Source: Chloroflexota bacterium (GTDB lineage Bacteria; Chloroflexota; Anaerolineae; Anaerolineales; E44-bin32). Taken from it: a stretch of 64,000 nucleotides of DNA. This document shows positions 1 to 64,000 of the stretch, piece by piece. Position numbers and translations under genes: made by a program. The stretch is taken from positions 13,135 to 77,134 of the forward strand of contig JADFRG010000010.1 in the NCBI GenBank assembly GCA_022561385.1, in the 5' to 3' direction. Positions within the stretch are counted from its first letter, which is position 1. Every line of letters starts with the position of its first letter. The notes below the pieces were generated by a model. The model was not told the DNA's origin, ran no database searches, and saw only the letters and a program-made list of their open reading frames with translations.

Positions 1-75
1 GCAGCCGCCACCGAATTCGATGCAGGCGCTGCCCGGCCAAGACCGCCCCGAACAAGATCTACCCGCCCCCAACCC
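1..75 (-). pseudogene. Orphan 3'-terminal fragment of an EamA/DMT transporter gene
   Basis: Bases 1-75 match 1389-1463 (the 3' end of the intact EamA gene) with 4 mismatches (positions 3, 30, 60, 72), and the similarity ends at about 76. In the homologous frame the TTG Leu codon of the intact copy is TAG here (59-61, minus strand). The fragment may continue left of the window. Confidence 0.55.
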
Positions 76-356
76 GAGCGCCAGCCGAAAGTCGACGCGC
101 GGGGGGGAATGACCCAGATCATTGATCCGCTGGATCGGGAGAGGTTGATGAGAGGCGACAGTTGAATTGTCCGGGTCAAAGCTGAGGAAGTGTACAGAAA
201 TTACACCATTGACCAAGACGTTAACATACAATACGCTTTGAGTATGCGCCACTCAATGCCTTTCCCATCTGGGCGTGTGTCTCGTTTGTACTGCTGTTCC
301 TTCCTATTGGAGGCTGGCCAATGATCAAACGGGTTGAGAAAGCAAGGTAGACACCC

Positions 357-1079
357 ATGAGCAGGCGGCAAGCTATCCAGCGAGTCCTGGGACGATTTTG
401 GACCCGGACAGGCTTCGGTGGGAAGACTCTTTGGGACTGGATGCGGCTTCTTATGCTTCCAATTGTGCTGGCCGGGGCTGCATTCTGGATCAGTTCGACG
501 CAGCGTGGGATCGAGCTCGAGATTGAGAAAGATCGTCAACAGGAAGCTGTATTGCGGGAGTACATGGACGGCGTGACGGAACTGTTGCTTGACAATGGGC
601 TGCGCACTTCGGAGGAGGGAGCTCCGGTGCGGGCTGTAGCGCGGGCGCGCACGCTGACGGTAGTGCGCGAGTTGGATGGGAAACGGAAAGGGCTGCTGCT
701 GAGGTTCCTAAGCCAGTTAGACCTAATCAGGGGCGAGGCACTCGTTAGCCTAGGCGGTGCCGACCTGCGCGGGGCCGACCTGCGCGGCGCCGACCTGAGG
801 CTCGCCGACCTGAGCGGGGCCGACCTGCGCGACGCCGACCTGAGCGGGGCCAACCTAATCTTCGCCGACTTGTTCGGGGCCGACCTGAGCGGGGCTTCCC
901 TGAGCGGGGCTTCCATGATCGGGGCTGACCTGTTCAATGCCGACCTGAGCGGGGCCGACCTGAGCGGGGCCAACCTGCGCGACGCCAACCTGAGCCGGGC
1001 CGAGGTCACCGAGGAGCAATTAGCAAGCGCCACGTCGCTCAAGGACGCAATCATGCCCGACGGCACGCAGCACGATTAG
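357..1079 (+). CDS. Pentapeptide-repeat protein with an N-terminal transmembrane segment
   Basis: 240-aa ORF with an ATG start. The N-terminus is hydrophobic (LMLPIVLAGAAFWISS). The C-terminal half is a run of A(D/N)LxG pentapeptides (GADLRGADLRGADLRLADLSGADLRDADLSGANL...). Confidence 0.9.
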   Translation: MSRRQAIQRVLGRFWTRTGFGGKTLWDWMRLLMLPIVLAGAAFWISSTQRGIELEIEKDRQQEAVLREYMDGVTELLLDNGLRTSEEGAPVRAVARARTLTVVRELDGKRKGLLLRFLSQLDLIRGEALVSLGGADLRGADLRGADLRLADLSGADLRDADLSGANLIFADLFGADLSGASLSGASMIGADLFNADLSGADLSGANLRDANLSRAEVTEEQLASATSLKDAIMPDGTQHD

Positions 1080-1221
1080 CCTAGCTACTCCGGCGGGGGG
1101 GCCTACCGAACAGCCGTGGGCAAGCCGTCAGCGCCAACGGAGAGCGTCCACATGACTGACTAAACCGCCGCCGGGTTTGGCGTCCCCAGCGAGCAGGCGC
1201 TGGAGCACATCGACGCTCAAC

Positions 1222-1262
1222 GGTCGAGCATGCCCCGGACTGCGGCCTGGGCATGCTCGACC
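1222..1262. repeat. Perfect 14-bp inverted repeat (GGTCGAGCATGCCC / GGGCATGCTCGACC) with a 13-nt spacer, between convergent genes
   Basis: Read directly: 1222-1235 is the exact reverse complement of 1249-1262. There is no flanking T-run on either strand, so it is not a canonical intrinsic terminator. Confidence 0.85.
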
Positions 1263-1374
1263 GGGAGACCGCCGTCGCCAAGATGTCAAACTTGGCAACT
1301 GCAGCCCACGCCTTAGGCTGATGCCCTGACGCCTGCCCCGCATCCTCCCCGCTGCACGGGATTACCCCCACGGG

Positions 1375-2307
1375 TCACAGCCTCAATCGCGGCCGCCACC
1401 GAATTCGATGCAGGCGCGGCCCGGCCAAGACCGCCCCGAACAAGATCAACCCGCCCCCAGCCCACTGAACCGCGCTGAGGCGCTCCTGCAAGAACAACAA
1501 AGACCATATTACTGTAAGCAAGGTTTCCAACGGACCTAGCAGGGCCATCTGCGCGCTGCCGATGCTGCGCACCGCAGCGAACAACGCCAGCTGGGCAAGG
1601 TAGGTGCCCACCAGCACCAGTACCCCGATCGCCAGCCAGCCTTGCCAACCCGGGTCGCTCCATTGCGCGCCTCCTACCAGCCACCATCCAAGTGTAAATA
1701 GCGACATCGTGCCCACAACGTATAGGGTCACAGTTCGCGCCTCATAATCACGCAAATATAACTGCATCATGACAAGATAGACGGAGAAAGTGCAGCACGA
1801 GAAGAGCACCAGTAGGGCGCCAAGCAAGTCCACCTGCCCGCCGGGTCCGATCAGCAGATACACTCCCCCCAGTCCAAGCGCCAGCCGAATCGTATTGCGA
1901 TGCGTGAACTTCTCGCCCTGCAGCGCTAGCAGCCCCAATACGACCAGTGGATAGAGGGAGAAGATCATAGAAGCTATTGAGACGTCGATTCGAGTGAGGG
2001 ACCAGAAAAAGGACAGCGACGTCACTCCGAATGCCAAACCCGCCGCCCCTAACATCAACACCGCCTTTGGCTCCGGACGCAAACGGCTCGGGGAAGAGAC
2101 GGCGATGGTGCCTGAGAGCAGTAAGGTAGCCATCAACCATCTCACAGTCAACAGGCTTGTTGGATCTAGCCCCATTGAGAAGGCGACCTTGGCGACCGGC
2201 GCTGAAGTGCTAAAGGCGATTGTTGCGACCATCGCCATCGTCCAGCCTGTTCTCCGCTTGCCGCGTTCGACCGGCGCCCTGATACTGCCAGGAGCTAGAT
2301 TCGTCAC
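1375..2307 (-). CDS. EamA/DMT-family transporter (10-TM drug/metabolite exporter type)
   Basis: 310-aa ORF that is hydrophobic throughout, with two EamA-like halves. The ORF-track start is GTG; internal ATG starts (MAMVATIAF...) are also possible. Confidence 0.85.
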   Translation of the reverse strand: MTNLAPGSIRAPVERGKRRTGWTMAMVATIAFSTSAPVAKVAFSMGLDPTSLLTVRWLMATLLLSGTIAVSSPSRLRPEPKAVLMLGAAGLAFGVTSLSFFWSLTRIDVSIASMIFSLYPLVVLGLLALQGEKFTHRNTIRLALGLGGVYLLIGPGGQVDLLGALLVLFSCCTFSVYLVMMQLYLRDYEARTVTLYVVGTMSLFTLGWWLVGGAQWSDPGWQGWLAIGVLVLVGTYLAQLALFAAVRSIGSAQMALLGPLETLLTVIWSLLFLQERLSAVQWAGGGLILFGAVLAGPRLHRIRWRPRLRL

Positions 2308-2460
2308 CCAACGCTCCGAAACCAGAAGTGGAATAAAGGGGTACTTCGGCCAAACGCAGCTGCAGAGAAGCTTGCCAGGCTGCTATTCAACGGTCAAAGG
2401 CGCCTAACGAGGTCCGTGCCCTTGCTTGCTGTGAACTCAAAGTCGTATGTCGCCTCATGC

Positions 2461-3528
2461 CTATCTCAAGCTGACGAAATCGCCGAATTTCTGCATCGCC
2501 GGTGTTGGTTGTGTGCCGGCGTAGATGGGGTTGGTGATGGCCAGCATTTGGCCCTCACCGCCGAACACATCGAGTCGAACCCAGTCCGAGCGGGCCGGGT
2601 CGGTATTGGTCCTCCACCGCAAGACAGCCTGGCCGCCCTCAATCGGTGCCTCGGCGACGACGTGGCCGTTACTTACGATCTGAGCGCGGCCCGACGAGCG
2701 GCAGTCTGTGACAGTAGCCTTGAAATCGATTGCTCCACTCCATTCCCCAAGGTCGTCGCCAATTTCATAGGACTTTCCGTTGGTCTGCGCCTGCAGGCTC
2801 GCCCGGGCACCCATGCTTATGTAGGCCCGGTGACGCCGCAGTCCCTCTAGAATCGCGGCACCGGAGAGTTGCTATGCATACACATAAGTGCTGGGCAACC
2901 CAAGCCGTTCGGGGGGCTTGTCTTCACCCGGCTTCGGTTCGGGGCGGTGGTAATCGCTACCCCCAATTGCGGTAACCCGGCATCCGGCGTTCAGCCATTT
3001 CGTCCACAGCTTCAAGGCCTTGGGGTTCGCCTCTATGTTATCGGGCCAGCTTGGGTCATTCCAAACCTCAACGCAGTGAACATCCCCCATTTCCGCTGCT
3101 CCATCCCTCCACTCCCACGGCTCGAGCAGGGGATGGTTGAGAGAATTCAACAAGCCCAGGGCTGAAGTCTGTCGCAGGATATCCGAGGGCGCCCGGCCCG
3201 GCCGCTCGCCTATGTCCCTATCATGGACAAAGCCCTCCATCCACTCGGACCACCCCTCCACGCCGAAGACATTGAAGTGGCCGTCGCGGAAGGTAACTTC
3301 CATGCCGGGGATCACCAAGACCTCCCGCTGGTCGCCGAATTCAACGAAGGCGCTGATCGTGTTGTGATCGGTTACGACGATGAAATCCAGCCCCTCAGCC
3401 CGTGCCACTTCGACCAATTCGTCGGGCGTATGCTCCCCATCCGAATAGTTGGTGTGAGCATGGAAGTCACCACGATACCAGCCCGCTTGTGTATTGAACA
3501 CCTTCGAAAGTGACAGAGCTTCGGCCAT
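2461..3528 (-). pseudogene. PHP-domain metallohydrolase (CehA/McbA-like), paralog of 7599-8696, interrupted by a single in-frame TAG
   Basis: ORFs 2872-3576 and 2461-2814 are in the same frame, separated only by TAG at 2872-2874; the paralog has GAG (Glu) at that position. The N-terminus carries the PHP motif GWYRGDFHAHTNYSDG. The likely start is ATG 3528 (MAEALSLSKV) with GAGGT 5 nt upstream. Confidence 0.8.
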
Positions 3529-3819
3529 GGTTACCTCGGGAGATTCGCCTACTCCAACAAGGGTGTGCCCCTGCAATGCCAGGTTGGAGTCGACTCAAGG
3601 TTCTGATTCAATAGAGGGGCAAGGTCGAAAATGCCAACACAACCCGACTAAAGTGGGACGCCGGCCTACAAATGTCGGACCCACGGGAGGCGACTGTTAT
3701 TTCCATTCCTGGAGCAACCCGACGAGAACAAATTCTGCGCAAGGGAATCGATCCCGCGCCCCATATGAAGCCTTGGGTTCCTCCCATTTGTCGGGACATG
3801 CGACCTCTGAAGGCTGCGT

Positions 3820-4989
3820 TCAAAAAGGTAACGTGGCGTCGACCCAGGCGCCGTTCTTGGCGCTCGATTCCAGCGCGGCCTCCACGAATTTCACGCCTCG
3901 CGCCCCGTCTTCCACTGTCGGAAGCTGATGGGCCGGCGAGTTGGCCGGGGTCCCAGCACGCCGCGCGACGATCGCGTCCGCCATATCCGAGTAAAGGTTG
4001 GCAAAAGCTTCGAAGAACCCTTCCGGATGGCCCAAACTGACCCGCGTCGCCCGAGCCGCCTCCGCTGAGAGCCCTTCGCTTCCACGCCCGAGGGTCTGTG
4101 TCGGCCCATCCAGGGGAGAGAATTTCAGGTGGTTGGGGTTCTCCTGCTCCCAGGCCAGACCGCCTTGGTCGCCATAGACCCTGATGCGAAGGCCATGCTC
4201 ACTGCCCACCGCGATCGTGCTTGCCCACAGCATGCCACGTGCACCATTCGTGTAGCGGAGCAAGATGTGGGCGTTGTCATCCAGCCGCCGGCCCGGCACC
4301 ATCACGCTGAGGTCGGCGGATAGTTCCGCCAGCTCAAGGCCCGTAACGAAGGCAGCCAGGTGATGGGCATGGGTGCCGATGTCGCCGACTGCGAAGGAAG
4401 GCCCGGCCCGTGCCGGGTCCGTGCGCCAAGCCGCCTGCTTGTGGCCGGTCTGCTCCAACAGCGTGGACATCCAGCCCGAGGCGAATTCGACCTGCACCAG
4501 TCGAATCTGGCCAAGTTGTCCCTGCTCCACCATCGTCCGAGCGTGGCGCACCATAGGGTAGCCGGTGTAATTGTAGGTTATGCCGAAGATGAGCCCAGTC
4601 TCGCGGACCGTCGCCACCAGATCGAGGGCGTCTTCAAGGTTCGTCGTCAAGGGCTTGTCACAAATGACGTCGAAGCCGCGGTCGAGAAACGCGCGGCAGA
4701 TGGCATGATGGCTGTTGTTGGGTGTAACAACGCTGACCAGCTCGATGCCATCCGCGCGCTCCGCTTCAGCCTGCACCATTTCCTCGTAGCTGCCGTAGCC
4801 ACGATCTCGCGGGATCAGAAGCTCGTGGGCCGAAGCCTTGGCCCGATCCGGGTCTGAAGAAAGCGCTCCGGCAACCAGCTCGTAGCGGTCATCGAGGCGG
4901 GCGGCGATGCGGTGAGTCGCGCCGATAAACGAGCCGCGACCTCCTCCCACCATCCCCAGGCGGAGCCGACGCCCACCCTGCTCACTCAT
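3820..4989 (-). CDS. Gfo/Idh/MocA-family NAD(P)-dependent oxidoreductase
   Basis: 389 aa. N-terminal Rossmann motif [18 protein letters not shown] motif, and the C-terminal alpha/beta domain typical of the family. GGGAGGG lies upstream of the ATG. Confidence 0.9.
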
Positions 4990-5119
4990 GACATTCCCTC
5001 CCGGTGGATGTCCGTGACACCCCTCCGAACGAGCGTTTGAGCCCTGGGATCGCCTCCAGGCACGGGTTCTCTCCCCGCGTTGTGCCTGGCCGGTTCACGT
5101 CGAGCGCTGGTGCTCCCCT

Positions 5120-6106
5120 TCAGATTCTGACCGGCGAGCCCGTCTCATAAGATCTCAGCGCGGCGTCTGCCAGCACGAGCGCCATCCGACCATCCTGTTC
5201 AGTAACCATCGGCTTTGTGCCGGCTTCGATCGCATCGATGAAGTGATCCAGCTCCACTCTATAAGAATCCAGAAATCGGTCTAGCCAGGAGTCGAAGGTA
5301 CCCTCCTGTCGGGAACCCTCCGCCGTATAGTAATGAACGCTTTTCGGTCGCGGGTTGGTAGACTGAACCATACCTTCAGAGCCGAACACCTCGATCCGCT
5401 CATCATATCCATAAGCGGCCCGACGGCTGTTGTTGATAAAGCAAAGGGCGCCGCTGGCCGTCTTCATCAGCACCATCGAGGTGTCGACGTCTCCCGCCTC
5501 CCCGATCGCCGGATCGACCATGCAGCTGGCCATCGCGAAGACTTCGATGGGTTCTTCCCCGAGCAGCCATCTGGCGAGGTCGAAGAAGTGAATCATCTGA
5601 TCGCGGAATTGGCCTCCGGACACTTTGATGTAGCGGATGGGTGGGGGCTCAGGGCCGCGCGAAGTGAGAAGAACCATTTCGGTCGTGCCAACCCGTCCCT
5701 CGCGAATCGCGTCGTGAACCGCTCGATGGCTCGGATCAAAACGGCGATTGAAGCCGATGGCGACCGGCACGCCGGCTTTTTCAATCTCGCGCAGGCAGTC
5801 ATCCACGCGCTGGATGTCCAGATCGATCGGCTTTTCACAGAAGATCGCTTTTCCGGCCCTGGCCGCAGCCGTCAGCAGCTCCGCATGCGTATTCGTGGGA
5901 GAGGCGATCAGGACCGCGTCCACCTCGGGGTCGGCCAGCGCCGTGGCCGCATCAGCGACCTGCGCGCCATATCTTTCCGCCGCCTGCCGCGCCGCTCCCG
6001 CGTCGAGGTCCACCACATAGCGCAGGCTTGATTTGGGGTTCTCGGCGATATTGGCCGCATGAACGGAGCCGATCAAGCCGACACCGAATTGGCAGAACCT
6101 TATCAC
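5120..6106 (-). CDS. Gfo/Idh/MocA oxidoreductase, inositol 2-dehydrogenase-like
   Basis: 328 aa with a GTG start preceded by GGAGAG. Motifs: FGVGLIGSVHA Rossmann, FCEKP, GFNRRFDP. The overall pattern resembles IolG-type dehydrogenases. Confidence 0.85.
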   Translation of the reverse strand: MIRFCQFGVGLIGSVHAANIAENPKSSLRYVVDLDAGAARQAAERYGAQVADAATALADPEVDAVLIASPTNTHAELLTAAARAGKAIFCEKPIDLDIQRVDDCLREIEKAGVPVAIGFNRRFDPSHRAVHDAIREGRVGTTEMVLLTSRGPEPPPIRYIKVSGGQFRDQMIHFFDLARWLLGEEPIEVFAMASCMVDPAIGEAGDVDTSMVLMKTASGALCFINNSRRAAYGYDERIEVFGSEGMVQSTNPRPKSVHYYTAEGSRQEGTFDSWLDRFLDSYRVELDHFIDAIEAGTKPMVTEQDGRMALVLADAALRSYETGSPVRI

Positions 6107-6247
6107 GCGGCGTCACTCTCCTTTCGCTCTCTTCGTCTCACGCGGACCTCATTCAGGATCAGGGCTGGAGCGCCGCGCCCGAGTTTCATAGCAAGAGCAG
6201 GAGCGAGCGCAGAGTAGCGCATAAACTACGCCGCGGACTCGGATGGC

Positions 6248-7420
6248 CTAGATCTCGTCCACGGATACCCAGCGGCCCTCTTCCACCGAAAGGAGCACCG
6301 CGTCGATGACCTGGCACACTTTCCAACCTTCCTTAAAGTCAGGGTAGGTCGGCTCGTTATTAGCCAATGCGTCGAGCAGTTCATAGACCTCGATGATTTT
6401 CATGTCTTCGTAGCCCAGGCCAATTCCCGCCACGGGCCAGAATGAGTCGTAATAAGGGTGCTCGGGACCCGCCAAGATGGTCTTGAAGCCCTGCCGACCC
6501 GTTGGGTCCGTGGAAAGGTAGACGTTGAGTTCGTTCATGCGTTCGTGTACGAAATGCAGAGAACCCTTGCTGCCGTTGACTTCATAGGCCATGAAAACCT
6601 TCCGGCCCATTGCGATGCGGCTGGCTTCGATCGTGCCTGTGGCTCCATCTTTAAACTCGATCAGAAAATGGATGGAATCTTCATTCTCCACGGTACGCTT
6701 GGATCCCTCCGAGATGGCTTTGCTTCGGTAGCCATAGCTTCCTGCCGCCAGCGGGCGCTCTTTGATGAACGTCTTGGCTAATCCGCACACACGTTCGAAA
6801 TCACCCACCAAGAACCGCGCAAATTCAATCACATGCGCCCCAAGATCACCCAGTGCGCCGGAACCCGCGATGAGACGATCAAAACGCCAAGAGAAGGGCG
6901 CATTCGGATCGGCGAGAACGTCTTGGTGAAAAGAGCCCCGAAAATGGTAAATCTCCCCAAGCTCGCCTGCCTCGATCATTTCTTTAGCCAGCAACGCGAC
7001 TGGGTTCTTGATGTAGTTGAAGCCCACCATGGTTGTGACCCCAGCCCTCGCAGCCGCTTCGTACATCTGCTTGGCATCTCTTCCATTAAGGGCCAGCGGC
7101 TTCTCACAATAGATGTGTTTTCCAGCCTTTGCCGCCGCCAGAGCAATTTCCTTGTGTAGATTATTCGGCGTGGTGATGTCAACCAAGTCTACGCCCTCAT
7201 CGGCAACGACCTGCTCCCAGCCGACGACCCATTTCTCAGCCCCGAAATCGCGGGCTCCTCTCCGAGCCAGATCCTCCGTAACATCCCCCACCACCACGAG
7301 CTTCGGGAAGGCAGGGGCAGGGCGAAAAATCTTCGGCACCATCTCATAGGCCATCGCGTGGCCCTTGCCCATGAAGCCCGTCCCGATGAGCCCAATGTTG
7401 ATGGTTTCCACAGCCCTCAC
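6248..7420 (-). CDS. Gfo/Idh/MocA-family oxidoreductase
   Basis: 390 aa with a GTG start preceded by GAGGAA. Motifs: IGLIGTGFMGKGH Rossmann, YCEKPL, GFNY. Confidence 0.9.
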   Translation of the reverse strand: MRAVETINIGLIGTGFMGKGHAMAYEMVPKIFRPAPAFPKLVVVGDVTEDLARRGARDFGAEKWVVGWEQVVADEGVDLVDITTPNNLHKEIALAAAKAGKHIYCEKPLALNGRDAKQMYEAAARAGVTTMVGFNYIKNPVALLAKEMIEAGELGEIYHFRGSFHQDVLADPNAPFSWRFDRLIAGSGALGDLGAHVIEFARFLVGDFERVCGLAKTFIKERPLAAGSYGYRSKAISEGSKRTVENEDSIHFLIEFKDGATGTIEASRIAMGRKVFMAYEVNGSKGSLHFVHERMNELNVYLSTDPTGRQGFKTILAGPEHPYYDSFWPVAGIGLGYEDMKIIEVYELLDALANNEPTYPDFKEGWKVCQVIDAVLLSVEEGRWVSVDEI

Positions 7421-7598
7421 CCTACGTTCCTCTGAAGCGCCTCAGATAGTCTTTGATTTAACCTGTCTTCGTACTCGATACTTAGCACGCCGTCGAACCC
7501 CACCAGTCGCAGCGTGCCGTGTTTGTCGAAGAGGATCCATGCTGTGGGGCGACCGCCGCCAGCTACGGTATGAGACGTTGTGTCACGGGAGGCATTAA

Positions 7599-8696
7599 CT
7601 ACGATTGCTTACCGCTAGGCGCGCTTGCAAAATCCCCGTAGCTGTGAGAAACAGGCCTGCGCCGGGGGCCAACGTAAATGGGATTGGTGATGGCCATCAT
7701 CTGGCCCTCTTCGCCGAACACATCGAGTCGACACCAGTCCGAGCGGGCCGGGTCGGCATCGTTTCTCCACCGCAAGACAGCCTGGCCGCCCTCAATCGGC
7801 GTTTCAGAGACGACCTGGCCGTTTCTTACGATCTGGGCGCGGCCCGACGAGGGGCAGTCTGTGACCGTAGCCTTGAAATCGATGGCTCCACTCCGTTCCC
7901 CCAGGTCAGCCCCAATCTCATACGTTGTGCCGTCGGCTTGTGCCTGAAAGGTCACCCGCGCGCCCATGCTTACGTACGCGCGCCGCCGCCGCAGTCCCTC
8001 CAGGATCGCGGCGCCGGAGAGTTGCTCCGCATACACATAAGTGCTGGGCAATCCCAGGCGTTCGGGTGGCTTGTCCTGACCCGGCTCGGGTGCCGGCTGA
8101 TGATAATCGCTGCCGCCAATTGCAGTTATCCGATAGCCGGCATTGAGCCAATCTGTCCACAAGGCCACTGCCTTGGGGTTGGCGTGATCGTTTTCCGGCC
8201 AACTGGGGTCGTTCCAAATCTCAAGGCAGTCCAGGTAACGCAGGTCGGTCGCCCTGTCGCGCCACTCCAGGGGGGGCTCCCAGGGCATGAGCGGATGGTT
8301 GATCGAATTGAGCAGCCCCTGCGAGGAGGCGCCCTGCATCAACGCGGTTGTCGTCCCATAAATGCCTGTTAATTCGGATATGTTCTTGCCGGTGCAGATG
8401 TGCTCCATCCAGTCGAGCCGACCTTCCATGCCAAAGACATTGAAATGCCCCTCCTTGAGGGTGACCTCCAAGCCAGGGATAATTAGAGTGGTCGGGTCAT
8501 CGCCGAATTTGGAGAAGGAGTCAATGGTGTTGTGGTCTGTGACGGCGAAGAAATCGAGCCCTTCGGCGATCGCCACCTCAACCAGTTGGGCCGGCGTGTG
8601 TACCCCATCTGAGTAGTTGGTGTGCGCGTGGAAGTCGCCGCGATACCAGCCGGCTTGCGGATTGAGCACTTTCAAAAGGGATAGAGACTGTGACAT
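7599..8696 (-). CDS. PHP-domain metallohydrolase (CehA/McbA-like), intact paralog
   Basis: Carries the PHP motif GWYRGDFHAHTNYSDG and the ...GGSDYH metal-ligand region, plus a C-terminal beta-rich domain. The start is taken at ATG 8696 (MSQSLSLLKV) by alignment with the paralog; the ORF-track start is 8735. Confidence 0.85.
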   Translation of the reverse strand: MSQSLSLLKVLNPQAGWYRGDFHAHTNYSDGVHTPAQLVEVAIAEGLDFFAVTDHNTIDSFSKFGDDPTTLIIPGLEVTLKEGHFNVFGMEGRLDWMEHICTGKNISELTGIYGTTTALMQGASSQGLLNSINHPLMPWEPPLEWRDRATDLRYLDCLEIWNDPSWPENDHANPKAVALWTDWLNAGYRITAIGGSDYHQPAPEPGQDKPPERLGLPSTYVYAEQLSGAAILEGLRRRRAYVSMGARVTFQAQADGTTYEIGADLGERSGAIDFKATVTDCPSSGRAQIVRNGQVVSETPIEGGQAVLRWRNDADPARSDWCRLDVFGEEGQMMAITNPIYVGPRRRPVSHSYGDFASAPSGKQS

Positions 8697-8995
8697 GGAG
8701 AAGTCCTTGTTGTTGTGGAAGAACGCACCGCGCACAAACCAACCGCGTGCGCCACGTCCGCCAGTGGGCGCGACATCGGCGCCCAGGTGTTCGTCCCGAT
8801 CCTATGCCGTGTAGCTGGCCTAGGGAATTTCAAGATCAAGGAGAGGTATACACTGCCCGCAGCCGGGCGCTGCATAGCGGGGGGAATCACGCTGATTGTT
8901 GCAGCCTGGGATCTATGTGGGAGATTATGTTTATTGAGCGGCAACTTCGCGCGCCAAGTTACTGACCATCATCCAAAAACGCATGTGCTTCATTG

Positions 8996-11065
8996 CTAGA
9001 TGCTGGATGTGCTAATGAGATCCACTTGTGACTCCCGCAGTTCATCAAGCGGGATATGGCAGCTAATGAGGTGCCCCTCAACCGCAACCCGCCAGGGGGG
9101 CGTCTCTTCGTCGCAGATAGACCCTACCCGGCGTGGACAGCGTCGCTGGAAACAGCAACCTCGTGCCGGCGGTTCCGCCTCTTGCACGTCCTTGGCGAGT
9201 AGGCGCGCCCGCGCGCCCGGAACAGGCTCCGCCACCGCAGCCAGCAACGTCTCGGTGTAGGGATGGAAGGGCGGCGCATAAATCCGCTCGACTGGCCCTA
9301 CCTCGCACATCCGGCCCTGATACAGTACGACCACTCGATCGGCGATGGCGCGAACAATTGCCAGGTCGTGCGAGATGAAGAGGTAGGACACGCCCCGATC
9401 GGCCTGGAGTCCAGCCAACAGATCCAGGACGGCAGCCTGAACCGAAACATCGAGCGCGGAGGTCACTTCGTCACACAGCACCAATTCCGGCTCAGCGGCA
9501 AAGGCACGCGCGATGGCAACCCGCTGCTTTTCGCCGCCGGATAGTTGGCCAGGATACCATTCCAGATATCGTGGGCTGAGCCGCACCTCTTCTAGCAGCG
9601 AGGCGGAGCGCTCCAAGCGCTGTTCTCGGTCCGTCTTGAAAAAAAGCCGCAGAGGGGCATCGATAATCTGCTTGGTGGTATGGCGCGGGTTGAGTGAAGC
9701 TTCGGGGTGTTGGAAGACCATCTGGATCTTGCGGCGAATCTCAATCGGACGGCGTTCGACTTTGGTTGTGAGATCCTGATCCCCATAGCGAATCCGACCG
9801 GCCCTCGGTGGCAACAATCCGGCGATGGTCCGCACTATGGTTGATTTGCCGGAGCCGCTCTCACCAACGAGGGCCACTGTTTCGCCCCGGTGGATCGTGA
9901 GGGTAAAGTCACTGACCGTCATGGGGGGTTCGGGCACGCCGCGCAGGCGCCGCAGGAACGCGCCCAGACCACGCTTAGCATAGGTGATGTCCACCTCGGT
10001 TAGTTCGATCAGCGGTTCTAGTTCAACGGCCTTCTTGGTGCGAGCCTTCAAGTCTTGCATCTCACCAAAGTCCTCGCTTGCCACGACGCGCTGCCAATGA
10101 TGGCAATGCACCAAATGCGCTATCTTCGCATCCGGATCGATTGGCTCGAGTGTGGGGTCGATGGTCGTACAAGTCTCATCGGCGAAAGTGCAGCGCGGGG
10201 CGAAGGAACAGCCAACCTCGTGTTCGCCGGGGGCCGGCGGCCGACCGTCCATAGCTCGGGGCAGGCCAGCGTACGAGACACGAGGAACTGAAGAGAGCAG
10301 GCCGCGAGTATAAGGGTGCACCGGACGGCCAAAAACCTCTTCGATTGGCCCATCCTCAACGATTTGGCCGGTATACATCACCGCCAGGCGGTCGGACACG
10401 CGGGCAATCGCACCAATGTCGTGGCTGATGTACAGCATCGCCATACCGAAGTGCTCCTGAAGTTCTCGCAGCAAGTCAAGGATATGGGCCTGAGTCGTAA
10501 CGTCGAGGCCGGTCGTCGGCTCGTCAAGCACAAGCAACTCGGGCGCAGCGGCCAAACCCATGGCGATGGCAACCCTTTGCAGTTGACCACCAGAGAGCTC
10601 GTGGGGATACCGACGGGCGAGCTCGGCCACTTGAGGCAAGTGCACCTGGGTCAGCAACTCCAGCAACCGTTCACTCAGCTCAGATCCAGAAAGACCGACA
10701 TGGACCGTCAAGACCTCCGCGATCTGATCGCCCACCCGCATGGTGGGCGTCAGGGATAGACTGGCGCTCTGAGGGACAACGGCCATCCGTTTCCCCCGTA
10801 ATTTCCGCAGTTCGTTTGGCCCCAGGCCAAATATCTCTACTCCGTCGAAGCGCACCGTGCCAGCCATCACCTGGCCGCCAGGTCGGAGGTATCCCATCAG
10901 TGCCATACCAAAAGTGGTCTTGCCACTGCCAGACTCACCCACCAGGCCGAGTGTCTCACCCTCATGCATTTCGAGCGACACATTGCGGATCACTTCCACC
11001 ATGTGGCCCGTTTGGGTGCGGTAACCGGTCGTCAAGCGATCCACCTGGAGTAGTTTTTGGCTCAT
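8996..11065 (-). CDS. ABC transporter ATP-binding protein, fused tandem ATPase (DppD/DppF-OppD/OppF type)
   Basis: 689 aa with two Walker A motifs ([18 protein letters not shown]) and two ABC signatures ([24 protein letters not shown]). Cys-rich oligopeptide/dipeptide-type C-terminal extensions are present. The ATGA overlaps the upstream permease stop. Confidence 0.95.
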
Positions 11066-11964
11066 AACGGTGCTTCCTGAGTGCGTTCCAGTCCCATCGC
11101 TTTGGACAAGGCATCCGAGGCCAGGTTGATGCCAATCACCATGCTACTGATGGCAATCACCGGGAAAACCGTCCCCCACGGGGCGATTGCGAGCAGTTCC
11201 GAATTCTCAAAAACCATACGCCCCCAGTCTGGGGTTGGCGGGGAAATCCCAAAGCCGAGGAAGGAAAGCGAAGCGATGGCCAGAAGCATCCAGGACGACC
11301 GCATCGCGAATTCGACCAGCAGCACATCCAGCACGTTAGGCATCAATTCCCGCAGGACGATGGTCCTGCTCCGTTCACCGCGCGCGCGCGCGGCGGTGAT
11401 GAAATCACGGGCTACAATAGCCAGCGTAGCACCCCGGGCAATCCGAACAACCGTCAGGCCGTAGCCGTAACCCAGTGTTAGAACGAGAACGCTGAACCCC
11501 GAACCGAGCGCCAGGATGACCAGCATTATGAGGAGCAAGGAAGGTATGGCCAGCAAGCCATCAATCACTCGCATGACCACTTCATCCACCCTCCCACCGA
11601 GGTACCCGAGCAGGATGCCGAGCAGCCCGCCCCATGTGACCGCTACCACGGCCGCTGTAAATGAAACGAGCAGCGCAACTCGACCGCCATAGAGGACTCG
11701 GCTCAAGTTGTCGCGACCAAACGAATCGGTGCCGAAAAGATGGTCCGCAGAAGGACCTTCCAACCTCACCGAGGGCTCAATGTGGGTTGGAGAATATGGG
11801 GCGATGAGGGGCGCCGTAAAGGCTAGGATCAGATGAACGACCACGATCGTCAGCCCGACCATGCCTTGCCTCGATCGGCGCATGCTGAACCAGGTTCGAC
11901 TTAATCGACTGCGAGGGGCAGGCGCAGTCAAACGTTTATCAAGAGTTAGCGCGACATCCGACAT
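11062..11964 (-). CDS. ABC transporter permease (DppC/OppC family)
   Basis: 300-aa polytopic membrane protein of the binding-protein-dependent transport (BPD) permease type, with the N-terminal extension typical of the OppC family. Confidence 0.9.
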   Translation of the reverse strand: MSDVALTLDKRLTAPAPRSRLSRTWFSMRRSRQGMVGLTIVVVHLILAFTAPLIAPYSPTHIEPSVRLEGPSADHLFGTDSFGRDNLSRVLYGGRVALLVSFTAAVVAVTWGGLLGILLGYLGGRVDEVVMRVIDGLLAIPSLLLIMLVILALGSGFSVLVLTLGYGYGLTVVRIARGATLAIVARDFITAARARGERSRTIVLRELMPNVLDVLLVEFAMRSSWMLLAIASLSFLGFGISPPTPDWGRMVFENSELLAIAPWGTVFPVIAISSMVIGINLASDALSKAMGLERTQEAPL

Positions 11965-11979
11965 GGATCTCGAACCTTC

Positions 11980-12930
11980 CTAGCCTCGCAGGCTTCGCAA
12001 ACGTGGATCGAGCGATGTGGTCAGCAGGTCTGCTACCAGGTTGATCGTGACATACATTACCGCTATAGTAATCGCAATGCCTTGAATCAGCGGTACGTCA
12101 CGGTTCCTGATCGCCGTGACCAGCAGCAGACCCACACCAGGATAGTTGAAGACCGTCTCGATAACCACCACACCCCCAAGAAGCGCGGCCAGCATCAAGG
12201 CTATGGCGTTGATCGTTGGTAGCAGGGCATTTGGCAGCGCGTGACGAAGTACGACTCGGGCACGTGGGATGCCCTTCAAAGTGGCCATTTCAACGTATTC
12301 GCTGGCCAGCACGTCGATCATGGTCGTGCGAACCATGCGAAGGATATAAGCCACCCAGACAATCGTCAGGGTAGCGGCTGGCAAGACGATGTTGGGCAGA
12401 AAATCCACGAACGATGTGTCCGCTCTTACAACTGTGAGCGCGGGAAAGATCTGCAGCGTGATGCTAAGAACAAAAATTAACACGGTGCCGACAACGAATT
12501 CTGGCAAGCTCATCCCAATGAGCGAAATGGTCGAGATGGCGACGTCTGCCCGTCGGCCGCGGGTGAGTCCGGCAATGATACCCAGGGCAAGAGCCAGGGG
12601 TATAGAGACCAGTCCAGCCACTCCACCCAGGAGGAAGGTTTTTTCCAGCCGAGAGGCGATCAAGCCCAAAACTGGCTCTTTTCTGGCCAGGGAGCTGCCG
12701 AGGTCGCCCCGCAAGGCACGCCCGAACCAACTGGCAAAGCGCTCCGTTGCGGGCCGATCGAGGCCCAGCTCGGCTCGCAACCGTTCCAACCTTTGTGGCG
12801 TCGCCTCCCGGCCAAAGTAGGCCGTAGCCCAGTCACCCGGCAGTAGCTCGGTCGTGGCGAAGACCACCACGGCGACGATCGTCAGCGTTACGACCGACAA
12901 TAACAGCCGCCGCACAATGAGTGCTAGCAT
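11980..12930 (-). CDS. ABC transporter permease (DppB/OppB family)
   Basis: 316 aa. The sequence begins MLALIVRRLL... and ends ...DPRLR, as is typical of the OppB family. AAGGTG lies upstream of the ATG. Confidence 0.9.
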   Translation of the reverse strand: MLALIVRRLLLSVVTLTIVAVVVFATTELLPGDWATAYFGREATPQRLERLRAELGLDRPATERFASWFGRALRGDLGSSLARKEPVLGLIASRLEKTFLLGGVAGLVSIPLALALGIIAGLTRGRRADVAISTISLIGMSLPEFVVGTVLIFVLSITLQIFPALTVVRADTSFVDFLPNIVLPAATLTIVWVAYILRMVRTTMIDVLASEYVEMATLKGIPRARVVLRHALPNALLPTINAIALMLAALLGGVVVIETVFNYPGVGLLLVTAIRNRDVPLIQGIAITIAVMYVTINLVADLLTTSLDPRLRSLRG

Positions 12931-13222
12931 AGGTTCAACACCTTACTTTTTGAATCATATCTCAGGGTTCATATCATTTCATATATGAGGTGTTTCATTT
13001 CGGTTGGGGCTCCACACTTCCCAAGTCTATTTAGCCGGTTAGGTGCGCACCCCTACATTTTGCGCGCGCGGAGCGGCTGTACAGGGGGAAAAGACGAACC
13101 GCATGCCCTTCCCCCCCAGATTACTTGGAGGAGAAGGGCATGCAGCGGGGGGACAGGGGGCACGCTAACCAGCCCCCTGAGCGCTTCAGGCGCTCAGCCC
13201 CACAACATCCTCTACTATCCCT

Positions 13223-14839
13223 CTAGTCTAAGTCTAGCACGGTGATCTTCCAAAACCGGTAGGTCCTGAAGTCGGGATTTATTCCCCCGATGTGGGCAGC
13301 CACTACCCGGTTCTCCTGTCTAAAGAACGGGTTGATCGCGCCAGACTCTTCGGTTACCAGTACTTGCGCTCGCTGGTAAAGCTCCACCCGCTTATCAAAG
13401 TCGATCTCGCCACGCGCGTCCACCAGTAGCTGATCAAACTCCTCGTTGCACCAGAAGGACTCGTTATTACGCACATCGCACCGGAAGATCTCGGTCAGCG
13501 CCTGGTCGGCGTGACGCTCGCCCCAGTGTGAACCGACGAAGGGCAGCACCATCCACGTATCGGACCAGTAGCCGTCGGCAGGCACCTGGTTGATCTCAAC
13601 CCTAATCCCGGCCTCGATGGCCTGTTCCTTGTACACGACGGCCATCGGGACGATCCAGGGATTGGCCTCCCCGACACTCAGCACCACATCGATGCCATCC
13701 GGGTAGCCCGCTTCAGCCAGCAGTTCGATGGCCCGCGGGATGTCCTGCTCGCAAGTCATCTCCAGATAATACGGGTCTCCTGGCCAGACTGGATTATCAC
13801 AGGCTACGACCCCGGCTCCGCCTATAACCGCGTCCATCATCGCCTGGCGATCGACGACCAGTTTCATCGCCGTGCGCACACGAATGTCATCGTAGGGAGG
13901 AACAGTGACGTTCATGACGAAGTTTTGCCATTGGCCGGTCGTTAGGTCGTGGACCACCCAATCCTCGGTATCCCGGAACAGCACGAGCTGGTCGGCCCCG
14001 ATCTTTCCTTGGTCCACCCAATCGAGCTGGCCGGCGAGCAGCGCCCGCACCCAGCCACTTGCATCAGAGATGCGCAGGAGCTCGATCCGATCCGCACCCG
14101 GCGTACCCTCCCAGTAATCGGGAAAGGCAGTCAACACCGTTACAGCGTCGAGGTCAAAGGTCTCGAGCATGTAGGGACCGGTGCCGATAGCGGCTGTTTC
14201 AATGTAATCTGGACTATCCGGGTCATCTGCACTGCCGTCCTTAATGACGCGTATACGGTAGTCTGTCAGCATCAGCGGCAAGTCAGAGTGCCCGCTTTTC
14301 AGGTTCAGTATGACGGTGAAGTCGTCTGGCGCCTCAAGCTTATCGCCATCGATGATGTCCAGCCCGGCTGCGACGGGAGAATTGGTCGCCGGATCGATAA
14401 TGTGCCGCAGCGTGTAGAGGATGTCCGCCGAAGTCATGGGCGTGCCGTCATGAAACAATACCCCCTCGCGGACTTTGAAAGTCCACGTCGTGCCCGTTGC
14501 GTCCGATTCCCAGGACTCGAACAAGGCAGGAACCGGCAGCGAGGCATTCTCCTCATCCAGGCGAATCAACTGACTGTAGAGCATCTCAATGGTCGGTGTG
14601 TCACGCGACGCCGACGCGGGATCGAGCGACTCTGCTCCGCCCCAGTCCTCGTTTATGACCATGCGCACTACGCGTGCTTCATCAACCTCAGGCGCAACTT
14701 CGACTTCGACCTCACGAGTGACCTCCACCTCGACGATCGTTTCGATCTCGCGTGCCTCCTGCGGCGAGCAGGCAGCGATCGCCGTCGTAGCGATGATCAT
14801 TAGGCCGATGGCGGCCCAGCTTTTCTTAGCGTAAGTCAT
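13223..14839 (-). CDS. ABC transporter substrate-binding lipoprotein, family 5 (DppA/OppA-like)
   Basis: Family-5 SBP pattern throughout. The start is chosen at ATG 14839 (MTYAKKSWAAIGLMIIATTAIAAC, signal peptide plus lipobox Cys) with AAGGAGAG upstream; the ORF-track start at 14926 is probably too long. Confidence 0.9.
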   Translation of the reverse strand: MTYAKKSWAAIGLMIIATTAIAACSPQEAREIETIVEVEVTREVEVEVAPEVDEARVVRMVINEDWGGAESLDPASASRDTPTIEMLYSQLIRLDEENASLPVPALFESWESDATGTTWTFKVREGVLFHDGTPMTSADILYTLRHIIDPATNSPVAAGLDIIDGDKLEAPDDFTVILNLKSGHSDLPLMLTDYRIRVIKDGSADDPDSPDYIETAAIGTGPYMLETFDLDAVTVLTAFPDYWEGTPGADRIELLRISDASGWVRALLAGQLDWVDQGKIGADQLVLFRDTEDWVVHDLTTGQWQNFVMNVTVPPYDDIRVRTAMKLVVDRQAMMDAVIGGAGVVACDNPVWPGDPYYLEMTCEQDIPRAIELLAEAGYPDGIDVVLSVGEANPWIVPMAVVYKEQAIEAGIRVEINQVPADGYWSDTWMVLPFVGSHWGERHADQALTEIFRCDVRNNESFWCNEEFDQLLVDARGEIDFDKRVELYQRAQVLVTEESGAINPFFRQENRVVAAHIGGINPDFRTYRFWKITVLDLD

Positions 14840-15834
14840 ATCTCTCTCCTTAGTGTCTCCTCGATAAAGTTCTGCGTTTACGGTTATGCCATAACGGTCG
14901 TATGTGGGGCGGTATTCTCCAATCAAACACCTCCTTCCATTCTATAGGGAACGATCGTGGATTTCTAATATTCGATTCATCGACTTCTTGTGTTGTTTGA
15001 TGATTATCCAGCCTCAGGGCTGAGCGTCATGTCCAAAGATGCGCTACGCCTAGGTGCGAAAACCATAAAAAAAAGTATACCTCATAAATATTAAGAGCCA
15101 GACGCCCTTGGCCTGGCGGCGAGATCGGCATCGGCAGCGATCCGCCCTACTTTATAAGTACGCCGGACTCTATGGTCTTGGATCCAGCCTTTTTGGATTC
15201 AGACCTTTCTCTGTAGCCCCTCCACCGTAGATTCCGTTTAAATTACGACTCGGAGGACAGGCTACCCTTGGGCGTTTGCCTGCGATCGGTTGGTGGATCG
15301 GAACTCGGCGTTGGTTATGCGGTGGAAGGCTGGACGCGGAGTTGGCCAGGCGCTACGGGTCCCTATTCGAGGAGCCGAACAAGCCAATTGATGTCCAACT
15401 CGTCGCCCTAGGCATCGAAATCATGATACGGAAGCGCGGAGGGAGTCGCGGAGGGAGTCAATGTACGGTACAGCACATATGGGACGGTTGTTGGCGAGGA
15501 CCTTGATGCCGAAACTATGCTCCGGTCAGGCCCATGCACCGAGTGAGAGGTGCGTTCTAAGAATTCCCTCCAGTCGGCGAGGGAGCCCGACTCGAGTACC
15601 ATCAAGCAGGCTGATGTAGGGAGATTCGCCGGCATACCTGGGAAAGAACCCGCACCTGGCTCGGCCTTCCATCACAAAGGCCGAGAACAGCAGCGCATTA
15701 ACTCTGTGATGGAAACGGCTCTCCGATCTGCTCACCCAACCCAATCGACTCCGAAACCAGGCGGAAGAGAATGGGGATCTTCCGCGGGTCCCGCTAGTAT
15801 AATCTTGGCCTCACGTATGCCTAATTCACACCCG

Positions 15835-15863
15835 TTGGTCACTCTCGTTCTGCCTTGTATACT
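15835..15863 (+). promoter_or_regulatory. Sigma-70-like promoter candidate for the alpha-glucosidase gene (TTGGTC-N17-TATACT)
   Basis: Hexamers read directly at 15835-15840 and 15858-15863, about 70 nt upstream of ATG 15934. Confidence 0.4.
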
Positions 15864-15933
15864 GCGTGGGAAAGAGATCGTGTCGATCCGCCTCGAGGCC
15901 GATCGATCCGATTGAAGAGCCCTTGAATGCACT

Positions 15934-17538
15934 ATGAACAGCTCCTGGCGAGATGAATCCGCATGGTGGCAGCGAGGCGCCATCTATCAAATCTACCCGC
16001 GCAGCTTCAAGGACAGCCGGGGCGACGGAATCGGCGACCTGCCTGGGATTGCTTCCAAATTGGACTACCTCGCATGGTTAGGCGTGGGCGCGGTCTGGAT
16101 TTCCCCTTTTTACCCCTCGCCTATGGTGGATTTTGGCTACGACGTTACGGGCTATCTCGATGTGGATCCGATTTTCGGCACACTGGATGACTTTGATGAG
16201 CTTCTGACTCGTGCTCACGGCCTGGGCCTGAAAGTCATCCTGGACTTTGTGCCTAATCACACCTCCGACCAACACCCCTGGTTTCAGGAATCACGGTCTT
16301 CCCATACCAACCCCAAGTCTGACTGGTACATCTGGCGCGACGCCCGGCGGAATGGCGGGCCCCCTAACAATTGGCTCAGCCATTTTGGTGGCCCTGCATG
16401 GACACTGGATGAGCGTATCTCCAAGTACTATATGCACAGCTTCTTGCCAGAACAGCCTGACCTCAATTGGCGGAATCCGGATGTTCGGGACGCCATGTTG
16501 GACGTGCTGCGCTTCTGGCTAGATCGCGGGGTCGATGGTTTTCGGATGGACGCCATTCAGGCGTTAATCAAGGATGCGCAGTTTCGCGACGATCCTCCGA
16601 ACCCTAACTATAGGAAGGGGGTGGATCAACCCAGGGATTCCCTGCTGCATAGGTACAGTCAAGATCAACCCGAGGCCCATGCACGCATCCGAGACTTCCG
16701 ACGACTGCTCGATACATATGATGACCGGGTCAGCATCGGGGAGGTTTCATACAGCCTGTCCCTGAATGATCTAGTGGCCTATTATGGCCGTGACGACGGA
16801 CTAAACCTTCCTGCAAATTTCAAGCTGATCACCCTCCCCTGGCAGGCTACTGCCATTCACGAGTATGTGGACAGGTATGAGCGGGCATTGCCCTCCTTTG
16901 CCTGGCCGAACTATGTGCTAGGGAATCACGACCGAGCGCGCGTCGCCAGCCGGATCGGCTCCGGTCAAGCGAGAGTAGCTGCCATGCTTCTCCTGACTCT
17001 GCGTGGCACACCCTTTATCTACTATGGCGAAGAGATCGGCATGCGGGATGTGGAGCTTTCAGTCCATCAGTTGCAAGATCCACATGGAATCCGTGTCCCC
17101 GGCCAAGGACGGGATCAAGCACGCAGTCCGATGCAATGGAGTGCCGAGCCGCATGCTGGCTTTTCGGAGTCCGAGCCTTGGTTGCCAGTGGGAGCCAGTT
17201 ATCGGACGATCAACGTGAGTGTCCAGAGAGAGGATTCCAGCTCGATGCTCAACCTCTATCGGCGGCTGCTCGAATATCGCAGGGAAACGCCTGCTCTTAC
17301 TATAGGGAGTTACCGTTCCCTTGACGGCACGCCCGACGACTGTTTCCTTTATTTCCGTGAGTTCGAGGGCCAACGTCTCTTGATCGCGTTAAATTTTTCT
17401 GCGAAGGATCGTACGGTGAGCCTGGAGCACCCAGCAAAGGGCAGAGTCGTCCTTTCCACTTACCTCGACCGCGAAGGCCACATCAATTTGAGCTCCCTGC
17501 GCCTGCGCAGCCACGAGGGGTGTCTTATCGAGCTCTAA
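15934..17538 (+). CDS. GH13 alpha-glucosidase / oligo-1,6-glucosidase-type glycoside hydrolase
   Basis: 534 aa. N-terminus WWQRGAIYQIYPRSF. GH13 conserved regions DFVPNHTSDQH, GVDGFRMDAI, IGEV and LGNHDRARV are present. Confidence 0.9.
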   Translation: MNSSWRDESAWWQRGAIYQIYPRSFKDSRGDGIGDLPGIASKLDYLAWLGVGAVWISPFYPSPMVDFGYDVTGYLDVDPIFGTLDDFDELLTRAHGLGLKVILDFVPNHTSDQHPWFQESRSSHTNPKSDWYIWRDARRNGGPPNNWLSHFGGPAWTLDERISKYYMHSFLPEQPDLNWRNPDVRDAMLDVLRFWLDRGVDGFRMDAIQALIKDAQFRDDPPNPNYRKGVDQPRDSLLHRYSQDQPEAHARIRDFRRLLDTYDDRVSIGEVSYSLSLNDLVAYYGRDDGLNLPANFKLITLPWQATAIHEYVDRYERALPSFAWPNYVLGNHDRARVASRIGSGQARVAAMLLLTLRGTPFIYYGEEIGMRDVELSVHQLQDPHGIRVPGQGRDQARSPMQWSAEPHAGFSESEPWLPVGASYRTINVSVQREDSSSMLNLYRRLLEYRRETPALTIGSYRSLDGTPDDCFLYFREFEGQRLLIALNFSAKDRTVSLEHPAKGRVVLSTYLDREGHINLSSLRLRSHEGCLIEL

Positions 17539-17584
17539 GCGAGAACTTTCTCTCGGCGTCGGCAAGTGGCGATGATCATTTTAG

Positions 17585-18658
17585 TTACCCCCCTTTGTCA
17601 CCCATAAACCTCAATAATTCGCGCAATCCAGAGGCCAACGGCATGGGATCGGTGATACCGAGGTCCTTTTCCATGTGTTTTGTGCTGTAAAGGCGCGAGT
17701 CGCGCGTTCCCGTTGGCCGCGGGACGGCTGAAATTCGATCATAGGTGACGGACCCGGTTTCACGTGCGAGCGCTTGAAGGTGCTCAGTGAGCTCATCTTC
17801 GGTCGTAGGCCTTGGGAAGGCGATGTTGATGACGCGCGGGAGGGAGGGTGCAGCCTCGACAGAAATTGTAGCGTCGAGGGCCTGAATTACGTCATCAATG
17901 TATATGAAACTTACGATTTCGCGTCGACCGAAGTCAACCGTCACACTCTCTCCTCTTACAATGGGACGCAGAAGATTCGGTATCACACGCGATGACAGAT
18001 CCGGCGGCCCGAAGACATCGCTTAGCCGAAGTATGACGCTCTCAGATCGGGGAGGAATCAGCCGCTCACCCAAGAGCTTCGAGAGGGCATACGTGCTTTC
18101 GTCCGGCAGGGGGAAGGCTGACAGGATCTCGTTTGCAGTTTCCCCTAGGTCGGTGACTTTCCCATCAAGCCAGCCGCGAACAGCTTCATCCAGACGTTGC
18201 TTCACTAAGCCCAGCCAGTCTTGAGCCTCCTGGCGACCGGGAAGCGGCTCCTGCTCGCTAAATATTCCCCTCTTGCGCTTGCTGAGCTCATAAACCGAAA
18301 CGCTCGAAACAAAGATGAAGCGTTTGCGTTCTTGGAGCGTGAGTCCAGCGATGGCGGCCGTCGCGAGGGTATTCACGTAGATGAACAGGTCTGCTTCTCT
18401 GGCATCTTGCTGGGGAGAGCGCGGACTTCGTCCCGCGAGGTGAATGATGACCTCGCTCCTGGCCACCAGATCCCGCAGGGCGTTCGCGTCGAGAATATCC
18501 GCGTGTATGAATTGTACGCCGTCCATCGGGGGTGGCTGTTTGCTCCGCACCAGGGCGCAAACACTGAAGCCTCTTATTCCAGTTAGGTGTTTGAGCAGCG
18601 GCTGGCCGATCGCGCCCGTGGTGCCGGTCAACCCGATGGTTCGCACTGTGCTGTTCAT
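17585..18658 (-). CDS. NAD-dependent epimerase/dehydratase (extended SDR) family protein
   Basis: 357 aa with an N-terminal GLTGTTGAIG Rossmann motif. AGGAAAGG lies upstream, immediately after the stop of the upstream oxidoreductase gene. Confidence 0.8.
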   Translation of the reverse strand: MNSTVRTIGLTGTTGAIGQPLLKHLTGIRGFSVCALVRSKQPPPMDGVQFIHADILDANALRDLVARSEVIIHLAGRSPRSPQQDAREADLFIYVNTLATAAIAGLTLQERKRFIFVSSVSVYELSKRKRGIFSEQEPLPGRQEAQDWLGLVKQRLDEAVRGWLDGKVTDLGETANEILSAFPLPDESTYALSKLLGERLIPPRSESVILRLSDVFGPPDLSSRVIPNLLRPIVRGESVTVDFGRREIVSFIYIDDVIQALDATISVEAAPSLPRVINIAFPRPTTEDELTEHLQALARETGSVTYDRISAVPRPTGTRDSRLYSTKHMEKDLGITDPMPLASGLRELLRFMGDKGG

Positions 18659-18664
18659 CCTTTC

Positions 18665-19789
18665 CTAGTGATCTTCGGGGTTATAAGCAAACCGGCCGCC
18701 AATCTCGATGGCATGTCCTGCATCCCGCGATCGCTCTGCGGCCTCGATGATTTCGACGACGTGGGCGGCGCGCCAGGGATCTGCACCCGGCGATCGCCGA
18801 TTCCTCACCGAATCAACGAAGTCCATCAAATCCCTCGCAACGTGTGCTTCTTCAAGGCGATCGTGGTCTTGGGAAAGCCCTGTTCCAAATAGAGTCTCCT
18901 TGGGCTCCGCCTCACTGGCTCGATGGAGGATCAACTGATAGCTCGACGGGTCCTCCGGAAGGCGACGAACTTCAATGGTCCCCTCAGATCCAGAGAGGCT
19001 GATGAGTCCCCAGCTAAGGATTATCGGATTGACCGAATAAGTGGCCGCGATTGTTGCCAACTGGTTCTCCCCTAGCTGTAGAAGCACGGCTTCATTGTCG
19101 GGGACCTGCACCGTGATCTTTTTCCCCTTCCATTCTCGATGCGGCATTGGTGCAGTGCCTAAGGAAATGGCCTTTTCCGCGGCTCCGAGGATACCCGTAA
19201 TTGCGTGCAGCGAGTACACCCCCATGTCGCGTAGCGGCCCACCGCCAGGCTTGTAATACCAGCTAGGATCTAGCCCACTTTCAGCATGCGAACGTAGGGT
19301 TTCGTGTTCATGCCCAAGGGCCATGTTGACACCGAATGCCATGTAGACTGTGCCTATCGCCCCGTCCTTCACCAATTGACGAGCCTGTTCATAGGCAGGC
19401 AGGAGCATCTGACCCGGGGATGCGGCGAGGATGAGATGCCGCTCCGTTGAGAGTTCAATTATTTCGGCGGCCTCCTGGGCTGTACGCGTCATAGGTTTTT
19501 GGACGTACACGTGCCGCTGGTATGAGAGCGCGAGCTTAGCCTGTTCGTAATGGTAGGCCATCGGCGTTGCGATGACCACTGCCTCCGCGTCGGATTCCTT
19601 GAGGAGTTCGTTGAAATCCCCATAGGTCTGTCGGACATCGAATTGCAGGGCGATGTGCCGTAGCCGGTCCTCGGAGGTATCGCTGAGCGCGACTACTTTA
19701 ACAAGGTCCGTTTCAAGCTCGAGGTGCGGCAGCAAGCCCCGTTCCGTAATGCTGCCGCAACCGACGATCGCAAGACGTAGTGGAGGCAT
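18665..19789 (-). CDS. Gfo/Idh/MocA-family oxidoreductase
   Basis: 374 aa with a LAIVGCGSITERG Rossmann motif and a QKPM motif. Probably co-transcribed with the SDR gene (6-nt gap). Confidence 0.85.
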   Translation of the reverse strand: MPPLRLAIVGCGSITERGLLPHLELETDLVKVVALSDTSEDRLRHIALQFDVRQTYGDFNELLKESDAEAVVIATPMAYHYEQAKLALSYQRHVYVQKPMTRTAQEAAEIIELSTERHLILAASPGQMLLPAYEQARQLVKDGAIGTVYMAFGVNMALGHEHETLRSHAESGLDPSWYYKPGGGPLRDMGVYSLHAITGILGAAEKAISLGTAPMPHREWKGKKITVQVPDNEAVLLQLGENQLATIAATYSVNPIILSWGLISLSGSEGTIEVRRLPEDPSSYQLILHRASEAEPKETLFGTGLSQDHDRLEEAHVARDLMDFVDSVRNRRSPGADPWRAAHVVEIIEAAERSRDAGHAIEIGGRFAYNPEDH

Positions 19790-20079
19790 GCGCGTGCCCT
19801 TTCTCGGTGTGGAAAGTGGGACAGGTGGGAAATTTCATTCTCAGAGCGGATGGAATAAGTAGTCTGCAAAGGCTTGGATCCACCTCACTGGCGAAGGACC
19901 TGCTCGGTAGCAATCCACCGCGCCAGAAGCCTGACCTATCGGTTCTTGCCGTCGGCCTTACCCTATAGTCGGCCCCGCCGGTCCTGCTTAGAGGCATTGT
20001 CGCGCATTCGAGTAGAGAGGTCAGGCCCCAGGGAGGCTGAATGGTGCCCGCCCCAGCTAGAGCATGATACCAACCCTAA

Positions 20080-20379
20080 TTCACCAGTAGCTTTATCTTG
20101 CTTCGAGGTCCTCCAGTTCGCCTGGGACCACGCTGCAAATTGCAGGTCGAGAGGTGCCCTTCTTGGACGAGCTGCTTAAAGATCAACCTGGATCGCAACC
20201 CGCGATGAGCTGGATAGCAGCAGGCATATCCTTCGCGACCTGCTATGCTCGATATCGATTCGTGCAGATCTGTGCAACGGGCTCTATGCCACGCGAATAA
20301 CATTCGCTAGATGTCGCTGAGTGAGGGCCATTGGATTCAGGTACTCCTCGAACAAGACTTCGTCAGGATGCGTTGGCAA
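20080..20379 (-). pseudogene. Probable decayed HigA/XRE-type antitoxin remnant
   Basis: The minus-strand translation from TTG 20379 reads (M)PTHPDEVLFEEYLNPMALTQRHLANVIRVA then TAG (20284-20286). This resembles the HigA N-terminus (HPGE(I/V)L.EEFL.P.GL(S/T)Q..LA). Weaker HTH-like and LQ..W-like pieces continue in other frames down to about 20080. Hand alignment only. Confidence 0.3.
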
Positions 20380-20404
20380 ACGATGCTGGGCGAGGTTGCC
20401 TTAG

Positions 20405-21217
20405 TCACGAGCCCAGGCAGGGCGTCTCTTCAACCACCAACCTACCTGTTAGCGCGTCGTCCATGTGAAGGATAGCGAATTCCCCGACTTCGGTAGGGTT
20501 GAACTCCATCGGCGCGATAGCCTTCGAGTCTACGCTGATGGCTTCAGGTACTAGCGCCTCTATGCTCACCCGATGATCGCCGCTCACCGATATATGGTAC
20601 AGGCGCACCGGCAGACCCAGCCGCACGGTAATGGTCTGCGGAAAAAGGAGCCCGTCGGCCGGGCTATGAATAACCGCGAAGGCTTGGAAACCTTGCTCGT
20701 TTTGCATTCGGTCCAAGTCTGCGCAATCCGCGGCCACAATCAGACCGGCCCCGAAGCCGTGACCGACGTTGGACACCTCAAACTCTCCGGCCTGCTCCGG
20801 TGTAAACGTGAAAGTGAACACCTGGCCCGGCCGCATGTTATTTGCCTGTGTAAATGGGCCGATCCGCCACTGGTTGATGTGCTCGCTCGCGGTAGTCACG
20901 GCGTAAAGTTCCACCGGCACATTGGATTGTAAAATGAGCGGGTCGGGCGAGTACCGGAATTCGTACAGTTCCTGGATGATGGCGATGGTCTGGAAATCGC
21001 TAGGAGGGCCCGCAAGAGCGGTGGCGGCCGGTATCGCCGTCGCCGGCGGCTGGGTGGGCACGATCTCACCCGGTGCAGGAGAGGCGTGAAGCATCTCGGC
21101 TCGCGGAGTGGGACTGGCTTGGAGCGAGACCGGGGTGGATGTGGGCACCGGGGTACTGGCCGGCGCGCAGGCGGCAAGCAAGATAAGGAAGGGCGTCAGA
21201 CATACGATGGATTTCAT
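20405..21217 (-). CDS. Hypothetical lipoprotein with two beta-sandwich (cupredoxin-like?) repeats
   Basis: The start is chosen at ATG 21217 (MKSIVCLTPFLILLAAC, signal peptide plus lipobox). A Pro/Thr-rich linker follows, then two similar segments ending GEFEVSNVGHGFGAGLIV and GEFAILHMDDALTGRLVV. The fold assignment is a guess. Confidence 0.6.
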   Translation of the reverse strand: MKSIVCLTPFLILLAACAPASTPVPTSTPVSLQASPTPRAEMLHASPAPGEIVPTQPPATAIPAATALAGPPSDFQTIAIIQELYEFRYSPDPLILQSNVPVELYAVTTASEHINQWRIGPFTQANNMRPGQVFTFTFTPEQAGEFEVSNVGHGFGAGLIVAADCADLDRMQNEQGFQAFAVIHSPADGLLFPQTITVRLGLPVRLYHISVSGDHRVSIEALVPEAISVDSKAIAPMEFNPTEVGEFAILHMDDALTGRLVVEETPCLGS

Positions 21218-21456
21218 GATGCATCTCCCATTTTTGCCCTCCTCGATCGCACGGTGCCAGTTATTAGACCGAGGCACAGCGGGCCTCCCATGGCTCTTCA
21301 GGCCATGCGGCTAGCAATACGCACCTACGCTTGAGACTGTCTGGTCCTGCTCATCGCTCCCTGCCCGAGGTAATCGCGGAAGTTGGCGCCTAAATAAGTA
21401 AGCAGGACTTCCGCCCAAGTCCGGTCGTTATGCGCGTCACAGTCGATTATCTGGGT

Positions 21457-22429
21457 GCACGATTTTTAGAGAAGCTCGCGGTCGCCTCCTCCGAATTGCG
21501 GCCGCCCGCCAGACGCTTCTGTCCACGGACGTCCTCCCCCAGAGCCGTGGCGATACGGGCGTATTTTTTGGGGCTCGCCAAGATGGTTGTACTCCATGAC
21601 CGGGCCTAGAAGTCTGGCCGTGAGGGCACCGTGGGGAACGTCGTGTACGCCCCCGGCCGACTGGCTCATCGCATGGGCTGCCCCTGCGCTTTCGGTGTCG
21701 TAGGCCATGGCGGCCTGGCTCATTTGGTAGCGGGCTTCGACGTTGTGACCCTGCGCGAACGCTACTCGCAAGTATTGACCGATGTACTCCATAGCCTGGA
21801 GCGCGACCGCGTCCGTTAGTGGTTGGGCGTAGCCGCAGGTGTAGCATTCGATGGCGTGCGCCAGCGCGTCCATACCCGTGCCGGCCGTGATGTCCGCGGG
21901 CAGGTCGAAAGTGAGTTCGGGATCGATCAGCTCCACCCATGCGGCAATGAGCGGCGCTCCCCCAACATTGAACTTGACCTTGCGTTCGGGATCGGTGACC
22001 ACCGCCCAGAGAGTCACCTTGCTCCCGCTCCCAGCGGTCGTCGGAATGCAGATGGTGGGCGGGATTCGGCGCTCAATCGGCTGCGGGTCGGCCCATTCGT
22101 AGTCGCGTATTGAGCCTCCATTGGCCGCGACCACGCCGATGGCCTTCGCGGTGTCCATCGCACTCTTTGCTCTGATAGAGCTCCGTCCCCTCGTCCACCT
22201 TCGCAAGGGACGGATTCGGTACCACTCGATCGAAAACCGCGTAAGAAATGTTGGCGGCCTTTAATGGCGATTCGGCCTGCTCGAGAAGGCCCGCGCCGAT
22301 AATCCCCGCCCCACAGACCACCAGAGCACGCTTCATCCCCAGCGCCTTGACTTCATCGGCAAGGGAGGAAAGCGATCCCAATCCATGCTTCATTACGGTG
22401 GGGATTTCGAACGTTCTTACGTGGGACAT
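21457..22429 (-). pseudogene. Iron-containing (group III) alcohol dehydrogenase, disrupted
   Basis: The N-terminal ORF (22429 down to about 22154, ...ELYQSKECDG) and a second ORF in another frame (SAMDTAKAIG...HAIE...) are both Fe-ADH-like. The GGGS glycine motif normally found between them is missing. A second frameshift lies at the A6/T6 run 21564-21569: removing one base restores PQKYARIATALGEDV. The C-terminus is also short. Confidence 0.8.
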
Positions 22430-22608
22430 GCAACTTCAGTCGGTGTGCGTAGAGTGTAGCAGAAACAGTACCAGCCCCTGCGCTCAGGACGTATCTCGAT
22501 GTGCATCACTTGTTCCATATGCTTTGATCGCACCATCGTACCTGGGGGACGTAGAGCTGGTGGAAGCCGTGCGTCGAATTAATGGCGCGAGCGCGCCTTT
22601 GGTGGGTC

Positions 22609-23127
22609 CTAATTCGAGTCCGCCTTGGCGGCGGATCCGGCCTCAAGCATTTCTTTTAGCTCAGTCCGCGCTGTGTGCTCCTCGATCTCCTCGGCGATAG
22701 CCCATTCCTCGACCAGGCCGTTGATGAACTGTTCGAGAGACCGTCGCTCGGTATCGCTCAGCCGATTTTCGGTGTTTCTCGCCGATAGATCTCGAATGGC
22801 GCGCACGACCGAGCGCAGCGAGCCAGTGGTCATCACATCCTTGATCCGGGTCCGCCGTTTAGTGTGATCCGGATCCATCTCGCGGGGAGTCCTCTTTAGC
22901 AGTTTGAGCGCCTTGCGGAACTGGCGCCGAGAGGCAAGCCTTCGCACGCGGCTGGATTGCAGCCCCTCCACGGGAAGCCAATAAATCGCGTGTTCGCCCT
23001 CCACACGATAGAATTCGATCTTTTTCCCCTCTATATGCTTCTTCTCAAGCTTCGTGACCCTACCGATGCCATAAGAAGGGTGGACGAGCCAGTCCCCTTT
23101 AGAGTAGATTTCCCCTCCTCCAGCCAT
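22609..23127 (-). CDS. carD: CarD/CdnL-family transcriptional regulator (RNAP-binding)
   Basis: The start is chosen at ATG 23127 (MAGGGEIYSKGDWLVHPSYGIGRV...). It has the N-terminal CarD_TRCF-type domain and a helical C-terminal domain. The part of the ORF-track ORF upstream of this start looks non-coding. Confidence 0.85.
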   Translation of the reverse strand: MAGGGEIYSKGDWLVHPSYGIGRVTKLEKKHIEGKKIEFYRVEGEHAIYWLPVEGLQSSRVRRLASRRQFRKALKLLKRTPREMDPDHTKRRTRIKDVMTTGSLRSVVRAIRDLSARNTENRLSDTERRSLEQFINGLVEEWAIAEEIEEHTARTELKEMLEAGSAAKADSN

Positions 23128-23164
23128 GGGTCCCTCGCACTTCTCCCTTGCGCGTACCAGTCCT

Positions 23165-23194
23165 ATTATAAGACGCAGTCCAAGCCTAAGGCAA
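23165..23194 (-). promoter_or_regulatory. Promoter candidate for carD (TTGCCT-N18-TATAAT on the minus strand)
   Basis: Hexamers read on the minus strand: -35 at 23194-23189 and -10 at 23170-23165, about 38 nt upstream of ATG 23127. Confidence 0.4.
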
Positions 23195-23410
23195 AAATAG
23201 TTGGGCGACTCGCACTCCCGGTCGCTACGGTGCGGATTAGATCGCTCGCTTCTTGTTTGGTGGACGACGCCTAAGGGGTGAATTAGGTCGCAAGCTAGGG
23301 CCGACCTCGCCTGTATAACTTGGGCCGGACGTCGCACAACCTCCGCCAGCCTGGGTCCGAGGGAATCCTCCCCAGCGTTAGAGGCGCGGCCTCCCAGATC
23401 TTATTCTGGG

Positions 23411-23788
23411 CTAGTCTTTGAACAGATCCGTCCGCAGAATGGCTGCTCCCTCCAGATAACGGTGGGCCACAGCGGATTGCGGCTGCTCAGTATCCCAGAG
23501 CACCCGCACCCGAATACATTGGTTCAAGGCCCCTTCGACGCGCATCTCCTGAACGCACATCAGGCCGGCCTCGGTCCACCCCAGGTCGCGGGCCACTTCC
23601 GCCGGATACGCCTGATCGAGATCCGGAGTTACAGAAAATGTGGCCGCGATGACCTCGCTTGGCTTCAGGCCGTTCGCCTCGGTCAGCGCATGCAAAAGAG
23701 CACGGGTGGCCTCAAGGATCGCTTCCTGGGAGTTTTCGGGAACCGTTATAGCGCCTCGAATCGCTCGGACCGGCATGCTACGCGGCAT
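23411..23788 (-). CDS. aroH: Chorismate mutase, AroH class (monofunctional)
   Basis: 125 aa. The VRAIRGAITV N-terminal motif and overall AroH-type pattern are present. The gene is divergent from the aro operon. Confidence 0.9.
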   Translation of the reverse strand: MPRSMPVRAIRGAITVPENSQEAILEATRALLHALTEANGLKPSEVIAATFSVTPDLDQAYPAEVARDLGWTEAGLMCVQEMRVEGALNQCIRVRVLWDTEQPQSAVAHRYLEGAAILRTDLFKD

Positions 23789-23805
23789 GGTACCACCAAT
23801 TCACC

Positions 23806-23835
23806 TTGACCGATTTTCCCAGGCTGTGCTATGAT
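23806..23835 (+). promoter_or_regulatory. Promoter candidate for the aro leader/operon (TTGACC-N18-TATGAT)
   Basis: Hexamers at 23806-23811 and 23830-23835. The leader ATG at 23843 begins 7 nt after the -10 hexamer, so the leader may be leaderless or nearly so. Confidence 0.5.
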
Positions 23836-23842
23836 CCCGCAG

Positions 23843-23923
23843 ATGATTCGAACATCCTGGCGAAGCTTTGGCTATTATTATTTTGGAGGGTTGAGCGCTC
23901 AGCCGCTGCTTCGGCTTGTATAG
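23843..23923 (+). CDS. Candidate aro-operon leader peptide, 26 aa: MIRTSWRSFGYYYFGGLSAQPLLRLV
   Basis: My own translation of 23843-23923 (ATG ... TAG). Codons 6-14 contain Trp, Phe, Tyr-Tyr-Tyr and Phe. The ORF lies between the promoter-like hexamers and the terminator hairpin, directly upstream of the DAHP synthase gene. Confidence 0.6.
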   Translation: MIRTSWRSFGYYYFGGLSAQPLLRLV

Positions 23924-23945
23924 GTAGGCATCATCCACTATCCAG

Positions 23946-23973
23946 GCACCGAGCAACGGCTCGGTGCTTTTTT
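23946..23973 (+). terminator. Intrinsic terminator/attenuator hairpin in the aroF 5' leader
   Basis: GCACCGAGC-aacg-GCTCGGTGC forms a perfect 9-bp stem (23946-23967) followed by TTTTTT (23968-23973). It ends 27 nt before ATG 24001, which has the SD GGAGGAGG. There is no upstream + strand gene for it to terminate. Confidence 0.8.
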
Positions 23974-24000
23974 GTTTTCTACTAACCGAAGGAGGAGGAA

Positions 24001-25047
24001 ATGATCATTATTATGAAACATGACGCAACACAAGCCCAGATCGATTATGTGGTGGCAAAGGTGGAAGGCCTTGGATACGAGGCGCATTTGAGCGCCGGGC
24101 AGGAACGCACGATCGTGGGTGTGATTGGCGACGACCGCCCGATCGATCCCGGCAATTTTCAACCGATTCAAGGCGTCGAGAACGTGCTCTCGATATTAAA
24201 ACCTTTCAAACTCGCCTCCCGCGAGATGCATCCCATGGATACGGTGGTGGATGTTGACGGGCTGCTCATCGGCGGAAACGAGCTGGTGATTATGGCCGGA
24301 CCCTGCTCGGTCGAAAACCGAGATCAGCTATTGGAGACCGCCCACGCAGTTAAGGAGAGCGGCGCAACCATTCTGCGGGGCGGTGCCTTCAAGCCACGTA
24401 GCTCACCGTATAGCTTTCAGGGTCTGGGGGAAGAGGGGCTGGAACTCCTGGCAGAGGCGCGGCACGAAACGGGCCTGAAAATTATTACCGAAGCCATGTC
24501 GCCCGAGCAAGTCCCAGTTGTTGCCAAGTACGCGGACATCATCCAACTTGGGGCTCGAAATATGCAGAACTATGAGCTGCTGCGGGCCGCGGGGCGGGCG
24601 GGACTCCCGGTGCTGCTCAAGCGAGGATTGATGGCGACCATCGAGGAATGGTTGATGTCGGCCGAATACTTGCTGTCGGTTGGAAATGAGCGGATCATAC
24701 TTTGCGAGCGGGGGATCCGATCCTTCGAGAGCTACACTAGAAATACCACCGACATCAACGCCATCCCGGTCGTGCAGGAGCTCTCACACCTGCCGGTGAT
24801 TCTGGACCCCAGCCACAGCACTGGAAAGTGGGAGTACGTAACGGCCGTAGCGCGAGCCGGAGTGGCTGCTGGAGCAGATGGTCTGATCATAGAAGTCCAT
24901 CCCAATCCGGAAGAGGCGCTTTCGGACGGTGCCCAGAGTCTGCGGCCGGAGCGCTTTGCGGAATTGGTTGGGCAGGTCCGGGAAGTTGCCCGGGCGGTTG
25001 GACGGGAGCTGATTGAGCCGGAATGGACCTCGAAGACGCCCGCCTAA
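24001..25047 (+). CDS. aroF: 3-deoxy-7-phosphoheptulonate (DAHP) synthase, type I-beta with an N-terminal ferredoxin-like/ACT-like regulatory domain
   Basis: 348 aa. The first ~70 aa ([31 protein letters not shown]...) resemble the Thermotoga-type regulatory domain. The catalytic barrel carries [15 protein letters not shown] and [19 protein letters not shown]. Confidence 0.95.
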
Positions 25048-25895
25048 CAATCGTCGGCCTTGGGCTGATGGGCGGCTCCATGGCGCTCGCTCTGCGGCCG
25101 CGCTGCCGGGAGCTGGTCGGGATCGATTCGAATCCAGAGACCTTGGAGCTCGCGCGCCGAGCCGGAATCACGACCCAAGAATCAGATCCCGCGCAGGCCC
25201 ACACCGATGTGCTGGTCCTGGCAACGCCGGTGAAGGAAACCTTGAGATTACTTGAGGCCTTCCGATCGGACCCACCCGCGGTCCATTTGTTGATGGATAT
25301 TGGATCTACCAAACGACAGATTGTAGATGCGATGGAAATGCTTCCAAGCCGGGTCGCGGCAGTGGGAGGCCACCCATTGTGCGGGAAGGAGCGGGCAGGT
25401 TTTGCAGAGGCCGAGGCGGAATTATTCTTTGGGAGTTTATTTGTGCTGACTCCATGCTCACGGACCACGCCCAGCTCGCTCGCGCTTGCGGAACAGATTG
25501 TGGGTGCGCTCGGGGCCTCGGTCCGGCAAATGGAGGCCGCCCGGCACGACCGGCTGGTGGCCACCGCGAGCCACCTTCCTTACCTCTTGGCCACCGCGCT
25601 GATGAGGTCTGCGGAGTCGGTCGGCGGGAAGGATCCTGAACTATGGGACCTGGTTTCCTCGGGTTTCCTCAGCACCTCCCGGCTGGGAGCCAGTGATCTC
25701 ACCATGATGGTCGACATACTCACCACAAACCAGGACAACGTGCAGGAGGCGTTGGCGCTCGCTCAATCCGAGCTGGAGCAACTGCGCGAGCTGTTGGTCG
25801 GCGGGGAAATCGGGCGGCTGCGCGATTATTTGGAGCCCTCGCAGCTCAGGCGCGCTTCGATGAAGAATCCAGGGGGTAGCACTCGTGGAGCTTAA
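25023..25895 (+). CDS. tyrA: Prephenate (or arogenate) dehydrogenase
   Basis: 290 aa with the [15 protein letters not shown] Rossmann motif and the GGHPLCG motif. It overlaps the aroF 3' end by 25 nt. Confidence 0.9.
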
Positions 25896-27177
25896 AGTCA
25901 CAGGAGCCGCCAAGAACCTGCGAGGAACGATTCGAGTTCCTGGCGACAAATCTATGACACACCGTGCATTGCTCTTAGGAGCAATGGCCGGCGGTGCCAG
26001 CCGTCTGCGGGGAATGATGCGGGCGGGCGTGATCGATGCTATGCGCGACTGCCTGGCGGCGCTCGGGGTTGAGATCGAGAAGATAGATGAAGAAGAGACG
26101 CTTGTGCATGGGAGGCATTGGTTATCTCCAGACCGAATATTAGATTGTCGCAATTCAGGCACAACGATGCGATTCCTGATGGGAGCCCTGGCCGGCTCGT
26201 CCGTCTCGGCCACCCTGACCGGATCTCCGCGGCTTTCGCAACGGCCGATGGATCGAGTGGCAGAACCGCTGCGAAGGATGGGGGCCCAAATCGCCGGACA
26301 CAATGGCAGCGACCAGCCGCCGCTGCAGATCGCGGGCTCCCGGCTGCGCGGGATCGAATACGACATGCCGGTCGCCTCCGCCCAGGTGAAAACCGCCATC
26401 TTGTTGGCCGGGTTACATGCCGAAGGCCGCACGCTTATACACGAACCGGTGGCCTCCCGCGACCACTCCGAACGGTTGCTTCGACACCTGGGCGTGTCGG
26501 TGACGAACTCTAACGGCACGCTCCACCTTGAGCCCATTCAGGCCCCGCTTCCAGCATTCGAGTTTGTTATTCCGGGCGACCTCTCCGCGGCGGCCTTCAT
26601 GGTGGCGGCCGCCTTGCTGACTCCAGGCTCGGAGATCAGGGTTCAAAATTTGGGTCTCAACCCCACTCGTACCGGCCTGCTGAACACCATGCGGCGCATG
26701 GGGGCGACTATCGAAACCAGCGCTATTACGGAAACGGCCGGTGAGCCGACCGGTGAGCTGACCGCCACGTTTTCGCCCCTGAAAGGGATCGAGATTCAAG
26801 GAGAGCAGGTGGTGTCGATGATCGACGAAATTCCCGCCCTGGCGGTTGTCGCCACGCAGGCGCATGGGGAGACAAAGATCCGTGGAGCAGGCGAATTGCG
26901 GCTGAAGGAATCGGATCGCCTGTCCGGAATGACGGCCGAGTTAAGGAAAATGGGGGCCCAGATCGAGGAGCACCCGGATGGGCTCACCATCGAAGGCCCG
27001 ACCCCGCTCACTGGAACGCGAGTGCATTCGCATGGGGATCATCGGCTCGCCATGGCCCTGACGGTAGCCGGATTATTGGCCTCCGGGGAGACGATCATCG
27101 CAGACGCTGAAGTCATTCACGAGTCTTACCCCGAATTCGTAACAACTCTACGTTCGATCGGAGCAGAGCTGGAGTGA
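25885..27177 (+). CDS. aroA: 3-phosphoshikimate 1-carboxyvinyltransferase (EPSP synthase)
   Basis: 430 aa with a GTG start. Motifs: LRGTIRVPGDKSMTHRALLLGAMA, LKESDRL, DHRLAMA. Confidence 0.95.
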   Translation: MELKVTGAAKNLRGTIRVPGDKSMTHRALLLGAMAGGASRLRGMMRAGVIDAMRDCLAALGVEIEKIDEEETLVHGRHWLSPDRILDCRNSGTTMRFLMGALAGSSVSATLTGSPRLSQRPMDRVAEPLRRMGAQIAGHNGSDQPPLQIAGSRLRGIEYDMPVASAQVKTAILLAGLHAEGRTLIHEPVASRDHSERLLRHLGVSVTNSNGTLHLEPIQAPLPAFEFVIPGDLSAAAFMVAAALLTPGSEIRVQNLGLNPTRTGLLNTMRRMGATIETSAITETAGEPTGELTATFSPLKGIEIQGEQVVSMIDEIPALAVVATQAHGETKIRGAGELRLKESDRLSGMTAELRKMGAQIEEHPDGLTIEGPTPLTGTRVHSHGDHRLAMALTVAGLLASGETIIADAEVIHESYPEFVTTLRSIGAELE

Positions 27178-28070
27178 AAAAAGTCGTGCTTTTAGGCGCT
27201 CCGGTGGCCCACTCCTTCTCACCCACCATTCAGAACGCGGCCTTCAAGGAGGCCGACCTGGACTGGCGCTACCAGGCCTTGGAGATCGCCCCCGGAAATC
27301 TTGGCGCGACCCTCGCGCGCATGCGCGAGGAGGGATGGCCGGGCGCCAACGTGACCATCCCGTTCAAGGAGGCAGTATCGCCGCTCCTGGATGAGATTGA
27401 CCCTTCGGCGGACCGGACGTCGGCCGTCAATACCATCGTCAACAACAACGGCCATCTGGTGGGTCACAACACGGACTTAAGGGGATTCATGACCGATCTG
27501 AAGGCCCATTGGCAAGTCCCGAGTGCCGGACCTTCTCTTATCCTTGGAGCCGGCGGAGCCGCGCGGGCGGTGGCTTTCGGGTTGGCGGGTGAGGGCCTCG
27601 ACCTGACCTTCATCGCCAGGTCAAGCGGCCGCGCCGAACGATTGGCCGAGGACGTGCGCCGAGGCGGCGCGGCGGACGTGGCAACACTCCCCTGGGCGCG
27701 CGAGTTTTTCGTAAATTCTTCGAGCCAGTGCATCCTGGTGGTCAACGCCACCCCGTTGGGCATGATGCCTAATATCCGAAAATCGCCCTGGCCGGACGAT
27801 TTGCCCCTTCCCCCGGATGCTTTTGTTTATGATCTGGTCTACTCTCCCCCGGAAACTCGGCTGGTGCAGCAGGCGCATCAATCGGGGATCGAGGCCGTGT
27901 CCGGGGCCGGCATGTTGCTGGAACAAGCCGCCTTATCGTTTGAGCTCTGGACCGGCCAAACCGCCCCGCGCGAACGGATGCGAGCCGCACTTGGAAAGGC
28001 GTTAGGGCGATCGAGCGCCTGGGGGAAATTGGCAGGCCAGCCTAACCGCCGCGAGGTGTTGGATGCTTAG
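27174..28070 (+). CDS. aroE: Shikimate dehydrogenase
   Basis: 298 aa. The GTG start overlaps the aroA stop (GTGA). Motifs: GAPVAHSFSPTIQNAAF, NVTIPFKE, NTD, GAGGAARA. Confidence 0.9.
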   Translation: MKKVVLLGAPVAHSFSPTIQNAAFKEADLDWRYQALEIAPGNLGATLARMREEGWPGANVTIPFKEAVSPLLDEIDPSADRTSAVNTIVNNNGHLVGHNTDLRGFMTDLKAHWQVPSAGPSLILGAGGAARAVAFGLAGEGLDLTFIARSSGRAERLAEDVRRGGAADVATLPWAREFFVNSSSQCILVVNATPLGMMPNIRKSPWPDDLPLPPDAFVYDLVYSPPETRLVQQAHQSGIEAVSGAGMLLEQAALSFELWTGQTAPRERMRAALGKALGRSSAWGKLAGQPNRREVLDA

Positions 28071-29232
28071 ATTTCTGACCGCCGGAGAATCGCACGGGCC
28101 TGAACTGCTCGCGATCGTGGAGGGTATTCCTGCCGGCCTGGCGCTCACGGAAGCCGACCTGCTTCCCGACCTCGCCCGCCGCCAGGTGGGATTCGGGGTC
28201 GGGCCAAGAATGAAGTCCATCGAGCAGGACGAAGCTCAGATCGTATCGGGTGTGTTGGCCGGGCTCACCATCGGAGCTCCTATCGGCCTACGGATCATCA
28301 ATCGCGATCACACGAAGTGGAAGGGCCAGGAGATTCCGCCGATGACGGTCCCGCGTCCCGGCCATGCGGATCAAACGGCCGCGCTAAAATATGGCTACCC
28401 GGATTTACGCTTCAGCCTGGAGCGTGCCTCTGCGCGTGAGACGGCTGCGCGGGTGGCGGTAGGTGCCGTCTGCCGCAAGCTGCTCGCCGAGTTCGGCATA
28501 TCCATCGGGAGTTACGTCACGGAAATAGGCACCGCCTCCGCCGAATTTGGGGAACTGGATTTTAATCAGCGCTTCGAAGCGGCCGAGCGAAGCGAAGTAC
28601 GCTGCCCAACCGAGGCCGGTACGGCGGCCATGCGTGAAGAGATTCGGGCTGCCATGCAGGCTAAAGATACGTTGGGCGGCGTGTTTGAGGTGGTCGCCTT
28701 AAACGCCCCGCCGGGATTGGGCAGCCATGTGCATTGGGATCGGCGGCTTGGGGGGCGCGTGGCGGCGGCCATGATGAGCATCCATGCCATGAAAGGGGTT
28801 GAGATTGGCCCGGGCTTCGAAAACGCTCGAATGCGCGGCACGCAGGTCCACGATGAGTTCGAAACCTCGGACGAGCGAGTCCGCCGCCGGAGCAACCGTG
28901 CCGGCGGTCTCGAAGGAGGAATCACAACCGGCGACCCGCTCATCGTCCGGGTTGCGATGAAACCCATCTCGACCACACTGACCCCACGCGCCTCGGTGGA
29001 TCTGGCCACCGGTCAGGCGGCCGAAACCCGTTACGAGCGCTCAGATTTCTGCTCGGTCCCCCGCGCGGCCGTTGTGGGAGAGGCCATGCTTTGTATTGTG
29101 CTGGCAGAGGCGCTGCTTCGTAAACTCGGCGGCGATTCGGTTTCGGAGATGAAGCCCAGGTTCGACCAGCTGCCGCGGGGTCGCCTGGACGATTTTAAAA
29201 TGGTCAATGAGCCCATCATCTTCTGGGACTAG
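28063..29232 (+). CDS. aroC: Chorismate synthase
   Basis: 389 aa with the MLRFLTAGESHGP N-terminus and the RPGHAD and SARETA motifs. Confidence 0.95.
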   Translation: MLRFLTAGESHGPELLAIVEGIPAGLALTEADLLPDLARRQVGFGVGPRMKSIEQDEAQIVSGVLAGLTIGAPIGLRIINRDHTKWKGQEIPPMTVPRPGHADQTAALKYGYPDLRFSLERASARETAARVAVGAVCRKLLAEFGISIGSYVTEIGTASAEFGELDFNQRFEAAERSEVRCPTEAGTAAMREEIRAAMQAKDTLGGVFEVVALNAPPGLGSHVHWDRRLGGRVAAAMMSIHAMKGVEIGPGFENARMRGTQVHDEFETSDERVRRRSNRAGGLEGGITTGDPLIVRVAMKPISTTLTPRASVDLATGQAAETRYERSDFCSVPRAAVVGEAMLCIVLAEALLRKLGGDSVSEMKPRFDQLPRGRLDDFKMVNEPIIFWD

Positions 29233-30826
29233 CCGCGTGTCGGAAAACCTTCTTCGGATGCAACCCCTGAACATAGTGCTTGCAGGGCCTCCCGGCGCAG
29301 GCAAATCTGCCGTCGGGCGGCTGCTGGGAGAGCGCCTGAATCGCGAATTCGTGGACACCGATACGCTTGTGGAGCGGATGGCCGGAAAACCAATACACCA
29401 AATGTTTGAAGAGCAAGGTGAACCCGCGTTCCGGCAGATGGAGATCGAGGCCTGCCGACAGGTGGCAGAGCCGGCCGACCGCGTGATCGCTTGCGGAGGA
29501 GGCGCCTTGATGGACGCCGGCAGCCGGATCCTGATGGAGGCCGGCGGCACCCTCGTTTGTCTTACGGGTGAACCGGAGGTGCTCCTGGCCAGGCTGGGAA
29601 AGGACGGGTCTCGTCCACTCCTGGCAGGCGCGAGTCCGAGCGAGCGCCTGCAAGACTTGTTGGAGGCGCGCAAGGACACCTACGATTCGATACCGGCTCA
29701 GGTCGACACCACCAGCCTCTCGGTCGAGCAGGTTGCGGACCGGCTCGTAGAGCTCCCATTGGCGAAGCGGACGGTTCGAATGACGGCTAGCCGTCCGCGC
29801 CCGGGCTACGAGGTTTTGCTGGGGGAGCAATTGATCTCCAATCTGTCAGCGTTGCTGGAGCAGGCAGAGCTCTCGCCGCCCTACGTAGTCGTTTCAGACT
29901 CGAACGTCGCCCCACTGTACGAGGAAATCACACGCGCATCACTGGAATGTTCTTTTATCACGGTGCCCGCGGGGGAAAACCACAAGTCCCAGGAGACGTT
30001 ATATCAACTGTACACAACCTTCCTGGATTCCGGCGTGGATCGCAGCAGCACGGTGGTTGCCCTGGGCGGTGGAGTGGTGCTTGATCTGGCCGGCTTCGCG
30101 GCCGCGACCTACATGCGCGGAATTCGGTGGGCCGCCTTGCCTACGACCCTGCTGGCGGTTGTGGACGCCAGCCTTGGGGGTAAGGTCGGAATCAATCTCG
30201 CCGAGGGCAAGAACCTGATCGGCGCCTTCCATCCGCCCGGGGTCGTGCTGGCCGACCTGTCGACGTTAGCCACCCTACCCGAGGTTGAAGCGCGGACCGG
30301 GCTGGCCGAAATGATCAAGGCCGCGTTGATTGGCGACGCGGACCTTTTCACATCCATGGAATCGGGACCCACCTGGATCGGCCGCAGCTGGATCCATCGG
30401 GCAATACAGCTCAAGCTGACCATCGTGGACGAGGATCCGCAGGAGAGTGGACGGCGGGAGGCGCTCAACCTGGGTCATACGTTTGCCCACGCGCTGGAGG
30501 CCGCCAGCCGCTACCGTCTGCCTCACGGTCAGGCCGTCGCCATTGGATTGTTGGGCGCCACTCGGCTTGCTGGTGCCCTGGACCGCTGCGAGTCGACTCT
30601 GGAGGACCGCGTTCAGGAAGTGCTGCTTCGTTTTGGCCTACCGGTCCGCTTTTCCGGACTGGACACCGACCGCATACTCGATGCCATGAAACAGGACAAA
30701 AAGCGCAAGCAGGGGCGATCCCGGTTCGTAATTCCGATCCGTCCCGGTCGGGTCGAAAGCGGAATTGAGGCCCCTGAGGCGCTGATCCGTGACGTCGTGG
30801 ATGGATTGAGGGAAGGAACTCCATGA
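29207..30826 (+). CDS. Bifunctional shikimate kinase / 3-dehydroquinate synthase (AroK-AroB fusion)
   Basis: The N-terminal ~170 aa carry Walker A GPPGAGKS and FRQMEIEA (shikimate kinase). The C-terminal ~360 aa carry GGGVVLDLAGFAAATYMRGI and PTTLLAVVDASLGGKVGIN (DHQ synthase). The start is uncertain: ATG 29207, GTG 29237 or ATG 29258. Confidence 0.9.
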   Translation: MSPSSSGTSRVSENLLRMQPLNIVLAGPPGAGKSAVGRLLGERLNREFVDTDTLVERMAGKPIHQMFEEQGEPAFRQMEIEACRQVAEPADRVIACGGGALMDAGSRILMEAGGTLVCLTGEPEVLLARLGKDGSRPLLAGASPSERLQDLLEARKDTYDSIPAQVDTTSLSVEQVADRLVELPLAKRTVRMTASRPRPGYEVLLGEQLISNLSALLEQAELSPPYVVVSDSNVAPLYEEITRASLECSFITVPAGENHKSQETLYQLYTTFLDSGVDRSSTVVALGGGVVLDLAGFAAATYMRGIRWAALPTTLLAVVDASLGGKVGINLAEGKNLIGAFHPPGVVLADLSTLATLPEVEARTGLAEMIKAALIGDADLFTSMESGPTWIGRSWIHRAIQLKLTIVDEDPQESGRREALNLGHTFAHALEAASRYRLPHGQAVAIGLLGATRLAGALDRCESTLEDRVQEVLLRFGLPVRFSGLDTDRILDAMKQDKKRKQGRSRFVIPIRPGRVESGIEAPEALIRDVVDGLREGTP

Positions 30827-31290
30827 AACAAGTCCTGGTTCTACACGGTCCAAATCTGAACCTGCTGGGCGAGCGTGAGCCGGATCTTTACGGAACGCTT
30901 ACCCTTGCGCAGATCAACGATCGCGTCCAATCGGAAGCCGAACGGCTGGGAGTGAAAATCACGGTCGTCCAATCCAATCACGAAGGTGTGTTGATCGATG
31001 AGTTACATGCGGCCCGCGAGTGGGCCATCGGCGGAATCATCAATCCGGGCGGACTGTCACACACATCGGTTTCGCTTCGGGACGCCATCGCAGCCGTCGA
31101 ATATCCCGTGATCGAAGTCCACTTGTCCAACATCTACGCGCGCGAGCATTTCAGGCGGCGCTCGCTCACCGCGGCCGCGTGCTCTGGGGTCATATCGGGT
31201 CTGGGCTGGCAGGGTTACCTGATGGGTCTCCAGGCTATCGTTTCACAGAATGAAGAGGCTGCGACCGAGGATGGGAGCGAGACCGCCTAA
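30823..31290 (+). CDS. aroQ: 3-dehydroquinate dehydratase, type II
   Basis: 155 aa. Motifs: VLVLHGPNLNLLGEREPDLYG, NPGGLSHTSVSLRDA. The ATGA overlaps the upstream stop. Confidence 0.95.
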   Translation: MKQVLVLHGPNLNLLGEREPDLYGTLTLAQINDRVQSEAERLGVKITVVQSNHEGVLIDELHAAREWAIGGIINPGGLSHTSVSLRDAIAAVEYPVIEVHLSNIYAREHFRRRSLTAAACSGVISGLGWQGYLMGLQAIVSQNEEAATEDGSETA

Positions 31291-31401
31291 CAGGTCGGCG
31301 GCTCCAATCGGAAGCCGGAGCGTCAGACTGATTAAACTGCTTGTCGGCGATTTCCGGAGGCCTCATTCTGCACACATCGAAATGTCGGTGGCATGGATTG
31401 G

Positions 31402-31431
31402 TTGACAAACCTTCAATTCTTCTGATACTCT
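31402..31431 (+). promoter_or_regulatory. Promoter candidate upstream of lysC (TTGACA, then GATACT/TACTCT about 16-18 nt downstream)
   Basis: TTGACA lies at 31402-31407. The -10-like region cTGaTACTCT lies at 31422-31431. Confidence 0.4.
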
Positions 31432-31463
31432 CATCGAAATATCCAGAAGGTAGCAGACCGATA

Positions 31464-31553
31464 ATGATTTACGGACGCGATCGAGCGACGAGTACCGGCA
31501 CCGGATTGACTATGGGCATGACATTCAGCTCCCGGCAGATGGAGGGCGCTTAG
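31464..31553 (+). CDS. Candidate lysC-asd leader peptide, 29 aa: MIYGRDRATSTGTGLTMGMTFSSRQMEGA
   Basis: This is the 3' part of ORF-track entry 31341-31553, taken from the ATG downstream of the promoter-like hexamers. It has 5 Thr and 4 Met codons (aspartate-family products) and no Lys. SD support is weak (GAAGG 13 nt upstream). Confidence 0.35.
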   Translation: MIYGRDRATSTGTGLTMGMTFSSRQMEGA

Positions 31554-31586
31554 CCTAGTTAGACGGATAGATTTCAGAAAATAGGC

Positions 31587-31620
31587 AGGCCGCTCTCAAC
31601 CCGGGAGCGGCCTATTTTAT
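31587..31620 (+). terminator. Hairpin plus A/U-rich tract just upstream of lysC (attenuator, or the aro-operon terminator)
   Basis: AGGCCGCTC (31587-31595) pairs with GAGCGGCCT (31605-31613), a 9-bp stem with a 9-nt loop, followed by ATTTTATT. It ends about 16 nt before ATG 31636. Confidence 0.6.
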
Positions 31621-31635
31621 TGCTGCGAGCAGCCA

Positions 31636-33057
31636 ATGACCCTTGATGAAACGCGATTGAAAACCCTCACCATGAAATTCGGCGGGACTTCCTTAGGAAC
31701 CGCCGAGGCCATCATGCAATCCGCCGAAATTGCGAAGGCCGCCCGAGATCACACCGCGGACCGGATAGCCGTGGTCGCCTCGGCCATTCATGGGGTCACC
31801 GATGGGCTGCACGAGGCGACCAGTGCCGCCGCCGGAGGAGACGAGCGATATCTGCAGGTCATCGCGGAACTGAGGGATGTCCACCGTCGGTGCGCCGAGG
31901 CGCTGTTGGAGCAGGAGTCCAGAAATGCGGTGGCGGAAATCGACCAGCTCCTGGAGGGCTTCTCGGGGTTCTGCGAGAGCGTGCGGACGTTGGGCGAGGC
32001 CGGGCCGCGCGCGCTGGACCATGCGATGAGCCTGGGCGAGAAGATGAGCGTCATCCTTTTGGCGGCCTCCATGCGGCAGCTCGGAGTTGCGGCGATCGCG
32101 GTAGACGCCTCGGAGGTCATCGTTACCGACGATCGATTCCAGGACGCCGCGCCCGACTTGGAAGCCACGCGGCAAAAGGCAACTGCAACCCTGATACCCG
32201 TTCTCGAACGCGGCGAGACGCCGGTGATCACCGGTTTCATCGGAGCCACACGCGAGGGCGTAACAACGACCCTGGGGCGCGGCGGGTCTGATTTCAGCGC
32301 AGGCTTGATCGCGGCATGCCTGGACAGCGATGAACTGTGGATATGGACCGACGTGGATGGCGTAATGACCGCCGATCCGAAGGTTGTGGACTCGGCCCGG
32401 ACGATTGCGACACTGGGCTACGAGGAGGTTCGGGAACTATCTTATTTCGGTGCCAAGGTGCTGCACCCGAAAACCATACAATCCGTATTCGAGACCGAAA
32501 TTCCGATACGTGTGAAAAATACGTTTGACCCATCCCACCCCGGGACCTTGATCGTTCCCAATCCGGAGGAAAGCAACGGTGCAATCAAGGCCGTTACCGC
32601 GGTGCGAAATGTGAGTCTCATCACGGTCGAGGGCAAAGGCATGATGGGCGTCCCAGGAATCGCGGCTCGAACATTCGAGGCCGTGGCCAGCACCGGAGCC
32701 AGCGTTCTGCTCATCTCGCAGGCCTCGTCGGAGCAAAGCATCACCTTTGCCGTTCCCAGGACAAACGCCTCCACCGCGGTCGAAGCTCTGGAGTCGGAAT
32801 TTGAGCGGGTGCTCAGCCGAGGGAATATCGACCGAATATGGGCTCAAGATGACATCACAATTGTCACTGTTGTCGGGAGTCGCATGCGGGAAACCGCCGG
32901 AGTGGCCGGTCGGGTCTTCACCGCCACAGGACTGCGGGGCATCAATGTGGTCGCCATCGCGCAAGGGTCGTCCGAGTGCAGCATCTCGCTGGTGGTTCGG
33001 GATCGTGATGGCGACGATGCGGTACGCGCCATCCACGAACTGGTTATTGAAGGATGA
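31636..33057 (+). CDS. lysC: Aspartate kinase (monofunctional, two C-terminal ACT domains)
   Basis: 473 aa with the KFGGTSLG motif, the amino-acid kinase fold pattern and two ACT-like repeats (VSLITVEGKGMMGVPGIAAR..., ITIVTVVGSRMRETAGVAGR...). The start could also be ATG 31672. Confidence 0.9.
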   Translation: MTLDETRLKTLTMKFGGTSLGTAEAIMQSAEIAKAARDHTADRIAVVASAIHGVTDGLHEATSAAAGGDERYLQVIAELRDVHRRCAEALLEQESRNAVAEIDQLLEGFSGFCESVRTLGEAGPRALDHAMSLGEKMSVILLAASMRQLGVAAIAVDASEVIVTDDRFQDAAPDLEATRQKATATLIPVLERGETPVITGFIGATREGVTTTLGRGGSDFSAGLIAACLDSDELWIWTDVDGVMTADPKVVDSARTIATLGYEEVRELSYFGAKVLHPKTIQSVFETEIPIRVKNTFDPSHPGTLIVPNPEESNGAIKAVTAVRNVSLITVEGKGMMGVPGIAARTFEAVASTGASVLLISQASSEQSITFAVPRTNASTAVEALESEFERVLSRGNIDRIWAQDDITIVTVVGSRMRETAGVAGRVFTATGLRGINVVAIAQGSSECSISLVVRDRDGDDAVRAIHELVIEG

Positions 33058-33115
33058 TGGGCAGCCAACCAGTCCGAGAGCGGTTTAGGGATCTAGAGAG
33101 AGGTGGAGAGAACCT

Positions 33116-34189
33116 ATGACTGAAAAAATTCCGGTGGCTGTGCTGGGGGGCACAGGCGCAGTCGGCCAGCGTTTCGTCAGCCTGCTGGCGGATCATCCCT
33201 GGTTTGAAATCGTTTCTGTTACCGGATCTAAACGCAGCGAAGGACGGCAATACGGTGAGGCCGTAAGGTGGCATTTGTCAACTGAGATTCCACCGATGGT
33301 GCGAGAGATGCAGGTGGACCGCGGCGATGAAGGTCCGAAAGGCGCGCAGCTATTGTTCTCGGCGCTGCCGGCCCGAGTGGCGCTAGAAACTGAGCCCCAA
33401 CTGGCAGAGGAGGGTTACATCGTGTGTTCAAACGCCTCCTCGCACCGCATGGGAACCGACATCCCGCTGCTCATCCCCGAGATCAATGCCGACCACCTCA
33501 CGCTCATAGAGCGCCAGCGTGATCTCCGCGGATGGTCGGGATTGATCGTGACCAGCCCGAACTGCTCGGCCACCGGAATCGTCTTCCCGCTCAAAGCACT
33601 GGATGACGCTTTTGGGGTGAGCCAGGTGCATGCCGTGACGATGAACGCCATCAGCGGCGCCGGCTATCCAGGCGTTGCGTCGATAGAGATATATGACAAC
33701 GTCATCCCGTACATCCGGGATGAGGAAGTGAAAATCGCAGAGGAGACAAGAAAGCTGCTCGGGCGGCTCAGCGGGGAGACTATCGAGCCCGCGGAAATGG
33801 CTGTCAGTGCTCAAGCAAACCGTGTTCCGGTGATGGACGGACACCTGGCGGCGCTTTCGATCGGGCTGAAAAAGGCCACCGATGTGGAAGGTGTGGAGGC
33901 CACTCTCGCGGCGTTCGGCGGAGTGGAGGGCCTCCCCAGCGCCCCCTCCCACCCACTTATCGTGCGTTCCGAGGAGAACCGCCCTCAGCCGCGCCTCGAT
34001 CGCGAGGCTCAAGACGGCATGGCGGTTTCGGTCGGACGGGTGCAGCCCTGCTCCGTGCTCGATTTTCGGATGGTCACCCTGGTTCACAACACGGTGCGTG
34101 GCGCCGCAGGCGGGGCGCTCCTGAACGCTGAATTGCTGGTGGCGGAGGGCTATTTAGGCGAAGCGGCCCGGGAGCTCGCGTCCGCTTGA
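33116..34189 (+). CDS. asd: Aspartate-semialdehyde dehydrogenase
   Basis: 357 aa. It has the VAVLGGTGAVGQRF Rossmann motif and the active-site SPNCSATG. GGTGGAGAG lies upstream. Confidence 0.95.
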   Translation: MTEKIPVAVLGGTGAVGQRFVSLLADHPWFEIVSVTGSKRSEGRQYGEAVRWHLSTEIPPMVREMQVDRGDEGPKGAQLLFSALPARVALETEPQLAEEGYIVCSNASSHRMGTDIPLLIPEINADHLTLIERQRDLRGWSGLIVTSPNCSATGIVFPLKALDDAFGVSQVHAVTMNAISGAGYPGVASIEIYDNVIPYIRDEEVKIAEETRKLLGRLSGETIEPAEMAVSAQANRVPVMDGHLAALSIGLKKATDVEGVEATLAAFGGVEGLPSAPSHPLIVRSEENRPQPRLDREAQDGMAVSVGRVQPCSVLDFRMVTLVHNTVRGAAGGALLNAELLVAEGYLGEAARELASA

Positions 34190-34331
34190 CCCGAGTGTAT
34201 AGAACCGCGGCCTGTTTGCGAAATACGACCGCATCCAACGATCCAGTCAGGCTTTCCAGCGTACCCTGGATTGGATCTTACGACGGGTCATGCGTTCCGG
34301 GGATTTCTTGGACAGGATTGCGGGGATCTGA

Positions 34332-35153
34332 TCAAGCGTTCCAGCGATGCCTTGGATAGGATCCAAGGATCCGGAAGAAACTAGCGTTGGCTTTGAGTTC
34401 CTCCAGCGCCTGGGATACCTCTTCCTGGTCGGGCGATCCGGCGTGGTCCAGATAGAAGTTGTACTCCCATGGCCTGCCTACCAGCGGCCGCGATTCGATC
34501 TTGGTCAGGTCGATTCCGCGGCTGGCAAAGGAGGCCAGGGCTTCATACAGCGCCCCGGCGTGATTCCCAAGCGTAAACGCGATCGAGGTTTTCGCATCCG
34601 GGCCCGGCTCGACCATTTCGGTACCAAGCACCAGGAAGCGCGTGAAGTTGGCCGGATCATCTTCAATTCCCTCCGCCAGGACGTGCATTCCATACACCTC
34701 CGCCGCCCGCTGCGATGCAATTGCGGCCGCGTCCCGTTGTTTGCCCTCCGCAAGCATACGGGCGCTACCCGCGGTGTCGTAGGTTGAAACGACCTCGACC
34801 TCGGAGAGGTCGGCAAGAAATCGCTCGCACTGAGCCAGCGCCTGGGGATGCGACATCACGCGCCGAATCTCAGTCAATTCCACGCCTGGAAGGGCGAGCA
34901 GACAATGCTCGATGCGATGATGATATTCGCCGATGATGGTCAGATCATGTCGAAGCAGGAGATCGAAGTTTCGGTGGATACTGCCCGCCAGCGAATTCTC
35001 GATCGGAATCAGGCCGAGATCCGCCTCCCCGCGTTCGACGGAGAGAAAAACAGATTCAAAAGTGGTGCGGGGCAATGTTTCGGCACTCTCGCCGTAAATC
35101 GCCAGCGCTGCGGCTTCGCTGTAAGCGCCTGATTCCCCTTGAAATGCTATCAT
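34332..35153 (-). CDS. pheA: Prephenate dehydratase with a C-terminal ACT domain
   Basis: 273 aa. It has the [13 protein letters not shown]-terminus and the TKIESRPL (ESRP) motif. It starts 10 nt after the ilvE stop. Confidence 0.9.
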
Positions 35154-35163
35154 TGGGCTCGGA

Positions 35164-36105
35164 TCAGGCCTTCAAGGGTTCTTCCGCCTTCACGGGGTCC
35201 AGCCACTCCGCGGAGCGTTCCCCTGCGCCTCGTACCACGTCAAAGAATGCCTGCTGTATGGCTTGGGTCGCCGGGCCCCTTCGACCCTCGCCAATAGTGC
35301 GGAAATCAAGCTCCCGAACCGGAGTAACCTCCGCCGCCGTCCCGCACACGAAAACTTCGTCTGCGATGTATATTTGATCACGAGAAATCGGCTCCTCAAC
35401 CACCGTGTACCCCAAATCCGTGGCCAATGTCATCACAGAGTCGCGTGTGATTCCCTCAAGGATTGTGGCGCGTGGGGTCGTGTATATCACCCCCGCCCGC
35501 ACCAGGAACAAGTTCTCCCCGCTGCATTCGGCCACAAATCCTTGAGGATCCAACATGACCGCCTCGTCGAAACCCGAGCGCTTGGCGAGTGTTTTGGCCA
35601 GAACCGAGTTAGCGTAGTTGGCCGTGATCTTGGCCTTGGTCATTGAAACGTTGGGGTGATGGCGAGTGAAAGAGGAAACCGCCATTTTGACCCCCTTCTC
35701 GAGTGCCGCCTCGCCTAGATAAGTCCCCCATTCCCAGGCTGCGATACCTACCGAGGGGCGCTGATCGTCAAGATTTAATCCGAGCGGGCCCTCCGCCATA
35801 TACATGAGTGGCCGCACATAACAGTCGCTGAGATCATTGGCAAGGATGGTCGCGTGAACCGCGCCGCGCAAGGTTGGCAGATCGTACTTAAAATCTAGCA
35901 CTCCTAACACGTGGATCGAATCGAGAAATCGCTTGAGATGATCTTCCAGGCGAAAGACTGCCGGCCCGCTGGGCGTCTCATAACACCGGATACCCTCGAA
36001 GACGCCCAGCCCATAATGAAGGGCGGGTGCCATGAAGGGGACAGTGGCCTCTTCACTTGGCAACATCTCGCCGTCCATCCAGATGTATTTCGCCTTTGCT
36101 CCCAT
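35164..36105 (-). CDS. ilvE: Branched-chain amino acid aminotransferase (class IV)
   Basis: 313 aa with the class IV PLP aminotransferase pattern ([31 protein letters not shown]). Confidence 0.9.
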
Positions 36106-36152
36106 ATGTGAACCCCTCTTTCAGTTGCGGCGGTTTGACATGCGAAATCAAA

Positions 36153-37247
36153 TCAGTGCGGCCCTTCGGTTGTTATTCTCGACTTGAGCCGGTCAACCAC
36201 CGCCTCTCCCATCTCCTCCGTGGTTTGGGAATCATTGGTTGTGAGGTCGGCGGTCCTTGCGCCATCCGCGATGGCCTGCTGAACGGCTTGTTCGACCGCC
36301 ACCGCTTCCGGTTCCAATGCGAGCGAGTGGCGCAGCAGCATGGCAACGCTCAAGATCGTCCCAATTGGATTGGCAATTCCCTGCCCGGCGATGTCGGGCG
36401 CGGATCCATGAATCGGCTCGTATACGCCCAAAGTGCCCTCACCGATCGAGGCGCTGGGCAACATTCCGAGTGACCCGGTCAGAACCGAGGCCTCGTCGCT
36501 TAGGATGTCGCCAAACATGTTCTCGGTTACCAGTACATCGAAATGCCGCGGATCCGCGATCAGCCGCATGGCCGCCGAATCGACCAGTTGATGCTCCAGG
36601 CGCACGTTTGGAAACGAATGGGCTTCTTCCTGCGCCACCTGGCGCCACAATCGAGAAGTCTCGAGCACGTTGGCCTTGTCCACCGATGTCAGATGTGCCC
36701 GCCGCGGCTCGGCCAGCTGAAATGCCAGACGAACCACCCGGCGGATTTCATGCTCATGGTATTCCAACGTATCTACCGCTCTGCGCTTGCCATCGATCGT
36801 CTCTAACAAGCGCGGCTCGCCAAAGTACAAGCCGCCAGTCAGCTCACGTACGATGAGAATGTCCACATCCTTTACGAGCTCCGGCCGGAGCGGCGAGGCG
36901 TCCACTAACTCCGGAATCAGGCGCACGGGTCGTAGATTGGCATAAAGCTGGAGGCCCTGTCGCAGACCGAGCAGCCCCTGCTCAGGCCGAACTTTGGCTT
37001 GCGGGTCGTCCCACTTCGGGCCGCCCACCGCACCCAGCAGCACCGCCGCCGCGGATCGGCAAGCCTCGAGCGTGGGTTCAGGCAGGGGATCACCTGTTTC
37101 ATCGATAGCGACACCCCCAATCGGCCGCTCCTCGAAGGCAAACTGGTGGCCATAAGCAGCCGCTACCGCCTCCAATACTTTGCGTCCTTCACTTACAACT
37201 TCCGGACCGACTCCGTCGCCTGGAAGCAGTACGATTTTAGCCTCCAT
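36153..37247 (-). CDS. leuB: 3-isopropylmalate dehydrogenase
   Basis: Motifs: [34 protein letters not shown]. The start is taken at ATG 37247 (GGAAGGA upstream); the ORF-track start at 37250 is TTG. Confidence 0.95.
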
Positions 37248-37370
37248 CAATTCCTTCCGTTTCCAAATGGGCGGCGAACCGCTCTGGGCTCGGCTGCGGA
37301 CCCTCTTATGTTATTGACCTCAATCGTTTGGAAAATCGCTCGCGGCCGGCAGGCTTGATCCTTAAAGCAA

Positions 37371-38939
37371 TCAGTTCGCCAGGGTCAGGCCGTAGTCGAT
37401 GCTGTCGACCAGTGCCTGCCAGGAGGCCTCGATGATATTCGCTGAGGCGCCCACCGTGCTCCATTCTTGGCTTCCATTTCGGCTATCGATGAGAACGCGA
37501 GTGGTGGCCCCGGTCCCTTTTTGGCCATCCACAATCCGCACCTTGTAATCGACCAATTGAAACGAATTCACAGCCGGATAGATGGGTGTAAGGGCCTTGC
37601 GCAGGGCCGCGTCGAGCGCGTTCACCGGCCCATTGCCCTCGGCCGCGGTGTGAATCACCTCGCCCTCTACCCTTACTTTGACCGTCGCCTCGGCGAATGT
37701 GCCCCGACCGCTCCGATTTTCGACCACCACCGCGTAATCGATCAGTTCGAAAGGGGCCTTGTAGTCCGCGGATTGGCGCTTCAGGAGCATGGCCACCGAG
37801 GCCTCCGCAGCCTCAAACGAAAACCCCTGGGCTTCCAATTCCTTGAGCCGGTCGAGCACTTTCGGCATGTCGACACTTTCGTCCAGCTGGAGGCCCAGCT
37901 CCTCCGCCTTGCTCAGTAGATTTCCCCGGCCAGACAGCTCACTTACAACCACCCGCATCTGGTTGCCAACCTCAGCCGGGTCGATGTGCTGGTATGAGTC
38001 CGCGTGCCGGCGCATGGCGGCCACATGGATGCCGCCTTTGTGGGCGAAGGCGCTGGTTCCCACATACGCCATGTGTTCATCCTGGGGCAGGTTGGCTACA
38101 TCCGATACGAAGCGTGAGACCTCGGCAAGGTCCTTGAGCTTCCCCTGAGGCAGACATCGCAGACCCATCTTGAGCTCCAGATCTGGGATGATCGCGCACA
38201 AATTTGCATTACCGCATCGCTCCCCGTAACCGTTGATGGTGCCTTGAACATGGACCACCCCGGCTTGCACCGCCGCCAGGCTGTTGGCCACGCCGCATTC
38301 CGAGTCGTTGTGTGTATGAATACCCACCGGGAAAGCCAGCTCTTCAACAACTTCACCAACGATCTCCCCGACTTCCCAGGGCATGGAACCGCCGTTAGTG
38401 TCGCAGAGCACAACAATCTCCGCGCCCCCCGCAACGGCAGCTTTGAGGGTCTCGACCGCGTAGATTGGATCGTCTTTGTAGCCATCGAAGAAGTGCTCCG
38501 CGTCGTAGATTACGCGTCGGTCCCGGGACATCAAGAAGGCCACGCTCTCCTCGATCATCAACAGGTTTTGTTCCTGCGTGGTCCTAAGCACTTCGGTCAC
38601 GTGCAGCTTCGAGGATTTACCGACCACGGTGCAGACCGGAGTCCCCGCATCCAGCAAGGCCTTTAGGTTAGGGTCCTCTTCCGGGGCATTGCCGGCCCGC
38701 CGGGTCGAGCCGAAAGCCGCGATCTGCGCGTACTCCCAGTCCATGTCCCTGGCGCGATCAAAAAATTCGGCGTCCTTTGGATTCGAACCCGGCCACCCTC
38801 CTTCGATGAAAGCAACCCCCAGGCGATCCAGCTTGGAGGCGATGCGCAGCTTGTCGTCGCAGGACAGCGAGATCCCTTCCCGTTGTGTACCGTCTCGCAG
38901 CGTCGTGTCATAAATTTGAATCGTCTCAGGACCCGTCAT
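37371..38939 (-). CDS. cimA: Citramalate synthase (LeuA-related, CimA clade)
   Basis: IQIYDTTLRDGTQREGISLS...IEGGWPGSNPKDAEFF is the pattern typical of the CimA-type branch rather than LeuA, and a C-terminal LeuA-dimer regulatory domain is present. The start is chosen at ATG 38939, overlapping the leuD 3' end. Confidence 0.85.
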   Translation of the reverse strand: MTGPETIQIYDTTLRDGTQREGISLSCDDKLRIASKLDRLGVAFIEGGWPGSNPKDAEFFDRARDMDWEYAQIAAFGSTRRAGNAPEEDPNLKALLDAGTPVCTVVGKSSKLHVTEVLRTTQEQNLLMIEESVAFLMSRDRRVIYDAEHFFDGYKDDPIYAVETLKAAVAGGAEIVVLCDTNGGSMPWEVGEIVGEVVEELAFPVGIHTHNDSECGVANSLAAVQAGVVHVQGTINGYGERCGNANLCAIIPDLELKMGLRCLPQGKLKDLAEVSRFVSDVANLPQDEHMAYVGTSAFAHKGGIHVAAMRRHADSYQHIDPAEVGNQMRVVVSELSGRGNLLSKAEELGLQLDESVDMPKVLDRLKELEAQGFSFEAAEASVAMLLKRQSADYKAPFELIDYAVVVENRSGRGTFAEATVKVRVEGEVIHTAAEGNGPVNALDAALRKALTPIYPAVNSFQLVDYKVRIVDGQKGTGATTRVLIDSRNGSQEWSTVGASANIIEASWQALVDSIDYGLTLAN

Positions 38940-39519
38940 GGCTGGCCTCGTATGCGGCGATTTTCCCTTCCATAGAGAGCAAGTACCCGAGTTGGTCAAC
39001 CCCCTCCAGGAGCGAGAGCTTGGCGAAGGGATCCATCGGAAAATTTACGGCATGTCCATTGCCGAATGAAACCGTCTGCGAGACGAGGTCGATGGTCACC
39101 TCTGCTTGAGGATCCTGGGCCACAATGCCGAAGAGCTCTTTATGTGCCTCGGCCTCGACAATCACCGGAAGCAACCCATTCTTGAGCGAATTGTTGCGAA
39201 AGATGTCGGCAAAAGAAGTTGAAATCACGGCCCGCACTCCCCAATCCATGAGCGCCCACGGCGCATGTTCGCGGGAGGAACCGCATCCAAAATTGCTGCC
39301 TGCAAGTAGGATTTGAGCGCCCTGGACCTCCGGCCGATTGAGCACGAACTCGGGATTGGGCGAGCCATCCGCCAAATTCCGCCAGTCTTCGAAGAGATGC
39401 TCTCCGAGTCCTAATTTGTCGATCACCGTGAGGAAGCGCGCCGGGATGATCTGATCCGTGTCGACGTCTTTTTCCGCCAGCGGAACCACGTGCGAGGTGA
39501 GTTTTCTAAATTTCTCCAT
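38926..39519 (-). CDS. leuD: 3-isopropylmalate dehydratase small subunit
   Basis: 197 aa with the aconitase swivel-domain pattern (GSNFGCGSSREHAPWAL). Confidence 0.95.
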   Translation of the reverse strand: MEKFRKLTSHVVPLAEKDVDTDQIIPARFLTVIDKLGLGEHLFEDWRNLADGSPNPEFVLNRPEVQGAQILLAGSNFGCGSSREHAPWALMDWGVRAVISTSFADIFRNNSLKNGLLPVIVEAEAHKELFGIVAQDPQAEVTIDLVSQTVSFGNGHAVNFPMDPFAKLSLLEGVDQLGYLLSMEGKIAAYEASHDGS

Positions 39520-39525
39520 GACCCT

Positions 39526-40944
39526 TTATAACAATGTCCTGGGGTCGGTGATTGCACCCCTTACGGCCGAGGCGGCTGCCGTAAGCGGTGAAGCCAGAAA
39601 AGTCCGCCCACCTTTACCCTGACGCCCCTCGTAGTTCCGATTGCTCGTGCTCACCCCGTACTGCCCCGCTTCAAGCTCATCGCCATTCATGGCCAGGCAC
39701 ATAGAGCAGCCCGCCTCACGCCATTCAGCTCCCGCTTTGAGGAAGATCTCGTGCAGGCCTTCGGCCTCCGCCTGGCGCTTCACGGATTGTGATCCCGGTA
39801 CCACAAGCATCCGGAGCCCCTCCGCCACCTTACGGCCGTCGAGAATACCAGCGGCCAATCGCAGATCCGTGATGCGAGAATTGGTACAGGACCCAATGAA
39901 CACAACGTCAATTTCATGCCCCAGAAGCGATTGCCCGGGTTCCAGATCCATATACTTCAGGGCTTTTTCGACCGATTGCCGTTGATCTACATCTGAGAAT
40001 TGATCCAGGGTGGGAATGCGGTCGCCGAGTGGCATCCCCATTGAGGGATTCGTCCCATAAGTGATCATCGGTTCCAGTTCGCCGGCATCGAGAGTGACTC
40101 TCCGATCGAAACTGGCGCCCTCATCGGTGGCGACCTGGCGCCAGTGATCTATCGCCGCATCCCAGGCTTTCCCACTGGGCGCGTACTCCCGCCCGGCCAG
40201 GTACTCGAAGGTGGTATCGTCGGGCGCAATCATTCCTGCCCGCGCTCCGGCCTCGATGGTCATATTGCAAATTGTCATCCGTTGTTCCATGTCGAGCGCG
40301 CGAATTGCGGGACCCGTGTACTCAATGACGTGACCGTTCCCGCCGTCCACCCCAATCTTGGCCATCACCGCCAGAATGATGTCTTTGGCGGTCACCCCCG
40401 GATCCATCTTTCCCTCTACCCGCACCTCAAAGGAGTTCTGCTTTGTCTGCAGCAAACACTGGGTGGCCAACACGTGTTCGACTTCGCTCGTACCGATCCC
40501 GAACGCCAGCGCGCCGAAGGCGCCGTGAGTCGAAGTGTGGCTGTCTCCGCAGACGATCAGCATGCCGGGCTGAGTCAGTCCCAGTTCCGCACCAATCACG
40601 TGAACGATTCCCCGTCGGTCTGATTGCAGATCGTATAACGTTACGCCGAATTCCTTGCAGTTCTTGGCGAGCTGCCTGACCTGTGCGGCGGCCATCTTGT
40701 TCACCAGATTGAGGTCGAGGGCCAGAGTTGGAGTCGAGTGGTCCATCGTGGCAAAGGTCTTGTCAGGCCGACGCACCTGCCGGCCGGCTTCTCTCAGTCC
40801 GGCGAATGCCTGTGGAGATGTGACCTCATGGATCAGGTGCAGGTCGATGTACAACACGGCCGGACTCTCCGGCTCTTGTGCAACGACGTGGTCGCTCCAG
40901 ATCTTCGAGAGCATAGTGCGGGGTGAGGGATTGGAATCGGTCAT
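39526..40944 (-). CDS. leuC: 3-isopropylmalate dehydratase large subunit
   Basis: 472 aa. Motifs: [38 protein letters not shown] (Fe-S ligands). Confidence 0.95.
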
Positions 40945-41001
40945 GTTTCTTCAGGGTTGCCTCAAGTGCAAGTCACGCGCCCCGGCATGGGTCGTGAGCG
41001 G

Positions 41002-42663
41002 CTATTTGGGAGCCTCGACCGGGACCGCTGCTTCGGCTTTCCCGGCGCCGCCCACTTGCGCCGCAGATTCTGCTTCGCTGCGATACCCTTCCTCAGCGAG
41101 CAGCTTGTTCAGCGCTGAGAGGTAGGCCTTGACGCTGGCGACGATGATGTCCGTGTCGGCTCCGTAACCTCCGTAGGTTCTGGGTCGGGAGGTTTCACGC
41201 TGGGCGTTCAACGCATCCGGCGCGTCTTCTCCCTGGATACGAACGGCCACCTCCCCTTGCGCGTCGATGCCTTCCGTGACCGCATTCACGGAAAACTCCA
41301 GCAGTACATTTGACGCTCCGACGATTTCATCAACCGCCTTGTAGGCCGCGTCCACGGGTCCGGTGCCGATGGCGGCCTGGACATAACGCGTGTCCCCGGG
41401 TCCAGATAGCCGCACCGTGGCGGTGGGCATACCCATCGTGCCGCACACTACCTGCAGGCCCTCCAGGGCGAACACCTCCGGCGGCTGGTAGAGTTCATCC
41501 GCAACAAGGGCTTCGAGATCGGCATCGGTGATAACTTTCTTCTTGTCCGCCAACGACTTGAAGCGCCGGAAGGCGCGCGCCAGGTCGTCGTCTCCAAGCT
41601 CGTATCCGAGCTCCTTAAGCCGCACCTTAAAGGCGTGCCGACCGGAGTGTTTGCCGAGTACCAGCGTGCTCTGTGTAAGCCCCACCGTCTCCGGGCGCAT
41701 GATTTCGTAGGTAAGTTCGTTTTTCAGCATGCCGTCCTGGTGTATTCCAGCTTCGTGGGCGAAGGCGTTGGCCCCAACAATCGCCTTGTTGGGCGGGACC
41801 ATGATTCCCGTGTAATTGCTCACCAGCTTGCTGACTCGACTTATTTGGGTCGTATCGATATCAGTAGAAAGGGAGAAAACAGGCCGCCGCGTGTGTAGGG
41901 CCATTACCACTTCTTCCAACGAGGTGTTGCCAGCTCGTTCTCCGATTCCGTTAATCGTTACTTCTGCCTGGCGGGCGCCGGCCTGAATGCCTGCCAGAGT
42001 GTTGGCGGTTGCTAATCCCAGATCGTCGTGACAATGAACAGAAAGGATTACGTCTTCAACGCCGGGTACATGCTCGACGATGCCTGCGATAATGCCCCCA
42101 AACTCGTTTGGGGTCGTGTAACCGACCGTGTCCGGAATATTAAGCGTGGTCGCGCCTGCTTTGATGGCCTCCTCCAGCACCACGTACAGAAAATCGGGAT
42201 CGCTTCGGCCGGCGTCTTCCGGGCTAAACTCGACGTCATCACAAAACGAACGCGCGTACTGGACCATCTCTATCACCCGCTCGATGACTTCTTCCGGATC
42301 CATGCGCAGCTTGTGTTTCATATGGATCTCTGAGGTCGCCAGGAAAGTATGAATTCGGGGGCGAGCTGCAGGTTCCACCGCTTTCCAGGCTGCGTCGATG
42401 TCTGCCGAATGAGCACGAGCCAGGCCACAAATGATGGGAGCCTGATCCTGCCCCTCAGAGGTGATATTGCCCACCTCCTCCGCGATGCGCTGGACGGCAT
42501 TGAGGTCGTCTGGCGAGGCGGCCGGAAATCCGGCTTCGATAACGTTCACCCGCAGGCGTGAAAGCGCACGGGCCACCTCGAGCTTCTCACTGGAGGTCAT
42601 CATGGCCCCGGGGGATTGCTCACCATCCCGCAGCGTCGTGTCAAAGATTCGGACCTGATCCAT
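41002..42663 (-). CDS. leuA: 2-isopropylmalate synthase
   Basis: Motifs: [30 protein letters not shown], plus a C-terminal regulatory domain. The start is taken at ATG 42663; the ORF-track start at 42690 is TTG. Confidence 0.95.
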
Positions 42664-42686
42664 AACGCGGCTACCTTCCCCTTTAT

Positions 42687-43700
42687 TCAATCTCCGGACT
42701 TCACCGTCACCGGATCGAGAAAGGGCATCATCGCGCGCAGTTTCGCCCCCACTTCTTCGATCGGGTGCTGCTGCTCCTTCTTGCGTTGTTCCTCAAACCA
42801 TGGCCGGCCGCGCGCATTTTCTTCGATCCAATTGTTAGCATAGGTGCCGTCCTGGATCTCGCGAAGCATTTGTTTCATCTCGCCCACCGTCTCTTCAGTG
42901 ATCAGGCGCGGGCCGCCGGTATAGTCTCCGTGCTCGGCAGTCTCGCTGATCGAGTAACGCATGTAGTTCAGGCCTCCCCGGTACATGAGATCCACGATCA
43001 ATTTGAGCTCGTGCAGGCACTCAAAATACGCTATTTCGGGCTGGTAACCGGCCTTGACCAGCACTTCGAATCCAGCTTTGACCAGCGCGCTCACTCCGCC
43101 GCACAACACGGCCTGCTCGCCAAATAGATCGGTCTCGGTCTCTTCGGCAAACGTGGTCTCAATCACTCCCGCCCGCGTGGCTCCCAGCCCTTTGGCATAG
43201 GCGAGAGCGAGCGATTTAGCGCCCCCGCTCGGGTCCTGATGGACGGCCAGGAGCGCCGGGGTGCCCTCGCCGTCTTGAAAAGTCTCGCGCACCCGATGCC
43301 CGGGCGCCTTGGGTGCCACCATACTCACGTCCACTTCTGCCGGCGGCTCGATCGTGCCAAAGCGAATGTTGAAGCCGTGGCTGAACATCAGGGTTTTTGA
43401 GGGCTTCAGGTTGGGGGCAATATCTTCGGAATAGATCGCCGGTTGAGAGGTGTCGGGGGCGAGCATCATAATCACATCTGCCCACTCGGCGACGGCGGGC
43501 ACGGTGTTTACGGTCAGTCCCTGCGCCTCGGCCGCATCACGACTCTTGCTCTCCGGCCGCAGCCCGACCTGCACCTCAGCTCCGCTGTCGCGCAGGTTCA
43601 GCGCATGTGCATGTCCCTGCGACCCATAACCAATAATGGCTACTTTCTTGGCCTGGATCAGGCTCAGATCGGCGTCTTTGTCGTAGTAAATGGTTGCCAT
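42687..43700 (-). CDS. ilvC: Ketol-acid reductoisomerase (class I)
   Basis: The start is at ATG 43700 ([15 protein letters not shown]) with GGAGGA upstream. It carries the [19 protein letters not shown] motif. Confidence 0.95.
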
Positions 43701-43752
43701 GGATACAGGGTTTCCTCCACTAGTAAAGGACGGATGCTCCGCCAGCGGAGCA

Positions 43753-44322
43753 TCAGCTGGCGGAGCCGTTAGGCACTCGGGCCGCCACAAATTCAGGATT
43801 CGTGCTCGGAACATCCGAACCACGGGTCATCGCCACACGTCCGGTTCGCACCATTTCGAGGATGCCGAACGGGCGCAGCACCTCGCAGAGACTTTCGATC
43901 TTCTCCTCGGTGCCGGTGATCTCCACGATGAGGGAATCCGGGGTCACATCGACCGCCCGAGCCCGGAACACGTCGCACATCTGCAGCACCTGAGCCCGTG
44001 TCGACGAATCCGCCTTGACTTTGATCAATGCCAGATCGCGCATGACGGTGGGGAGATGGGTGACGTTTTCAACACGGAGCACATTCACCAGCTTGTACAG
44101 GTTGGCCTCCACGCGGCGCGCGACGACGTCGTCGGTTTTCACGGCGATGGTCATGCGAGATATACCGGGGCGATCGGTGGGGCCAACCGCGAGCGACTCG
44201 ATATTAAAGGCACGCCGGCGGAAAAGCGAAGCCACCCGATTCAAGACCCCTGGCTTGTCTTCGACGTATACCACGAAGGTGTGGATGCCTTCACGCAAGG
44301 GATTCCTGCCGTTATCGGTCAT
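43753..44322 (-). CDS. ilvN: Acetolactate synthase small (regulatory) subunit
   Basis: 189 aa with an ACT domain ([34 protein letters not shown]). The ATGA overlaps the ilvB stop, and there is a strong GGAGG SD. Confidence 0.9.
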
Positions 44323-46046
44323 CTCCCGCCTCCTACCAGTTCGTCTTCCGCGGTTTCTACAATGGAGCTTGGGCGCCGGATCATGGCGTCCAAATCCGCC
44401 CCGGCCGGCACCATGGGGTAGACGCTGTCTTCCTGCACGACCCTAAAATCGATAATTACCGTTCCCGGTTCTTGCTGGGCCCGGCGCACTGCGTCCTCCA
44501 CCTGGCCCCGCTCCTCAACCCGGAGTCCCAACAGACCGTGGGCATCGGCCAGTTTCACGAAGTCGGGACTGAGCATGGGTGTGGCCGCGTAGCGACGCCC
44601 GTAGAAAAATTCCTGCCACTGACGAACCATACCCAGAAATCCGTTGTTGATGATCGCAACGTTGATCTTGATTCCCTCCTGGGCACAAGTTGACAGCTCG
44701 GCCTGGGTCATTTGGAAACCGCCGTCGCCTACGATGGCCCAGACTTCGTCCTCGGGCTTGGCGAATCGCACGCCGATCGCGGCGGGTAGGCCAAAACCCA
44801 TCGTTCCCAATCCCCCGGACGTGATCAGCGTGAACGGCTTTTCGTGTTTGAAGTACTGGGCCTCCCACATCTGATGCTGCCCGACGTCGGTGACGATAAT
44901 CGGCTTGCCTTCCGTTATCCGCCATATGTCGTTGATGACATGCGCCGCGTAAAGAGCTCCGGTATCTGGCAGACTTTGAATGTCACGCACGGCCGAGTCA
45001 CCCCTGAGCTCATCGATATGCTCCAACCAGGCCGTATGTTCCTTTTGGGTCAGTTGAGGCAGCAGGATCTCCAGGGTCTCGCGCAGATCGCCAACGATCC
45101 CAACATCGACCCGCACGTTTTTGTCGATTTCCGTGGGATCAATGTCGATGTGAATCTTTTTGGCATTCACCGCGTATGTCTTCAGGTTTCCTGTTACCCG
45201 GTCGTCGAAACGCATCCCGAAAGCCAATAGAAGATCCGCTTCTTGAATGGCGTGATTGACCCAGCTTTCACCATGCATCCCCATCATGCCCTGATTGAGC
45301 GGATGGCTGGCCGGTATACCTCCGAGCCCAAGCAGGGTGGTCGTCACCGGGATCTGGGTCTTCTCGGCGAAATCGATCAGGATTTGCATCGCTCCCGACA
45401 TCATGACTCCGTGCCCGGCCAGGATGATCGGTCGCTCAGCTTCTTCGATCAACTCCAGCGCGTGTTCGTACTCTTCGGGCAGCGCGCGTAAGTCGGGCCG
45501 ATATCCGGGCAGCCGCTCGGGGGCATCGGCTGGAACGTACTCGATCGAAGCAATCTGGGCGTCCTTGCTGATGTCTACCAGCACCGGACCCGGCCGACCC
45601 GATCGGGCCACATAAAAAGCTTCTCGCATTGTGGGCCCGATCTCCTCCACGTCTGTGACGAGATAGTTGTGCTTCGTTATCGGTAACGTGACACCGGTCA
45701 CGTCAGTCTCCTGAAAGGCATCGCTGCCGATGGCGGTGGAGGGGACCTGCCCGGTAATACAGACGATCGGAGACGAATCCATCATTGCGGTGGCGATTCC
45801 CGTAACCAGATTGGTTGCCCCGGGCCCGGAGGTTGCCATGGCCACTCCGACCCGGCCGGAGGCGCGGGCATATCCGTCTGCCATATGGGCCGCACCTTGC
45901 TCATGCCGCACTAATACGTGCCGCACAGGGTAATCAAGCATCGCATCGTAGGTCGGCAGGATCGCGCCTCCCGGGTAGCCGAAGACAACTTCGACCCCCT
46001 CTTGCGTTAGCACCTCCCAGACAATTTGTGCTCCCTTTCGTTCCAT
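44319..46046 (-). CDS. ilvB: Acetolactate synthase large (catalytic) subunit
   Basis: ThDP enzyme pattern (GYPGGAILP, GLGTMGFGLPAAIG...GDGGF). The start is taken at ATG 46046 with GAGGAGAAG upstream; the ORF-track start is 46082. Confidence 0.95.
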   Translation of the reverse strand: MERKGAQIVWEVLTQEGVEVVFGYPGGAILPTYDAMLDYPVRHVLVRHEQGAAHMADGYARASGRVGVAMATSGPGATNLVTGIATAMMDSSPIVCITGQVPSTAIGSDAFQETDVTGVTLPITKHNYLVTDVEEIGPTMREAFYVARSGRPGPVLVDISKDAQIASIEYVPADAPERLPGYRPDLRALPEEYEHALELIEEAERPIILAGHGVMMSGAMQILIDFAEKTQIPVTTTLLGLGGIPASHPLNQGMMGMHGESWVNHAIQEADLLLAFGMRFDDRVTGNLKTYAVNAKKIHIDIDPTEIDKNVRVDVGIVGDLRETLEILLPQLTQKEHTAWLEHIDELRGDSAVRDIQSLPDTGALYAAHVINDIWRITEGKPIIVTDVGQHQMWEAQYFKHEKPFTLITSGGLGTMGFGLPAAIGVRFAKPEDEVWAIVGDGGFQMTQAELSTCAQEGIKINVAIINNGFLGMVRQWQEFFYGRRYAATPMLSPDFVKLADAHGLLGLRVEERGQVEDAVRRAQQEPGTVIIDFRVVQEDSVYPMVPAGADLDAMIRRPSSIVETAEDELVGGGR

Positions 46047-46111
46047 GATCTTCTCCTCTGGCGTCCCTTCGATCCGCGACAAATCCTTCGCCCGTCAGTA
46101 TTGTTGGATGG

Positions 46112-47785
46112 CTAAACGCAAACCGCCCCTCGGGAGGCAGACGATACCAACTTGGCATACTTGGCCATCACGCCTCGCTTATATCGAGGCTCGGGCGGCT
46201 GCCAGTCTTCCAAGCGCGCCTGGATATCTACCTGCGACATTTCGACATCGATGCGGCGGCCCTCCACGTCAATCACAATCTGGTCCTCGTCTCGCAGCGC
46301 CGCGATCGGACCTCCGCGAGCGGCTTCCGGCGCCACGTGTCCCGCCATGAGGCCGTGTGTTGCCCCCGAGAATCGGCCGTCGGTCAGCAGTGACACGGAG
46401 TCTCCCAATCCTGCGCCTACGATGGCCGCCGTGACTCCCAGCATCTCGCGCATCCCCGGGCCGCCGACGGGGCCCTCGTATCGAATAACCACCACGTCGC
46501 CTTTCTTGATGTCTCCGGACTGGACCGCTTCAAAGGCCGACTCTTCAGAGTCAAATACCCGGGCCGGACCCCTGTGGTAGGTCATGTTGTGGCCCGCGAT
46601 CTTGACAATGCAGCCCTCCGGCGCCAGGTTCCCTCTCAGCACCACTAATCCCCCGGTTGGGCTGATCGGGTCGCTTAACGGCCGGATAACTTCCTGACCG
46701 GCGGTTTCGGTCGCCTCTCTGGCCTCTTCCCCAATCGTTCTTCCGGTCACCGTGATCGCATCGGAGTGAAGAATCCCCGCCTCGACCAGTCGATTCGCAA
46801 CGAGCTGCCAACCGCCGGCCTCGTATACGTCCGTCGCCACGTACCGACCGCTAGGCTTCAGATCGGCGAGCAGCGGCGTTTTCGAGCTGATACGGTCGAA
46901 ATCCTCCATCTCGAGCTCTACCTCGACCTCGTTGGCAATGGCAATGAGATGTAATACTGCGTTGGTGGATCCTCCGGTCGCCGCTACCGAGGCGATCGCG
47001 TTTTCCAGCGCATCGCGAGTGATGATCTGGCGTGGGCGGAGATCGCGCTCCAATAGGTCCATCACCATTTCTCCGGCGGCAAACGCGGCCTGGTCCTTCT
47101 CTTCTCGGGCGGCAGGCACACTGGCACTCCCCATGATGGAGATTCCGAGGAACTCGCTGACGGTGGCCATCGTGTTGGCGGTGAATTGACCTCCGCAGGC
47201 CCCCACGCCAGGGCAAGCGACGTCTTCCAGCGCTTTGAGCTCTGCATCCGATATGGTGCCGGCGGCATGCGCACCGACCGCTTCGAAGACGTCCTGTATC
47301 GTGACGTCTCTTCCTTCGTATCGCCCGGGCTCAATGGAGCCTCCATACAGCATCAAACCGGGAAGGTCGAGACGGGCCAACGCCATGATGGTCCCCGGGA
47401 TAGTCTTGTCGCAGCCGGAGATGGCGATCAGGGCGTCGAACATGTTGCCGCGGGCGACAAGCTCGATAGAGTCGGCGATGACTTCGCGGCTGACGAGGGA
47501 AGTTTTCATCCCTTCGGCACCCATGGTGATCCCATCCGAAATCGACACGGTGTTAAATTCCATGGGAGTTCCACCCGCGGCCCGAATGCCTTCCTTGACC
47601 TTCGCCGCCAGCCGGCGCAAATGGAAGTTACAAGGCCCGATCTCGATCCAGGTATTGGCTACGCCTATGAGGGGTCGGCTCAGGTCTTCGTCGCTAAATC
47701 CGGCCGCTTTCAACATGGCTCGAGCCGGTGCGCGGCTGGGTCCTTCTGTGATGGCCCGGCTCCGCTGTCGAAGGTCTCTCGCCAT
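46112..47785 (-). CDS. ilvD: Dihydroxy-acid dehydratase
   Basis: 557 aa. Motifs: [28 protein letters not shown]. Confidence 0.95.
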
Positions 47786-47821
47786 CAGGAAACGCGCTCG
47801 AAAATCGACGGGTTGTGCATC

Positions 47822-48028
47822 TTAGCCGTTGAAGCTCTCCATTAGCGCCTCACCCGATCCACGCTCCTCCCCACCGGTCGCGTCTTCAACCTCCTGCTTG
47901 GTCGAATCCTCCGCCTCGGTTGGGTGGGCGGGTGAGGTCGGGGGTAAAGGGGTGCGAGCTTGTTCTTCATCGCGCCTTGGGGTCGACGATCCAGCCCCGT
48001 CGCCTGGATGACCTTGTACTTTTTCCAT
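47822..48028 (-). CDS. Hypothetical small acidic Pro/Glu-rich protein (68 aa) between the ilv attenuator and ilvD
   Basis: ATG 48028 is preceded by the strong SD AGGAGGAG. The product MEKVQGHPGDGAGSSTPRRDEEQARTPLPP...EALMESFNG is low-complexity. I recognise no homology, and its coding status is unproven. Confidence 0.4.
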   Translation of the reverse strand: MEKVQGHPGDGAGSSTPRRDEEQARTPLPPTSPAHPTEAEDSTKQEVEDATGGEERGSGEALMESFNG

Positions 48029-48057
48029 CGTTTCTCTCCTCCTGCGGCAGCCAAGTA

Positions 48058-48092
48058 GCCAAAAAATAAAAGCACCTCCCAGTTGGGAGGTG
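48058..48092 (-). terminator. Intrinsic terminator/attenuator hairpin in the ilv-leu 5' leader
   Basis: The minus-strand RNA is CACCTCCC-aact-GGGAGGTG (8-bp stem, 48092-48073) followed by CTTTTATTTTTT. It lies 32 nt after the leader ORF stop and immediately upstream of the AGGAGGAG SD. Confidence 0.8.
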
Positions 48093-48124
48093 TGGTTGTT
48101 TTTCAAGCTTCTGTGATTAGTCCG

Positions 48125-48223
48125 CTACACCGCCTCAACCAGTTTTCGCTTGCCGCCCTCAATAAGGACGAGAAGCTCAGAAATAATAACCAGCGAAATA
48201 ATCAGGAAACTAACGATTGACAT
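48125..48223 (-). CDS. Candidate ilv-leu leader peptide, 32 aa: MSIVSFLIISLVIISELLVLIEGGKRKLVEAV
   Basis: My own translation of the minus strand from 48223 to 48125 (ATG ... TAG). There are 6 Ile, 6 Leu and 5 Val codons among 32. It lies upstream of the terminator hairpin and the 11-gene ilv/leu operon. Confidence 0.65.
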   Translation of the reverse strand: MSIVSFLIISLVIISELLVLIEGGKRKLVEAV

Positions 48224-48258
48224 CGATTTCAGCCCATCGGGACTGCATATTGGCGACA

Positions 48259-48286
48259 ACGTTATCACGGATCTTGGATAAGTCAA
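48259..48286 (-). promoter_or_regulatory. Promoter candidate for the ilv-leu leader (TTGACT-N16-TAACGT on the minus strand)
   Basis: The -35 lies at 48286-48281 and the -10 at 48264-48259, about 35 nt upstream of the leader ATG. The -10 hexamer is weak. Confidence 0.3.
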
Positions 48287-48538
48287 GCGAACGCACTCGG
48301 CTCCGCATTCGTCTTAGACCTGCCCCGCCTACAGGCGTTCCCGAGCCTGGACTCTAGGCGAACCTCCGACCCGACTTATAGCCTCAGCCCACCCAATAGG
48401 TCGGGCGCGCGGTTATCTCGAGGTCACTCATCTCGAGCAGCTGCATAGCGGCCGCCTCTACGATTCATTCACAAATTCAAGCGAACCGAACTGCCCTACT
48501 GCCCGGCGGATTACCCAGTCTAATGAGTCCCTAACAGC

Positions 48539-49678
48539 ATGGATAAGGATCTTTCGATAGAATGCGGCCACCCCATGACAGCGAAATATCGCTTTCTCGC
48601 GCTTCCAGCCGTCTTCCTGATAGCCGCATGTTCGAATCCGCAGGCAAGGATCGACGCCCCCGTATCGTCGCCTACCTCCCGGGCCCTTGCAATCCAAACG
48701 CCCCTGCCCCCGACTGAGACCTCGGCTCCAACTGCGATCCCTACCGCCCGTCCGACTTCAACCCCTCCCCCGCACCCGCTGTCGATCGATTACCTGAGAG
48801 GACGTGAGTTCCCGGCCAGTGAGATTCAAATAGAAGAGACCCTGGCCAATGGGGCCAACTACTACCGGTATATAGCTTCCTATCGCTCAGATGGGCTCAA
48901 GATCTTCGCCCTGCTCACGGTGCCCTTTGGGGAGCCGCCGGCTACCGGATGGCCGGTGGTGGTGTTCAACCACGGCTACATTTCGCCCAATCAATACCGC
49001 ACGACCGAGCGTTATGTGGCCTATGTCGATGGCTTCGCTCGCAGCGGATACATCGTTTTTCGCTCCGATTATCGGGGACACGATAAGTCCGAAGGTGTGG
49101 CGCGCAGTGCCTACGGCGCCCCAGACTACACCATCGACGTGCTCAACGCCGTTGCCGCATTAAGGGAATACGAGGGCGCCGATCCCAACCGGATTGGGAT
49201 GTGGGGCCACTCCATGGGCGGCTTCATCACCCTGCGTGCGATGGTCACCGATGAAACGATTCGGGCCGGCGTAATTTGGGCCGGGGTCGTGGCCTCGTAT
49301 CCAGACCTGTTTTTACGTTGGCGCCGCGGCGGGGCGACGCCCGGGCCTACCCCCACTCCGAGGTCCAGCAGCCTGCGCGGCGCACTCACGGAGATCTACG
49401 GCACACCGGAGGAGAATCCGAGGTTCTGGGATCCGCTATCGGCGAATTCCTTTCTGGATGACATCTCGGGTCCGGTTCAGCTGCACCACGGGACCGCCGA
49501 TTCCACCGTTCCGCCTGAATTTTCCCAGATCCTATTTGAGCAAATCGAGGCCGAGGGCGGCCTGGTGGAACTCTACGAATATCCGGGCGACAACCACAAC
49601 CTTTCGAACTACTTCACGCTCGCTATGAGGCGTTCGATCGAATTTTTCGATCGGTATGTGAAAAACGCGGAGGATTAG
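48539..49678 (+). CDS. Alpha/beta hydrolase, prolyl oligopeptidase (S9)/dienelactone hydrolase-like, probable lipoprotein
   Basis: It has the nucleophile elbow GMWGHSMGG and a late His (LHHGTAD). The N-terminal FLALPAVFLIAAC lipobox suggests the real start is ATG 48575. Confidence 0.8.
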   Translation: MDKDLSIECGHPMTAKYRFLALPAVFLIAACSNPQARIDAPVSSPTSRALAIQTPLPPTETSAPTAIPTARPTSTPPPHPLSIDYLRGREFPASEIQIEETLANGANYYRYIASYRSDGLKIFALLTVPFGEPPATGWPVVVFNHGYISPNQYRTTERYVAYVDGFARSGYIVFRSDYRGHDKSEGVARSAYGAPDYTIDVLNAVAALREYEGADPNRIGMWGHSMGGFITLRAMVTDETIRAGVIWAGVVASYPDLFLRWRRGGATPGPTPTPRSSSLRGALTEIYGTPEENPRFWDPLSANSFLDDISGPVQLHHGTADSTVPPEFSQILFEQIEAEGGLVELYEYPGDNHNLSNYFTLAMRRSIEFFDRYVKNAED

Positions 49679-49741
49679 TTATCGTGGTTCGTTATACGGC
49701 GCTTTATTGAGTTCTTCGACCGGTATGTGGAGAACGCATAG
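49679..49741 (+). repeat. Diverged duplicate of the hydrolase C-terminal coding end, in frame directly after its TAG stop
   Basis: 49697-49741 encodes RRFIEFFDRYVENA* against the gene's own RRSIEFFDRYVKNAED* (49633-49678). The differences are mostly synonymous or third-position. The segment starts immediately after the stop codon and is in frame with it. Confidence 0.6.
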
Positions 49742-49938
49742 GACCCGTCACGGTGACGCGCCGGCCGGCACTCTGGGGGAGGCAGTCGCCGGCACGAGCA
49801 GGGGGGGGATTTGGTCCGACAAGTCTGCACCGAATTGATCTGTCAGTCAGGAGCCAAAGTGAGCCCGTTTAGGCAAAAAAAGTCCGCCCCTGCACTGCCA
49901 CGCCGACTTGAGCTACCTATATACGTGCGAAACGCGTT

Positions 49939-50781
49939 TCACGCGACCGAGGGAACAGGTGTGTTCTCGCGATAAAGACGACCACCCACCACAACCGCGG
50001 TCGCTTGCGCCAGCAACACCCCGGTGAGGAAAAATTCCATTAACACCACCGAAGCCCAGATGAGGGTCGGCAGTCGCTCAACCAGTTGATCCAGCGCCAT
50101 CGCTTGCTTCTCCAGTGTCGTAGATAACGTCCCGAGGCGTTCTCCCAGGTCGCGTACCTCATCCGAAAGCCCCTGAAGCTCGCCGCGGGTCTGATCTAGC
50201 TCCCCCGACACTGTATCGAATCCCTCGGCGGTATCGTAGATTTTTCCACTCACTTCGATCAATCCATCCGGGAGCGACTTCAGACCCGTCGCCACATCGG
50301 CCACGGCCTGTTCCAGGGATCGTTCGGGGTCGTAGCTGATTCCGGTTATCGCACCGAACACCGCCAGCCCGCGCAGCACTCGATCCACGGACTGCGCGGC
50401 GGATTGCACGGTGTCCAGGGCCCGGTTGGTTTGCTTCAGCGTATTCTCGCCGACATCTTCCAGGATCGCCGCCGAAGATTCCAACAAGGGTTTCGTGTCT
50501 TTAATGGTTTCCGAGATTTTTTCGATAGTAGTCGCGGCCGCTTCCAGCACTTCCGAGGCGGAGATCAAACTCGAACTTGTAGCGGCAACCGAGTTCGAAA
50601 GGTCGCCCAGTCCCTCCGAGACTTCTAGCGCGAGTTCCGTTGCAGACGGAATTAGCCGCGCGGGCAGGAACGGGAGCGCCGCAGCAAGAATCAGGCTGGC
50701 TGCGATCCCCAGCATTCCAAGTATTCGCATGGAAGTTCCCGCCCTGCGAAGCCATGGACTGGAATTTACTTTTGCATTCAC
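49939..50781 (-). CDS. Hypothetical membrane-anchored helical protein
   Basis: 280 aa with N- and C-terminal hydrophobic segments flanking a long Ala/Ser/Leu/Glu-rich helical region. The start is GTG 50781 or ATG 50730. Confidence 0.55.
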   Translation of the reverse strand: MNAKVNSSPWLRRAGTSMRILGMLGIAASLILAAALPFLPARLIPSATELALEVSEGLGDLSNSVAATSSSLISASEVLEAAATTIEKISETIKDTKPLLESSAAILEDVGENTLKQTNRALDTVQSAAQSVDRVLRGLAVFGAITGISYDPERSLEQAVADVATGLKSLPDGLIEVSGKIYDTAEGFDTVSGELDQTRGELQGLSDEVRDLGERLGTLSTTLEKQAMALDQLVERLPTLIWASVVLMEFFLTGVLLAQATAVVVGGRLYRENTPVPSVA

Positions 50782-50829
50782 AAGCGGAACGATAGCTCCA
50801 GTTTTTTACTGCCGATCACAACGCGCCGC

Positions 50830-51186
50830 TCAATCCGGCAGAATCCAGCTCAACACCATACTCACGATGCTGATGACGAGCGCGCCCAACACCGCGGTGA
50901 GGAAACTCTCGAAGAAATTCCCAGCCAAATCGAGAGAGTTGCTCAACACGGCGGTCAGCATCAGCATCAGCGCATTTACGACCAGCGTAAAAAGACCCAG
51001 CGTAAGCAGAGTGATCGGAAAGGTCAAAAGTTTCACAATCGGCCGGATCAAGGCGTTCACAAGTCCGAAAATTAACGCCACCAGGATCAGACTGCCCAGG
51101 TTGCCCTGGAAATCCAGGCCCATCAGCACGAGGCTTGCGACCCATATGGCGACCGCGTTGATAAATATCCGCAGAATGAACTTCAT
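50830..51186 (-). CDS. Small 4-TM membrane protein, DUF360/'phage holin family 4' type
   Basis: 118 aa. MKFILRIFINAVAIWVASLV...LIRPIVKLLTFPITLLTLGLF matches the pattern of the YvlD/DUF360 family. AGGAAGG SD. Confidence 0.7.
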   Translation of the reverse strand: MKFILRIFINAVAIWVASLVLMGLDFQGNLGSLILVALIFGLVNALIRPIVKLLTFPITLLTLGLFTLVVNALMLMLTAVLSNSLDLAGNFFESFLTAVLGALVISIVSMVLSWILPD

Positions 51187-51406
51187 GTTTGCCTTCCTGA
51201 GTCCGGCTTCTTCGGGTTAGCTCCGCTCCGGTATCCGAGACGGCGCAGTCAAAGAACAGGCATACAGATGAGCGGCTCCCAAGATAAACATCGTGACCAG
51301 AAAGCGCAAGATGTACGGGGTTCGAGAAAAACGCCGCCGAAATACATGCCAGATCTTCGCCGTCCGGTATTTGTGGAACTGAGTTTGGAAACCTCGGTCT
51401 ATGAGG

Positions 51407-51949
51407 CTAGTCGGAACGGGTCCTCACCAAGGCAGTGAAAGTTACTATGACGCCCAGCGCGATCAGAGCCAATGGAGCTCCTTTGGCCAGTGGCCCCTCG
51501 CCTCCAAGAAAAGCGGCGAAAATGGCGAAGGCCACCAAGCTGCCCGCCATCATCCAGAGTCCGACGGTCGAGGCACCCGGCCCCCAGAAACCGAAGCGGG
51601 CCGCGATCCACAAGCCGGCACCTACACTGGCGGGGATCAGCGCCCAGGTATAAGCCCACGAGTCCCAATCGTCGGTGATTGCCAGGTAGGTAAAGATAAA
51701 GCCAAGAACCAGCAGCAGCATCCCGGGAATAATCAAGCCCGCAAGCGCCTGGCGATGGGAGGGCAGGATCCACGGCGGGAGCAACAGCGCGAGTCCGACC
51801 GCGAAAAACATTCCGGGCCACATACTCCCCAGATCGATACCAGGCATCAAATTGGCGATGAAGAAGACCGTTCCCGTGGCGATCAGCAACATGCCAACAA
51901 CCACCCCGCCTCGGTTGGTGGTCTCGAGAGTGCGCCGCGTGTTGGCCAT
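51407..51949 (-). CDS. Hypothetical polytopic membrane protein
   Basis: 180 aa with about 5-6 hydrophobic segments rich in Gly/Trp. I do not recognise the family. Confidence 0.55.
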   Translation of the reverse strand: MANTRRTLETTNRGGVVVGMLLIATGTVFFIANLMPGIDLGSMWPGMFFAVGLALLLPPWILPSHRQALAGLIIPGMLLLVLGFIFTYLAITDDWDSWAYTWALIPASVGAGLWIAARFGFWGPGASTVGLWMMAGSLVAFAIFAAFLGGEGPLAKGAPLALIALGVIVTFTALVRTRSD

Positions 51950-52007
51950 CGCCCTATCTTAACTCCAAATACGGAGAGTCTCCGGTAAAGCCAATCTAAG
52001 ACTCATC

Positions 52008-52664
52008 TTACGCGCGCAGGCCCTGAATCAGTTTTGTCGTCAATTGCTCCAAATTATCCAGCACCGCATCTGCCAATGCCGCCGCCTCTTCTCCCGGCGG
52101 AAATGAAATGTTCGGGATCAGGACTACCGCCATTCCAGCCGCATACGCGGATCGGACCCCGTTCTCCGAGTCTTCGATCGCCGCGATATGACGCGGCTCG
52201 ACCCCGAGTCGCCTCGCCACCTCCTGGAATACATCCGGGTGCGGTTTGCCGCGCTCGACCTCTTCGGACGAAAGGGTGGCCTGGAATCGATCGTTCAATT
52301 CTGCTTGCTGCAGGGCCTTGTCGATCAACGAACGATTCGACGAAGAAGCCAGTCCGAGCGGCCACCCGGCGGCCAGACGATCTACCGCTTCGTGGGCCCC
52401 GGAAATCAGGGGGAGGTGGTCAACGTAGGCGAGCTCCATCCGTTTGACGACTTCGCCGTTTATCTCCTCCGGTGTCATCGGCAGCGCCAATTTTTTACTC
52501 ATGTAGCGCGACCACTCTGGCGAGCTCATACCCATCATGTCCCGCGAAGCCCTCGAGTGCCATTTACCTCCGGTCTCCCGGGTCAGCTGCTCCCGAACCC
52601 GGTCCCACACTTCTTCCGACTGCAGCAGCACTCCGTCGAGGTCGAAGATGACCGCTTCTATCAT
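52008..52664 (-). CDS. HAD-IA family hydrolase (beta-phosphoglucomutase/phosphatase-like)
   Basis: The start is at ATG 52664 (MIEAVIFDLDGVLL, HAD motif I) with GGGAGG upstream. Later S/T, K and DS.NG motifs are present. Confidence 0.85.
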   Translation of the reverse strand: MIEAVIFDLDGVLLQSEEVWDRVREQLTRETGGKWHSRASRDMMGMSSPEWSRYMSKKLALPMTPEEINGEVVKRMELAYVDHLPLISGAHEAVDRLAAGWPLGLASSSNRSLIDKALQQAELNDRFQATLSSEEVERGKPHPDVFQEVARRLGVEPRHIAAIEDSENGVRSAYAAGMAVVLIPNISFPPGEEAAALADAVLDNLEQLTTKLIQGLRA

Positions 52665-52752
52665 CCCGCTCGCCTCCCGCAAGAAGCGGCGAGCACGTGA
52701 ACGGCGTTCCCCCGCGATCGTTTACCCCACACTCGCCGATGCCCGCGATCCG

Positions 52753-53412
52753 CTACCACGTTCGGGATTCAAACCCATTGTGCAGATGAGAGTTGTCGCA
52801 AAAAGGCATCTCCCCGGATGCGCCGCATCGGCAGAGGCGAATCATCTTGCCCCGAAAGACGACCCCCTGCTCCGCGTCCACCACCTCGACCTGTCCCAAC
52901 AGTTGGTAGGGACCGTTCTCGATCGGCGTGATTTGCAGCGAGCCGCCCAACCCCGCATCGCCGCGACTGCCGACCCGTGGCTTGCCCGACTTGAACCCGG
53001 AGGCGATATGCGAATTGTCACAGAAGGGTTTGTTGTTCGATGCCCCGCAGCGGCATAAGGAGATCCGAGTATCCTGATGAAGCAATTTCCCCTGCGGTGA
53101 CACGATTTTCAGTTCTCCACGGACGTAAAGCGGGCCATCCAATACAAGTGTGACGGTGTTGGAGCTCGGAATGGGTTCCGGCAGCCCAGCGTCCTTCCGT
53201 TCGAAACGCAACGCTCCACTGGGGCAGCGCATCACAACCTCCGCCACGTCGGCGGGAGGGGCTCGATCCGGCTCGATCCATGGCATATGCTGCCGGTTGA
53301 AGGTCTGCGGGAGCCCACGTACACAATTTGCGGCATGGATGCAGCGTCGAACGTCATAACTTACGTCTACGGTCCGACCTCGATAATGCCGGCGCGTCTG
53401 CTTTGGGGGCAC
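52753..53412 (-). CDS. Iron-sulfur protein: N-terminal Cys-cluster domain plus two CDGSH-type domains
   Basis: 219 aa with a GTG start and a GGAGGGAAG SD. It has two C-x-C-x(8-9)-C-D-x-S-H motifs (CRCGASNNKPFCDNSH and CRCGASGEMPFCDNSH) and an N-terminal CIHAANCV...CPSGAL region. Confidence 0.8.
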   Translation of the reverse strand: MPPKQTRRHYRGRTVDVSYDVRRCIHAANCVRGLPQTFNRQHMPWIEPDRAPPADVAEVVMRCPSGALRFERKDAGLPEPIPSSNTVTLVLDGPLYVRGELKIVSPQGKLLHQDTRISLCRCGASNNKPFCDNSHIASGFKSGKPRVGSRGDAGLGGSLQITPIENGPYQLLGQVEVVDAEQGVVFRGKMIRLCRCGASGEMPFCDNSHLHNGFESRTW

Positions 53413-53525
53413 GTCTTCCCTCCGGAGGCACCTATGATACTCTGGGGTCCGCCAGATTTAACGGTAGGCCAAAACAGGCTGGCGACGGTCCGAGGGCAGA
53501 CTAGAAGGAAAGGCGAAAATCCAGG

Positions 53526-53975
53526 ATGACCGAAAGAAGCATGCGAGCTGAGGCTCAACCGTGGCTGGAAATCGGCCAAGCCATGATCCGGGGAGAGGTG
53601 TCTCAGCCTCCCGTGGCCAAGCTGGTAGGCTTCCGGCTGGTCGCGCTCGAACGCGGCAAGGCGACCATGCTTCTCGAGGCAGGCGAGCGGCACGCCAACC
53701 CGATGGGACCATTACACGGCGGAATCTTATGCGATGTGGCCGACGCGGCCATGGGCATGGCGTTCGCAAGCACGCTCCAGGCCGGCGAGACCACAACCAC
53801 CCTGGAGTTGAAGATCAACTTTCTAAAAACCGTCTGGGACGGACAGCTGCAGGCCGTGGGCCGGGTGGTCAAAAGCGGGCGCACGATCGGGTTAGTAGAG
53901 TGCGATGTGTTAGACGAAGGTGGAAGCCTGGTGGCCCGTGCCTCGAGCACCTGCATGATCCTGCGCGGGGATTAG
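53526..53975 (+). CDS. PaaI-family hotdog-fold thioesterase
   Basis: 149 aa. GPLHGGILCDVADAAMGMAF and TLELKINFL are typical of PaaI/YbgC-like thioesterases. Confidence 0.85.
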   Translation: MTERSMRAEAQPWLEIGQAMIRGEVSQPPVAKLVGFRLVALERGKATMLLEAGERHANPMGPLHGGILCDVADAAMGMAFASTLQAGETTTTLELKINFLKTVWDGQLQAVGRVVKSGRTIGLVECDVLDEGGSLVARASSTCMILRGD

Positions 53976-53992
53976 GCCAAGGGTCGCTAGGA

Positions 53993-56155
53993 CTACCAGC
54001 GACCGCGGCGGGTTCGCGCCTCTGGATTGACCAACTCGTCCTCCGAGGCCAATTCGACGCGCACCGCACAGGCCTTGTATTCTGGGATCTTTGCCACGGG
54101 GTCGAGTTCGTCCAGCGTCAGCAAGTTGGCCGCCGCTTCGTGGAAGTGCCAGGGGATAAACACCACTCCTAGATTGGCTTTCTCGGTGACATTTGCGCGT
54201 AGGACGATGGAGCCTCTCCGTGAGGATACTCGTACAGTATCTCCAGACTTGACCCCTGTCCGCGCCGCGTCCACGCGATTCATTTCAACCAGGGCTTCGG
54301 GGTAGAGCACGTCGAGCTGAGAATTGCGTGTCATCGTCCCACCGTGCCAGTGCTCGAGCAGTCGTCCGGTGGTCAAGATAAGCGGGTATTCGTGATCCGG
54401 AGCTTCTGCGGAAGGCACGTATTCGAGCAGGTGAAACTTCCCTCTCCCTCTGGGGAAAGTCTCCTCAAACAGGAAGGGGGTACCGGGATGATCTTCGTCC
54501 GGCACCGGTGTCTGGAGTCCAACCTCATCGAGCCGCTCGTAGCGTATGCCGCGATAGGCGGAGACGACCTCACCCATCTCGATCAAGACTTGCTCGGGAT
54601 CCCGGTAGTCCCAGTAGGCCGATCCGGGCCGCCCCAGGCGATCCTCAATCCGCTTCGCCAACCCGGAGATGATTTCGACATCGGGAAGTGAATGCCCGCG
54701 CGGCTCCAGCGCTTTGCGTATGCGCTGCACGCGGCGATCGGTGTTCGTGAAGGTGCCGTCCTTCTCCGCCCAGGAAGCGCCGGGCAGGATGACGTCCGCG
54801 TAGGCTCCCGACTCGTTGATGAAGAGGTCGTGCACCGCCAGGAACTCCAGGTTCTCCATGTGGTGACGCGTGACATTCAAATTGGGTTCGGCCATCATGG
54901 GGTTCTCGCCCATGATATACAGCGCGCGCACGCCGCCTTCTCCAACGTTGGACAGAATCTCCGTCGTCGTCAGGCCCTTCTCTTGATTGAGCCCGCCCGG
55001 CTCAACGTTCCAGGCCTTCTCCCAGATATCGGCGCTGGCGGGATCGTCCACTTCCATATAGCCCGGATAATGCCACGGTATGGCCCCCATGTCAGAAGCA
55101 CCCTGCACATTGTTTTGGCCGCGCAGCGGGTTGAGGCCGGTACCTTCGCGGCCGATATGTCCGGTGAGCAGCGCCAAGTGTATCAACGAGAACGCATTGT
55201 CAACCCCGTGAGTGCTCTCGGAGATTCCGAGCGCCCAGTAGATTGCGGCGCGCTCCGCGGTGGCGTACATACGGGCCGCCTCAATGATCAGGTTGCGGTC
55301 TACTCCAGATATGGATTCAGCGAACTCCGGCGTGAATTTCTCCATCGATTTGGCGAAATCCTCGAAACCTTCCGTGCGTTGATCGATGAATTCCTGGTTG
55401 TAGAGCTTCTCCTCGATGATCACGTGCGCCATCGCCGCGAAAACCGTCACATCCGTACCTGGCATTTGCGGCAGCCATAGCGTCGCCCAGTTGGCTAGCT
55501 CGACTCGGCGGGGGTCGACCACGATCAGCTTGGAACCGTACTTCTCAACCGCCTCCTTCATCTGCAGACCGATGATGGGATGCGTCTCGGCGGTGTTGGA
55601 GCCGGTGACGATGAAGACATCGGTCTTGATGACTTCGGCGGCGGTGTTGCTCATGGATGCCGATCCGATGGCCATCTGCAGCGCCACCACCGAGGCGGCG
55701 TGGCACAGCCGGGTGCAGTGGTCCACATTGTTGGTGCGGAAGAGGGCGCGAAACATCTTCTGCAGCAGGTAGTTGTCTTCGTTGGTCGCTTTAGCACAGC
55801 AGTAGACCGCCATGGCGTCCGAACCATCCCGCTCATAGATCTCCACGAGCCGGTCGGCGGTATAGTCCAGAGCCTCATCCCAGGAGACCTGGCGCCACTC
55901 GTCGAGATCGAATGCCTGGCTGCGCTCGCCAGCCCGCTGCGGCGTCTTGCGCATCAACGGCTCGGTGACCCGTTTCTTGCTGTAGATCATGTCATAGCCG
56001 TAGCGGCCTTTGACGCACAGGTTGCCCTTGTTGACGATATTGTTGTGATCCGAGGTCACCTTGAAAATGAAATCGTCCTTGAGATGCAAATCCATCCCGC
56101 ATCCGACTCCGCAGTAGGGACAGACTGTGCTGACGACTCGGTCGGCTTCAATCAC
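53993..56155 (-). CDS. fdhF: Formate dehydrogenase alpha subunit, molybdopterin (bis-MGD) catalytic polypeptide, Cys-type
   Basis: 720 aa with a GTG start and a GGAGGT SD. It has the N-terminal CPYCGVGC 4Fe-4S Mo/W-type motif. [15 protein letters not shown] aligns with the FdhF active-site segment, with Cys where selenoenzymes have Sec, so no TGA recoding is involved. Confidence 0.9.
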
Positions 56156-56238
56156 CCTAAACCTCCCACGCGGTGCACAGGGTACGAATGTTCAGCACGA
56201 ATCTGGATCGTTCCGCACAACCGTATGTTGTGGTCATC

Positions 56239-56943
56239 CTACCCCGACCGCCTTCTTCCCCGGCGTTCCATGCGCGTCAACTGCATGATCTCATCCGGCG
56301 TTTGTCCTTGCTCCAGCAGCCATTCACGCTTGGGTTTCAGGGCGCCGGTCGGGCAAACATCCACGCATTGCCCGCAGAAGACACAGGTTGATTCGGGCAG
56401 ACTCTGGTTGAAGAAGGTATCGATACTAGTTTCGAATCCGCGCCCGCTGAAGTTAATGGCGTACGTGTACTGGGCGTCCTCTGCGCAGACCTGAACGCAG
56501 CGCCAGCAGAGAACGCACTGGGAGTAGTCGCGCACGAACATCGGGTTGTCATCGATGATAATTGATTCTCGCTTCGCACCGTTCTCGAAACGTTTCGGGT
56601 TCGCGTCGTAATCCCGTAGCTGGGCCTGAATTTCGGGCGCTTCGTTGAGGTTCACCGCAGAATCGAGCATCTCCAGGATCGTGCGCCGACTGCGTTCCAC
56701 TCGCGGGCTGCGGGTGTGAACGTTCATGCCATCGCGCACTTCGGCCACACACGCGGGCTGCAGAACGCGGGCGTCTTCTACTTCCACGACACACAGGCGG
56801 CAAATACCGTAGGAGCTGCAGTGATCGTGATAGCAAATGGTCGGGATTTCGGTCCCCAGCTCCGCGGCGGCGCTCAAGATCGTCGTCCCGGGGGGAACGG
56901 TGACTGAGTTGCCGTCGATTATCAGCTTAATGGCTTCCGTCAA
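56239..56943 (-). CDS. Formate dehydrogenase alpha, N-terminal Fe-S polypeptide (2Fe-2S plus 4Fe-4S, NuoG-like), separately encoded
   Basis: 234 aa with a TTG start and an AGGAGAGAG SD. It has a 2Fe-2S ferredoxin-like N-terminus ([16 protein letters not shown]...CYHD...CRLC) and 4Fe-4S motifs [11 protein letters not shown] and [16 protein letters not shown]. Confidence 0.85.
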
Positions 56944-56962
56944 GCTCTCTCCTGAATGAGGA

Positions 56963-57796
56963 CTAGTCGCCGCTCAGACTCGCGACGGGATACTCGACCG
57001 AGGTGAAAAGTTCATTGATTGCCAGGTCCGCATCAAGCAGTCGCTCTGGATGAGCATAAACATTCATCCGAGTGCGGCGGACATAGCCACACAGCGTGAT
57101 GTTCCACTCGCGTGCCAGACCGACCGACATACTGGTGGGCGAGGTACGCGAAGCCACGATGGGACAGCCCATTTTGACCGCTTTGTTGATCATCTCCGAC
57201 GAAATGCGGCCGGTTGCCAGCAGCATCAGTCCTTCGGGATCCATTTCCCGGCGCAGGCACTCGCCGCGCAGACGATCGATGGTGTTGTGGCGCCCGATGT
57301 CTTCCGCCACGATCACAAGCCGTTCCCCGTCGCTCAGAGCCGATGTGTGGACGCCTCGGGCGCGGGCATAAAGGCTGTCCCGAGTCTGCAGCCTCATCAT
57401 CAGCTCGCCGATTTTTTGCGGCTCAACTACGAGCTGCGCGCGCACGGGTTCCTGGTGTGCCGCGAGATCTGAAAACGTCAGGCCCCCTCCGCAGCCGGAG
57501 GTGATGATCCTACGGCGCGGCCGATCCCAAATCGACTTATTCAGCCAGATATCGACACAGTTCCCGGTTGCGCAGACGTGGTCGATCGCCACGTCCTCGC
57601 ACGAGGTGATCAACTCTTCGTTCGCCAAAAATCCCAGCGCCAGCTGCAGCGGATCCCTGGGGGTGCACATGAGCGAAGCCAATTCGCGACCATTTACAAA
57701 GAGGGTGATTTCTCCCTCCTCGATAACTTCGGCCTCGACCTCTCGCCAGTCGCCGGCGTATTGGTGATATCTGAAGGGTACCGTTCCGTCCGGTAT
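56963..57796 (-). CDS. fdhD: Formate dehydrogenase accessory sulfurtransferase FdhD, probable non-canonical ATA start
   Basis: The GRHNTIDRL motif and the FdhD pattern are present. The conserved N-terminal block [31 protein letters not shown] lies upstream of the first ATG (57682) but in frame. Between the in-frame TAA (57800-57802) and that block there is no ATG, GTG or TTG. ATA at 57796 sits 7 nt after GGAGGT. Confidence 0.75.
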
Positions 57797-57836
57797 GACT
57801 TATACCTCCGAGTTCGGCTCAGACATTCTAGGCAGC

Positions 57837-59588
57837 CTACTGAGCTCCGTTACCAGAGAACAACTCCGGCCAAGTGTCGATAGCGCTCAACACCGCAGTT
57901 GCGGCGGTTTGCCCCAGACCGCAGAGAGAAGCATCGGTCATAGTCCATCCCACGTCGGTCAGCCGCTCTACATCACCGGGCTGGTAATTGCCTTTGGCCA
58001 ACTCTGTGAGAATCTCGTACTGGCGCTGCGTTCCGAGCTGGCATGGGTAGCACTTCCCACACGACTCGTCCGCGAAGAAGTGTGCCAGCCCGCGCAGCAC
58101 CTGGCGCATGTCGCGCGCCTCATTGAAGACCATGACCACTCCCGAGCCAAGTGGGAGGCCGGCCTCTTTGAGATCCTCAAAGGTCATCTTCACATCCAGA
58201 TGCTGTGCTGTTGCAAAAGCCCCCGCCGCCCCTCCGAACAGGATCCCTTGCAGCTCTCCGCCAACAACGCCTCCGCCGAGATCTTCGAGTAAATGTCGCA
58301 ACGGTACGCCGAATTCCACTTCATATAATCCGGGGCGAGCCACGTCGCCTGACAAGCAGAATAATTTCGTACCGGGAGACTCCTCAGTGCCTCTCTCTCG
58401 GAACGCCTGAGATCCGCCCCGAATAATCAAGGGCACGTTGGCCAGCGTCTCGACGTTGTTGACTACCGTGGGCTTGCCAAATAACCCATGCGTCGTCGGA
58501 AATGGAGGCTTGATGCGCGGGAAACCGCGCTTCCCTTCGATCGATTCGAAAAGCGCCGTTTCTTCACCACAGATATAGGCCCCCGCTCCGCTCCGAATCT
58601 CGATGTCGAAGCCAAATTCGCTGCCGAGAATGTTTGCACCTAGATACCCTTGCCGCCGCGCCTCATCGATGGCGTTTCGGACGATGTTTTCCGCCTTCCG
58701 GTATTCGCCTCGAATGTAGAGGTAGCCGACCTCCGCGCCCACCGCGTAGCCGGCCAGGATCGTACCTTCCAGGCTGCTGTGCGGGTCGTCCTCCAGGAGC
58801 ACGCGATCTTTAAAGGTCCCCGGCTCGGATTCGTCTGCGTTGCAAATCACATACTTGGGATCGCCGGGTGCGCCGGCGGCCCCTTCCCACTTCACGCCGG
58901 TGGGGAAGGCCGCGCCGCCACGCCCGACCAGGCCCGAGGCCTTGATTTCCTCGATCACATCGGTGGGGGCCATCTCGCCGACCGCCTTTCGCAGCGCCGC
59001 GTAACCTCCAGCGGCCTCGTACTCACCGATGGTGGCCGGAGCACCTTTTCCGCAGTTGCCGGTCAGCAATCGAATGTCCCCTCCGACCTGGCTCGAGGCC
59101 TGCTCCCAATCGCCCGACAGCAGCGCCTGCGGACGATCGGCCTTCGCATGGGTCAAAGGGAGATCGTTTATGAGCACTACCGGGGCATGTTCGCAACGAC
59201 CGAGACAAGGCGCGCGTTCCAGAGTCCATTTCCCATCCGACGTAATATCACCTGGCTCGACCTCGAGGTGTTCCGATATTGAATCCAGGACCTGCTGCCC
59301 GCCGGCCTGCGCACAGGGTGGATCGACACACACACGTACGATTTGCTCCCCCACTCGCTCCTTGTAAAGAAGGGCATAGAAGTCGATCACGCCGTAAACG
59401 TCGGCGAGCGGTACGCCCAGGCGTCGGCCGACCTCTGCCGCTACAGGTTCGGGCAGGTACCCGTATCGCCTTTGAGCGGCATGAAGCGCCGGAAGCAGCG
59501 CGCTCCGGCCCTGTGGGGCATAGGGGTTGAGGATCGCTACGAGCGGGTCGAGATCAAATTCGGGGGGTGCGGGCAGGTCGGAAGACAT
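57837..59588 (-). CDS. NAD(H)-binding diaphorase subunit: NuoE-like (2Fe-2S) fused to NuoF-like (FMN/NAD/4Fe-4S), FdsG-FdsB type
   Basis: 583 aa. The N-terminus is NuoE-like ([17 protein letters not shown]...CVDPPC). The NuoF motifs [28 protein letters not shown] and [12 protein letters not shown] follow. Confidence 0.9.
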
Positions 59589-59610
59589 AGGTTAGTGGTA
59601 CTCAGTATGG

Positions 59611-59629
59611 TAATGCTAGAATAGCATTA
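59611..59629. promoter_or_regulatory. Inverted repeat TAATGCTA-gaa-TAGCATTA overlapping an extended -10 (TGcTAGAAT): candidate operator
   Basis: Read directly. The 8-bp perfect arms have a 3-nt spacer in the divergent fds / FAD-oxidoreductase intergenic region. TAGAAT lies at 59617-59622, with TG 1 nt upstream. Confidence 0.4.
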
Positions 59630-59710
59630 AATCCAAGGTCGATCTGGTTAATGATAGGTGCATAATCACGCGTAGGCCAATTGGCCGATAAACCGAATGG
59701 TGAGGGATAA

Positions 59711-60889
59711 ATGCCGAATTATAAGTATTTGATCGTCGGCGGCGGCATGACCGCCGATGCTGCTGTTCGAGGGATTCGCGCCGTCGATCCCGAAGGCTCT
59801 CTGGGATTGATTGGCGCTGAGGTAGACCCCCCATACAATCGACCGCCCCTCTCGAAGGGGCTCTGGAAGGGCAAGGATATCGACAGCATCTGGCGTGGCA
59901 CCCAGGATCAAACCGTCGAATTACATCTGGGCCGAAAAATCGAAAAAGTCGATCGAGAAGCCAGGAAGGTGATCGACGATCAGGGTACGGAATACGGCTA
60001 CGAGAAGCTGCTCCTGGCAACCGGAGGGCGCCCCCGCCGCCTTCCGTTCGGAGATGACCTTGTTATGTACTATCGAAAGGTGGAGGACTACCGCCGTTTG
60101 CAGGCGCTGACGCAGTCCGAGGCCAAGTTTGCGGTCATCGGTGGAGGTTTCATCGGCTCGGAAGTTGCGGCCGCGCTGGCGATGAACAACCAAAACGTGA
60201 CGATGATTTTTCCGGAGGCGGGCGTAGGCGCACTCCAGTTTCCGGCGGATCTCAGCGCGTTCCTCAACGAGTACTACGAGGGCAACGGAGTGACCGTGAT
60301 TTCGGGCGCAACCGTCGAGGCGATTGAGAGCGGACATGGGCACGTGCACGTCGTGACCGGTGCGGGCGTAGTTCACGTCGACGCGGTCGTGGCCGGGATC
60401 GGGATTCAGCCCAACACCGCGCTCGCAGAGGCCGCCGGGCTGGAGGTGGAGGATGGCGTGGTGGTCCAGCCTACACTGCAGACCAACGACCCGGATGTTT
60501 ATGCCGCCGGGGACGTGGCTCGTTTTTACAATCCGGCGCTGGATCGAAAGATGCGCGTTGAGCACGAAGACAACGCCAACACCATGGGCGAGATGGCCGG
60601 CAGATCTATGGCCGGGGAACCAATCAATTACGACCATTTGCCCTACTTCTATTCCGATTTGTTCGATCTCGGCTACGAAGCGGTGGGAGATATCAATCCG
60701 GAGCTCGAGATTGTTTCGGACTGGGCCGAGCCGTTCAAGAAAGGGTTGGTCTACTACCTTGAGAAAGGACGCGTTCGCGGGGTGCTGCTCTGGGACGTGT
60801 GGGGCAAGGTGGATGAGGCCCGCGCGCTGATCGCGGAGGCCGGCCCGTTCACCAAAGACGATCTCGCGGGAAGAATCACGCCAGATTAG
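59711..60889 (+). CDS. FAD/NAD(P)-dependent pyridine nucleotide-disulfide oxidoreductase (ferredoxin reductase/AIF-like)
   Basis: 392 aa with two dinucleotide motifs (YLIVGGGMTADAA and FAVIGGGFIGSEVA) and the AAGDVA motif. Confidence 0.85.
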   Translation: MPNYKYLIVGGGMTADAAVRGIRAVDPEGSLGLIGAEVDPPYNRPPLSKGLWKGKDIDSIWRGTQDQTVELHLGRKIEKVDREARKVIDDQGTEYGYEKLLLATGGRPRRLPFGDDLVMYYRKVEDYRRLQALTQSEAKFAVIGGGFIGSEVAAALAMNNQNVTMIFPEAGVGALQFPADLSAFLNEYYEGNGVTVISGATVEAIESGHGHVHVVTGAGVVHVDAVVAGIGIQPNTALAEAAGLEVEDGVVVQPTLQTNDPDVYAAGDVARFYNPALDRKMRVEHEDNANTMGEMAGRSMAGEPINYDHLPYFYSDLFDLGYEAVGDINPELEIVSDWAEPFKKGLVYYLEKGRVRGVLLWDVWGKVDEARALIAEAGPFTKDDLAGRITPD

Positions 60890-60965
60890 ATCGGGAAGAA
60901 CGAAGCGACAAAACATGAAATGACAAAATCAATCGCGGCTAGCTAGAAGCGAGAAGGAAGGCTTG

Positions 60966-61997
60966 ATGAGAGACATTCTCGACGACCTCACACGGTGGAG
61001 TGAGCAGGGCACGGACATCGCGCTGGCGACGGTGGTCCAGACTTGGGGATCTTCGCCGAGGCAGGAGGGGGCCAAAATGGCGATCAACGCGCAAGGCGAG
61101 ATCGCAGGGTCCGTAAGCGGAGGCTGCGTGGAGTCGGCGGTGGCGGAGGCCGCGCAGCAAGTGCTGGAAAGCGGCTCGCCCCAGTTGCTTCACTTCGGAG
61201 TCGCCGACGAAACCGCATGGAGCGTCGGATTGGCCTGCGGCGGCAGCGTCGACGTTTTTGTTGAACGGATGGATCCAGAGCAATTCGAATTTATTAAGGC
61301 TCTTCTAATTAAGGAAGAGCCGGCCGCGAGCGTGACCATTGTCCGCGGTCCGGAGTCCGTCGTAGGGCGCAAGCTCACGCTCAGCATGCGCGATCCGAGC
61401 ACACGTTTCGGCAGCCTGGACTCCGGGTCGGACGACCAATCCGTCGAGCTGGCCATGCAGGTGGCCGAGCCGAGCCTTCAAGAACTGGCCGCCGAGGGCC
61501 TAACGGCCTTCGTGGACATCATGCCGCCCCCTCCGACACTGGTCGTCGTTGGGGGAAACCAAATTGCCATTTCACTTGCCAAGCTGGCCAAGACGCTGGA
61601 CATGCGTACCGTGATCGTGGATCCGCGTCGAGCGTTCGCCACCAAAGAGCGCTTCCCTGAGGTCGATCAGCTTATTCAAGCCTGGCCTTCTGAGGCATTT
61701 GAAAACATCCCACTGACCCGTTCTACCGCGGTGGTCATGCTCACCCATGATCCGAAGATCGACCAGCCGGCCCTGGAGCTTGCGTTGACTTCGGAGGCAT
61801 ATTATGTCGGGGCGTTGGGAAGCAAAAAGACTCAGGCCAAGCGCCGCGCGCGGCTCAAAGAGAGTGGCCTCAGCGAGGCGAATCTGGATCGCCTTCATGG
61901 TCCGGTGGGCCTGGAATTAGGTGCCGACACACCGGATGAGATCGCACTTTCGATCATAGCGGAGATCGTGGCGTTACGTCATTCCGACAACGGATGA
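60966..61997 (+). CDS. XdhC/CoxI-family molybdenum-cofactor insertion/maturation protein
   Basis: It has the N-terminal XdhC_CoxI pattern (ALATVVQTWGSSPRQEGAKMAI...GSVSGGCVE) and a C-terminal Rossmann-like domain (LVVVGGNQIA). ATG 60966 is preceded by GAAGGAAGG; the ORF-track start at 60963 is TTG. Confidence 0.85.
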   Translation: MRDILDDLTRWSEQGTDIALATVVQTWGSSPRQEGAKMAINAQGEIAGSVSGGCVESAVAEAAQQVLESGSPQLLHFGVADETAWSVGLACGGSVDVFVERMDPEQFEFIKALLIKEEPAASVTIVRGPESVVGRKLTLSMRDPSTRFGSLDSGSDDQSVELAMQVAEPSLQELAAEGLTAFVDIMPPPPTLVVVGGNQIAISLAKLAKTLDMRTVIVDPRRAFATKERFPEVDQLIQAWPSEAFENIPLTRSTAVVMLTHDPKIDQPALELALTSEAYYVGALGSKKTQAKRRARLKESGLSEANLDRLHGPVGLELGADTPDEIALSIIAEIVALRHSDNG

Positions 61998-62328
61998 TCG
62001 ACCGGGCTTCACGGGGCGTGCCGCCTGCTCCACCCTACCTAGCAGCCAAGAGGATCTAAATTGGCCACGGGCCTGATGAATTCTGGCGGGCCCGGGGAAG
62101 TTTGCGGAAGCGCGCCTTCCATGTGGGACATAGGGATCCCGCGGCGAACGAGGCGGATTTCGATCTGGGTCCTCAGCGCACTTCAGACCTACCTTCAAGA
62201 CAGGCACGCTCGGCTAACGGAGGTGACCTGAGGAGTCCTTTCGTAGGCCGTTTTTGGCAGTTCCCCTCTCACTAGCGATCTCGTTCTCGCGTTGGTCCGC
62301 ATGACAACTTTCGGTATCATTCCCTTCT

Positions 62329-64000
62329 ATGGAAGATCTAACCGGTAAGCAGCTGGGCCGATATCAGGTCATCTCTCCCGTTGGCGAGGGAGGGATGGCG
62401 GCCGTGTATAAGGCCTATCAGCCCGGGATGGATCGTTACGTTGCACTAAAAATTCTTCCTCAGCAATACGCGCGTGACGCGGAGTTTACTGGCCGGTTTG
62501 AGCAAGAAGCCAAGGTTATTGCTAAGTTGCAGCATCCGCACATCTTGCCGGTCCACGACTATGGTGAGGCGGATGACTACACCTACATCGTCATGCCGCT
62601 GGTGGAAACCGGCACACTGGCGGATCTCCTGCTGGGCGAGAAACCGATGCCCCTGCAGCGTATTCGAATCATCATCTCACAGCTGGGGGACGCGCTCGAC
62701 TATGCCCACTCGCAGGGCCTGATCCACCGGGACGTAAAACCCAGCAACGTGCTGATCGACAAGCGCGGCAACTGCCTGCTCACCGATTTTGGCATCGCCA
62801 AGATGGTGGGAGGCACCAAACACTTCACGCAGACCGGGGGCATCGTCGGCACCCCCCACTACATGTCGCCCGAACAGGGCGGCGGCGATCCGCTCACGCG
62901 ACAAAGCGATATCTACTCGCTTGGAGTGCTGCTCTACGAGATGGTAACCGGACGCGTGCCGTTCGATGCCGAGACCCCCATGGCGGTGGTGATCAAACAC
63001 ATGACCGATCCGCCGCCACCTCCCAGCAAGCTCAATCCGGACACGAGCCCTGCACTGGAAAGTGTGATCCTGAAAGCGATGGCCAAGCGGCCCGAGGATC
63101 GTTATGAATCGGCAGCCGCCATGGTGCGCGCGGTGCGGCTGGCAATACCCGAGTCCGAATTTATTCGCGAGCCGAGCCAGGTCGGCACCGTGCCCACGGA
63201 AGATCTGGCCCGGGCGGAGGCTGCGGCAAGGGAAAGCGCGACGGATCGGCCTTCCCAATCGACCACCGCGCGTCGGGTTGCGCCGTGGTTATTGGGGGCG
63301 GGCGCCCTGGTAGTGCTGGGAACCTGTGCGGTAGGCATCTTTGTCATCGCAGGACTGGCCTCCCGCGCGAGCTCGGCCGCTGCCACGGAGCAGGCGCTTC
63401 CGACCGCACCCGCTTTAATAACGACCGCGCCGCTTGCTATTGCGCCTCCACCTGCCACCGCCTCGCCCCAGCTATCATCCAGCCCGACACCGGGCGGTGA
63501 CCCACCGGCCGGGAGCCGTATCATGACCGCTTTGCGGGAATCGTCTCCGGCCGATCTCCCCTCTGCGCGCTGGCCTCAGACAATTGCTGACAACTTCGAT
63601 TCGAATGTCAACCAATGGAATCCCTTCAGCGAGCTTGCGGACGAATTTGGCTCACGTAGCTTCACCTTCCGTAACGGTAAATATTATTGGGAGGTGATGC
63701 CTGCCGACAACCTAAGCGTACACGACACCCCCGAGATGAACCCGATATCCGACTTTTCGGTGTCCGTTGACGCACAACAACTGCGCGGTTCTCAGGAGGC
63801 AGATTTTGGAATTGTCTTCCGGGAGACCGCGGCCGACACTTTTTACAACTTCAATATTGACAGCCGGCAGAACTACTGGTTCAGCATGAACAATGGGGGC
63901 GAATGGACCACTTTGATCGAGCTGACCCCCTCTGCTGCGATTCGACCGAACGCCTTCAACCGACTCACGGTGACCGCCATCGACGGCCGCTTCTACTTCT
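62329..64000 (+). CDS. Membrane Ser/Thr protein kinase (Hanks-type), 3' end beyond the window
   Basis: This gene is not in the ORF track because it has no stop in the window. My translation from ATG 62329 is MEDLTGKQLGRYQVISPVGEGGMAAVYKA...HRDVKPSNVL...DFGIAK...GTPHYMSPE. One TM segment (WLLGAGALVVLGTCAVGIFVIAGL) follows, then a Pro/Ala linker and a beta-rich extracytoplasmic domain. Confidence 0.9.
   Translation, partial: MEDLTGKQLGRYQVISPVGEGGMAAVYKAYQPGMDRYVALKILPQQYARDAEFTGRFEQEAKVIAKLQHPHILPVHDYGEADDYTYIVMPLVETGTLADLLLGEKPMPLQRIRIIISQLGDALDYAHSQGLIHRDVKPSNVLIDKRGNCLLTDFGIAKMVGGTKHFTQTGGIVGTPHYMSPEQGGGDPLTRQSDIYSLGVLLYEMVTGRVPFDAETPMAVVIKHMTDPPPPPSKLNPDTSPALESVILKAMAKRPEDRYESAAAMVRAVRLAIPESEFIREPSQVGTVPTEDLARAEAAARESATDRPSQSTTARRVAPWLLGAGALVVLGTCAVGIFVIAGLASRASSAAATEQALPTAPALITTAPLAIAPPPATASPQLSSSPTPGGDPPAGSRIMTALRESSPADLPSARWPQTIADNFDSNVNQWNPFSELADEFGSRSFTFRNGKYYWEVMPADNLSVHDTPEMNPISDFSVSVDAQQLRGSQEADFGIVFRETAADTFYNFNIDSRQNYWFSMNNGGEWTTLIELTPSAAIRPNAFNRLTVTAIDGRFYF

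Follow-up and report, generated by a model that had tools for sequence, protein, structure and literature searches.

The window analyzed here, a 64,000-nucleotide stretch of a contig from an Anaerolineae bacterium of the phylum Chloroflexota, carries an aromatic/tyrA operon whose genes overlap or abut (Table 1). The original prediction gave the first enzyme an N-terminal allosteric domain, and by Pfam the DAHP synthase (DAHPS) consists of a ferredoxin-like (FL) N-terminal domain and a type I-beta synthase. A minus-strand promoter for the divergent aroH was sought inside the leader region, and none convincing was found. At 31464-31613 of the same window a Thr/Met-rich ORF and a terminator lie before an aspartate kinase gene and make up a second candidate leader.

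Upstream of the DAHP synthase gene the sequence, read directly, holds a promoter, a 26-codon ORF, a hairpin followed by T6, and a Shine-Dalgarno (SD) motif with its ATG, each exactly where the original prediction had placed it. The promoter comprises TTGACC (23806-23811), an 18-nt spacer and TATGAT (23830-23835); TG at 23827-28 makes this an extended -10, and with the TG the site scores 10/12 in a promoter scan. Aromatic codons account for six of nine consecutive codons in the leader ORF. The perfect hairpin core, GCACCGAGC-AACG-GCTCGGTGC plus T6, occupies 23946-23973, and its stem extends to 11 bp at 23944-23969. None of the four assemblies examined, all of the same organism, has the leader ORF among its called genes.

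Table 1. Positions of the leader elements and neighboring genes in the window
Feature	Position	Strand	Remarks
aroH-type chorismate mutase	23411-23788		divergent from operon
-35 hexamer TTGACC	23806-23811	+	TTGAC(N) kept at equivalent place in most family members
extended -10 TGcTATGAT	23827-23835	+	ends 7 nt 5' of leader ATG 23843
leader ORF MIRTSWRSFGYYYFGGLSAQPLLRLV	23843-23923	+	26 codons + TAG (23921-23923); read directly; homologues/analogues in relatives
regulatory codon cluster	23858-23884	+	W6 23858-60, F9 23867-69, Y11-Y13 23873-81, F14 23882-84
segment 1, 5' strand of anti-antiterminator	23843-23874	+	ATGAT, CGAAGC, TGGCT; in minimum free energy (MFE) fold of free leader
segment 2, from ORF 3' end to 12 nt past stop codon	23900-23935	+	AGCC, GCTTCG, ATCAT; partner of segment 1 or, via 23907-23923, segment 3
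segment 3, terminator 5' arm and loop with adjoining flank	23938-23958	+	CTAT, CAGGC, C, GAGCA pair with 23907-23923; masked folds
intrinsic terminator	23944-23978	+	11-bp stem 23944-23954/23959-23969, loop AACG, U-tract TTTTTTGTTTT
SD AGGAGGAGG (23990-23998) and DAHP synthase ATG 24001	23990-24003	+	read directly
controlled operon, 7 genes	24001-31290	+	Pfam: DAHP synthase, tyrA, aroA, aroE, aroC, aroK-aroB fusion, aroQ

In the window the -10 box ends 7 nt short of the leader ATG, and among the 46 leaders with a promoter score of at least 8 the gap is 7-12 nt in 35, no SD-like motif being present. This spacing suggests that the leader mRNA may be leaderless, with a predicted start at or beside A23843. 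Of the remaining leaders, several carry a further in-frame ATG on the 5' side, at 8-10 nt. In the window an in-frame ATG at 23831 falls within the -10 box, and its use as a start is unlikely.

The arrangement recurs in relatives. An F/Y-rich ORF of 20-30 codons, with a terminator 22-36 nt 3' of its stop, heads the aro operon at about 70 of 160 related loci, drawn from Anaerolineae-type genomes and metagenomes and including essentially every Anaerolineae-labelled genome locus with the operon head in range. The element always sits at the head of the operon, whichever gene comes first there: DAHPS, aroH or a second DAHPS. Together these loci encode 54 distinct leader peptides with means of 3.4 Phe, 3.6 Tyr and 0.4 Trp, and Phe or Tyr makes up ~30% of leader-ORF codons. 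Leader ORFs homologous to that of the window occur at loci L001, L002, L081, L082 and L084, and analogous ones at ~70 loci; a metagenome-assembled genome labelled A. thermophila (locus L030), for instance, has the leader MCSSRVAYWFYFYSGISPRTAGGSA and a terminator. The peptide sequences diverge among loci while the architecture of ORF plus terminator persists, and no motif beyond a variable F/Y run is common to the 54 peptides. Close relatives show synonymous TAT/TAC and TTT/TTC swaps, whereas hardly any nucleotide differs in the 3' half of the ORF, which takes part in the RNA pairing. A comparison of relatives' upstream regions had been suggested along with the original prediction; it found the short F/Y-rich ORF kept and the stem changes compensatory, the family terminator being 94.5% paired with 72 compensatory cells.

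Folding likewise revealed the mutually exclusive structures that had been anticipated: the MFE structure of the free leader contains the 1:2 pairing, and masked folds set a 2:3 pairing against the terminator. The short 1:2 hairpin initially drawn, AGCCG (23901-05) with CGGCT (23912-16), is absent from the predicted folds and receives no support from the comparison; CGGCT belongs to segment 2. The predicted 2:3 antiterminator is larger than the 7 bp first proposed, joining 23907-23923 to 23938-23955. In masked folds it excludes the terminator, and the family version pairs with the terminator loop too.

Comparison across the family supports both alternative pairings. The 1:2 duplex of the window (23843-23874 with 23900-23935), whose 5' strand extends from the start codon across the aromatic codons, has an energy of -22.2 kcal/mol, and family-wide the cognate duplexes of segments 1 and 2 reach -22.0 kcal/mol, against -15.4 kcal/mol for non-cognate ones (z = -9.3). 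Measured against shuffled sequences, the antiterminator of the window is no more stable (z = -0.42), and the per-locus mean is z = -0.85; this weak per-locus shuffle test was replaced by a test of cognate against non-cognate duplexes with controls. In the replacement test, segment 2 pairs preferentially with its cognate terminator 5' arm plus loop across the family (z = -4.75, 0 of 20,000 permutations), with all four controls null, and the window's own cognate combination ranks only 5 of 23. The apical helix of the antiterminator is 77.7% paired in alignment A1, with 17 compensatory cells; slid versions are 26-51% paired. In the MAFFT alignment, indels and repeated TTY/TAY codons limited a column-wise helix search to short fragments of both the 1:2 and the 2:3 helix, and the 1:2 helix was therefore left unscored by columns. 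Since the aromatic codons also supply one strand of the 1:2 helix, their conservation at the nucleotide level could be partly structural.

The behavior of the leader as a switch was followed in silico in a folding scan over ribosome positions. In the window, the probability of the terminator is 0.89 with no ribosome present, drops to 0.16-0.27 with a ribosome at codons 4-10, reaches a minimum of 0.00-0.02 with the A-site on Y11-F14, and is at least 0.96 with the ribosome anywhere between codon 15 and the stop codon. Varying the ribosome leading edge over 10-16 nt preserves the dip at the Tyr codons and moves its end by one codon. A pattern like that of the window, never displaced, appears in 19 of 45 relatives. 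In 26 of the 45 family members the terminator is still thermodynamically dominant despite a stalled ribosome, and because of that dominance antitermination in these members would need kinetic trapping.

Since the architecture is kept at ~70 loci, both alternative pairings co-vary, and the position scan loses the terminator only with the A-site on the aromatic codons, we consider it very probable that the element is a ribosome-mediated (leader-peptide) transcription attenuator of the seven-gene operon, tuned by charged tRNA-Phe and tRNA-Tyr; in this respect the comparative and folding data favor what the original prediction had proposed for the aromatic-rich ORF. That prediction had all three aromatic amino acids sensed. 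The Phe and Tyr codons are indeed conserved, but Trp occurs in just 21 of the 54 leaders and W6 is unconserved even among the six closest relatives. Because the Trp codon is unconserved, the element reads as essentially a sensor of Phe plus Tyr, not of Trp.

Building on the observed sequence elements, their conservation, the co-variation of the pairings and the switch in silico, we infer that the leader ORF is translated and responds to amino-acid supply, and we envisage the following mechanism. Transcription would begin about 7 nt past the -10 box, placing the RNA 5' end at or beside the AUG of the leader ORF. With ample Phe and Tyr, the ribosome should reach the UAG and, judging from its footprint, mask segment 2 (23900-23935); the 11-bp terminator hairpin (23944-23969) would then fold, and RNA polymerase would halt at the U-tract, short of the DAHP synthase gene. 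A shortage of Phe-tRNA or Tyr-tRNA would stall the ribosome on segment 1 at codons 9-14 (F-G-Y-Y-Y-F) and leave segment 2 exposed, so that its 23907-23923 portion could capture the terminator 5' arm (23938-23955) and the polymerase could read through. With no ribosome on the leader, segments 1 and 2 would presumably pair, and termination would be the default.

Other explanations deserve consideration. The terminator might be regulatory while the sensor is a TRAP- or PyrR-like protein, a small molecule or a tRNA (as in a riboswitch or T-box), the ORF being incidental. Aromatic operons of related lineages are commonly under T-boxes or proteins, and the 3' half of the RNA is conserved in nucleotides; both points speak for such a sensor. 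We nonetheless regard this reading as very unlikely. Searches found no T-box (RF00230) or riboswitch match in the leader at E up to 10, or in the window and 40 relatives at the gathering score; more broadly, no Rfam leader family (Trp, His, Leu, Thr etc.) matched 23300-24500 at E up to 10, and no relevant Rfam match appeared in the whole window or the 40 related loci at the gathering score. The leader is only ~130 nt long, and no (G/U)AG repeat array is visible in its sequence. Moreover, the conserved trait is an open frame of F/Y codons whose distance from the terminator is fixed, something that a ligand- or protein-binding RNA would not need. We give slightly less credence still to the idea of a stand-alone short transcript, either a small RNA or the gene of a small hydrophobic protein, with the operon served by its own promoter and control unrelated. 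In Sinorhizobium, trans-acting RNAs and peptides can derive from attenuators (PMC6614838, PMC7298713), which lends this idea some plausibility; however, only 27 nt separate the U-tract from the DAHP synthase ATG, the promoter scan found no promoter-like site between them, the element stays with the start of the aro operon irrespective of which gene leads it, and the pairing with the terminator co-varies.

The nascent chain is rich in aromatic residues, which would also suit an arrest peptide. In that mechanism, known from tnaC, free aromatic amino acids would be sensed in the ribosome tunnel and stalling would occur when they are abundant. For a biosynthetic operon the sign is wrong, since the end product would induce its own synthesis; the 54 different peptides share no motif past the variable F/Y run, and the geometry matches stalling at the aromatic codons rather than at the stop codon. 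Its likelihood is accordingly lower again. Least credible is a chance co-occurrence of a functionless ORF and terminator. The MFE of the whole leader is unremarkable (z = -0.68), as chance would predict, but of the 1172 small ORFs that the 64-kb window contains, only two have at least six aromatic residues in any ten, and perfect hairpin-plus-T-run terminators number only five on both strands combined. The rarity of both makes a chance origin very unlikely, and since the combination is kept with co-variation at ~70 loci, the comparative data effectively refute it.

Attenuation by a leader peptide thus remains our preferred reading, and it invites comparison with known systems. A C. glutamicum aroR-aroF attenuator was reportedly described by Neshat et al. 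in 2014 (J Biotechnol 190:55). Judging from the literature, this system would be the closest analogue, the resemblance being functional: in both cases a short mixed Phe/Tyr leader peptide lies immediately 5' of a DAHP synthase gene. The aroR peptide (Phe-Tyr-Phe) lies upstream of aroF, whose expression rises on ribosome stalling at its Phe and Tyr codons (PMC11802643, PMC7356990); one account has the control as translational (PMC7356990), and only Phe limitation is reported to be effective (PMC11802643). The two differ in that C. glutamicum belongs to the Actinomycetota, aroR has three aromatic codons where the Anaerolineae family has ~7 and the window six, and the window element would control the whole common pathway plus tyrA. 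With E. coli pheL-pheA and trpL-trpEDCBA the element shares the 1:2/2:3/3:4 logic (Yanofsky 1981; PMC3082878), a regulatory codon run in or near segment 1, a stop codon that lets the terminating ribosome cover segment 2, and an intrinsic terminator. The E. coli leaders, in contrast, are SD-led, sense a single amino acid and control a terminal branch, and the DAHP synthase genes there are under TyrR/TrpR instead; the window leader has no detectable sequence or structure similarity to them (no Rfam match), and the Anaerolineae antiterminator pairs with the terminator loop as well. Short regulatory ORFs that lack an SD and open the transcript, as predicted for the window leader from its 7-nt distance to the -10 box, are represented by the leaderless leader peptides in the accessible part of a Deinococcus deserti study (PMC4007540), which makes no mention of an aromatic or DAHPS case, and by the mycobacterial polycysteine leaderless short ORFs (bioRxiv 10.1101/834739). 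Transcription starts were mapped experimentally in both, whereas that of the window leader is predicted. T-box leaders, which in Firmicutes and some Chloroflexi precede aromatic amino-acid genes (PMC3766115), sense tRNA charging to permit terminator read-through, the role proposed for the window leader; they do so by binding uncharged tRNA directly through an RNA of 200-300 nt, and the window leader is too short and has no T-box signature.

The mechanism is classical textbook material, and the phylum setting is what appears new. We found no description of such an element in Chloroflexota (Chloroflexi) in the literature, which we covered incompletely, and an earlier description is possible. Anaerolineae are abundant in sludge and sediments and mostly uncultured, and to our knowledge almost none of their gene regulation has been described experimentally. 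The present analysis puts forward a specific mechanism, open to test, by which this group could regulate its aromatic amino-acid synthesis, and would extend leader-peptide attenuation, its leaderless form included, to Chloroflexota. The mixed Phe/Tyr codon run, together with the ferredoxin-like allosteric domain carried by the DAHP synthase, would make for two-tier feedback at pathway entry. The ~70 loci, with their 54 distinct peptides and co-varying alternative helices, form a well-populated attenuator family missing from Rfam. We see an even chance that this is a large and old family of Anaerolineae, and probably of other lineages too, that is leaderless, senses Phe plus Tyr and is independent of the proteobacterial and actinobacterial leaders, with a single mixed-codon sensor governing all of the shikimate pathway and an antiterminator that invades the terminator loop. 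If true, this would run counter to the view of such attenuators as essentially gamma-proteobacterial (PMC3766115) and, taken with the aspartate-kinase candidate, would suggest leader-peptide attenuation, rather than the T-boxes or proteins of other groups, as a main means of amino-acid control in the phylum.

Two minor observations concern the related loci. A recurrent 'SLEY/SLEH' translation 5' of DAHPS in many relatives was taken for a conserved RNA and proved to be aroH read out of frame (RVLIHWNT); in these loci aroH lies between the leader and DAHPS. Similar pairs of ORF and terminator occur at a Dehalococcoidia-labelled locus (L041), at an unclassified one (L044) and on several unclassified metagenome contigs.

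The leader between the divergent aroH and the DAHP synthase (DAHPS) gene is best supported as a classical ribosome-mediated attenuator that would sense the supply of Phe- and Tyr-tRNA. The architecture of a family of related leaders, their co-varying pairings and a scan of ribosome positions uphold the original prediction of such an attenuator, with three details corrected, and every element it had named was found in its place when the sequence was read directly. A ribosome held on the aromatic codons would permit the antiterminator (the 2:3 helix), a ribosome at the stop codon would leave the terminator to form, and the absence of a ribosome would give the anti-antiterminator (the 1:2 helix) together with the terminator; trpL and pheL follow the same switch logic. 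The combination of leader ORF and terminator is rare, since only 2 of the 1172 small ORFs in the 64-kb window have at least six aromatic residues in any ten and the window holds only five perfect hairpins with a T-run, counting both strands.

Features of the two leaders and their neighbouring genes (window coordinates)
Feature	Position	Strand	Basis or remark
-35 TTGACC	23806-11	+	read in sequence; 18-nt spacer to -10
-10 TATGAT, extended by preceding TG	23830-35	+	promoter scan score 10/12
Leader ORF, 26 codons, MIRTSWRSFGYYYFGGLSAQPLLRLV	ATG 23843 to TAG 23921-23	+	read in sequence
Terminator, perfect hairpin + T-run, tail TTTTTTGTTTT	23944-23969	+	terminator scan, 11 bp
AGGAGGAGG, then DAHPS ATG	24001	+	read in sequence
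1:2 helix	23843-23874 with 23900-23935	+	ATGAT:ATCAT, CGAAGC:GCTTCG, TGGCT:AGCCG; -22.2 kcal/mol
2:3 helix	23907-23923 with 23938-23955	+	TGCTT:GAGCA, G:C, GCTTG:CAGGC, ATAG:CTAT; masked folds
AroH-type chorismate mutase	23411-23788	- (divergent)	Pfam
DAHPS with N-terminal ferredoxin-like domain, tyrA, aroA, aroE, aroC, aroK-aroB fusion, aroQ	24001 to 31290	+	Pfam; these genes abut or overlap
Candidate aspartate kinase attenuator	31404-31636	+
29-codon ORF, MIYGRDRATSTGTGLTMGMTFSSRQMEGA	31464-31553	+	Thr 9, 11, 13, 16, 20; Met 17, 19, 26
11-bp terminator	31587-31613	+	22 nt before aspartate kinase gene
Aspartate kinase, AA_kinase + ACT	31636-33057	+

Folding with the ribosome-covered portion masked gave mutually exclusive structures, antiterminator or terminator, according to where the ribosome was placed. 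When the ribosome covers the aromatic codons, the terminator 5′ arm pairs with a stretch made up of the final codons, the stop codon and a few nucleotides beyond; when it stands at the stop codon, that arm has no partner and the terminator forms; and in the unmasked fold the aromatic-codon region pairs with the 3′ end of the ORF, again leaving the terminator intact. The 1:2 helix supported here differs from the one originally proposed, and the antiterminator is larger than had been drawn. Because energy alone does not set the antiterminator apart from shuffled sequences (z = -0.42 in the window, family mean -0.85), we turned to co-evolution, comparing cognate and non-cognate duplexes among 23 non-redundant leaders with double centring. 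Cognate duplexes of the ORF 3′ end with the 5′ arm plus loop were the stronger (z = -4.75, 0 of 20,000 permutations), and remained so when the arm was cut down to its final 5 nt plus the loop (z = -3.64), and four controls (each segment reversed, the ORF 5′ end, and post-terminator sequence) were null. For the 1:2 helix, cognate pairs gave -22.0 kcal/mol against -15.4 for non-cognate ones (z = -9.3). A MAFFT alignment of 45 leaders shows 94.5% pairing in the terminator and 72 compensatory cells there. In the apical antiterminator helix the ORF motif GCCGTTGCTT meets the end of the arm, the loop CAAC(G) and the start of the 3′ arm. Pairing in this helix is 77.7%, compared with 26-51% when it is slid, and its 17 compensatory cells were equalled in 3 of 500 shuffles; two related loci (L005 and L105), for example, have GCCG for GTTG in the leader and CGGC for CAAC in the loop.

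For each A-site codon we also calculated how probable the terminator stem is at equilibrium, placing the leading edge of the ribosome 13 nt past the A-site. In the window this probability is 0.89 with no ribosome, 0.97-0.99 at codons 1-2, 0.53 at codon 3, 0.16-0.27 at codons 4-10, 0.00-0.02 at Y11-F14 and 0.96-1.00 from G15 to the stop. An edge of 10 or 16 nt keeps the dip on the Tyr codons and shifts its end by one codon (at 16 nt the value for F14 is back at 0.96). The dip is present in all six members of the window's subfamily and, as a fall below 0.5, in 19 of the 45 leaders, where it is confined to the aromatic run. For the remaining 26 leaders the terminator still dominates at equilibrium, so that antitermination, on this model, would require the antiterminator to fold before the terminator as the RNA is being made.

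Relatives were drawn from 80 genome and 80 metagenome loci, in which as much as 2-2.4 kb of sequence ahead of DAHPS was scanned. In about 70 of the 160 the operon begins with a 20-30 codon ORF rich in F/Y and a strong terminator after it. The leader lies directly before DAHPS (the window, L001, L002, L012, L016, L025, L038, L081, L082, L084), before aroH-DAHPS (about 560-690 nt upstream), or 1.4-1.8 kb upstream, ahead of a longer operon head that often opens with a second DAHPS copy. Where an Anaerolineae-labelled locus has no leader, either its upstream sequence is cut short or its operon head lies beyond the scan range; the same scan found no leader in Omnitrophota, Nitrospirota and similar-group loci. 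The 54 distinct peptides average 3.4 Phe, 3.6 Tyr and 0.39 Trp per ~25 residues, with 27-42 nt from the last aromatic codon to the stop codon and 22-36 nt from there to the terminator stem. The comparison bore out a conserved short F/Y-rich ORF and compensatory stem changes, and the expected Trp codon was not kept: the window's W6 is not conserved within its own subfamily and any Trp occurs in only 21 of the 54 leaders, which reduces a proposed sensor of all three end products to Phe and Tyr. Within the window's leader and those of L001, L002, L081, L082 and L084, aromatic codons swap synonymously (TAT/TAC, TTT/TTC) and nucleotides in the 3′ half of the ORF hardly vary, a pattern that fits selection on codon identity in the run and on RNA pairing in the 3′ half. 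GTAG follows the stop codon in 26 of the 54 leaders (equivalent to 23924-23927 in the window); it pairs with CTAC/TTAT in the Phe-Tyr codon run, as part of the 1:2 helix, and also yields a second stop in the +1 frame.

An aromatic-rich short ORF and terminator also precede more distant DAHPS genes (55-62% identity; L136, L137, L142/L149, L154, L159/L160, L041, L044), with peptides such as ...GWRRYFYYFPHV..., ...RRRWYFGFYYFWFTY... and NFYFNFYYFYF. One of these loci is labelled Dehalococcoidia and one an unclassified "bacterium" MAG, the others being unclassified metagenome contigs, a hint that the strategy extends past Anaerolineae.

The leader ORF is predicted to be leaderless or nearly so. 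Its ATG lies 7 nt from the end of the -10 hexamer, of the 46 leaders whose promoter match is good, 35 have a distance of 7-12 nt and several others an upstream in-frame ATG at 8-10 nt, and no SD-like motif was found at the leader ORFs of the family; together these support such a start. Leaderless leader peptides are known in Deinococcus deserti (PMC4007540) and mycobacteria (bioRxiv 10.1101/834739).

The closest relatives of the window's DAHPS are from Chloroflexota/Anaerolineales MAGs (L001, 90% identity; L002, 87%). An exact copy of the protein is present in 94 public assembly blocks, GCA_022626345.1 among them, on contigs reaching 50-200 kb, which marks the organism as widely sampled. The four assemblies read (L161-L164, the same organism) share an identical 212-nt leader region, and in none of them did a gene caller annotate the leader ORF.

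Since the mechanism is textbook, the leader is a further case of a known attenuator type; the value of the family lies in its size and coherence, the phylum in which it occurs and its clean predicted switch. The nearest functional analogue is the C. glutamicum aroR leader (Phe-Tyr-Phe) before aroF (PMC11802643, PMC7356990). The leader matched no Rfam family even at E up to 10, and so belongs to no curated leader family; the whole window gave no match at gathering score. Rfam matches unrelated to the leader, in the flanks of related loci, were a SAM riboswitch, a cobalamin riboswitch and a tmRNA gene (L007 2080-2208, L041 1216-1392 and L029 1869-2269, all minus strand). A cis-regulatory RNA survey includes only four amino-acid attenuator motifs, which it suggests may be of gamma-proteobacterial origin, and in the passages considered here mentions none of the four for its five Chloroflexi genomes (PMC3766115). 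Our literature search, incomplete in coverage, found no earlier description of this element.

The ferredoxin-like domain of the first enzyme is PF18152. In Thermotoga-type DAHP synthases this domain confers allosteric inhibition by aromatic amino acids, and by analogy control of pathway entry would be two-tiered, attenuator and enzyme, in line with the original suggestion. In most relatives aroH lies between leader and DAHPS on the same strand (L004-L034, L085-L124); the window's subfamily has it inverted, as a divergent gene, which takes it out of the attenuated operon, and no convincing minus-strand promoter for it was found in 23789-23960. Nine relatives (L005, L008, L010, L011, L015, L111, L113, L116, L118) have two DAHPS genes in one operon, the leader ahead of the first, and in some a pheA-like gene (C-terminus ...LGSYP) lies between or before these two.

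What looks like a second leader-peptide attenuator precedes aspartate kinase. In masked folds its antiterminator supplants the terminator only with the A-site on T11-M17. This leader is not leaderless, having a promoter-like TTGACA...GATACT about 35 nt upstream, and its terminator is one of just three on the plus strand of the window.

Follow-up and report, generated by a model that had tools for sequence, protein, structure and literature searches.

In a 64,000-nucleotide stretch of Chloroflexota DNA (hereafter the window), three amino-acid biosynthesis operons share one 5′ module, consisting of a promoter, an end-product-rich ORF of 26–32 codons and a strong hairpin followed by a U-run, and we consider it highly probable that the aro, lysC and ilv leaders are ribosome-mediated (leader-peptide) transcription attenuators. 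An attenuator is a textbook switch in which a transcription stop signal comes after a tiny ORF rich in the pathway's amino acids. The switch is of a known kind, in a bacterial group (Chloroflexota) for which we found no earlier description: our literature search returned no paper on Chloroflexi attenuators, and no Rfam family matched the three leaders. The near-leaderless starts of most aro leader ORFs add to the interest.

A shared module ahead of three operons

The operons carrying the module are aroF-tyrA-aroAECKBQ, lysC-asd and ilvDBNC-leuACD-cimA-leuB-ilvE-pheA (gene identities from NCBIfam). A sequence-only reading of the window had proposed that all three units are preceded by the same five elements (promoter, short ORF, spacer, hairpin and nearby start), and reading of the sequence with rechecked coordinates found all five at 3/3 sites. 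Some particulars needed correction: the spacer had been put at 22–33 nt, whereas stop codon and stem are 20–34 nt apart across the three leaders; the bias of the lysC leader is towards Thr and Met, with Lys codons absent; and the start close to the hairpin is present, but after the ilv terminator it belongs to a 68-codon ORF (48028–47822, minus strand) and not to ilvD (47785).

Across the 60 kb scanned, only four intrinsic terminators were strong (at least 8 pairs, at least 6 of them GC); three are those of the aro, lysC and ilv leaders and the fourth (13145–13099) lies downstream of a gene end. Since the upstream neighbours of aro and ilv are divergent, the hairpins of these two leaders are not 3′ ends of co-oriented genes. 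At each leader the end of the ORF, often with its stop codon, is complementary to the 5′ arm of its own terminator, and among relatives the peptide sequences diverge but the codon cluster retains its amino-acid class, and the terminator stem covaries. Leader-peptide attenuation, also put forward by the sequence-only reading, is therefore supported, as the features testable in silico are all present and their conservation among relatives is attenuator-like.

Alongside the elements, conservation, covariation and pathway-matched codon bias observed here, we infer that the ORFs are translated and that the leaders fold in alternative ways in response to amino-acid supply. Each operon's own sigma-70-type promoter would drive transcription into the short ORF, in which the sensed codons would be Phe/Tyr(/Trp) for aro, Thr and Met for lysC-asd, and Ile/Leu/Val for ilv-leu. 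With charged tRNAs abundant, the ribosome would reach the stop codon and its footprint would lie over the last codons, which form the upstream strand of a putative antiterminator; with that strand covered, the GC-rich hairpin and U-run would form and RNA polymerase would stop short of the first structural gene. A shortage of the cognate charged tRNA would instead stall the ribosome on the codon cluster, melting a protector helix at aro and ilv, and the freed 3′ end of the ORF would pair with the 5′ arm and loop of the terminator, an antiterminator that would block termination and permit read-through of the operon. At lysC the default would be antitermination, with termination switched on only by a ribosome that reaches the stop codon.

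The aro leader

The aro promoter (TTGACC-18-TATGAT, 23806–23835, plus strand) has 10/12 consensus matches and a TG before the −10 hexamer, and is kept in two related loci (L001 and L002). The 26-codon leader ORF that follows (MIRTSWRSFGYYYFGGLSAQPLLRLV, 23843–23923, plus strand) is matched by identically placed F/Y(/W)-rich ORFs in 30 Anaerolineae loci, and its regulatory F/Y cluster, FGYYYF, occupies 23867–23884 (plus strand). The leader ATG lies 7 nt from the end of the −10 in the window and 7–12 nt from the −10 hexamer in 20/26 aro leaders, a fixed promoter-to-ORF spacing that is not expected of a chance ORF. Among 29 aligned sequences the peptides are divergent, with the F/Y cluster retained. 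The terminator (23944–23979, plus strand) comprises an 11-pair stem (7 GC; 23944–23969) and a U-run (23970–23979), with TTTTGTTTT after the hairpin; across 29 homologues it shows compensatory changes at 8/8 consensus pairs and 0 broken pairs. The operon itself, aroF(DAHPS)-tyrA-aroA-aroE-aroC-aroKB-aroQ, runs from the aroF start at 24001 to 31290 (plus strand; NCBIfam), and the leader element is class-wide in Anaerolineae, with the aro leader type of the cultured Anaerolinea thermophila present at L030.

Minimum-energy folds predict an aro protector helix (23861–23913, plus strand) in which CGAAGCTTTGGCT (23861–23873) pairs with AGCCGCTGCTTCG (23901–23913), enclosing the YYYF codons; a ribosome footprint on the Tyr codons is predicted to break it. 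The last leader codons (23907–23918, plus strand) would serve as the upstream antiterminator strand, with the terminator 5′ arm (23944–23955) as partner, and folding with a ribosome footprint predicts this helix only when the ribosome is on the F/Y codons. Placing the A site on Y13 lowers the equilibrium probability of the window's terminator from 0.52 to 2e-5. Pairing of the ORF end is also more stable with the cognate 5′ arm than with the arms of other members (−13.75 versus −12.10 kcal/mol; permutation p = 0.001). In the 29 sequences, stalling the modelled ribosome on the cluster raises predicted pairing of the 5′ arm relative both to ribosome-free RNA (p = 6e-4) and to RNA with the ribosome at the stop codon (p = 3e-3), and each difference is larger than in shuffled controls; the effect on occupancy is modest (0.70 versus 0.58–0.61), and the equilibrium profile is flat for most aro homologues.

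The ilv leader

The ilv leader lies on the minus strand. Its promoter (48259–48286), read directly, comprises TTGACT (48286–48281), 16 nt and the extended −10 TGaTAACGT; it was not flagged by the consensus scan, yet the same layout is found in four other loci (L161–L164). Of the 32 codons of the leader ORF (MSIVSFLIISLVIISELLVLIEGGKRKLVEAV, 48125–48223), 17 encode I, L or V, and ten distinct ILV-rich leaders, homologous or analogous, precede ilvD or ilvB in Anaerolineae, where this leader type is class-wide. The terminator (48061–48092) has an 8-pair stem (6 GC; 48092–48073) and a U-run (48072–48061), with CTTTTATTTTTT after the hairpin, and in the ten leaders its arms vary yet remain complementary. 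Between the attenuator and the operon (ilvD-ilvB-ilvN-ilvC-leuA-leuC-leuD-cimA-leuB-ilvE-pheA, 34332–47785; NCBIfam and ORF map), a small ORF of 55–71 codons is conserved.

The minimum-energy fold contains a predicted protector helix (48106–48211) between AGTTTCCTGATTATTTCGCTG (48211–48191) and TAGCGGACTAATCACAGAAGCT (48127–48106); the fold has z = −2.6 relative to shuffles, and the helix is lost with a ribosome on codons 7–20. The putative antiterminator (48081–48140) is a helix of GGTTGAGGCGGTGT (48140–48127), overlapping the stop codon, and CACACCTCCCAACT (48094–48081). For the window, folding yields it only when the ribosome stalls at codons 7–20, and neither for a ribosome at the stop codon nor for ribosome-free RNA; in L016 the antiterminator is not the minimum-energy fold. 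Cognate duplexes are on average more stable than non-cognate ones (−17.5 versus −15.8 kcal/mol, p = 0.02), and compensatory changes link ORF end and terminator in L165 (GGTTTGGGC with GCCCAAACC) and L007 (GGTTGGGC with GCCCAAC). Because the terminator is dominant at equilibrium (P = 0.97 at every ribosome position), the case for the proposed ilv switch is a kinetic one, made from truncated transcripts.

The lysC leader

The lysC promoter (TTGACA-16-GATACT, 31402–31429, plus strand; 10/12 matches) is kept in L001, L002, L081–83, L105 and L153, and is followed by a 29-codon ORF (MIYGRDRATSTGTGLTMGMTFSSRQMEGA, 31464–31553, plus strand) with five Thr codons plus Met, in which the Thr/Met cluster occupies 31488–31523 (plus strand). 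The five Thr codons encode Thr throughout, with synonymous variation only (ACC/ACT/ACA/ACG), while neighbouring codons switch amino acid, and Thr runs recur in leaders of more distant lysC loci (12 Thr in L108; TGTTTTTGM in L103). The terminator (31587–31622, plus strand), an 11-pair stem (8 GC; 31587–31613) and a U-run, with ATTTTATT after the hairpin, is kept in relatives. The operon, lysC (aspartate kinase)-asd, spans 31636–34189 (plus strand; NCBIfam), with the lysC start at 31636. The LysC protein has an N-terminal extension, MT...L.TLTMKFGG, that is kept among relatives.

Folding predicts an antiterminator (31542–31597, plus strand) between GAGGGCGCTTAGCCTAGT (31542–31559, the last codons and stop) and AATAGGCAGGCCGCTCTC (31580–31597), the latter taking in the terminator 5′ arm. 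In the window and five relatives it is predicted without a ribosome or with one on the Thr/Met codons, and only a ribosome placed at M26 or on the stop codon prevents it; a protector helix seems to be absent from the folding models of this leader.

For lysC alone, there is a small but real chance that the hairpin at 31587–31622 is mainly the terminator of the aro operon, with lysC transcribed from a promoter of its own and the Thr/Met ORF being a lineage-specific accident or acting on translation only. The interval from the aroQ end (31290) to lysC holds no other terminator, so the lysC terminator could indeed double as the aro operon end; L084–88 have lysC directly after aroQ, with no leader between the two; and the leader family, besides its apparent lack of a protector helix, is shallow (six close sequences, little covariation). 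However, lysC transcripts start at a promoter upstream of the hairpin and must therefore cross it, and the Thr codons are selectively conserved. Moreover, the last part of the ORF, stop codon included, base-pairs with the terminator 5′ arm in each of the six relatives, and the lysC orthologues of L108, L103 and L144 are preceded by unrelated Thr-run or Met-rich leaders with terminators. We favour attenuation for lysC as well.

Codon bias, start signals and other RNA elements

The sequence-only reading had suggested placing the DNA in its lineage, which is Chloroflexota, class Anaerolineae, order Anaerolineales (an uncultured bacterium), and scanning for the pattern more widely. We did so for 170 terminators from the window and 160 loci retrieved around relatives of aroF and lysC, a sample biased to both genes rather than a neutral genome-wide background, in which F/Y/W-rich short ORFs accompany 31/36 terminators upstream of aro genes versus 0/134 elsewhere, and T/M-rich short ORFs 10/15 before lysC versus 1/155 elsewhere. 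The match between codon bias and downstream pathway is almost perfect. The absence of T-boxes and riboswitches noted in the window was borne out: Rfam gave 0 hits at the gathering threshold in the whole window, and relaxed scans of the three leaders yielded no significant match, the top one being the ilv leader to Phe_leader (RF01859; 27.9 bits, gathering score 55). The idea that attenuation is a general strategy replacing riboswitches survives in part, as aro and ilv leaders are class-wide, but SAM riboswitches precede lysC orthologues in relatives.

A clear Shine-Dalgarno sequence was found for 0/3 window leader ORFs; near-leaderless starts explain this at aro, and lysC and ilv have no such explanation. 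It is very unlikely that a trans-acting sensor (a TRAP/PyrR-kind protein, uncharged tRNA or a metabolite) binds the leader RNA, with the hairpins as conditional terminators and the ORFs incidental. Although such a sensor would suit lysC and ilv ORFs without an obvious Shine-Dalgarno sequence and an ilv terminator insensitive to ribosome position at equilibrium, and translation of the ORFs is part of our proposal, T-box, riboswitch and other Rfam families are unmatched. Furthermore, reading frame and amino-acid class are kept under nucleotide drift, changes in the Thr codons are all synonymous, the antiterminator strand extends into the stop codon and −10-to-ATG spacing is fixed, none of which is expected of a protein- or ligand-binding site. 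Chance reading frames, or small functional hydrophobic peptides, merely beside ordinary terminators or insulators are almost certainly not the explanation, for although DNA of 60% GC abounds in short ORFs and the ILV peptide resembles a transmembrane helix, the aro association is 31/36 versus 0/134, amino-acid class is conserved where peptide sequence is not, and the bias invariably fits the downstream pathway.

Comparison with known attenuators

Enterobacterial attenuators include trpL, pheL, ilvL/ivbL, thrL, hisL and leuL, with Thr and Ile codons in thrL and I/L/V codons in ilvL. Like these, the leaders described here have a promoter-proximal short ORF, clustered cognate codons and, ahead of the first gene, an intrinsic terminator, with mutually exclusive predicted protector, antiterminator and terminator helices and, as in thrL and ilvL, several amino acids presumably sensed simultaneously. 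They differ in host phylum (Chloroflexota), share no sequence or structure homology, and overlap the stop codon with the upstream antiterminator strand; the lysC leader seems to be without a protector helix and many aro ORFs are near-leaderless.

The Phe-Tyr-Phe leader aroR of Corynebacterium glutamicum, upstream of aroF (DAHP synthase), is likewise, according to Neshat et al. 2014 as summarised in PMC11802643, a Phe/Tyr leader peptide attenuating an operon headed by DAHP synthase. The aroR leader is actinobacterial with a Phe-Tyr-Phe tripeptide cluster, whereas the Anaerolineae leaders have 4–10 F/Y/W codons and form an element conserved class-wide, usually covering aroH too. Mycobacterial polycysteine leaderless short-ORF attenuators, which sense Cys and act on ribosome-binding-site sequestration, at the level of translation (bioRxiv 10.1101/834739), also have a sensory ORF on leaderless or near-leaderless mRNA, with stalling on the codon cluster remodelling downstream RNA; the Anaerolineae elements instead have canonical intrinsic terminators and would sense aromatic amino acids. 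Branched-chain-rich leader peptides with a three-hairpin attenuator precede ilv genes in Actinobacteria (C. glutamicum ilvBNC; PMC11857589) and Firmicutes (Staphylococcus aureus; PMC5794164), as does a branched-chain-rich peptide with a predicted three-hairpin attenuator here, but the Anaerolineae leader belongs to another sequence family, its operon is ilvD-first and includes cimA and pheA, and the conserved small ORF separates attenuator from ilvD.

Leader units upstream of the three biosynthetic operons

The DAHP synthase of the window, whose best genome matches are MAGs at 90% and 87% identity, places it in Chloroflexota, class Anaerolineae, order Anaerolineales. NCBIfam assignments define an aro operon of aroF (DAHP synthase), tyrA, aroA, aroE, aroC, an aroK-aroB fusion and aroQ (24001-31290, forward strand), lysC (aspartate kinase) with an archaeal-type asd (31636-34189, forward strand), and a reverse-strand operon of ilvD, ilvB, ilvN, ilvC, leuA, leuC, leuD, cimA, leuB, ilvE and pheA (47785-34332). 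No further amino-acid biosynthetic operon was found in the window, save the monocistronic chorismate mutase type I gene aroH; the remaining genes encode sugar oxidoreductases, a peptide ABC transporter, an amylase, formate-dehydrogenase-like proteins and similar products. The gene pheA (prephenate dehydratase; 35153-34332, reverse strand) stands last in the ilv/leu operon, separated from ilvE by 11 nt, so phenylalanine synthesis would fall under the Ile/Leu/Val leader and not the aromatic one, and cimA adjoining leuA suggests a citramalate route to isoleucine.

The sequence-only reading proposed that one unit (promoter, short ORF biased toward the cognate end products, spacer, GC-rich hairpin with U-run and nearby next start) is used three times, and all five elements were found at aro, lysC and ilv when the coordinates were rechecked. 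On the forward strand, the aro promoter TTGACC-18-TATGAT (23806-23835) is followed by the leader ORF MIRTSWRSFGYYYFGGLSAQPLLRLV (23843-23923), a hairpin and then TTTTGTTTT (23944-23969), and the aroF start at 24001; the lysC promoter TTGACA-16-GATACT (31402-31429) is followed by MIYGRDRATSTGTGLTMGMTFSSRQMEGA (31464-31553), a hairpin and then ATTTTATT (31587-31613), and the lysC start at 31636. On the reverse strand, the ilv promoter TTGACT-16-TGaTAACGT (48286-48259) precedes MSIVSFLIISLVIISELLVLIEGGKRKLVEAV (48223-48125) and a hairpin and then CTTTTATTTTTT (48092-48073). The best two plus-strand promoter matches within 22-42 kb are those of the aro and lysC leaders. End-product codons are clustered as FGYYYF in aro and T.T.T..TM.MT in lysC, and make up 17 of 32 codons, all Ile, Leu or Val, in ilv. 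Two details of the proposal required correction: the lysC leader is rich in Thr and Met and holds no Lys codon at all, and the first start after the ilv terminator is that of a 68-codon ORF (48028-47822), with ilvD beginning only at 47785.

A scan of 60 kb (2001-62000) for hairpins of at least 8 pairs, at least 6 of them GC, followed by a T-run returned four strong terminators, three of which are the aro, lysC and ilv leader hairpins, while the fourth (13145-13099) lies after a gene end. An ordinary 3' terminator function is ruled out for the aro and ilv hairpins because the genes upstream of both leaders are divergent, leaving no co-oriented upstream gene for them to terminate. At the convergent asd and pheA gene ends (34190-34331) a hairpin is present without a U-run; in this lineage, hairpin-plus-U terminators may serve mainly regulation.

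The aromatic leader family

Relatives of the DAHP synthase were scanned with one genome per species, giving 80 loci, and in 30 of them a dense Phe/Tyr(/Trp)-cluster ORF and a strong terminator precede the aro operon. These 30 loci carry the labels Anaerolineae, Anaerolineales, Chloroflexi, Chloroflexia or Chloroflexota, and their first genes are aroF or, more often, aroH-aroF. The clusters, such as FYFYAYFY, FYYYF, FWFSYAYYFF, FYFSYVYFYGF and YFFWFYFY, sit in peptides that are otherwise dissimilar; the alternative that the leader ORFs encode small membrane peptides was rejected, since only the amino-acid class is conserved. Among 170 strong terminators from the window and 160 loci, an ORF rich in Phe, Tyr or Trp (at least five of eight codons) ends just 5' of 31 of the 36 that precede aro genes, compared with none of the 134 others. 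An alignment of the terminators of 29 aro leaders revealed compensatory double changes at all eight consensus pairs and no broken pair.

The position of aroH varies within this group. In the window, aroH (23788-23411, reverse strand) diverges from the aro leader promoter, as it does in L001 and L002, two loci fetched from relatives, and in most other Anaerolineae it is the first gene behind the Phe/Tyr leader; apparently, aroH was moved out of the attenuated operon by an inversion in the window's lineage.

The last codons of the aro ORFs are complementary to the 5' arm and loop of their own terminator (GCCGTTG..GCTTAA in many members), and the upstream strand of the antiterminator stops at or beside the stop codon. 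Duplexes of ORF end and 5' arm were more stable for cognate than for non-cognate partners (-13.75 versus -12.10 kcal/mol; permutation P = 0.001). In the window, the equilibrium probability of the aro terminator is about 0.5 either without a ribosome or with one at the stop codon; placing the A site on each of the three Tyr codons in turn lowers it to 0.05, 0.007 and 2e-5. Equilibrium profiles were flat in most aro homologues, where terminator stability keeps this measure from shifting, and for these, as for ilv, they were replaced by folds of truncated transcripts and by the duplex tests. In aro transcripts truncated before the 3' arm, the three expected states were predicted in most members: a protector helix around the Phe/Tyr codons without a ribosome, the antiterminator with a ribosome on the cluster, and a free 5' arm once the ribosome has reached the stop codon. 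The 5' arm was paired to a greater extent in the stalled state than without a ribosome (P = 6e-4) or in the stop state (P = 3e-3), a modest effect, and both differences exceeded those of dinucleotide-shuffled controls (P = 3e-5 and 6e-3).

Most aro leaders also share an unusual start. Among 26 aro leaders (that of the window, 23830-23845, and those of 25 loci), 20 have the leader ATG 7-12 nt past the -10 hexamer; the distance is 7 nt for the window leader and for L001 and L002. This spacing implies that most of these ORFs are probably translated from leaderless or near-leaderless mRNA and would explain the absent Shine-Dalgarno sequence. For the lysC leaders and the ilv leader of the window, unlike aro, the 5' UTR is some 30 nt long.

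The branched-chain leader family

ILV-rich leaders with terminators were found before ilvD or ilvB in four fetched loci (L007, L016, L017 and L026) and in six more, which were reached by way of 77-87% identical IlvD homologues (L161, L162/163, L164, L165, L166 and L170). The distinct leaders (n = 10) hold 14-19 Ile, Leu or Val codons in 29-42. Their terminator arms vary (CACCTCCC, GCGCCTCC, ACCGAGTCGCC, AACCGCCC, AGAGCCGCC and GAGCCGCCCC), yet are always complementary, and each leader has an ORF end matched to the 5' arm and loop of its own terminator, as GGTTGAGGCGGTGT with CACACCTCCCAACT in the window, GGTTGGGC with GCCCAAC in L007 and GGTTTGGGC with GCCCAAACC in L165. Cognate duplexes averaged -17.5 kcal/mol versus -15.8 kcal/mol for non-cognate ones (P = 0.02). 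In truncated-transcript folds of the window leader, the antiterminator formed only with a ribosome on codons 7-20; it was predicted neither when a ribosome occupied the stop codon nor without a ribosome, when a 21-bp protector helix joins the ORF start to the region past the stop codon. At equilibrium the terminator is favoured whatever the ribosome position (probability 0.97), so the ilv switch would have to be kinetic, as the truncated transcripts suggest.

Two further features of this region were observed. A 6-bp hairpin, CAGTCC-CGAT-GGGCTG (48245-48230, reverse strand), lies directly 5' of the ilv leader start codon, and hairpins of other sequence occupy the same place in L161 (GGCTC-TTCG-GAGCT) and L162 (GTGGGC-AAG-GCCCAC); such a hairpin might contribute to 5' stability or act as a pause. 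The 68-codon reverse-strand ORF between the ilv attenuator and ilvD is acidic and of low complexity, with a strong Shine-Dalgarno sequence, and ORFs of 55-71 codons take the same position in L161, L163, L164, L165, L170, L007 and L016. Conservation among them is confined to the C terminus (..ALME[ST][YF]NG or ..L.[DE]CYN), and because this conserved end shows synonymous codon changes the ORF looks like a real small protein; no Pfam family was found for it.

The lysC leader and other devices before lysC

A metagenome scan with LysC, together with genome loci, yielded six distinct close versions of the lysC leader (the window, L081, L083, L001, L002 and L105), plus L153. The five Thr codons always encode Thr, with synonymous variation (ACC/ACT and ACA/ACG/ACT), and codons between them swap amino acids (S/R, G/E/K, L/E/T and F/I/T); over the whole ORF, variable columns numbered 10, 9 and 10 at the three codon positions, without an excess at the third. 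Fixed Thr among changing neighbours, without third-position excess, marks a leader peptide whose regulatory codons alone are important; purifying selection acts on the Thr and Met codons and not on the entire peptide.

The conserved 3' end of the ORF, ATGGAGGGCGCTTAGCCTAG, pairs with TAGGC.GGCCGCTC.C, which includes the 5' arm of the terminator. The resulting antiterminator is the fold predicted by default; in the window and five relatives it was kept when the ribosome sat on the Thr/Met codons and lost when it sat on M26 or the stop codon.

Other devices precede more distant lysC orthologues: a candidate 12-Thr leader, MNRVSLTTTTTTTTTTTTRSAG, with a terminator in L108, a candidate TGTTTTTGM leader with a terminator in L103, two tandem Met-rich candidate leaders with terminators in L144, and SAM-I riboswitches directly upstream of the gene in L099 (2738-2862, 95 bits) and L120 (2764-2884, 87 bits). 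Since SAM-I in the latter two loci occupies the position of the window's Thr/Met leader, one gene, lysC, is thus under different sensors in related organisms. On the lysC evidence as a whole, this attenuator is the weakest call of the three, yet a well-supported one. Further SAM-I riboswitches were present in L007 (9080-9208, reverse strand) and L103 (7092-7201), all four scoring 87-95 bits, and a Met-rich candidate leader with a terminator was observed before a Cys_Met_Meta_PP-like gene in L104. In five metagenomic loci whose LysC is about 70% identical (L084-L088), lysC directly follows aroQ without an intergenic leader, with the gene for aspartate kinase there fused to the aromatic operon.

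Leader-peptide attenuation as the best-supported reading

The sequence-only reading suggested leader-peptide attenuation in place of T-boxes and riboswitches, neither of which it saw, and their absence is borne out in the window, where Rfam gave no match at the gathering threshold and lax scans of the leaders gave no significant one. The T-box covariance model matched neither the window nor, in the lax scans, the three leaders; no lysine or SAM riboswitch was detected by Rfam upstream of the window lysC; and no gathering-score match was obtained to Phe_leader (RF01859), Thr_leader (RF00506), Leu_leader (RF00512), His_leader or Trp_leader. The best sub-threshold match was between the ilv leader and Phe_leader (27.9 bits versus a gathering score of 55), and lax scans of the aro and lysC leaders returned no leader family. 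Rfam has no model for these Anaerolineae leaders.

The elements thus fall outside every Rfam leader family. Classical ribosome-mediated attenuation is the best-supported reading at all three leaders, and the features of it that can be tested in silico were found, except for the protector helix in lysC. At all three sites a short ORF lies just past the promoter and before the first structural gene (with promoter-to-ATG spacing conserved in the aro family), an intrinsic terminator lies between this ORF and the first gene, and relatives keep the end-product codon cluster as an amino-acid class. An antiterminator that excludes the terminator on ribosome stalling is predicted for aro, lysC and, by the kinetic argument, ilv; a protector (1:2) helix is predicted for aro and ilv, and folding found none in lysC, where the untranslated leader forms the antiterminator instead. 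In all three leaders of the window, the antiterminator takes its upstream strand from the end of the ORF, namely its last codons with overlap of the stop codon, so a ribosome terminating there would directly cover this strand.

Attenuation may also be the general strategy of the organism, as had been suggested, but support for this is only partial: probable attenuators stand before all three operons of the window, and relatives also use SAM riboswitches. Motif searches of the fetched loci for trp, his, thr and arg genes returned almost nothing usable, only argG-argH in L004, an Anaerolineales MAG. There, an Arg-rich ORF, MISQLRFRRPSRRFTRFISGWLAGRACV, with six CGN codons and a terminator (14885-15035, strand-oriented, reverse strand) lies about 230 nt upstream of argG-argH; this may be an Arg attenuator, although the evidence is weak because Arg-rich frames are common in GC-rich DNA.

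Implications and comparison with known systems

Three attenuator families, the aromatic one class-wide and mostly near-leaderless, appear to be new, in a phylum for which the mechanism seems not to have been described before, extending classical leader-peptide attenuation to the Anaerolineae, a large and mostly uncultured group of Chloroflexota. Phe and Tyr are predicted to control the common shikimate pathway, Thr and Met the aspartate kinase, and Ile, Leu and Val the operon that also carries cimA and pheA. Transcription and translation are predicted to be coupled in these organisms, and the near-leaderless aro start would guarantee that the sensing ribosome loads once the RNA emerges. More speculatively, and with more doubt than confidence, we raise the idea of an amino-acid regulon sensed by ribosomes across the Anaerolineae (a 'ribulon'), comprising leaderless or near-leaderless aromatic, ILV, Thr/Met and possibly Arg and Met attenuators, with terminators serving mainly as regulatory devices and not as gene ends. 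If true, it would give Chloroflexota a first systematic case and would entail tight transcription-translation coupling, with the very first ribosome loading onto the nascent RNA at its 5' end. The mechanism itself is a textbook one, likely to please a specialist more than to surprise; the aro, ilv and lysC families can each be aligned and should be useful as covariance models for annotation and Rfam.

Attenuation by leader peptides is an established mechanism of Proteobacteria and Actinobacteria, and some Firmicutes have been predicted, or shown, to use it (PMC2965389, PMC9413887, PMC5794164). The Chloroflexi literature mentions T-boxes and riboswitches (PMC3766115); full-text searches turned up no account of leader-peptide attenuators from Chloroflexi or Anaerolineae, and the attenuator survey of Lopatovskaya et al. 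2010 (PubMed 20198868) may cover some Chloroflexi. In Corynebacterium glutamicum, the Phe/Tyr leader aroR precedes a DAHP synthase gene (PMC11802643), and the likeness of aroR-aroF to the aro leader of the window is a functional parallel only. Mycobacteria offer a parallel to the near-leaderless aro leader ORFs in their leaderless short ORFs that sense Cys (bioRxiv 10.1101/834739).

Follow-up and report, generated by a model that had tools for sequence, protein, structure and literature searches.

A predicted Ile/Leu/Val leader-peptide attenuator upstream of an ilv-leu-cimA-pheA operon in Chloroflexota

The minus-strand locus ahead of ilvD in the window (the whole 64,000-nt stretch of DNA that was analysed) is very likely a ribosome-mediated (leader-peptide) transcription attenuator of an ilv-leu-cimA-pheA operon, and would sense the charging of Ile, Leu and Val tRNAs. 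A multivalent Ile/Leu/Val attenuator had been proposed at this place in an earlier, sequence-only reading, and the proposal is supported by the composition of the leader, by the conserved architecture, by the complementarity between the leader 3' end and the 5' arm of the terminator, and by folding with a modelled ribosome at successive positions. Judged by its ilvD sequence, the window belongs to the class Anaerolineae of Chloroflexota, the nearest genomes being Anaerolineae MAGs with 90% and 88% identity. The features of the locus are listed in Table 1.

Table 1. Features of the predicted attenuator and of the operon downstream of it (positions in the window).
Feature	Position	Strand	Description
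Putative sigma-70-type promoter	48286-48259	minus	-35 TTGACT 48286-48281, 16-nt spacer, -10 TAACGT 48264-48259
Leader ORF (ilv-leu leader peptide)	48223-48125	minus	ATG 48223, TAG 48125; 32 codons + TAG; peptide MSIVSFLIISLVIISELLVLIEGGKRKLVEAV
Segment 1	48211-48191	minus	AGUUUCCUGAUUAUUUCGCUG; codons 5-11; predicted to pair with 48127-48106 as anti-antiterminator (protector) helix
Hairpin inside ORF	48176-48148	minus	GCUUCUCGUCCUUAUUGAGGGCGGCAAGC; last ILV codons (L-L-V-L-I) form the 5' arm and loop
Segment 2a, antiterminator 5' strand	48140-48128	minus	GGUUGAGGCGGUG; codons 28-32, abuts the stop codon; best duplex partner of the terminator 5' arm
Segment 2b	48127-48106	minus	UAGCGGACUAAUCACAGAAGCU; stop codon + 19 nt; partner of segment 1
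Intrinsic terminator (predicted attenuator)	48092-48061	minus	Stem-loop 48092-48073 + tail CUUUUAUUUUUU 48072-48061
Segment 3	48092-48081	minus	Terminator 5' arm + loop; segment 4 is the 3' arm
Shine-Dalgarno (SD) sequence	48043-48036	minus	AGGAGGAG; serves ORF2, not ilvD directly
ORF2	48028-47822	minus	68 aa; first cistron past the predicted attenuator; small acidic protein, conserved C-terminus ...EALMESFNG-stop
ORF3	47820-47785	minus	11 codons; starts 1 nt past the ORF2 stop; UGA overlaps ilvD AUG (UGAUG)
Operon (predicted target of regulation)	47785-34332	minus	ilvD, ilvB, ilvN, ilvC, leuA, leuC, leuD, cimA, leuB, ilvE, pheA

The position, strand and peptide of the leader ORF, together with the count of 17 Ile, Leu or Val residues among its 32, had been given in the sequence-only reading and were exact on re-derivation. 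The three residues occur in nearly equal numbers (I6, L6, V5; ILV fraction 0.53) and their codons lie mostly at positions 3-21; the operon downstream encodes the Ile, Leu and Val pathways, so that the short ORF is rich in codons for its end products. In the 633 other six-frame ORFs of 20-60 aa in the 64-kb window, the ILV fraction was 0.17 +/- 0.07, reaching about 0.45 in one ORF and 0.50 or more in none. Codon choice in the leader also differs from that of the long ORFs in the window, with ATT at 5 of the 6 Ile codons (25% in the long ORFs) and GTT at 3 of the 5 Val codons (19%). This composition, combined with the layout upstream of ilvD, is not due to chance. The ORF is probably translated, and no canonical Shine-Dalgarno sequence was found before its ATG. 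Its 3' half is conserved at the DNA level, third codon positions included, and is complementary to the terminator arm. A protein database search with the 53-aa TTG-extended ORF returned as its sole match an identical 32-aa peptide, always in the context leader-ORF2-ilvD; conservation of the peptide outside an ilv context, which had been named beforehand as an observation that would speak against attenuation, was searched for and no such homologue was found. The 32-aa leader is annotated as a protein by gene callers, and in character the peptide is like one transmembrane helix with charged residues after it. A parallel case in the window is the aro operon, which is preceded by an aromatic-rich leader and a terminator.

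Related loci were collected using two filters. The strict filter asked for a mini-ORF of at least 45% ILV no more than 1 kb upstream of ilvD, and it retained 11 of 17 Chloroflexota genome loci versus 2 of 63 loci of other phyla. With the looser filter (at least 36% ILV, hairpin and T-run starting no more than 50 nt past the stop, within 900 nt upstream of ilvD), the element was found in 15 of the 17 Chloroflexota genome loci; in the controls, the reverse complement gave 2/17 for Chloroflexota and 1/63 for the others, and the downstream region gave 0/80 (0/17 for Chloroflexota). One of the two negative Chloroflexota loci lacks the element (L027), and the other (L017), truncated at 305 nt upstream of ilvD, is too short to judge. 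Metagenome contigs added further members, two of them close relatives of the window (L081 and L082, the only close relatives added). About 25 members were found in all. Loci with the element carry the submitter labels Anaerolineales, Ardenticatenaceae, Promineifilaceae and Thermoflexales, and one is labelled Chloroflexia. A separate leader family is present in Acidobacteriota.

The peptides fall into group A, which includes the window (...LIVLIEGGKR..V.AV), group B (...LLGVVVKEP..VG...) and group C (...GLFLILIEE.N.HGQPRM). They differ widely across groups, and in each an ILV run is retained, with charged or polar residues after it. What the groups share is composition and layout, not sequence, as one would expect for a regulatory leader but not for a functional peptide. 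In every related locus with the element, a GC-rich hairpin and T-run begin 21-46 nt past the leader stop. An ILV-rich mini-ORF with a terminator at this distance past its stop could serve as an annotation signature for mini-ORFs that are otherwise called 'hypothetical protein' or missed.

Transcription is predicted to start near 48252, from a promoter that probably lies at 48286-48259. The putative -10 element is of the extended type (TG-n-TAACGT at 48267-48259, TG at 48267-48266), and the blocks GCTTGAC and CCGTGATAA are invariant in 5 close relatives. A scan with the sigma-70 consensus called no promoter here because the -10 element matches at only 3/6 positions. In group B, a TATAAT box lies only 9-11 nt before the leader ATG, and this short distance suggests that the leader mRNA of that group is leaderless. 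The upstream neighbour in the window is a divergent alpha/beta hydrolase gene (48539-49678, plus strand), and the hairpin at 48092-48073 therefore cannot terminate an upstream gene.

That hairpin, CACCTCCC-aact-GGGAGGTG (dG -14.6 kcal/mol), begins 32 nt past the leader TAG and is followed by the tail CTTTTATTTTTT at 48072-48061, with the T-tract proper at 48071-48061. The hairpin and T-tail described in the sequence-only reading were borne out, and only the end given there, 48058, was 3 nt too far, as the tail stops at 48061. The predicted terminator is probably functional. From the T-tract to the start of ORF2 there are only 32 nt, and in the relatives 22-50 nt separate the end of the terminator from ilvD. 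This terminator-to-start spacing is too short, in the window and in the relatives, to accommodate a promoter of the operon's own, and such a promoter between the terminator and the first cistron is probably absent. The terminator is placed after the leader ORF and before the first structural gene; that no promoter intervenes is judged from spacing alone.

The predicted antiterminator pairs GGUUG-a-GG-c-GGUG (48140-48128) with CACC-u-CC-CAACU (48092-48081), giving 11 bp and a duplex energy of -13.9 kcal/mol. Pairing of GGTTGAGG with CCTCccAACT had been suggested earlier; the antiterminator exists and was put in the right place, while the 8-bp extent given for it is too short and the 11-bp register is better. 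For the terminator 5' arm and loop, the strongest duplex partner was found within the final ~40 nt of the leader ORF in each of the 14 loci tested. The complementary strands are GGUUG.GG.GGUG/CACCUCCCAAC in group A, GUUGGGC/GCCCAAC in group B and GG(G/A)C(A/G)GC/GCUGUCC in group C. Leader-terminator duplexes of the same locus (mean -17.2 kcal/mol) are stabler than cross-group mixes (-13.3 kcal/mol), and the matrix of duplex energies is block-shaped, with A/B set against C. In group A (5 relatives), 98% of the cells of the antiterminator are paired versus 38-58% when the partner is slid; these 5 closest relatives are too similar for covariation, and no compensatory changes were found among them. 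In group C, for which the alignment was anchored by hand, 93% of the cells are paired versus 36-46% when slid. Two compensatory pairs were found in that group, both with terminator-loop bases that are unconstrained by the terminator itself; against shuffles, the covariation in this hand-anchored alignment is not convincingly above expectation (52/500). Antiterminator and terminator are mutually exclusive structures, with weak support from covariation.

The helix formed by segments 1 and 2b encloses the antiterminator strand, is the minimum-free-energy state and is present in the RNAalifold consensus of 5 group A relatives. The fold of the full-length leader is without unusual stability (z = -1.25). 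A further hairpin at 48176-48148, within the ORF, is a candidate pause or timing hairpin by the folding model; its DNA block is nearly invariant in group A, and an equivalent hairpin is found in all other groups, where CCUUAUUGAGG often recurs.

For the ribosome-position folding, the transcript up to the terminator loop was folded at equilibrium with 28 nt masked around the modelled A site. The antiterminator probability in the window was 0.19 without a ribosome and 0.6-0.98 with the A site on codons 2-21, and it dropped past the regulatory codons to 0.45 at codon 22, 0.03-0.04 at codons 23-24 and 0 from codon 25 to the stop. A contrast score was defined as the pairing of the 5' arm during a stall versus the higher of the values 'at stop' and 'no ribosome'. 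The real leader scored 0.46 versus -0.07 +/- 0.15 in 150 dinucleotide shuffles of the leader, none of which reached 0.46 (0/150). With the same equilibrium model (5'-arm pairing probability), no clear switch was seen for L081 or for several loci of groups B and C, and the profile obtained for the validated E. coli ilvL attenuator was noisy, so that the model is indicative only. Read in this way, the geometry of the window is that of a switch, which is tipped towards the antiterminator by a ribosome on the regulatory codons and towards the terminator when the ribosome is at the stop or absent. The folding supports an attenuator switch without proving it.

Under the proposed mechanism, transcription would begin from the promoter near 48286-48259 and the 32-codon leader would be translated while RNA polymerase proceeds. 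When the amino acids are plentiful, the ribosome would reach the UAG and cover segment 2a, the hairpin at 48092-48073 would form, and transcription would stop in the T-tract at 48071-48061. When any of the three charged tRNAs is scarce, the ribosome would stall in codons 3-21 and keep segment 1 (48211-48191) off segment 2b (48127-48106); the freed segment 2a could then pair with the terminator 5' arm and loop (48092-48081), the terminator would be blocked, and the polymerase would read into ORF2, ORF3, ilvD and the remainder of the operon. If there is no translation, the 1:2b helix would enclose segment 2a, making termination the default. Transcription and translation are probably coupled in these cells, with stalling upon amino-acid limitation. 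Because an attenuator of this kind needs a ribosome close behind the RNA polymerase, conservation of the element would be indirect evidence of transcription-translation coupling in these largely uncultured bacteria.

All 11 genes of the operon proposed in the sequence-only reading were confirmed by NCBIfam/Pfam, from ilvD (47785-46112) to pheA (35153-34332), and all three branched-chain pathways are contained in the operon directly downstream of the leader. No strong intrinsic terminator was predicted on the minus strand inside it. One signal could therefore co-regulate the Ile (citramalate route), Leu and Val pathways and pheA as a single 11-gene unit. The operon had also been described as following directly after the SD; this is not the case, as the 68-codon ORF2 and the 11-codon ORF3 precede ilvD, which starts at 47785 and is without an SD of its own. 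ORF3 is probably a translational-coupling relay into ilvD, and an equivalent mini-ORF was read from the sequences of L001, L002 and L081.

ORF2 is a member of a family with variable N-termini, made up of 46 clusters of hypothetical proteins (40-83 aa), for which no Pfam match was found. Over its final ~14 residues, up to the stop, the family has a conserved sequence, E.D.W(V/I).Q.L(F/M)(D/E)(C/S/H)YN(G)-stop, and ORF2 lies directly upstream of ilvD in every locus examined, including two distant members looked up independently. A hypothetical protein with the same sequence as the ORF2 of the window is present in a 'Chloroflexi bacterium' MAG. The conservation of the C-terminus to the stop, the adjoining ilvD, the ORF3 overlap and the SD-less ilvD suggest a speculative and rather unlikely role for ORF2, in which it would regulate the translation of ilvD, or the pathway, as an arrest-type nascent peptide or as a small protein, in series with the attenuator. 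If this is true, ORF2 would be a second, undescribed regulatory layer at the locus.

Three other explanations of the locus were weighed against attenuation. The mini-ORF might be a gene in its own right, with a terminator of its own, that encodes a small hydrophobic membrane peptide or a toxin, the operon being transcribed separately or by unregulated read-through. Such a gene would agree with the likeness of the peptide to one transmembrane helix plus charged residues and with its annotation as a 32-aa protein, but it is the ILV composition, the position upstream of ilvD and the terminator that are conserved, while the peptide sequence is conserved poorly. The 3' half of the ORF is moreover conserved as DNA, third positions included, in a stretch complementary to the terminator arm; the spacing leaves no room for a separate operon promoter; and the sole homologue in the protein database is an identical peptide in the same context. 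This explanation is considered very improbable. A somewhat better case, though still an improbable one, can be made for the hairpin and T-tract as a constitutive partial terminator or an mRNA-stabilising element, with the ILV-rich ORF acting in another way, for instance by boosting or coupling downstream translation, and no amino-acid sensing involved. The lack of an SD before the leader fits this, as does the ORF2-ORF3-ilvD chain, which suggests that translational relays matter at the locus, and reinitiation roles have been proposed for leader genes (PMC4833913). Left unexplained, however, are the ILV enrichment before an operon for ILV biosynthesis, the complementarity of the stop-abutting segment to the terminator 5' arm in every lineage, and the position-dependent switch.

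The ilv-leu operons of some other phyla, such as that of Bacillus subtilis, use T-boxes, and the region has mutually exclusive structures, both of which would suit a leader RNA that binds a ligand, a tRNA or a protein (a riboswitch, T-box or protein-dependent attenuator) with the ORF being incidental. Against this, the reading frame and the ILV composition are conserved even where the sequence differs, and neither the window nor 12 related loci matched any Rfam family of this kind at threshold. At the gathering threshold, the search of the whole window and these loci gave nothing relevant, the one match being to a SAM riboswitch, in L001 and on the opposite strand. When the threshold was relaxed to E <= 10 in 47700-48700, the T-box covariance model still gave no match, which argues against assignment to that class, and the best match was a sub-threshold Phe_leader (RF01859) at 27.9 bits versus a gathering score of 55, so that the element is not a member of that family. 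A binding element is accordingly given hardly any probability, and leader-peptide attenuation is retained as the best explanation.

By the same searches, the locus is not a member of the Rfam leader families (Phe_leader, Leu_leader, Thr_leader, His_leader, Trp_leader) or of the other curated cis-regulators, even though its architecture is of the same class as Phe_leader RF01859 and the related leader families. Rfam is without a model for the Chloroflexota or the Acidobacteriota family, and neither of them is described in the papers searched. No relevant paper was found in the literature on leader peptides or attenuation in Chloroflexi, Chloroflexota or Anaerolineae. In a 2010 survey, leader-peptide systems were described as known until then only in Proteobacteria and Actinobacteria, and Firmicutes were added by the survey (PMC2965389). 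The present reading would place classic leader-peptide attenuation in several lineages of Chloroflexota.

BCAA-rich upstream ORFs ahead of ilv genes have been reported for Actinobacteria generally (PMC1262725), and attenuation has been proposed or shown for the Corynebacterium ilvB-II uORF and for the ilvB-OMG and Leptospira ilvB motifs, which are likewise BCAA-rich upstream ORFs (PMC10272879). These motifs show that the leader-peptide mechanism recurs in many lineages; they differ from the window leader in preceding ilvB instead of ilvD and in belonging to different sequence families, and no ilvB-related Rfam family was among the listed matches to the window region at E up to 10. In Staphylococcus aureus, a leucine-rich attenuator peptide is reported to control a combined ilv-leu operon (PMC5794164), and that leader is described as Leu-specific and as acting alongside CodY, whereas the three residues are about equal in the window leader and no protein regulator was identified.

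The closest parallel drawn in the sequence-only reading, to the enterobacterial leaders, holds for E. coli ilvL, the leader of ilvXGMEDA; a single leader of mixed ILV content, singled out there, is not unusual, as ilvL has the same character. Both leaders are of 32 aa (I5/L4/V6 in ilvL, I6/L6/V5 in the window), both have a terminator starting shortly past the leader stop (22 nt in ilvL, 32 nt in the window), and both are followed by a small ORF between the attenuator and the first enzyme gene (ilvX before ilvG in E. coli, ORF2/ORF3 in the window). The local string ISLV(V/I)IS is common to the two peptides. Homology on this basis (ISLVVIS versus ISLVIIS) was considered and rejected, as the global alignment is weak (score 14) and the likeness is explained by composition. 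The two systems differ in that there is no detectable RNA sequence homology, the phylum is another one, the antiterminator strand of the window abuts the stop codon, and the window unit joins ilv, leu, cimA and pheA. The mechanism itself is textbook, and what is new is the sequence family and the phylum.

Two small ORFs occupy the interval between the ilv attenuator and ilvD in the window (table below). ORF2, the first cistron after the attenuator, encodes 68 aa and has a strong SD; ORF3 (11 codons) begins 1 nt past the ORF2 stop and ends in a UGA that overlaps the ilvD AUG. The observation also covers the compared ilvD loci L001 (the closest relative), L002, L003, L004, L005, L017, L028, L081 and L082 (close relatives from metagenomes), L093, L151, L168, and L169. 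The ORF2 family comprises 46 clusters of 40-83 aa, is unannotated, and has no Pfam match. The N-termini are variable, the C-terminus is conserved as E.D.W(V/I).Q.L(F/M)(D/E)(C/S/H)YN(G)*, and ilvD was found directly downstream of ORF2 at all loci examined.

L093 carries a tandem pair of Ile/Leu/Val-rich leader ORFs, ~685 to 288 nt 5' of ilvD. A separate hairpin and T-run follow each ORF of the pair, and the whole arrangement precedes ORF2 and ilvD. At L004, L005, L060, and L168, a TAGACC-17-TATAAT promoter ends just 9-11 nt 5' of the leader ATG, so that translation of the leader peptide would start on an mRNA that is leaderless or nearly so. A SAM riboswitch (87.9 bits) was detected in L001 at 2219-2325 of the locus minus strand, on the strand opposite to the ilv leader and ~250 nt upstream of it; no equivalent was matched in the window.

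Features of the window related to leader-peptide attenuation, with flanking genes.
Feature	Position	Strand	Description
Candidate second leader-peptide attenuator	23806-24001	plus	ORF, hairpin, and T-run before aro operon
Aromatic leader ORF	23844-23924	plus	Peptide MIRTSWRSFGYYYFGGLSAQPLLRLV; W, F, YYY, and F in cluster
Hairpin, then T-run	23945-23968 (hairpin)	plus	3' of aromatic leader ORF
aro operon	24001-30826	plus	DAHP synthase, prephenate dehydrogenase, aroA, aroE, aroC, aroK-aroB fusion
Possible attenuator region	31402-31636	plus	Promoter-like TTGACA, short ORF, hairpin
Short ORF	31465-31554	plus	Peptide MIYGRDRATSTGTGLTMGMTFSSRQMEGA; Thr- and Met-rich; 3' of promoter-like TTGACA
Hairpin with ATTTTATT	31587-31613	plus	Just 5' of aspartokinase
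Aspartokinase, then asd	31636-33057 (aspartokinase)	plus	Downstream of Thr/Met-rich ORF and hairpin
pheA	34332-35153	minus	Prephenate dehydratase with ACT domain; last gene of ilv-leu operon
ORF2 and ORF3	48043-47785	minus	Between ilv attenuator and ilvD

The aro operon is preceded by a candidate second leader-peptide attenuator, the leader of which appears near-leaderless, as suggested by a TTGACC-17-TATGAT promoter ending ~7 nt 5' of its ATG. A third may lie ahead of aspartokinase and asd. Since pheA closes the ilv-leu operon and is absent from the aro operon, 10 kb distant, the Ile/Leu/Val leader, rather than the aromatic leader, would control it.

Outside Chloroflexota, Acidobacteriota (labeled Vicinamibacterales, Terriglobales, and similar) have their own Ile/Leu/Val-rich leader family upstream of ilvD (L038, L041, L048, L050, L054, L057, L058, L061, L063, L066, L071, L074, L076, L077, L078, and L128), with peptides such as ...LILLVLIIITGVAVTPGASG* and a conserved terminator, GAGGCCATCATCC...GATGATGGCCTT; the members scanned, L038 and L128, had no Rfam match. 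The leader (...IIGLFLILLGIEEIVAHGQPGT) and terminator (GGGGCTGTC...GACAGCCCC) of L049, from a MAG labeled Candidatus Sulfomarinibacteraceae, are both of the type of group C, one of three sequence groups of Chloroflexota ilv leader peptides, which could reflect a mis-binned contig or horizontal transfer.
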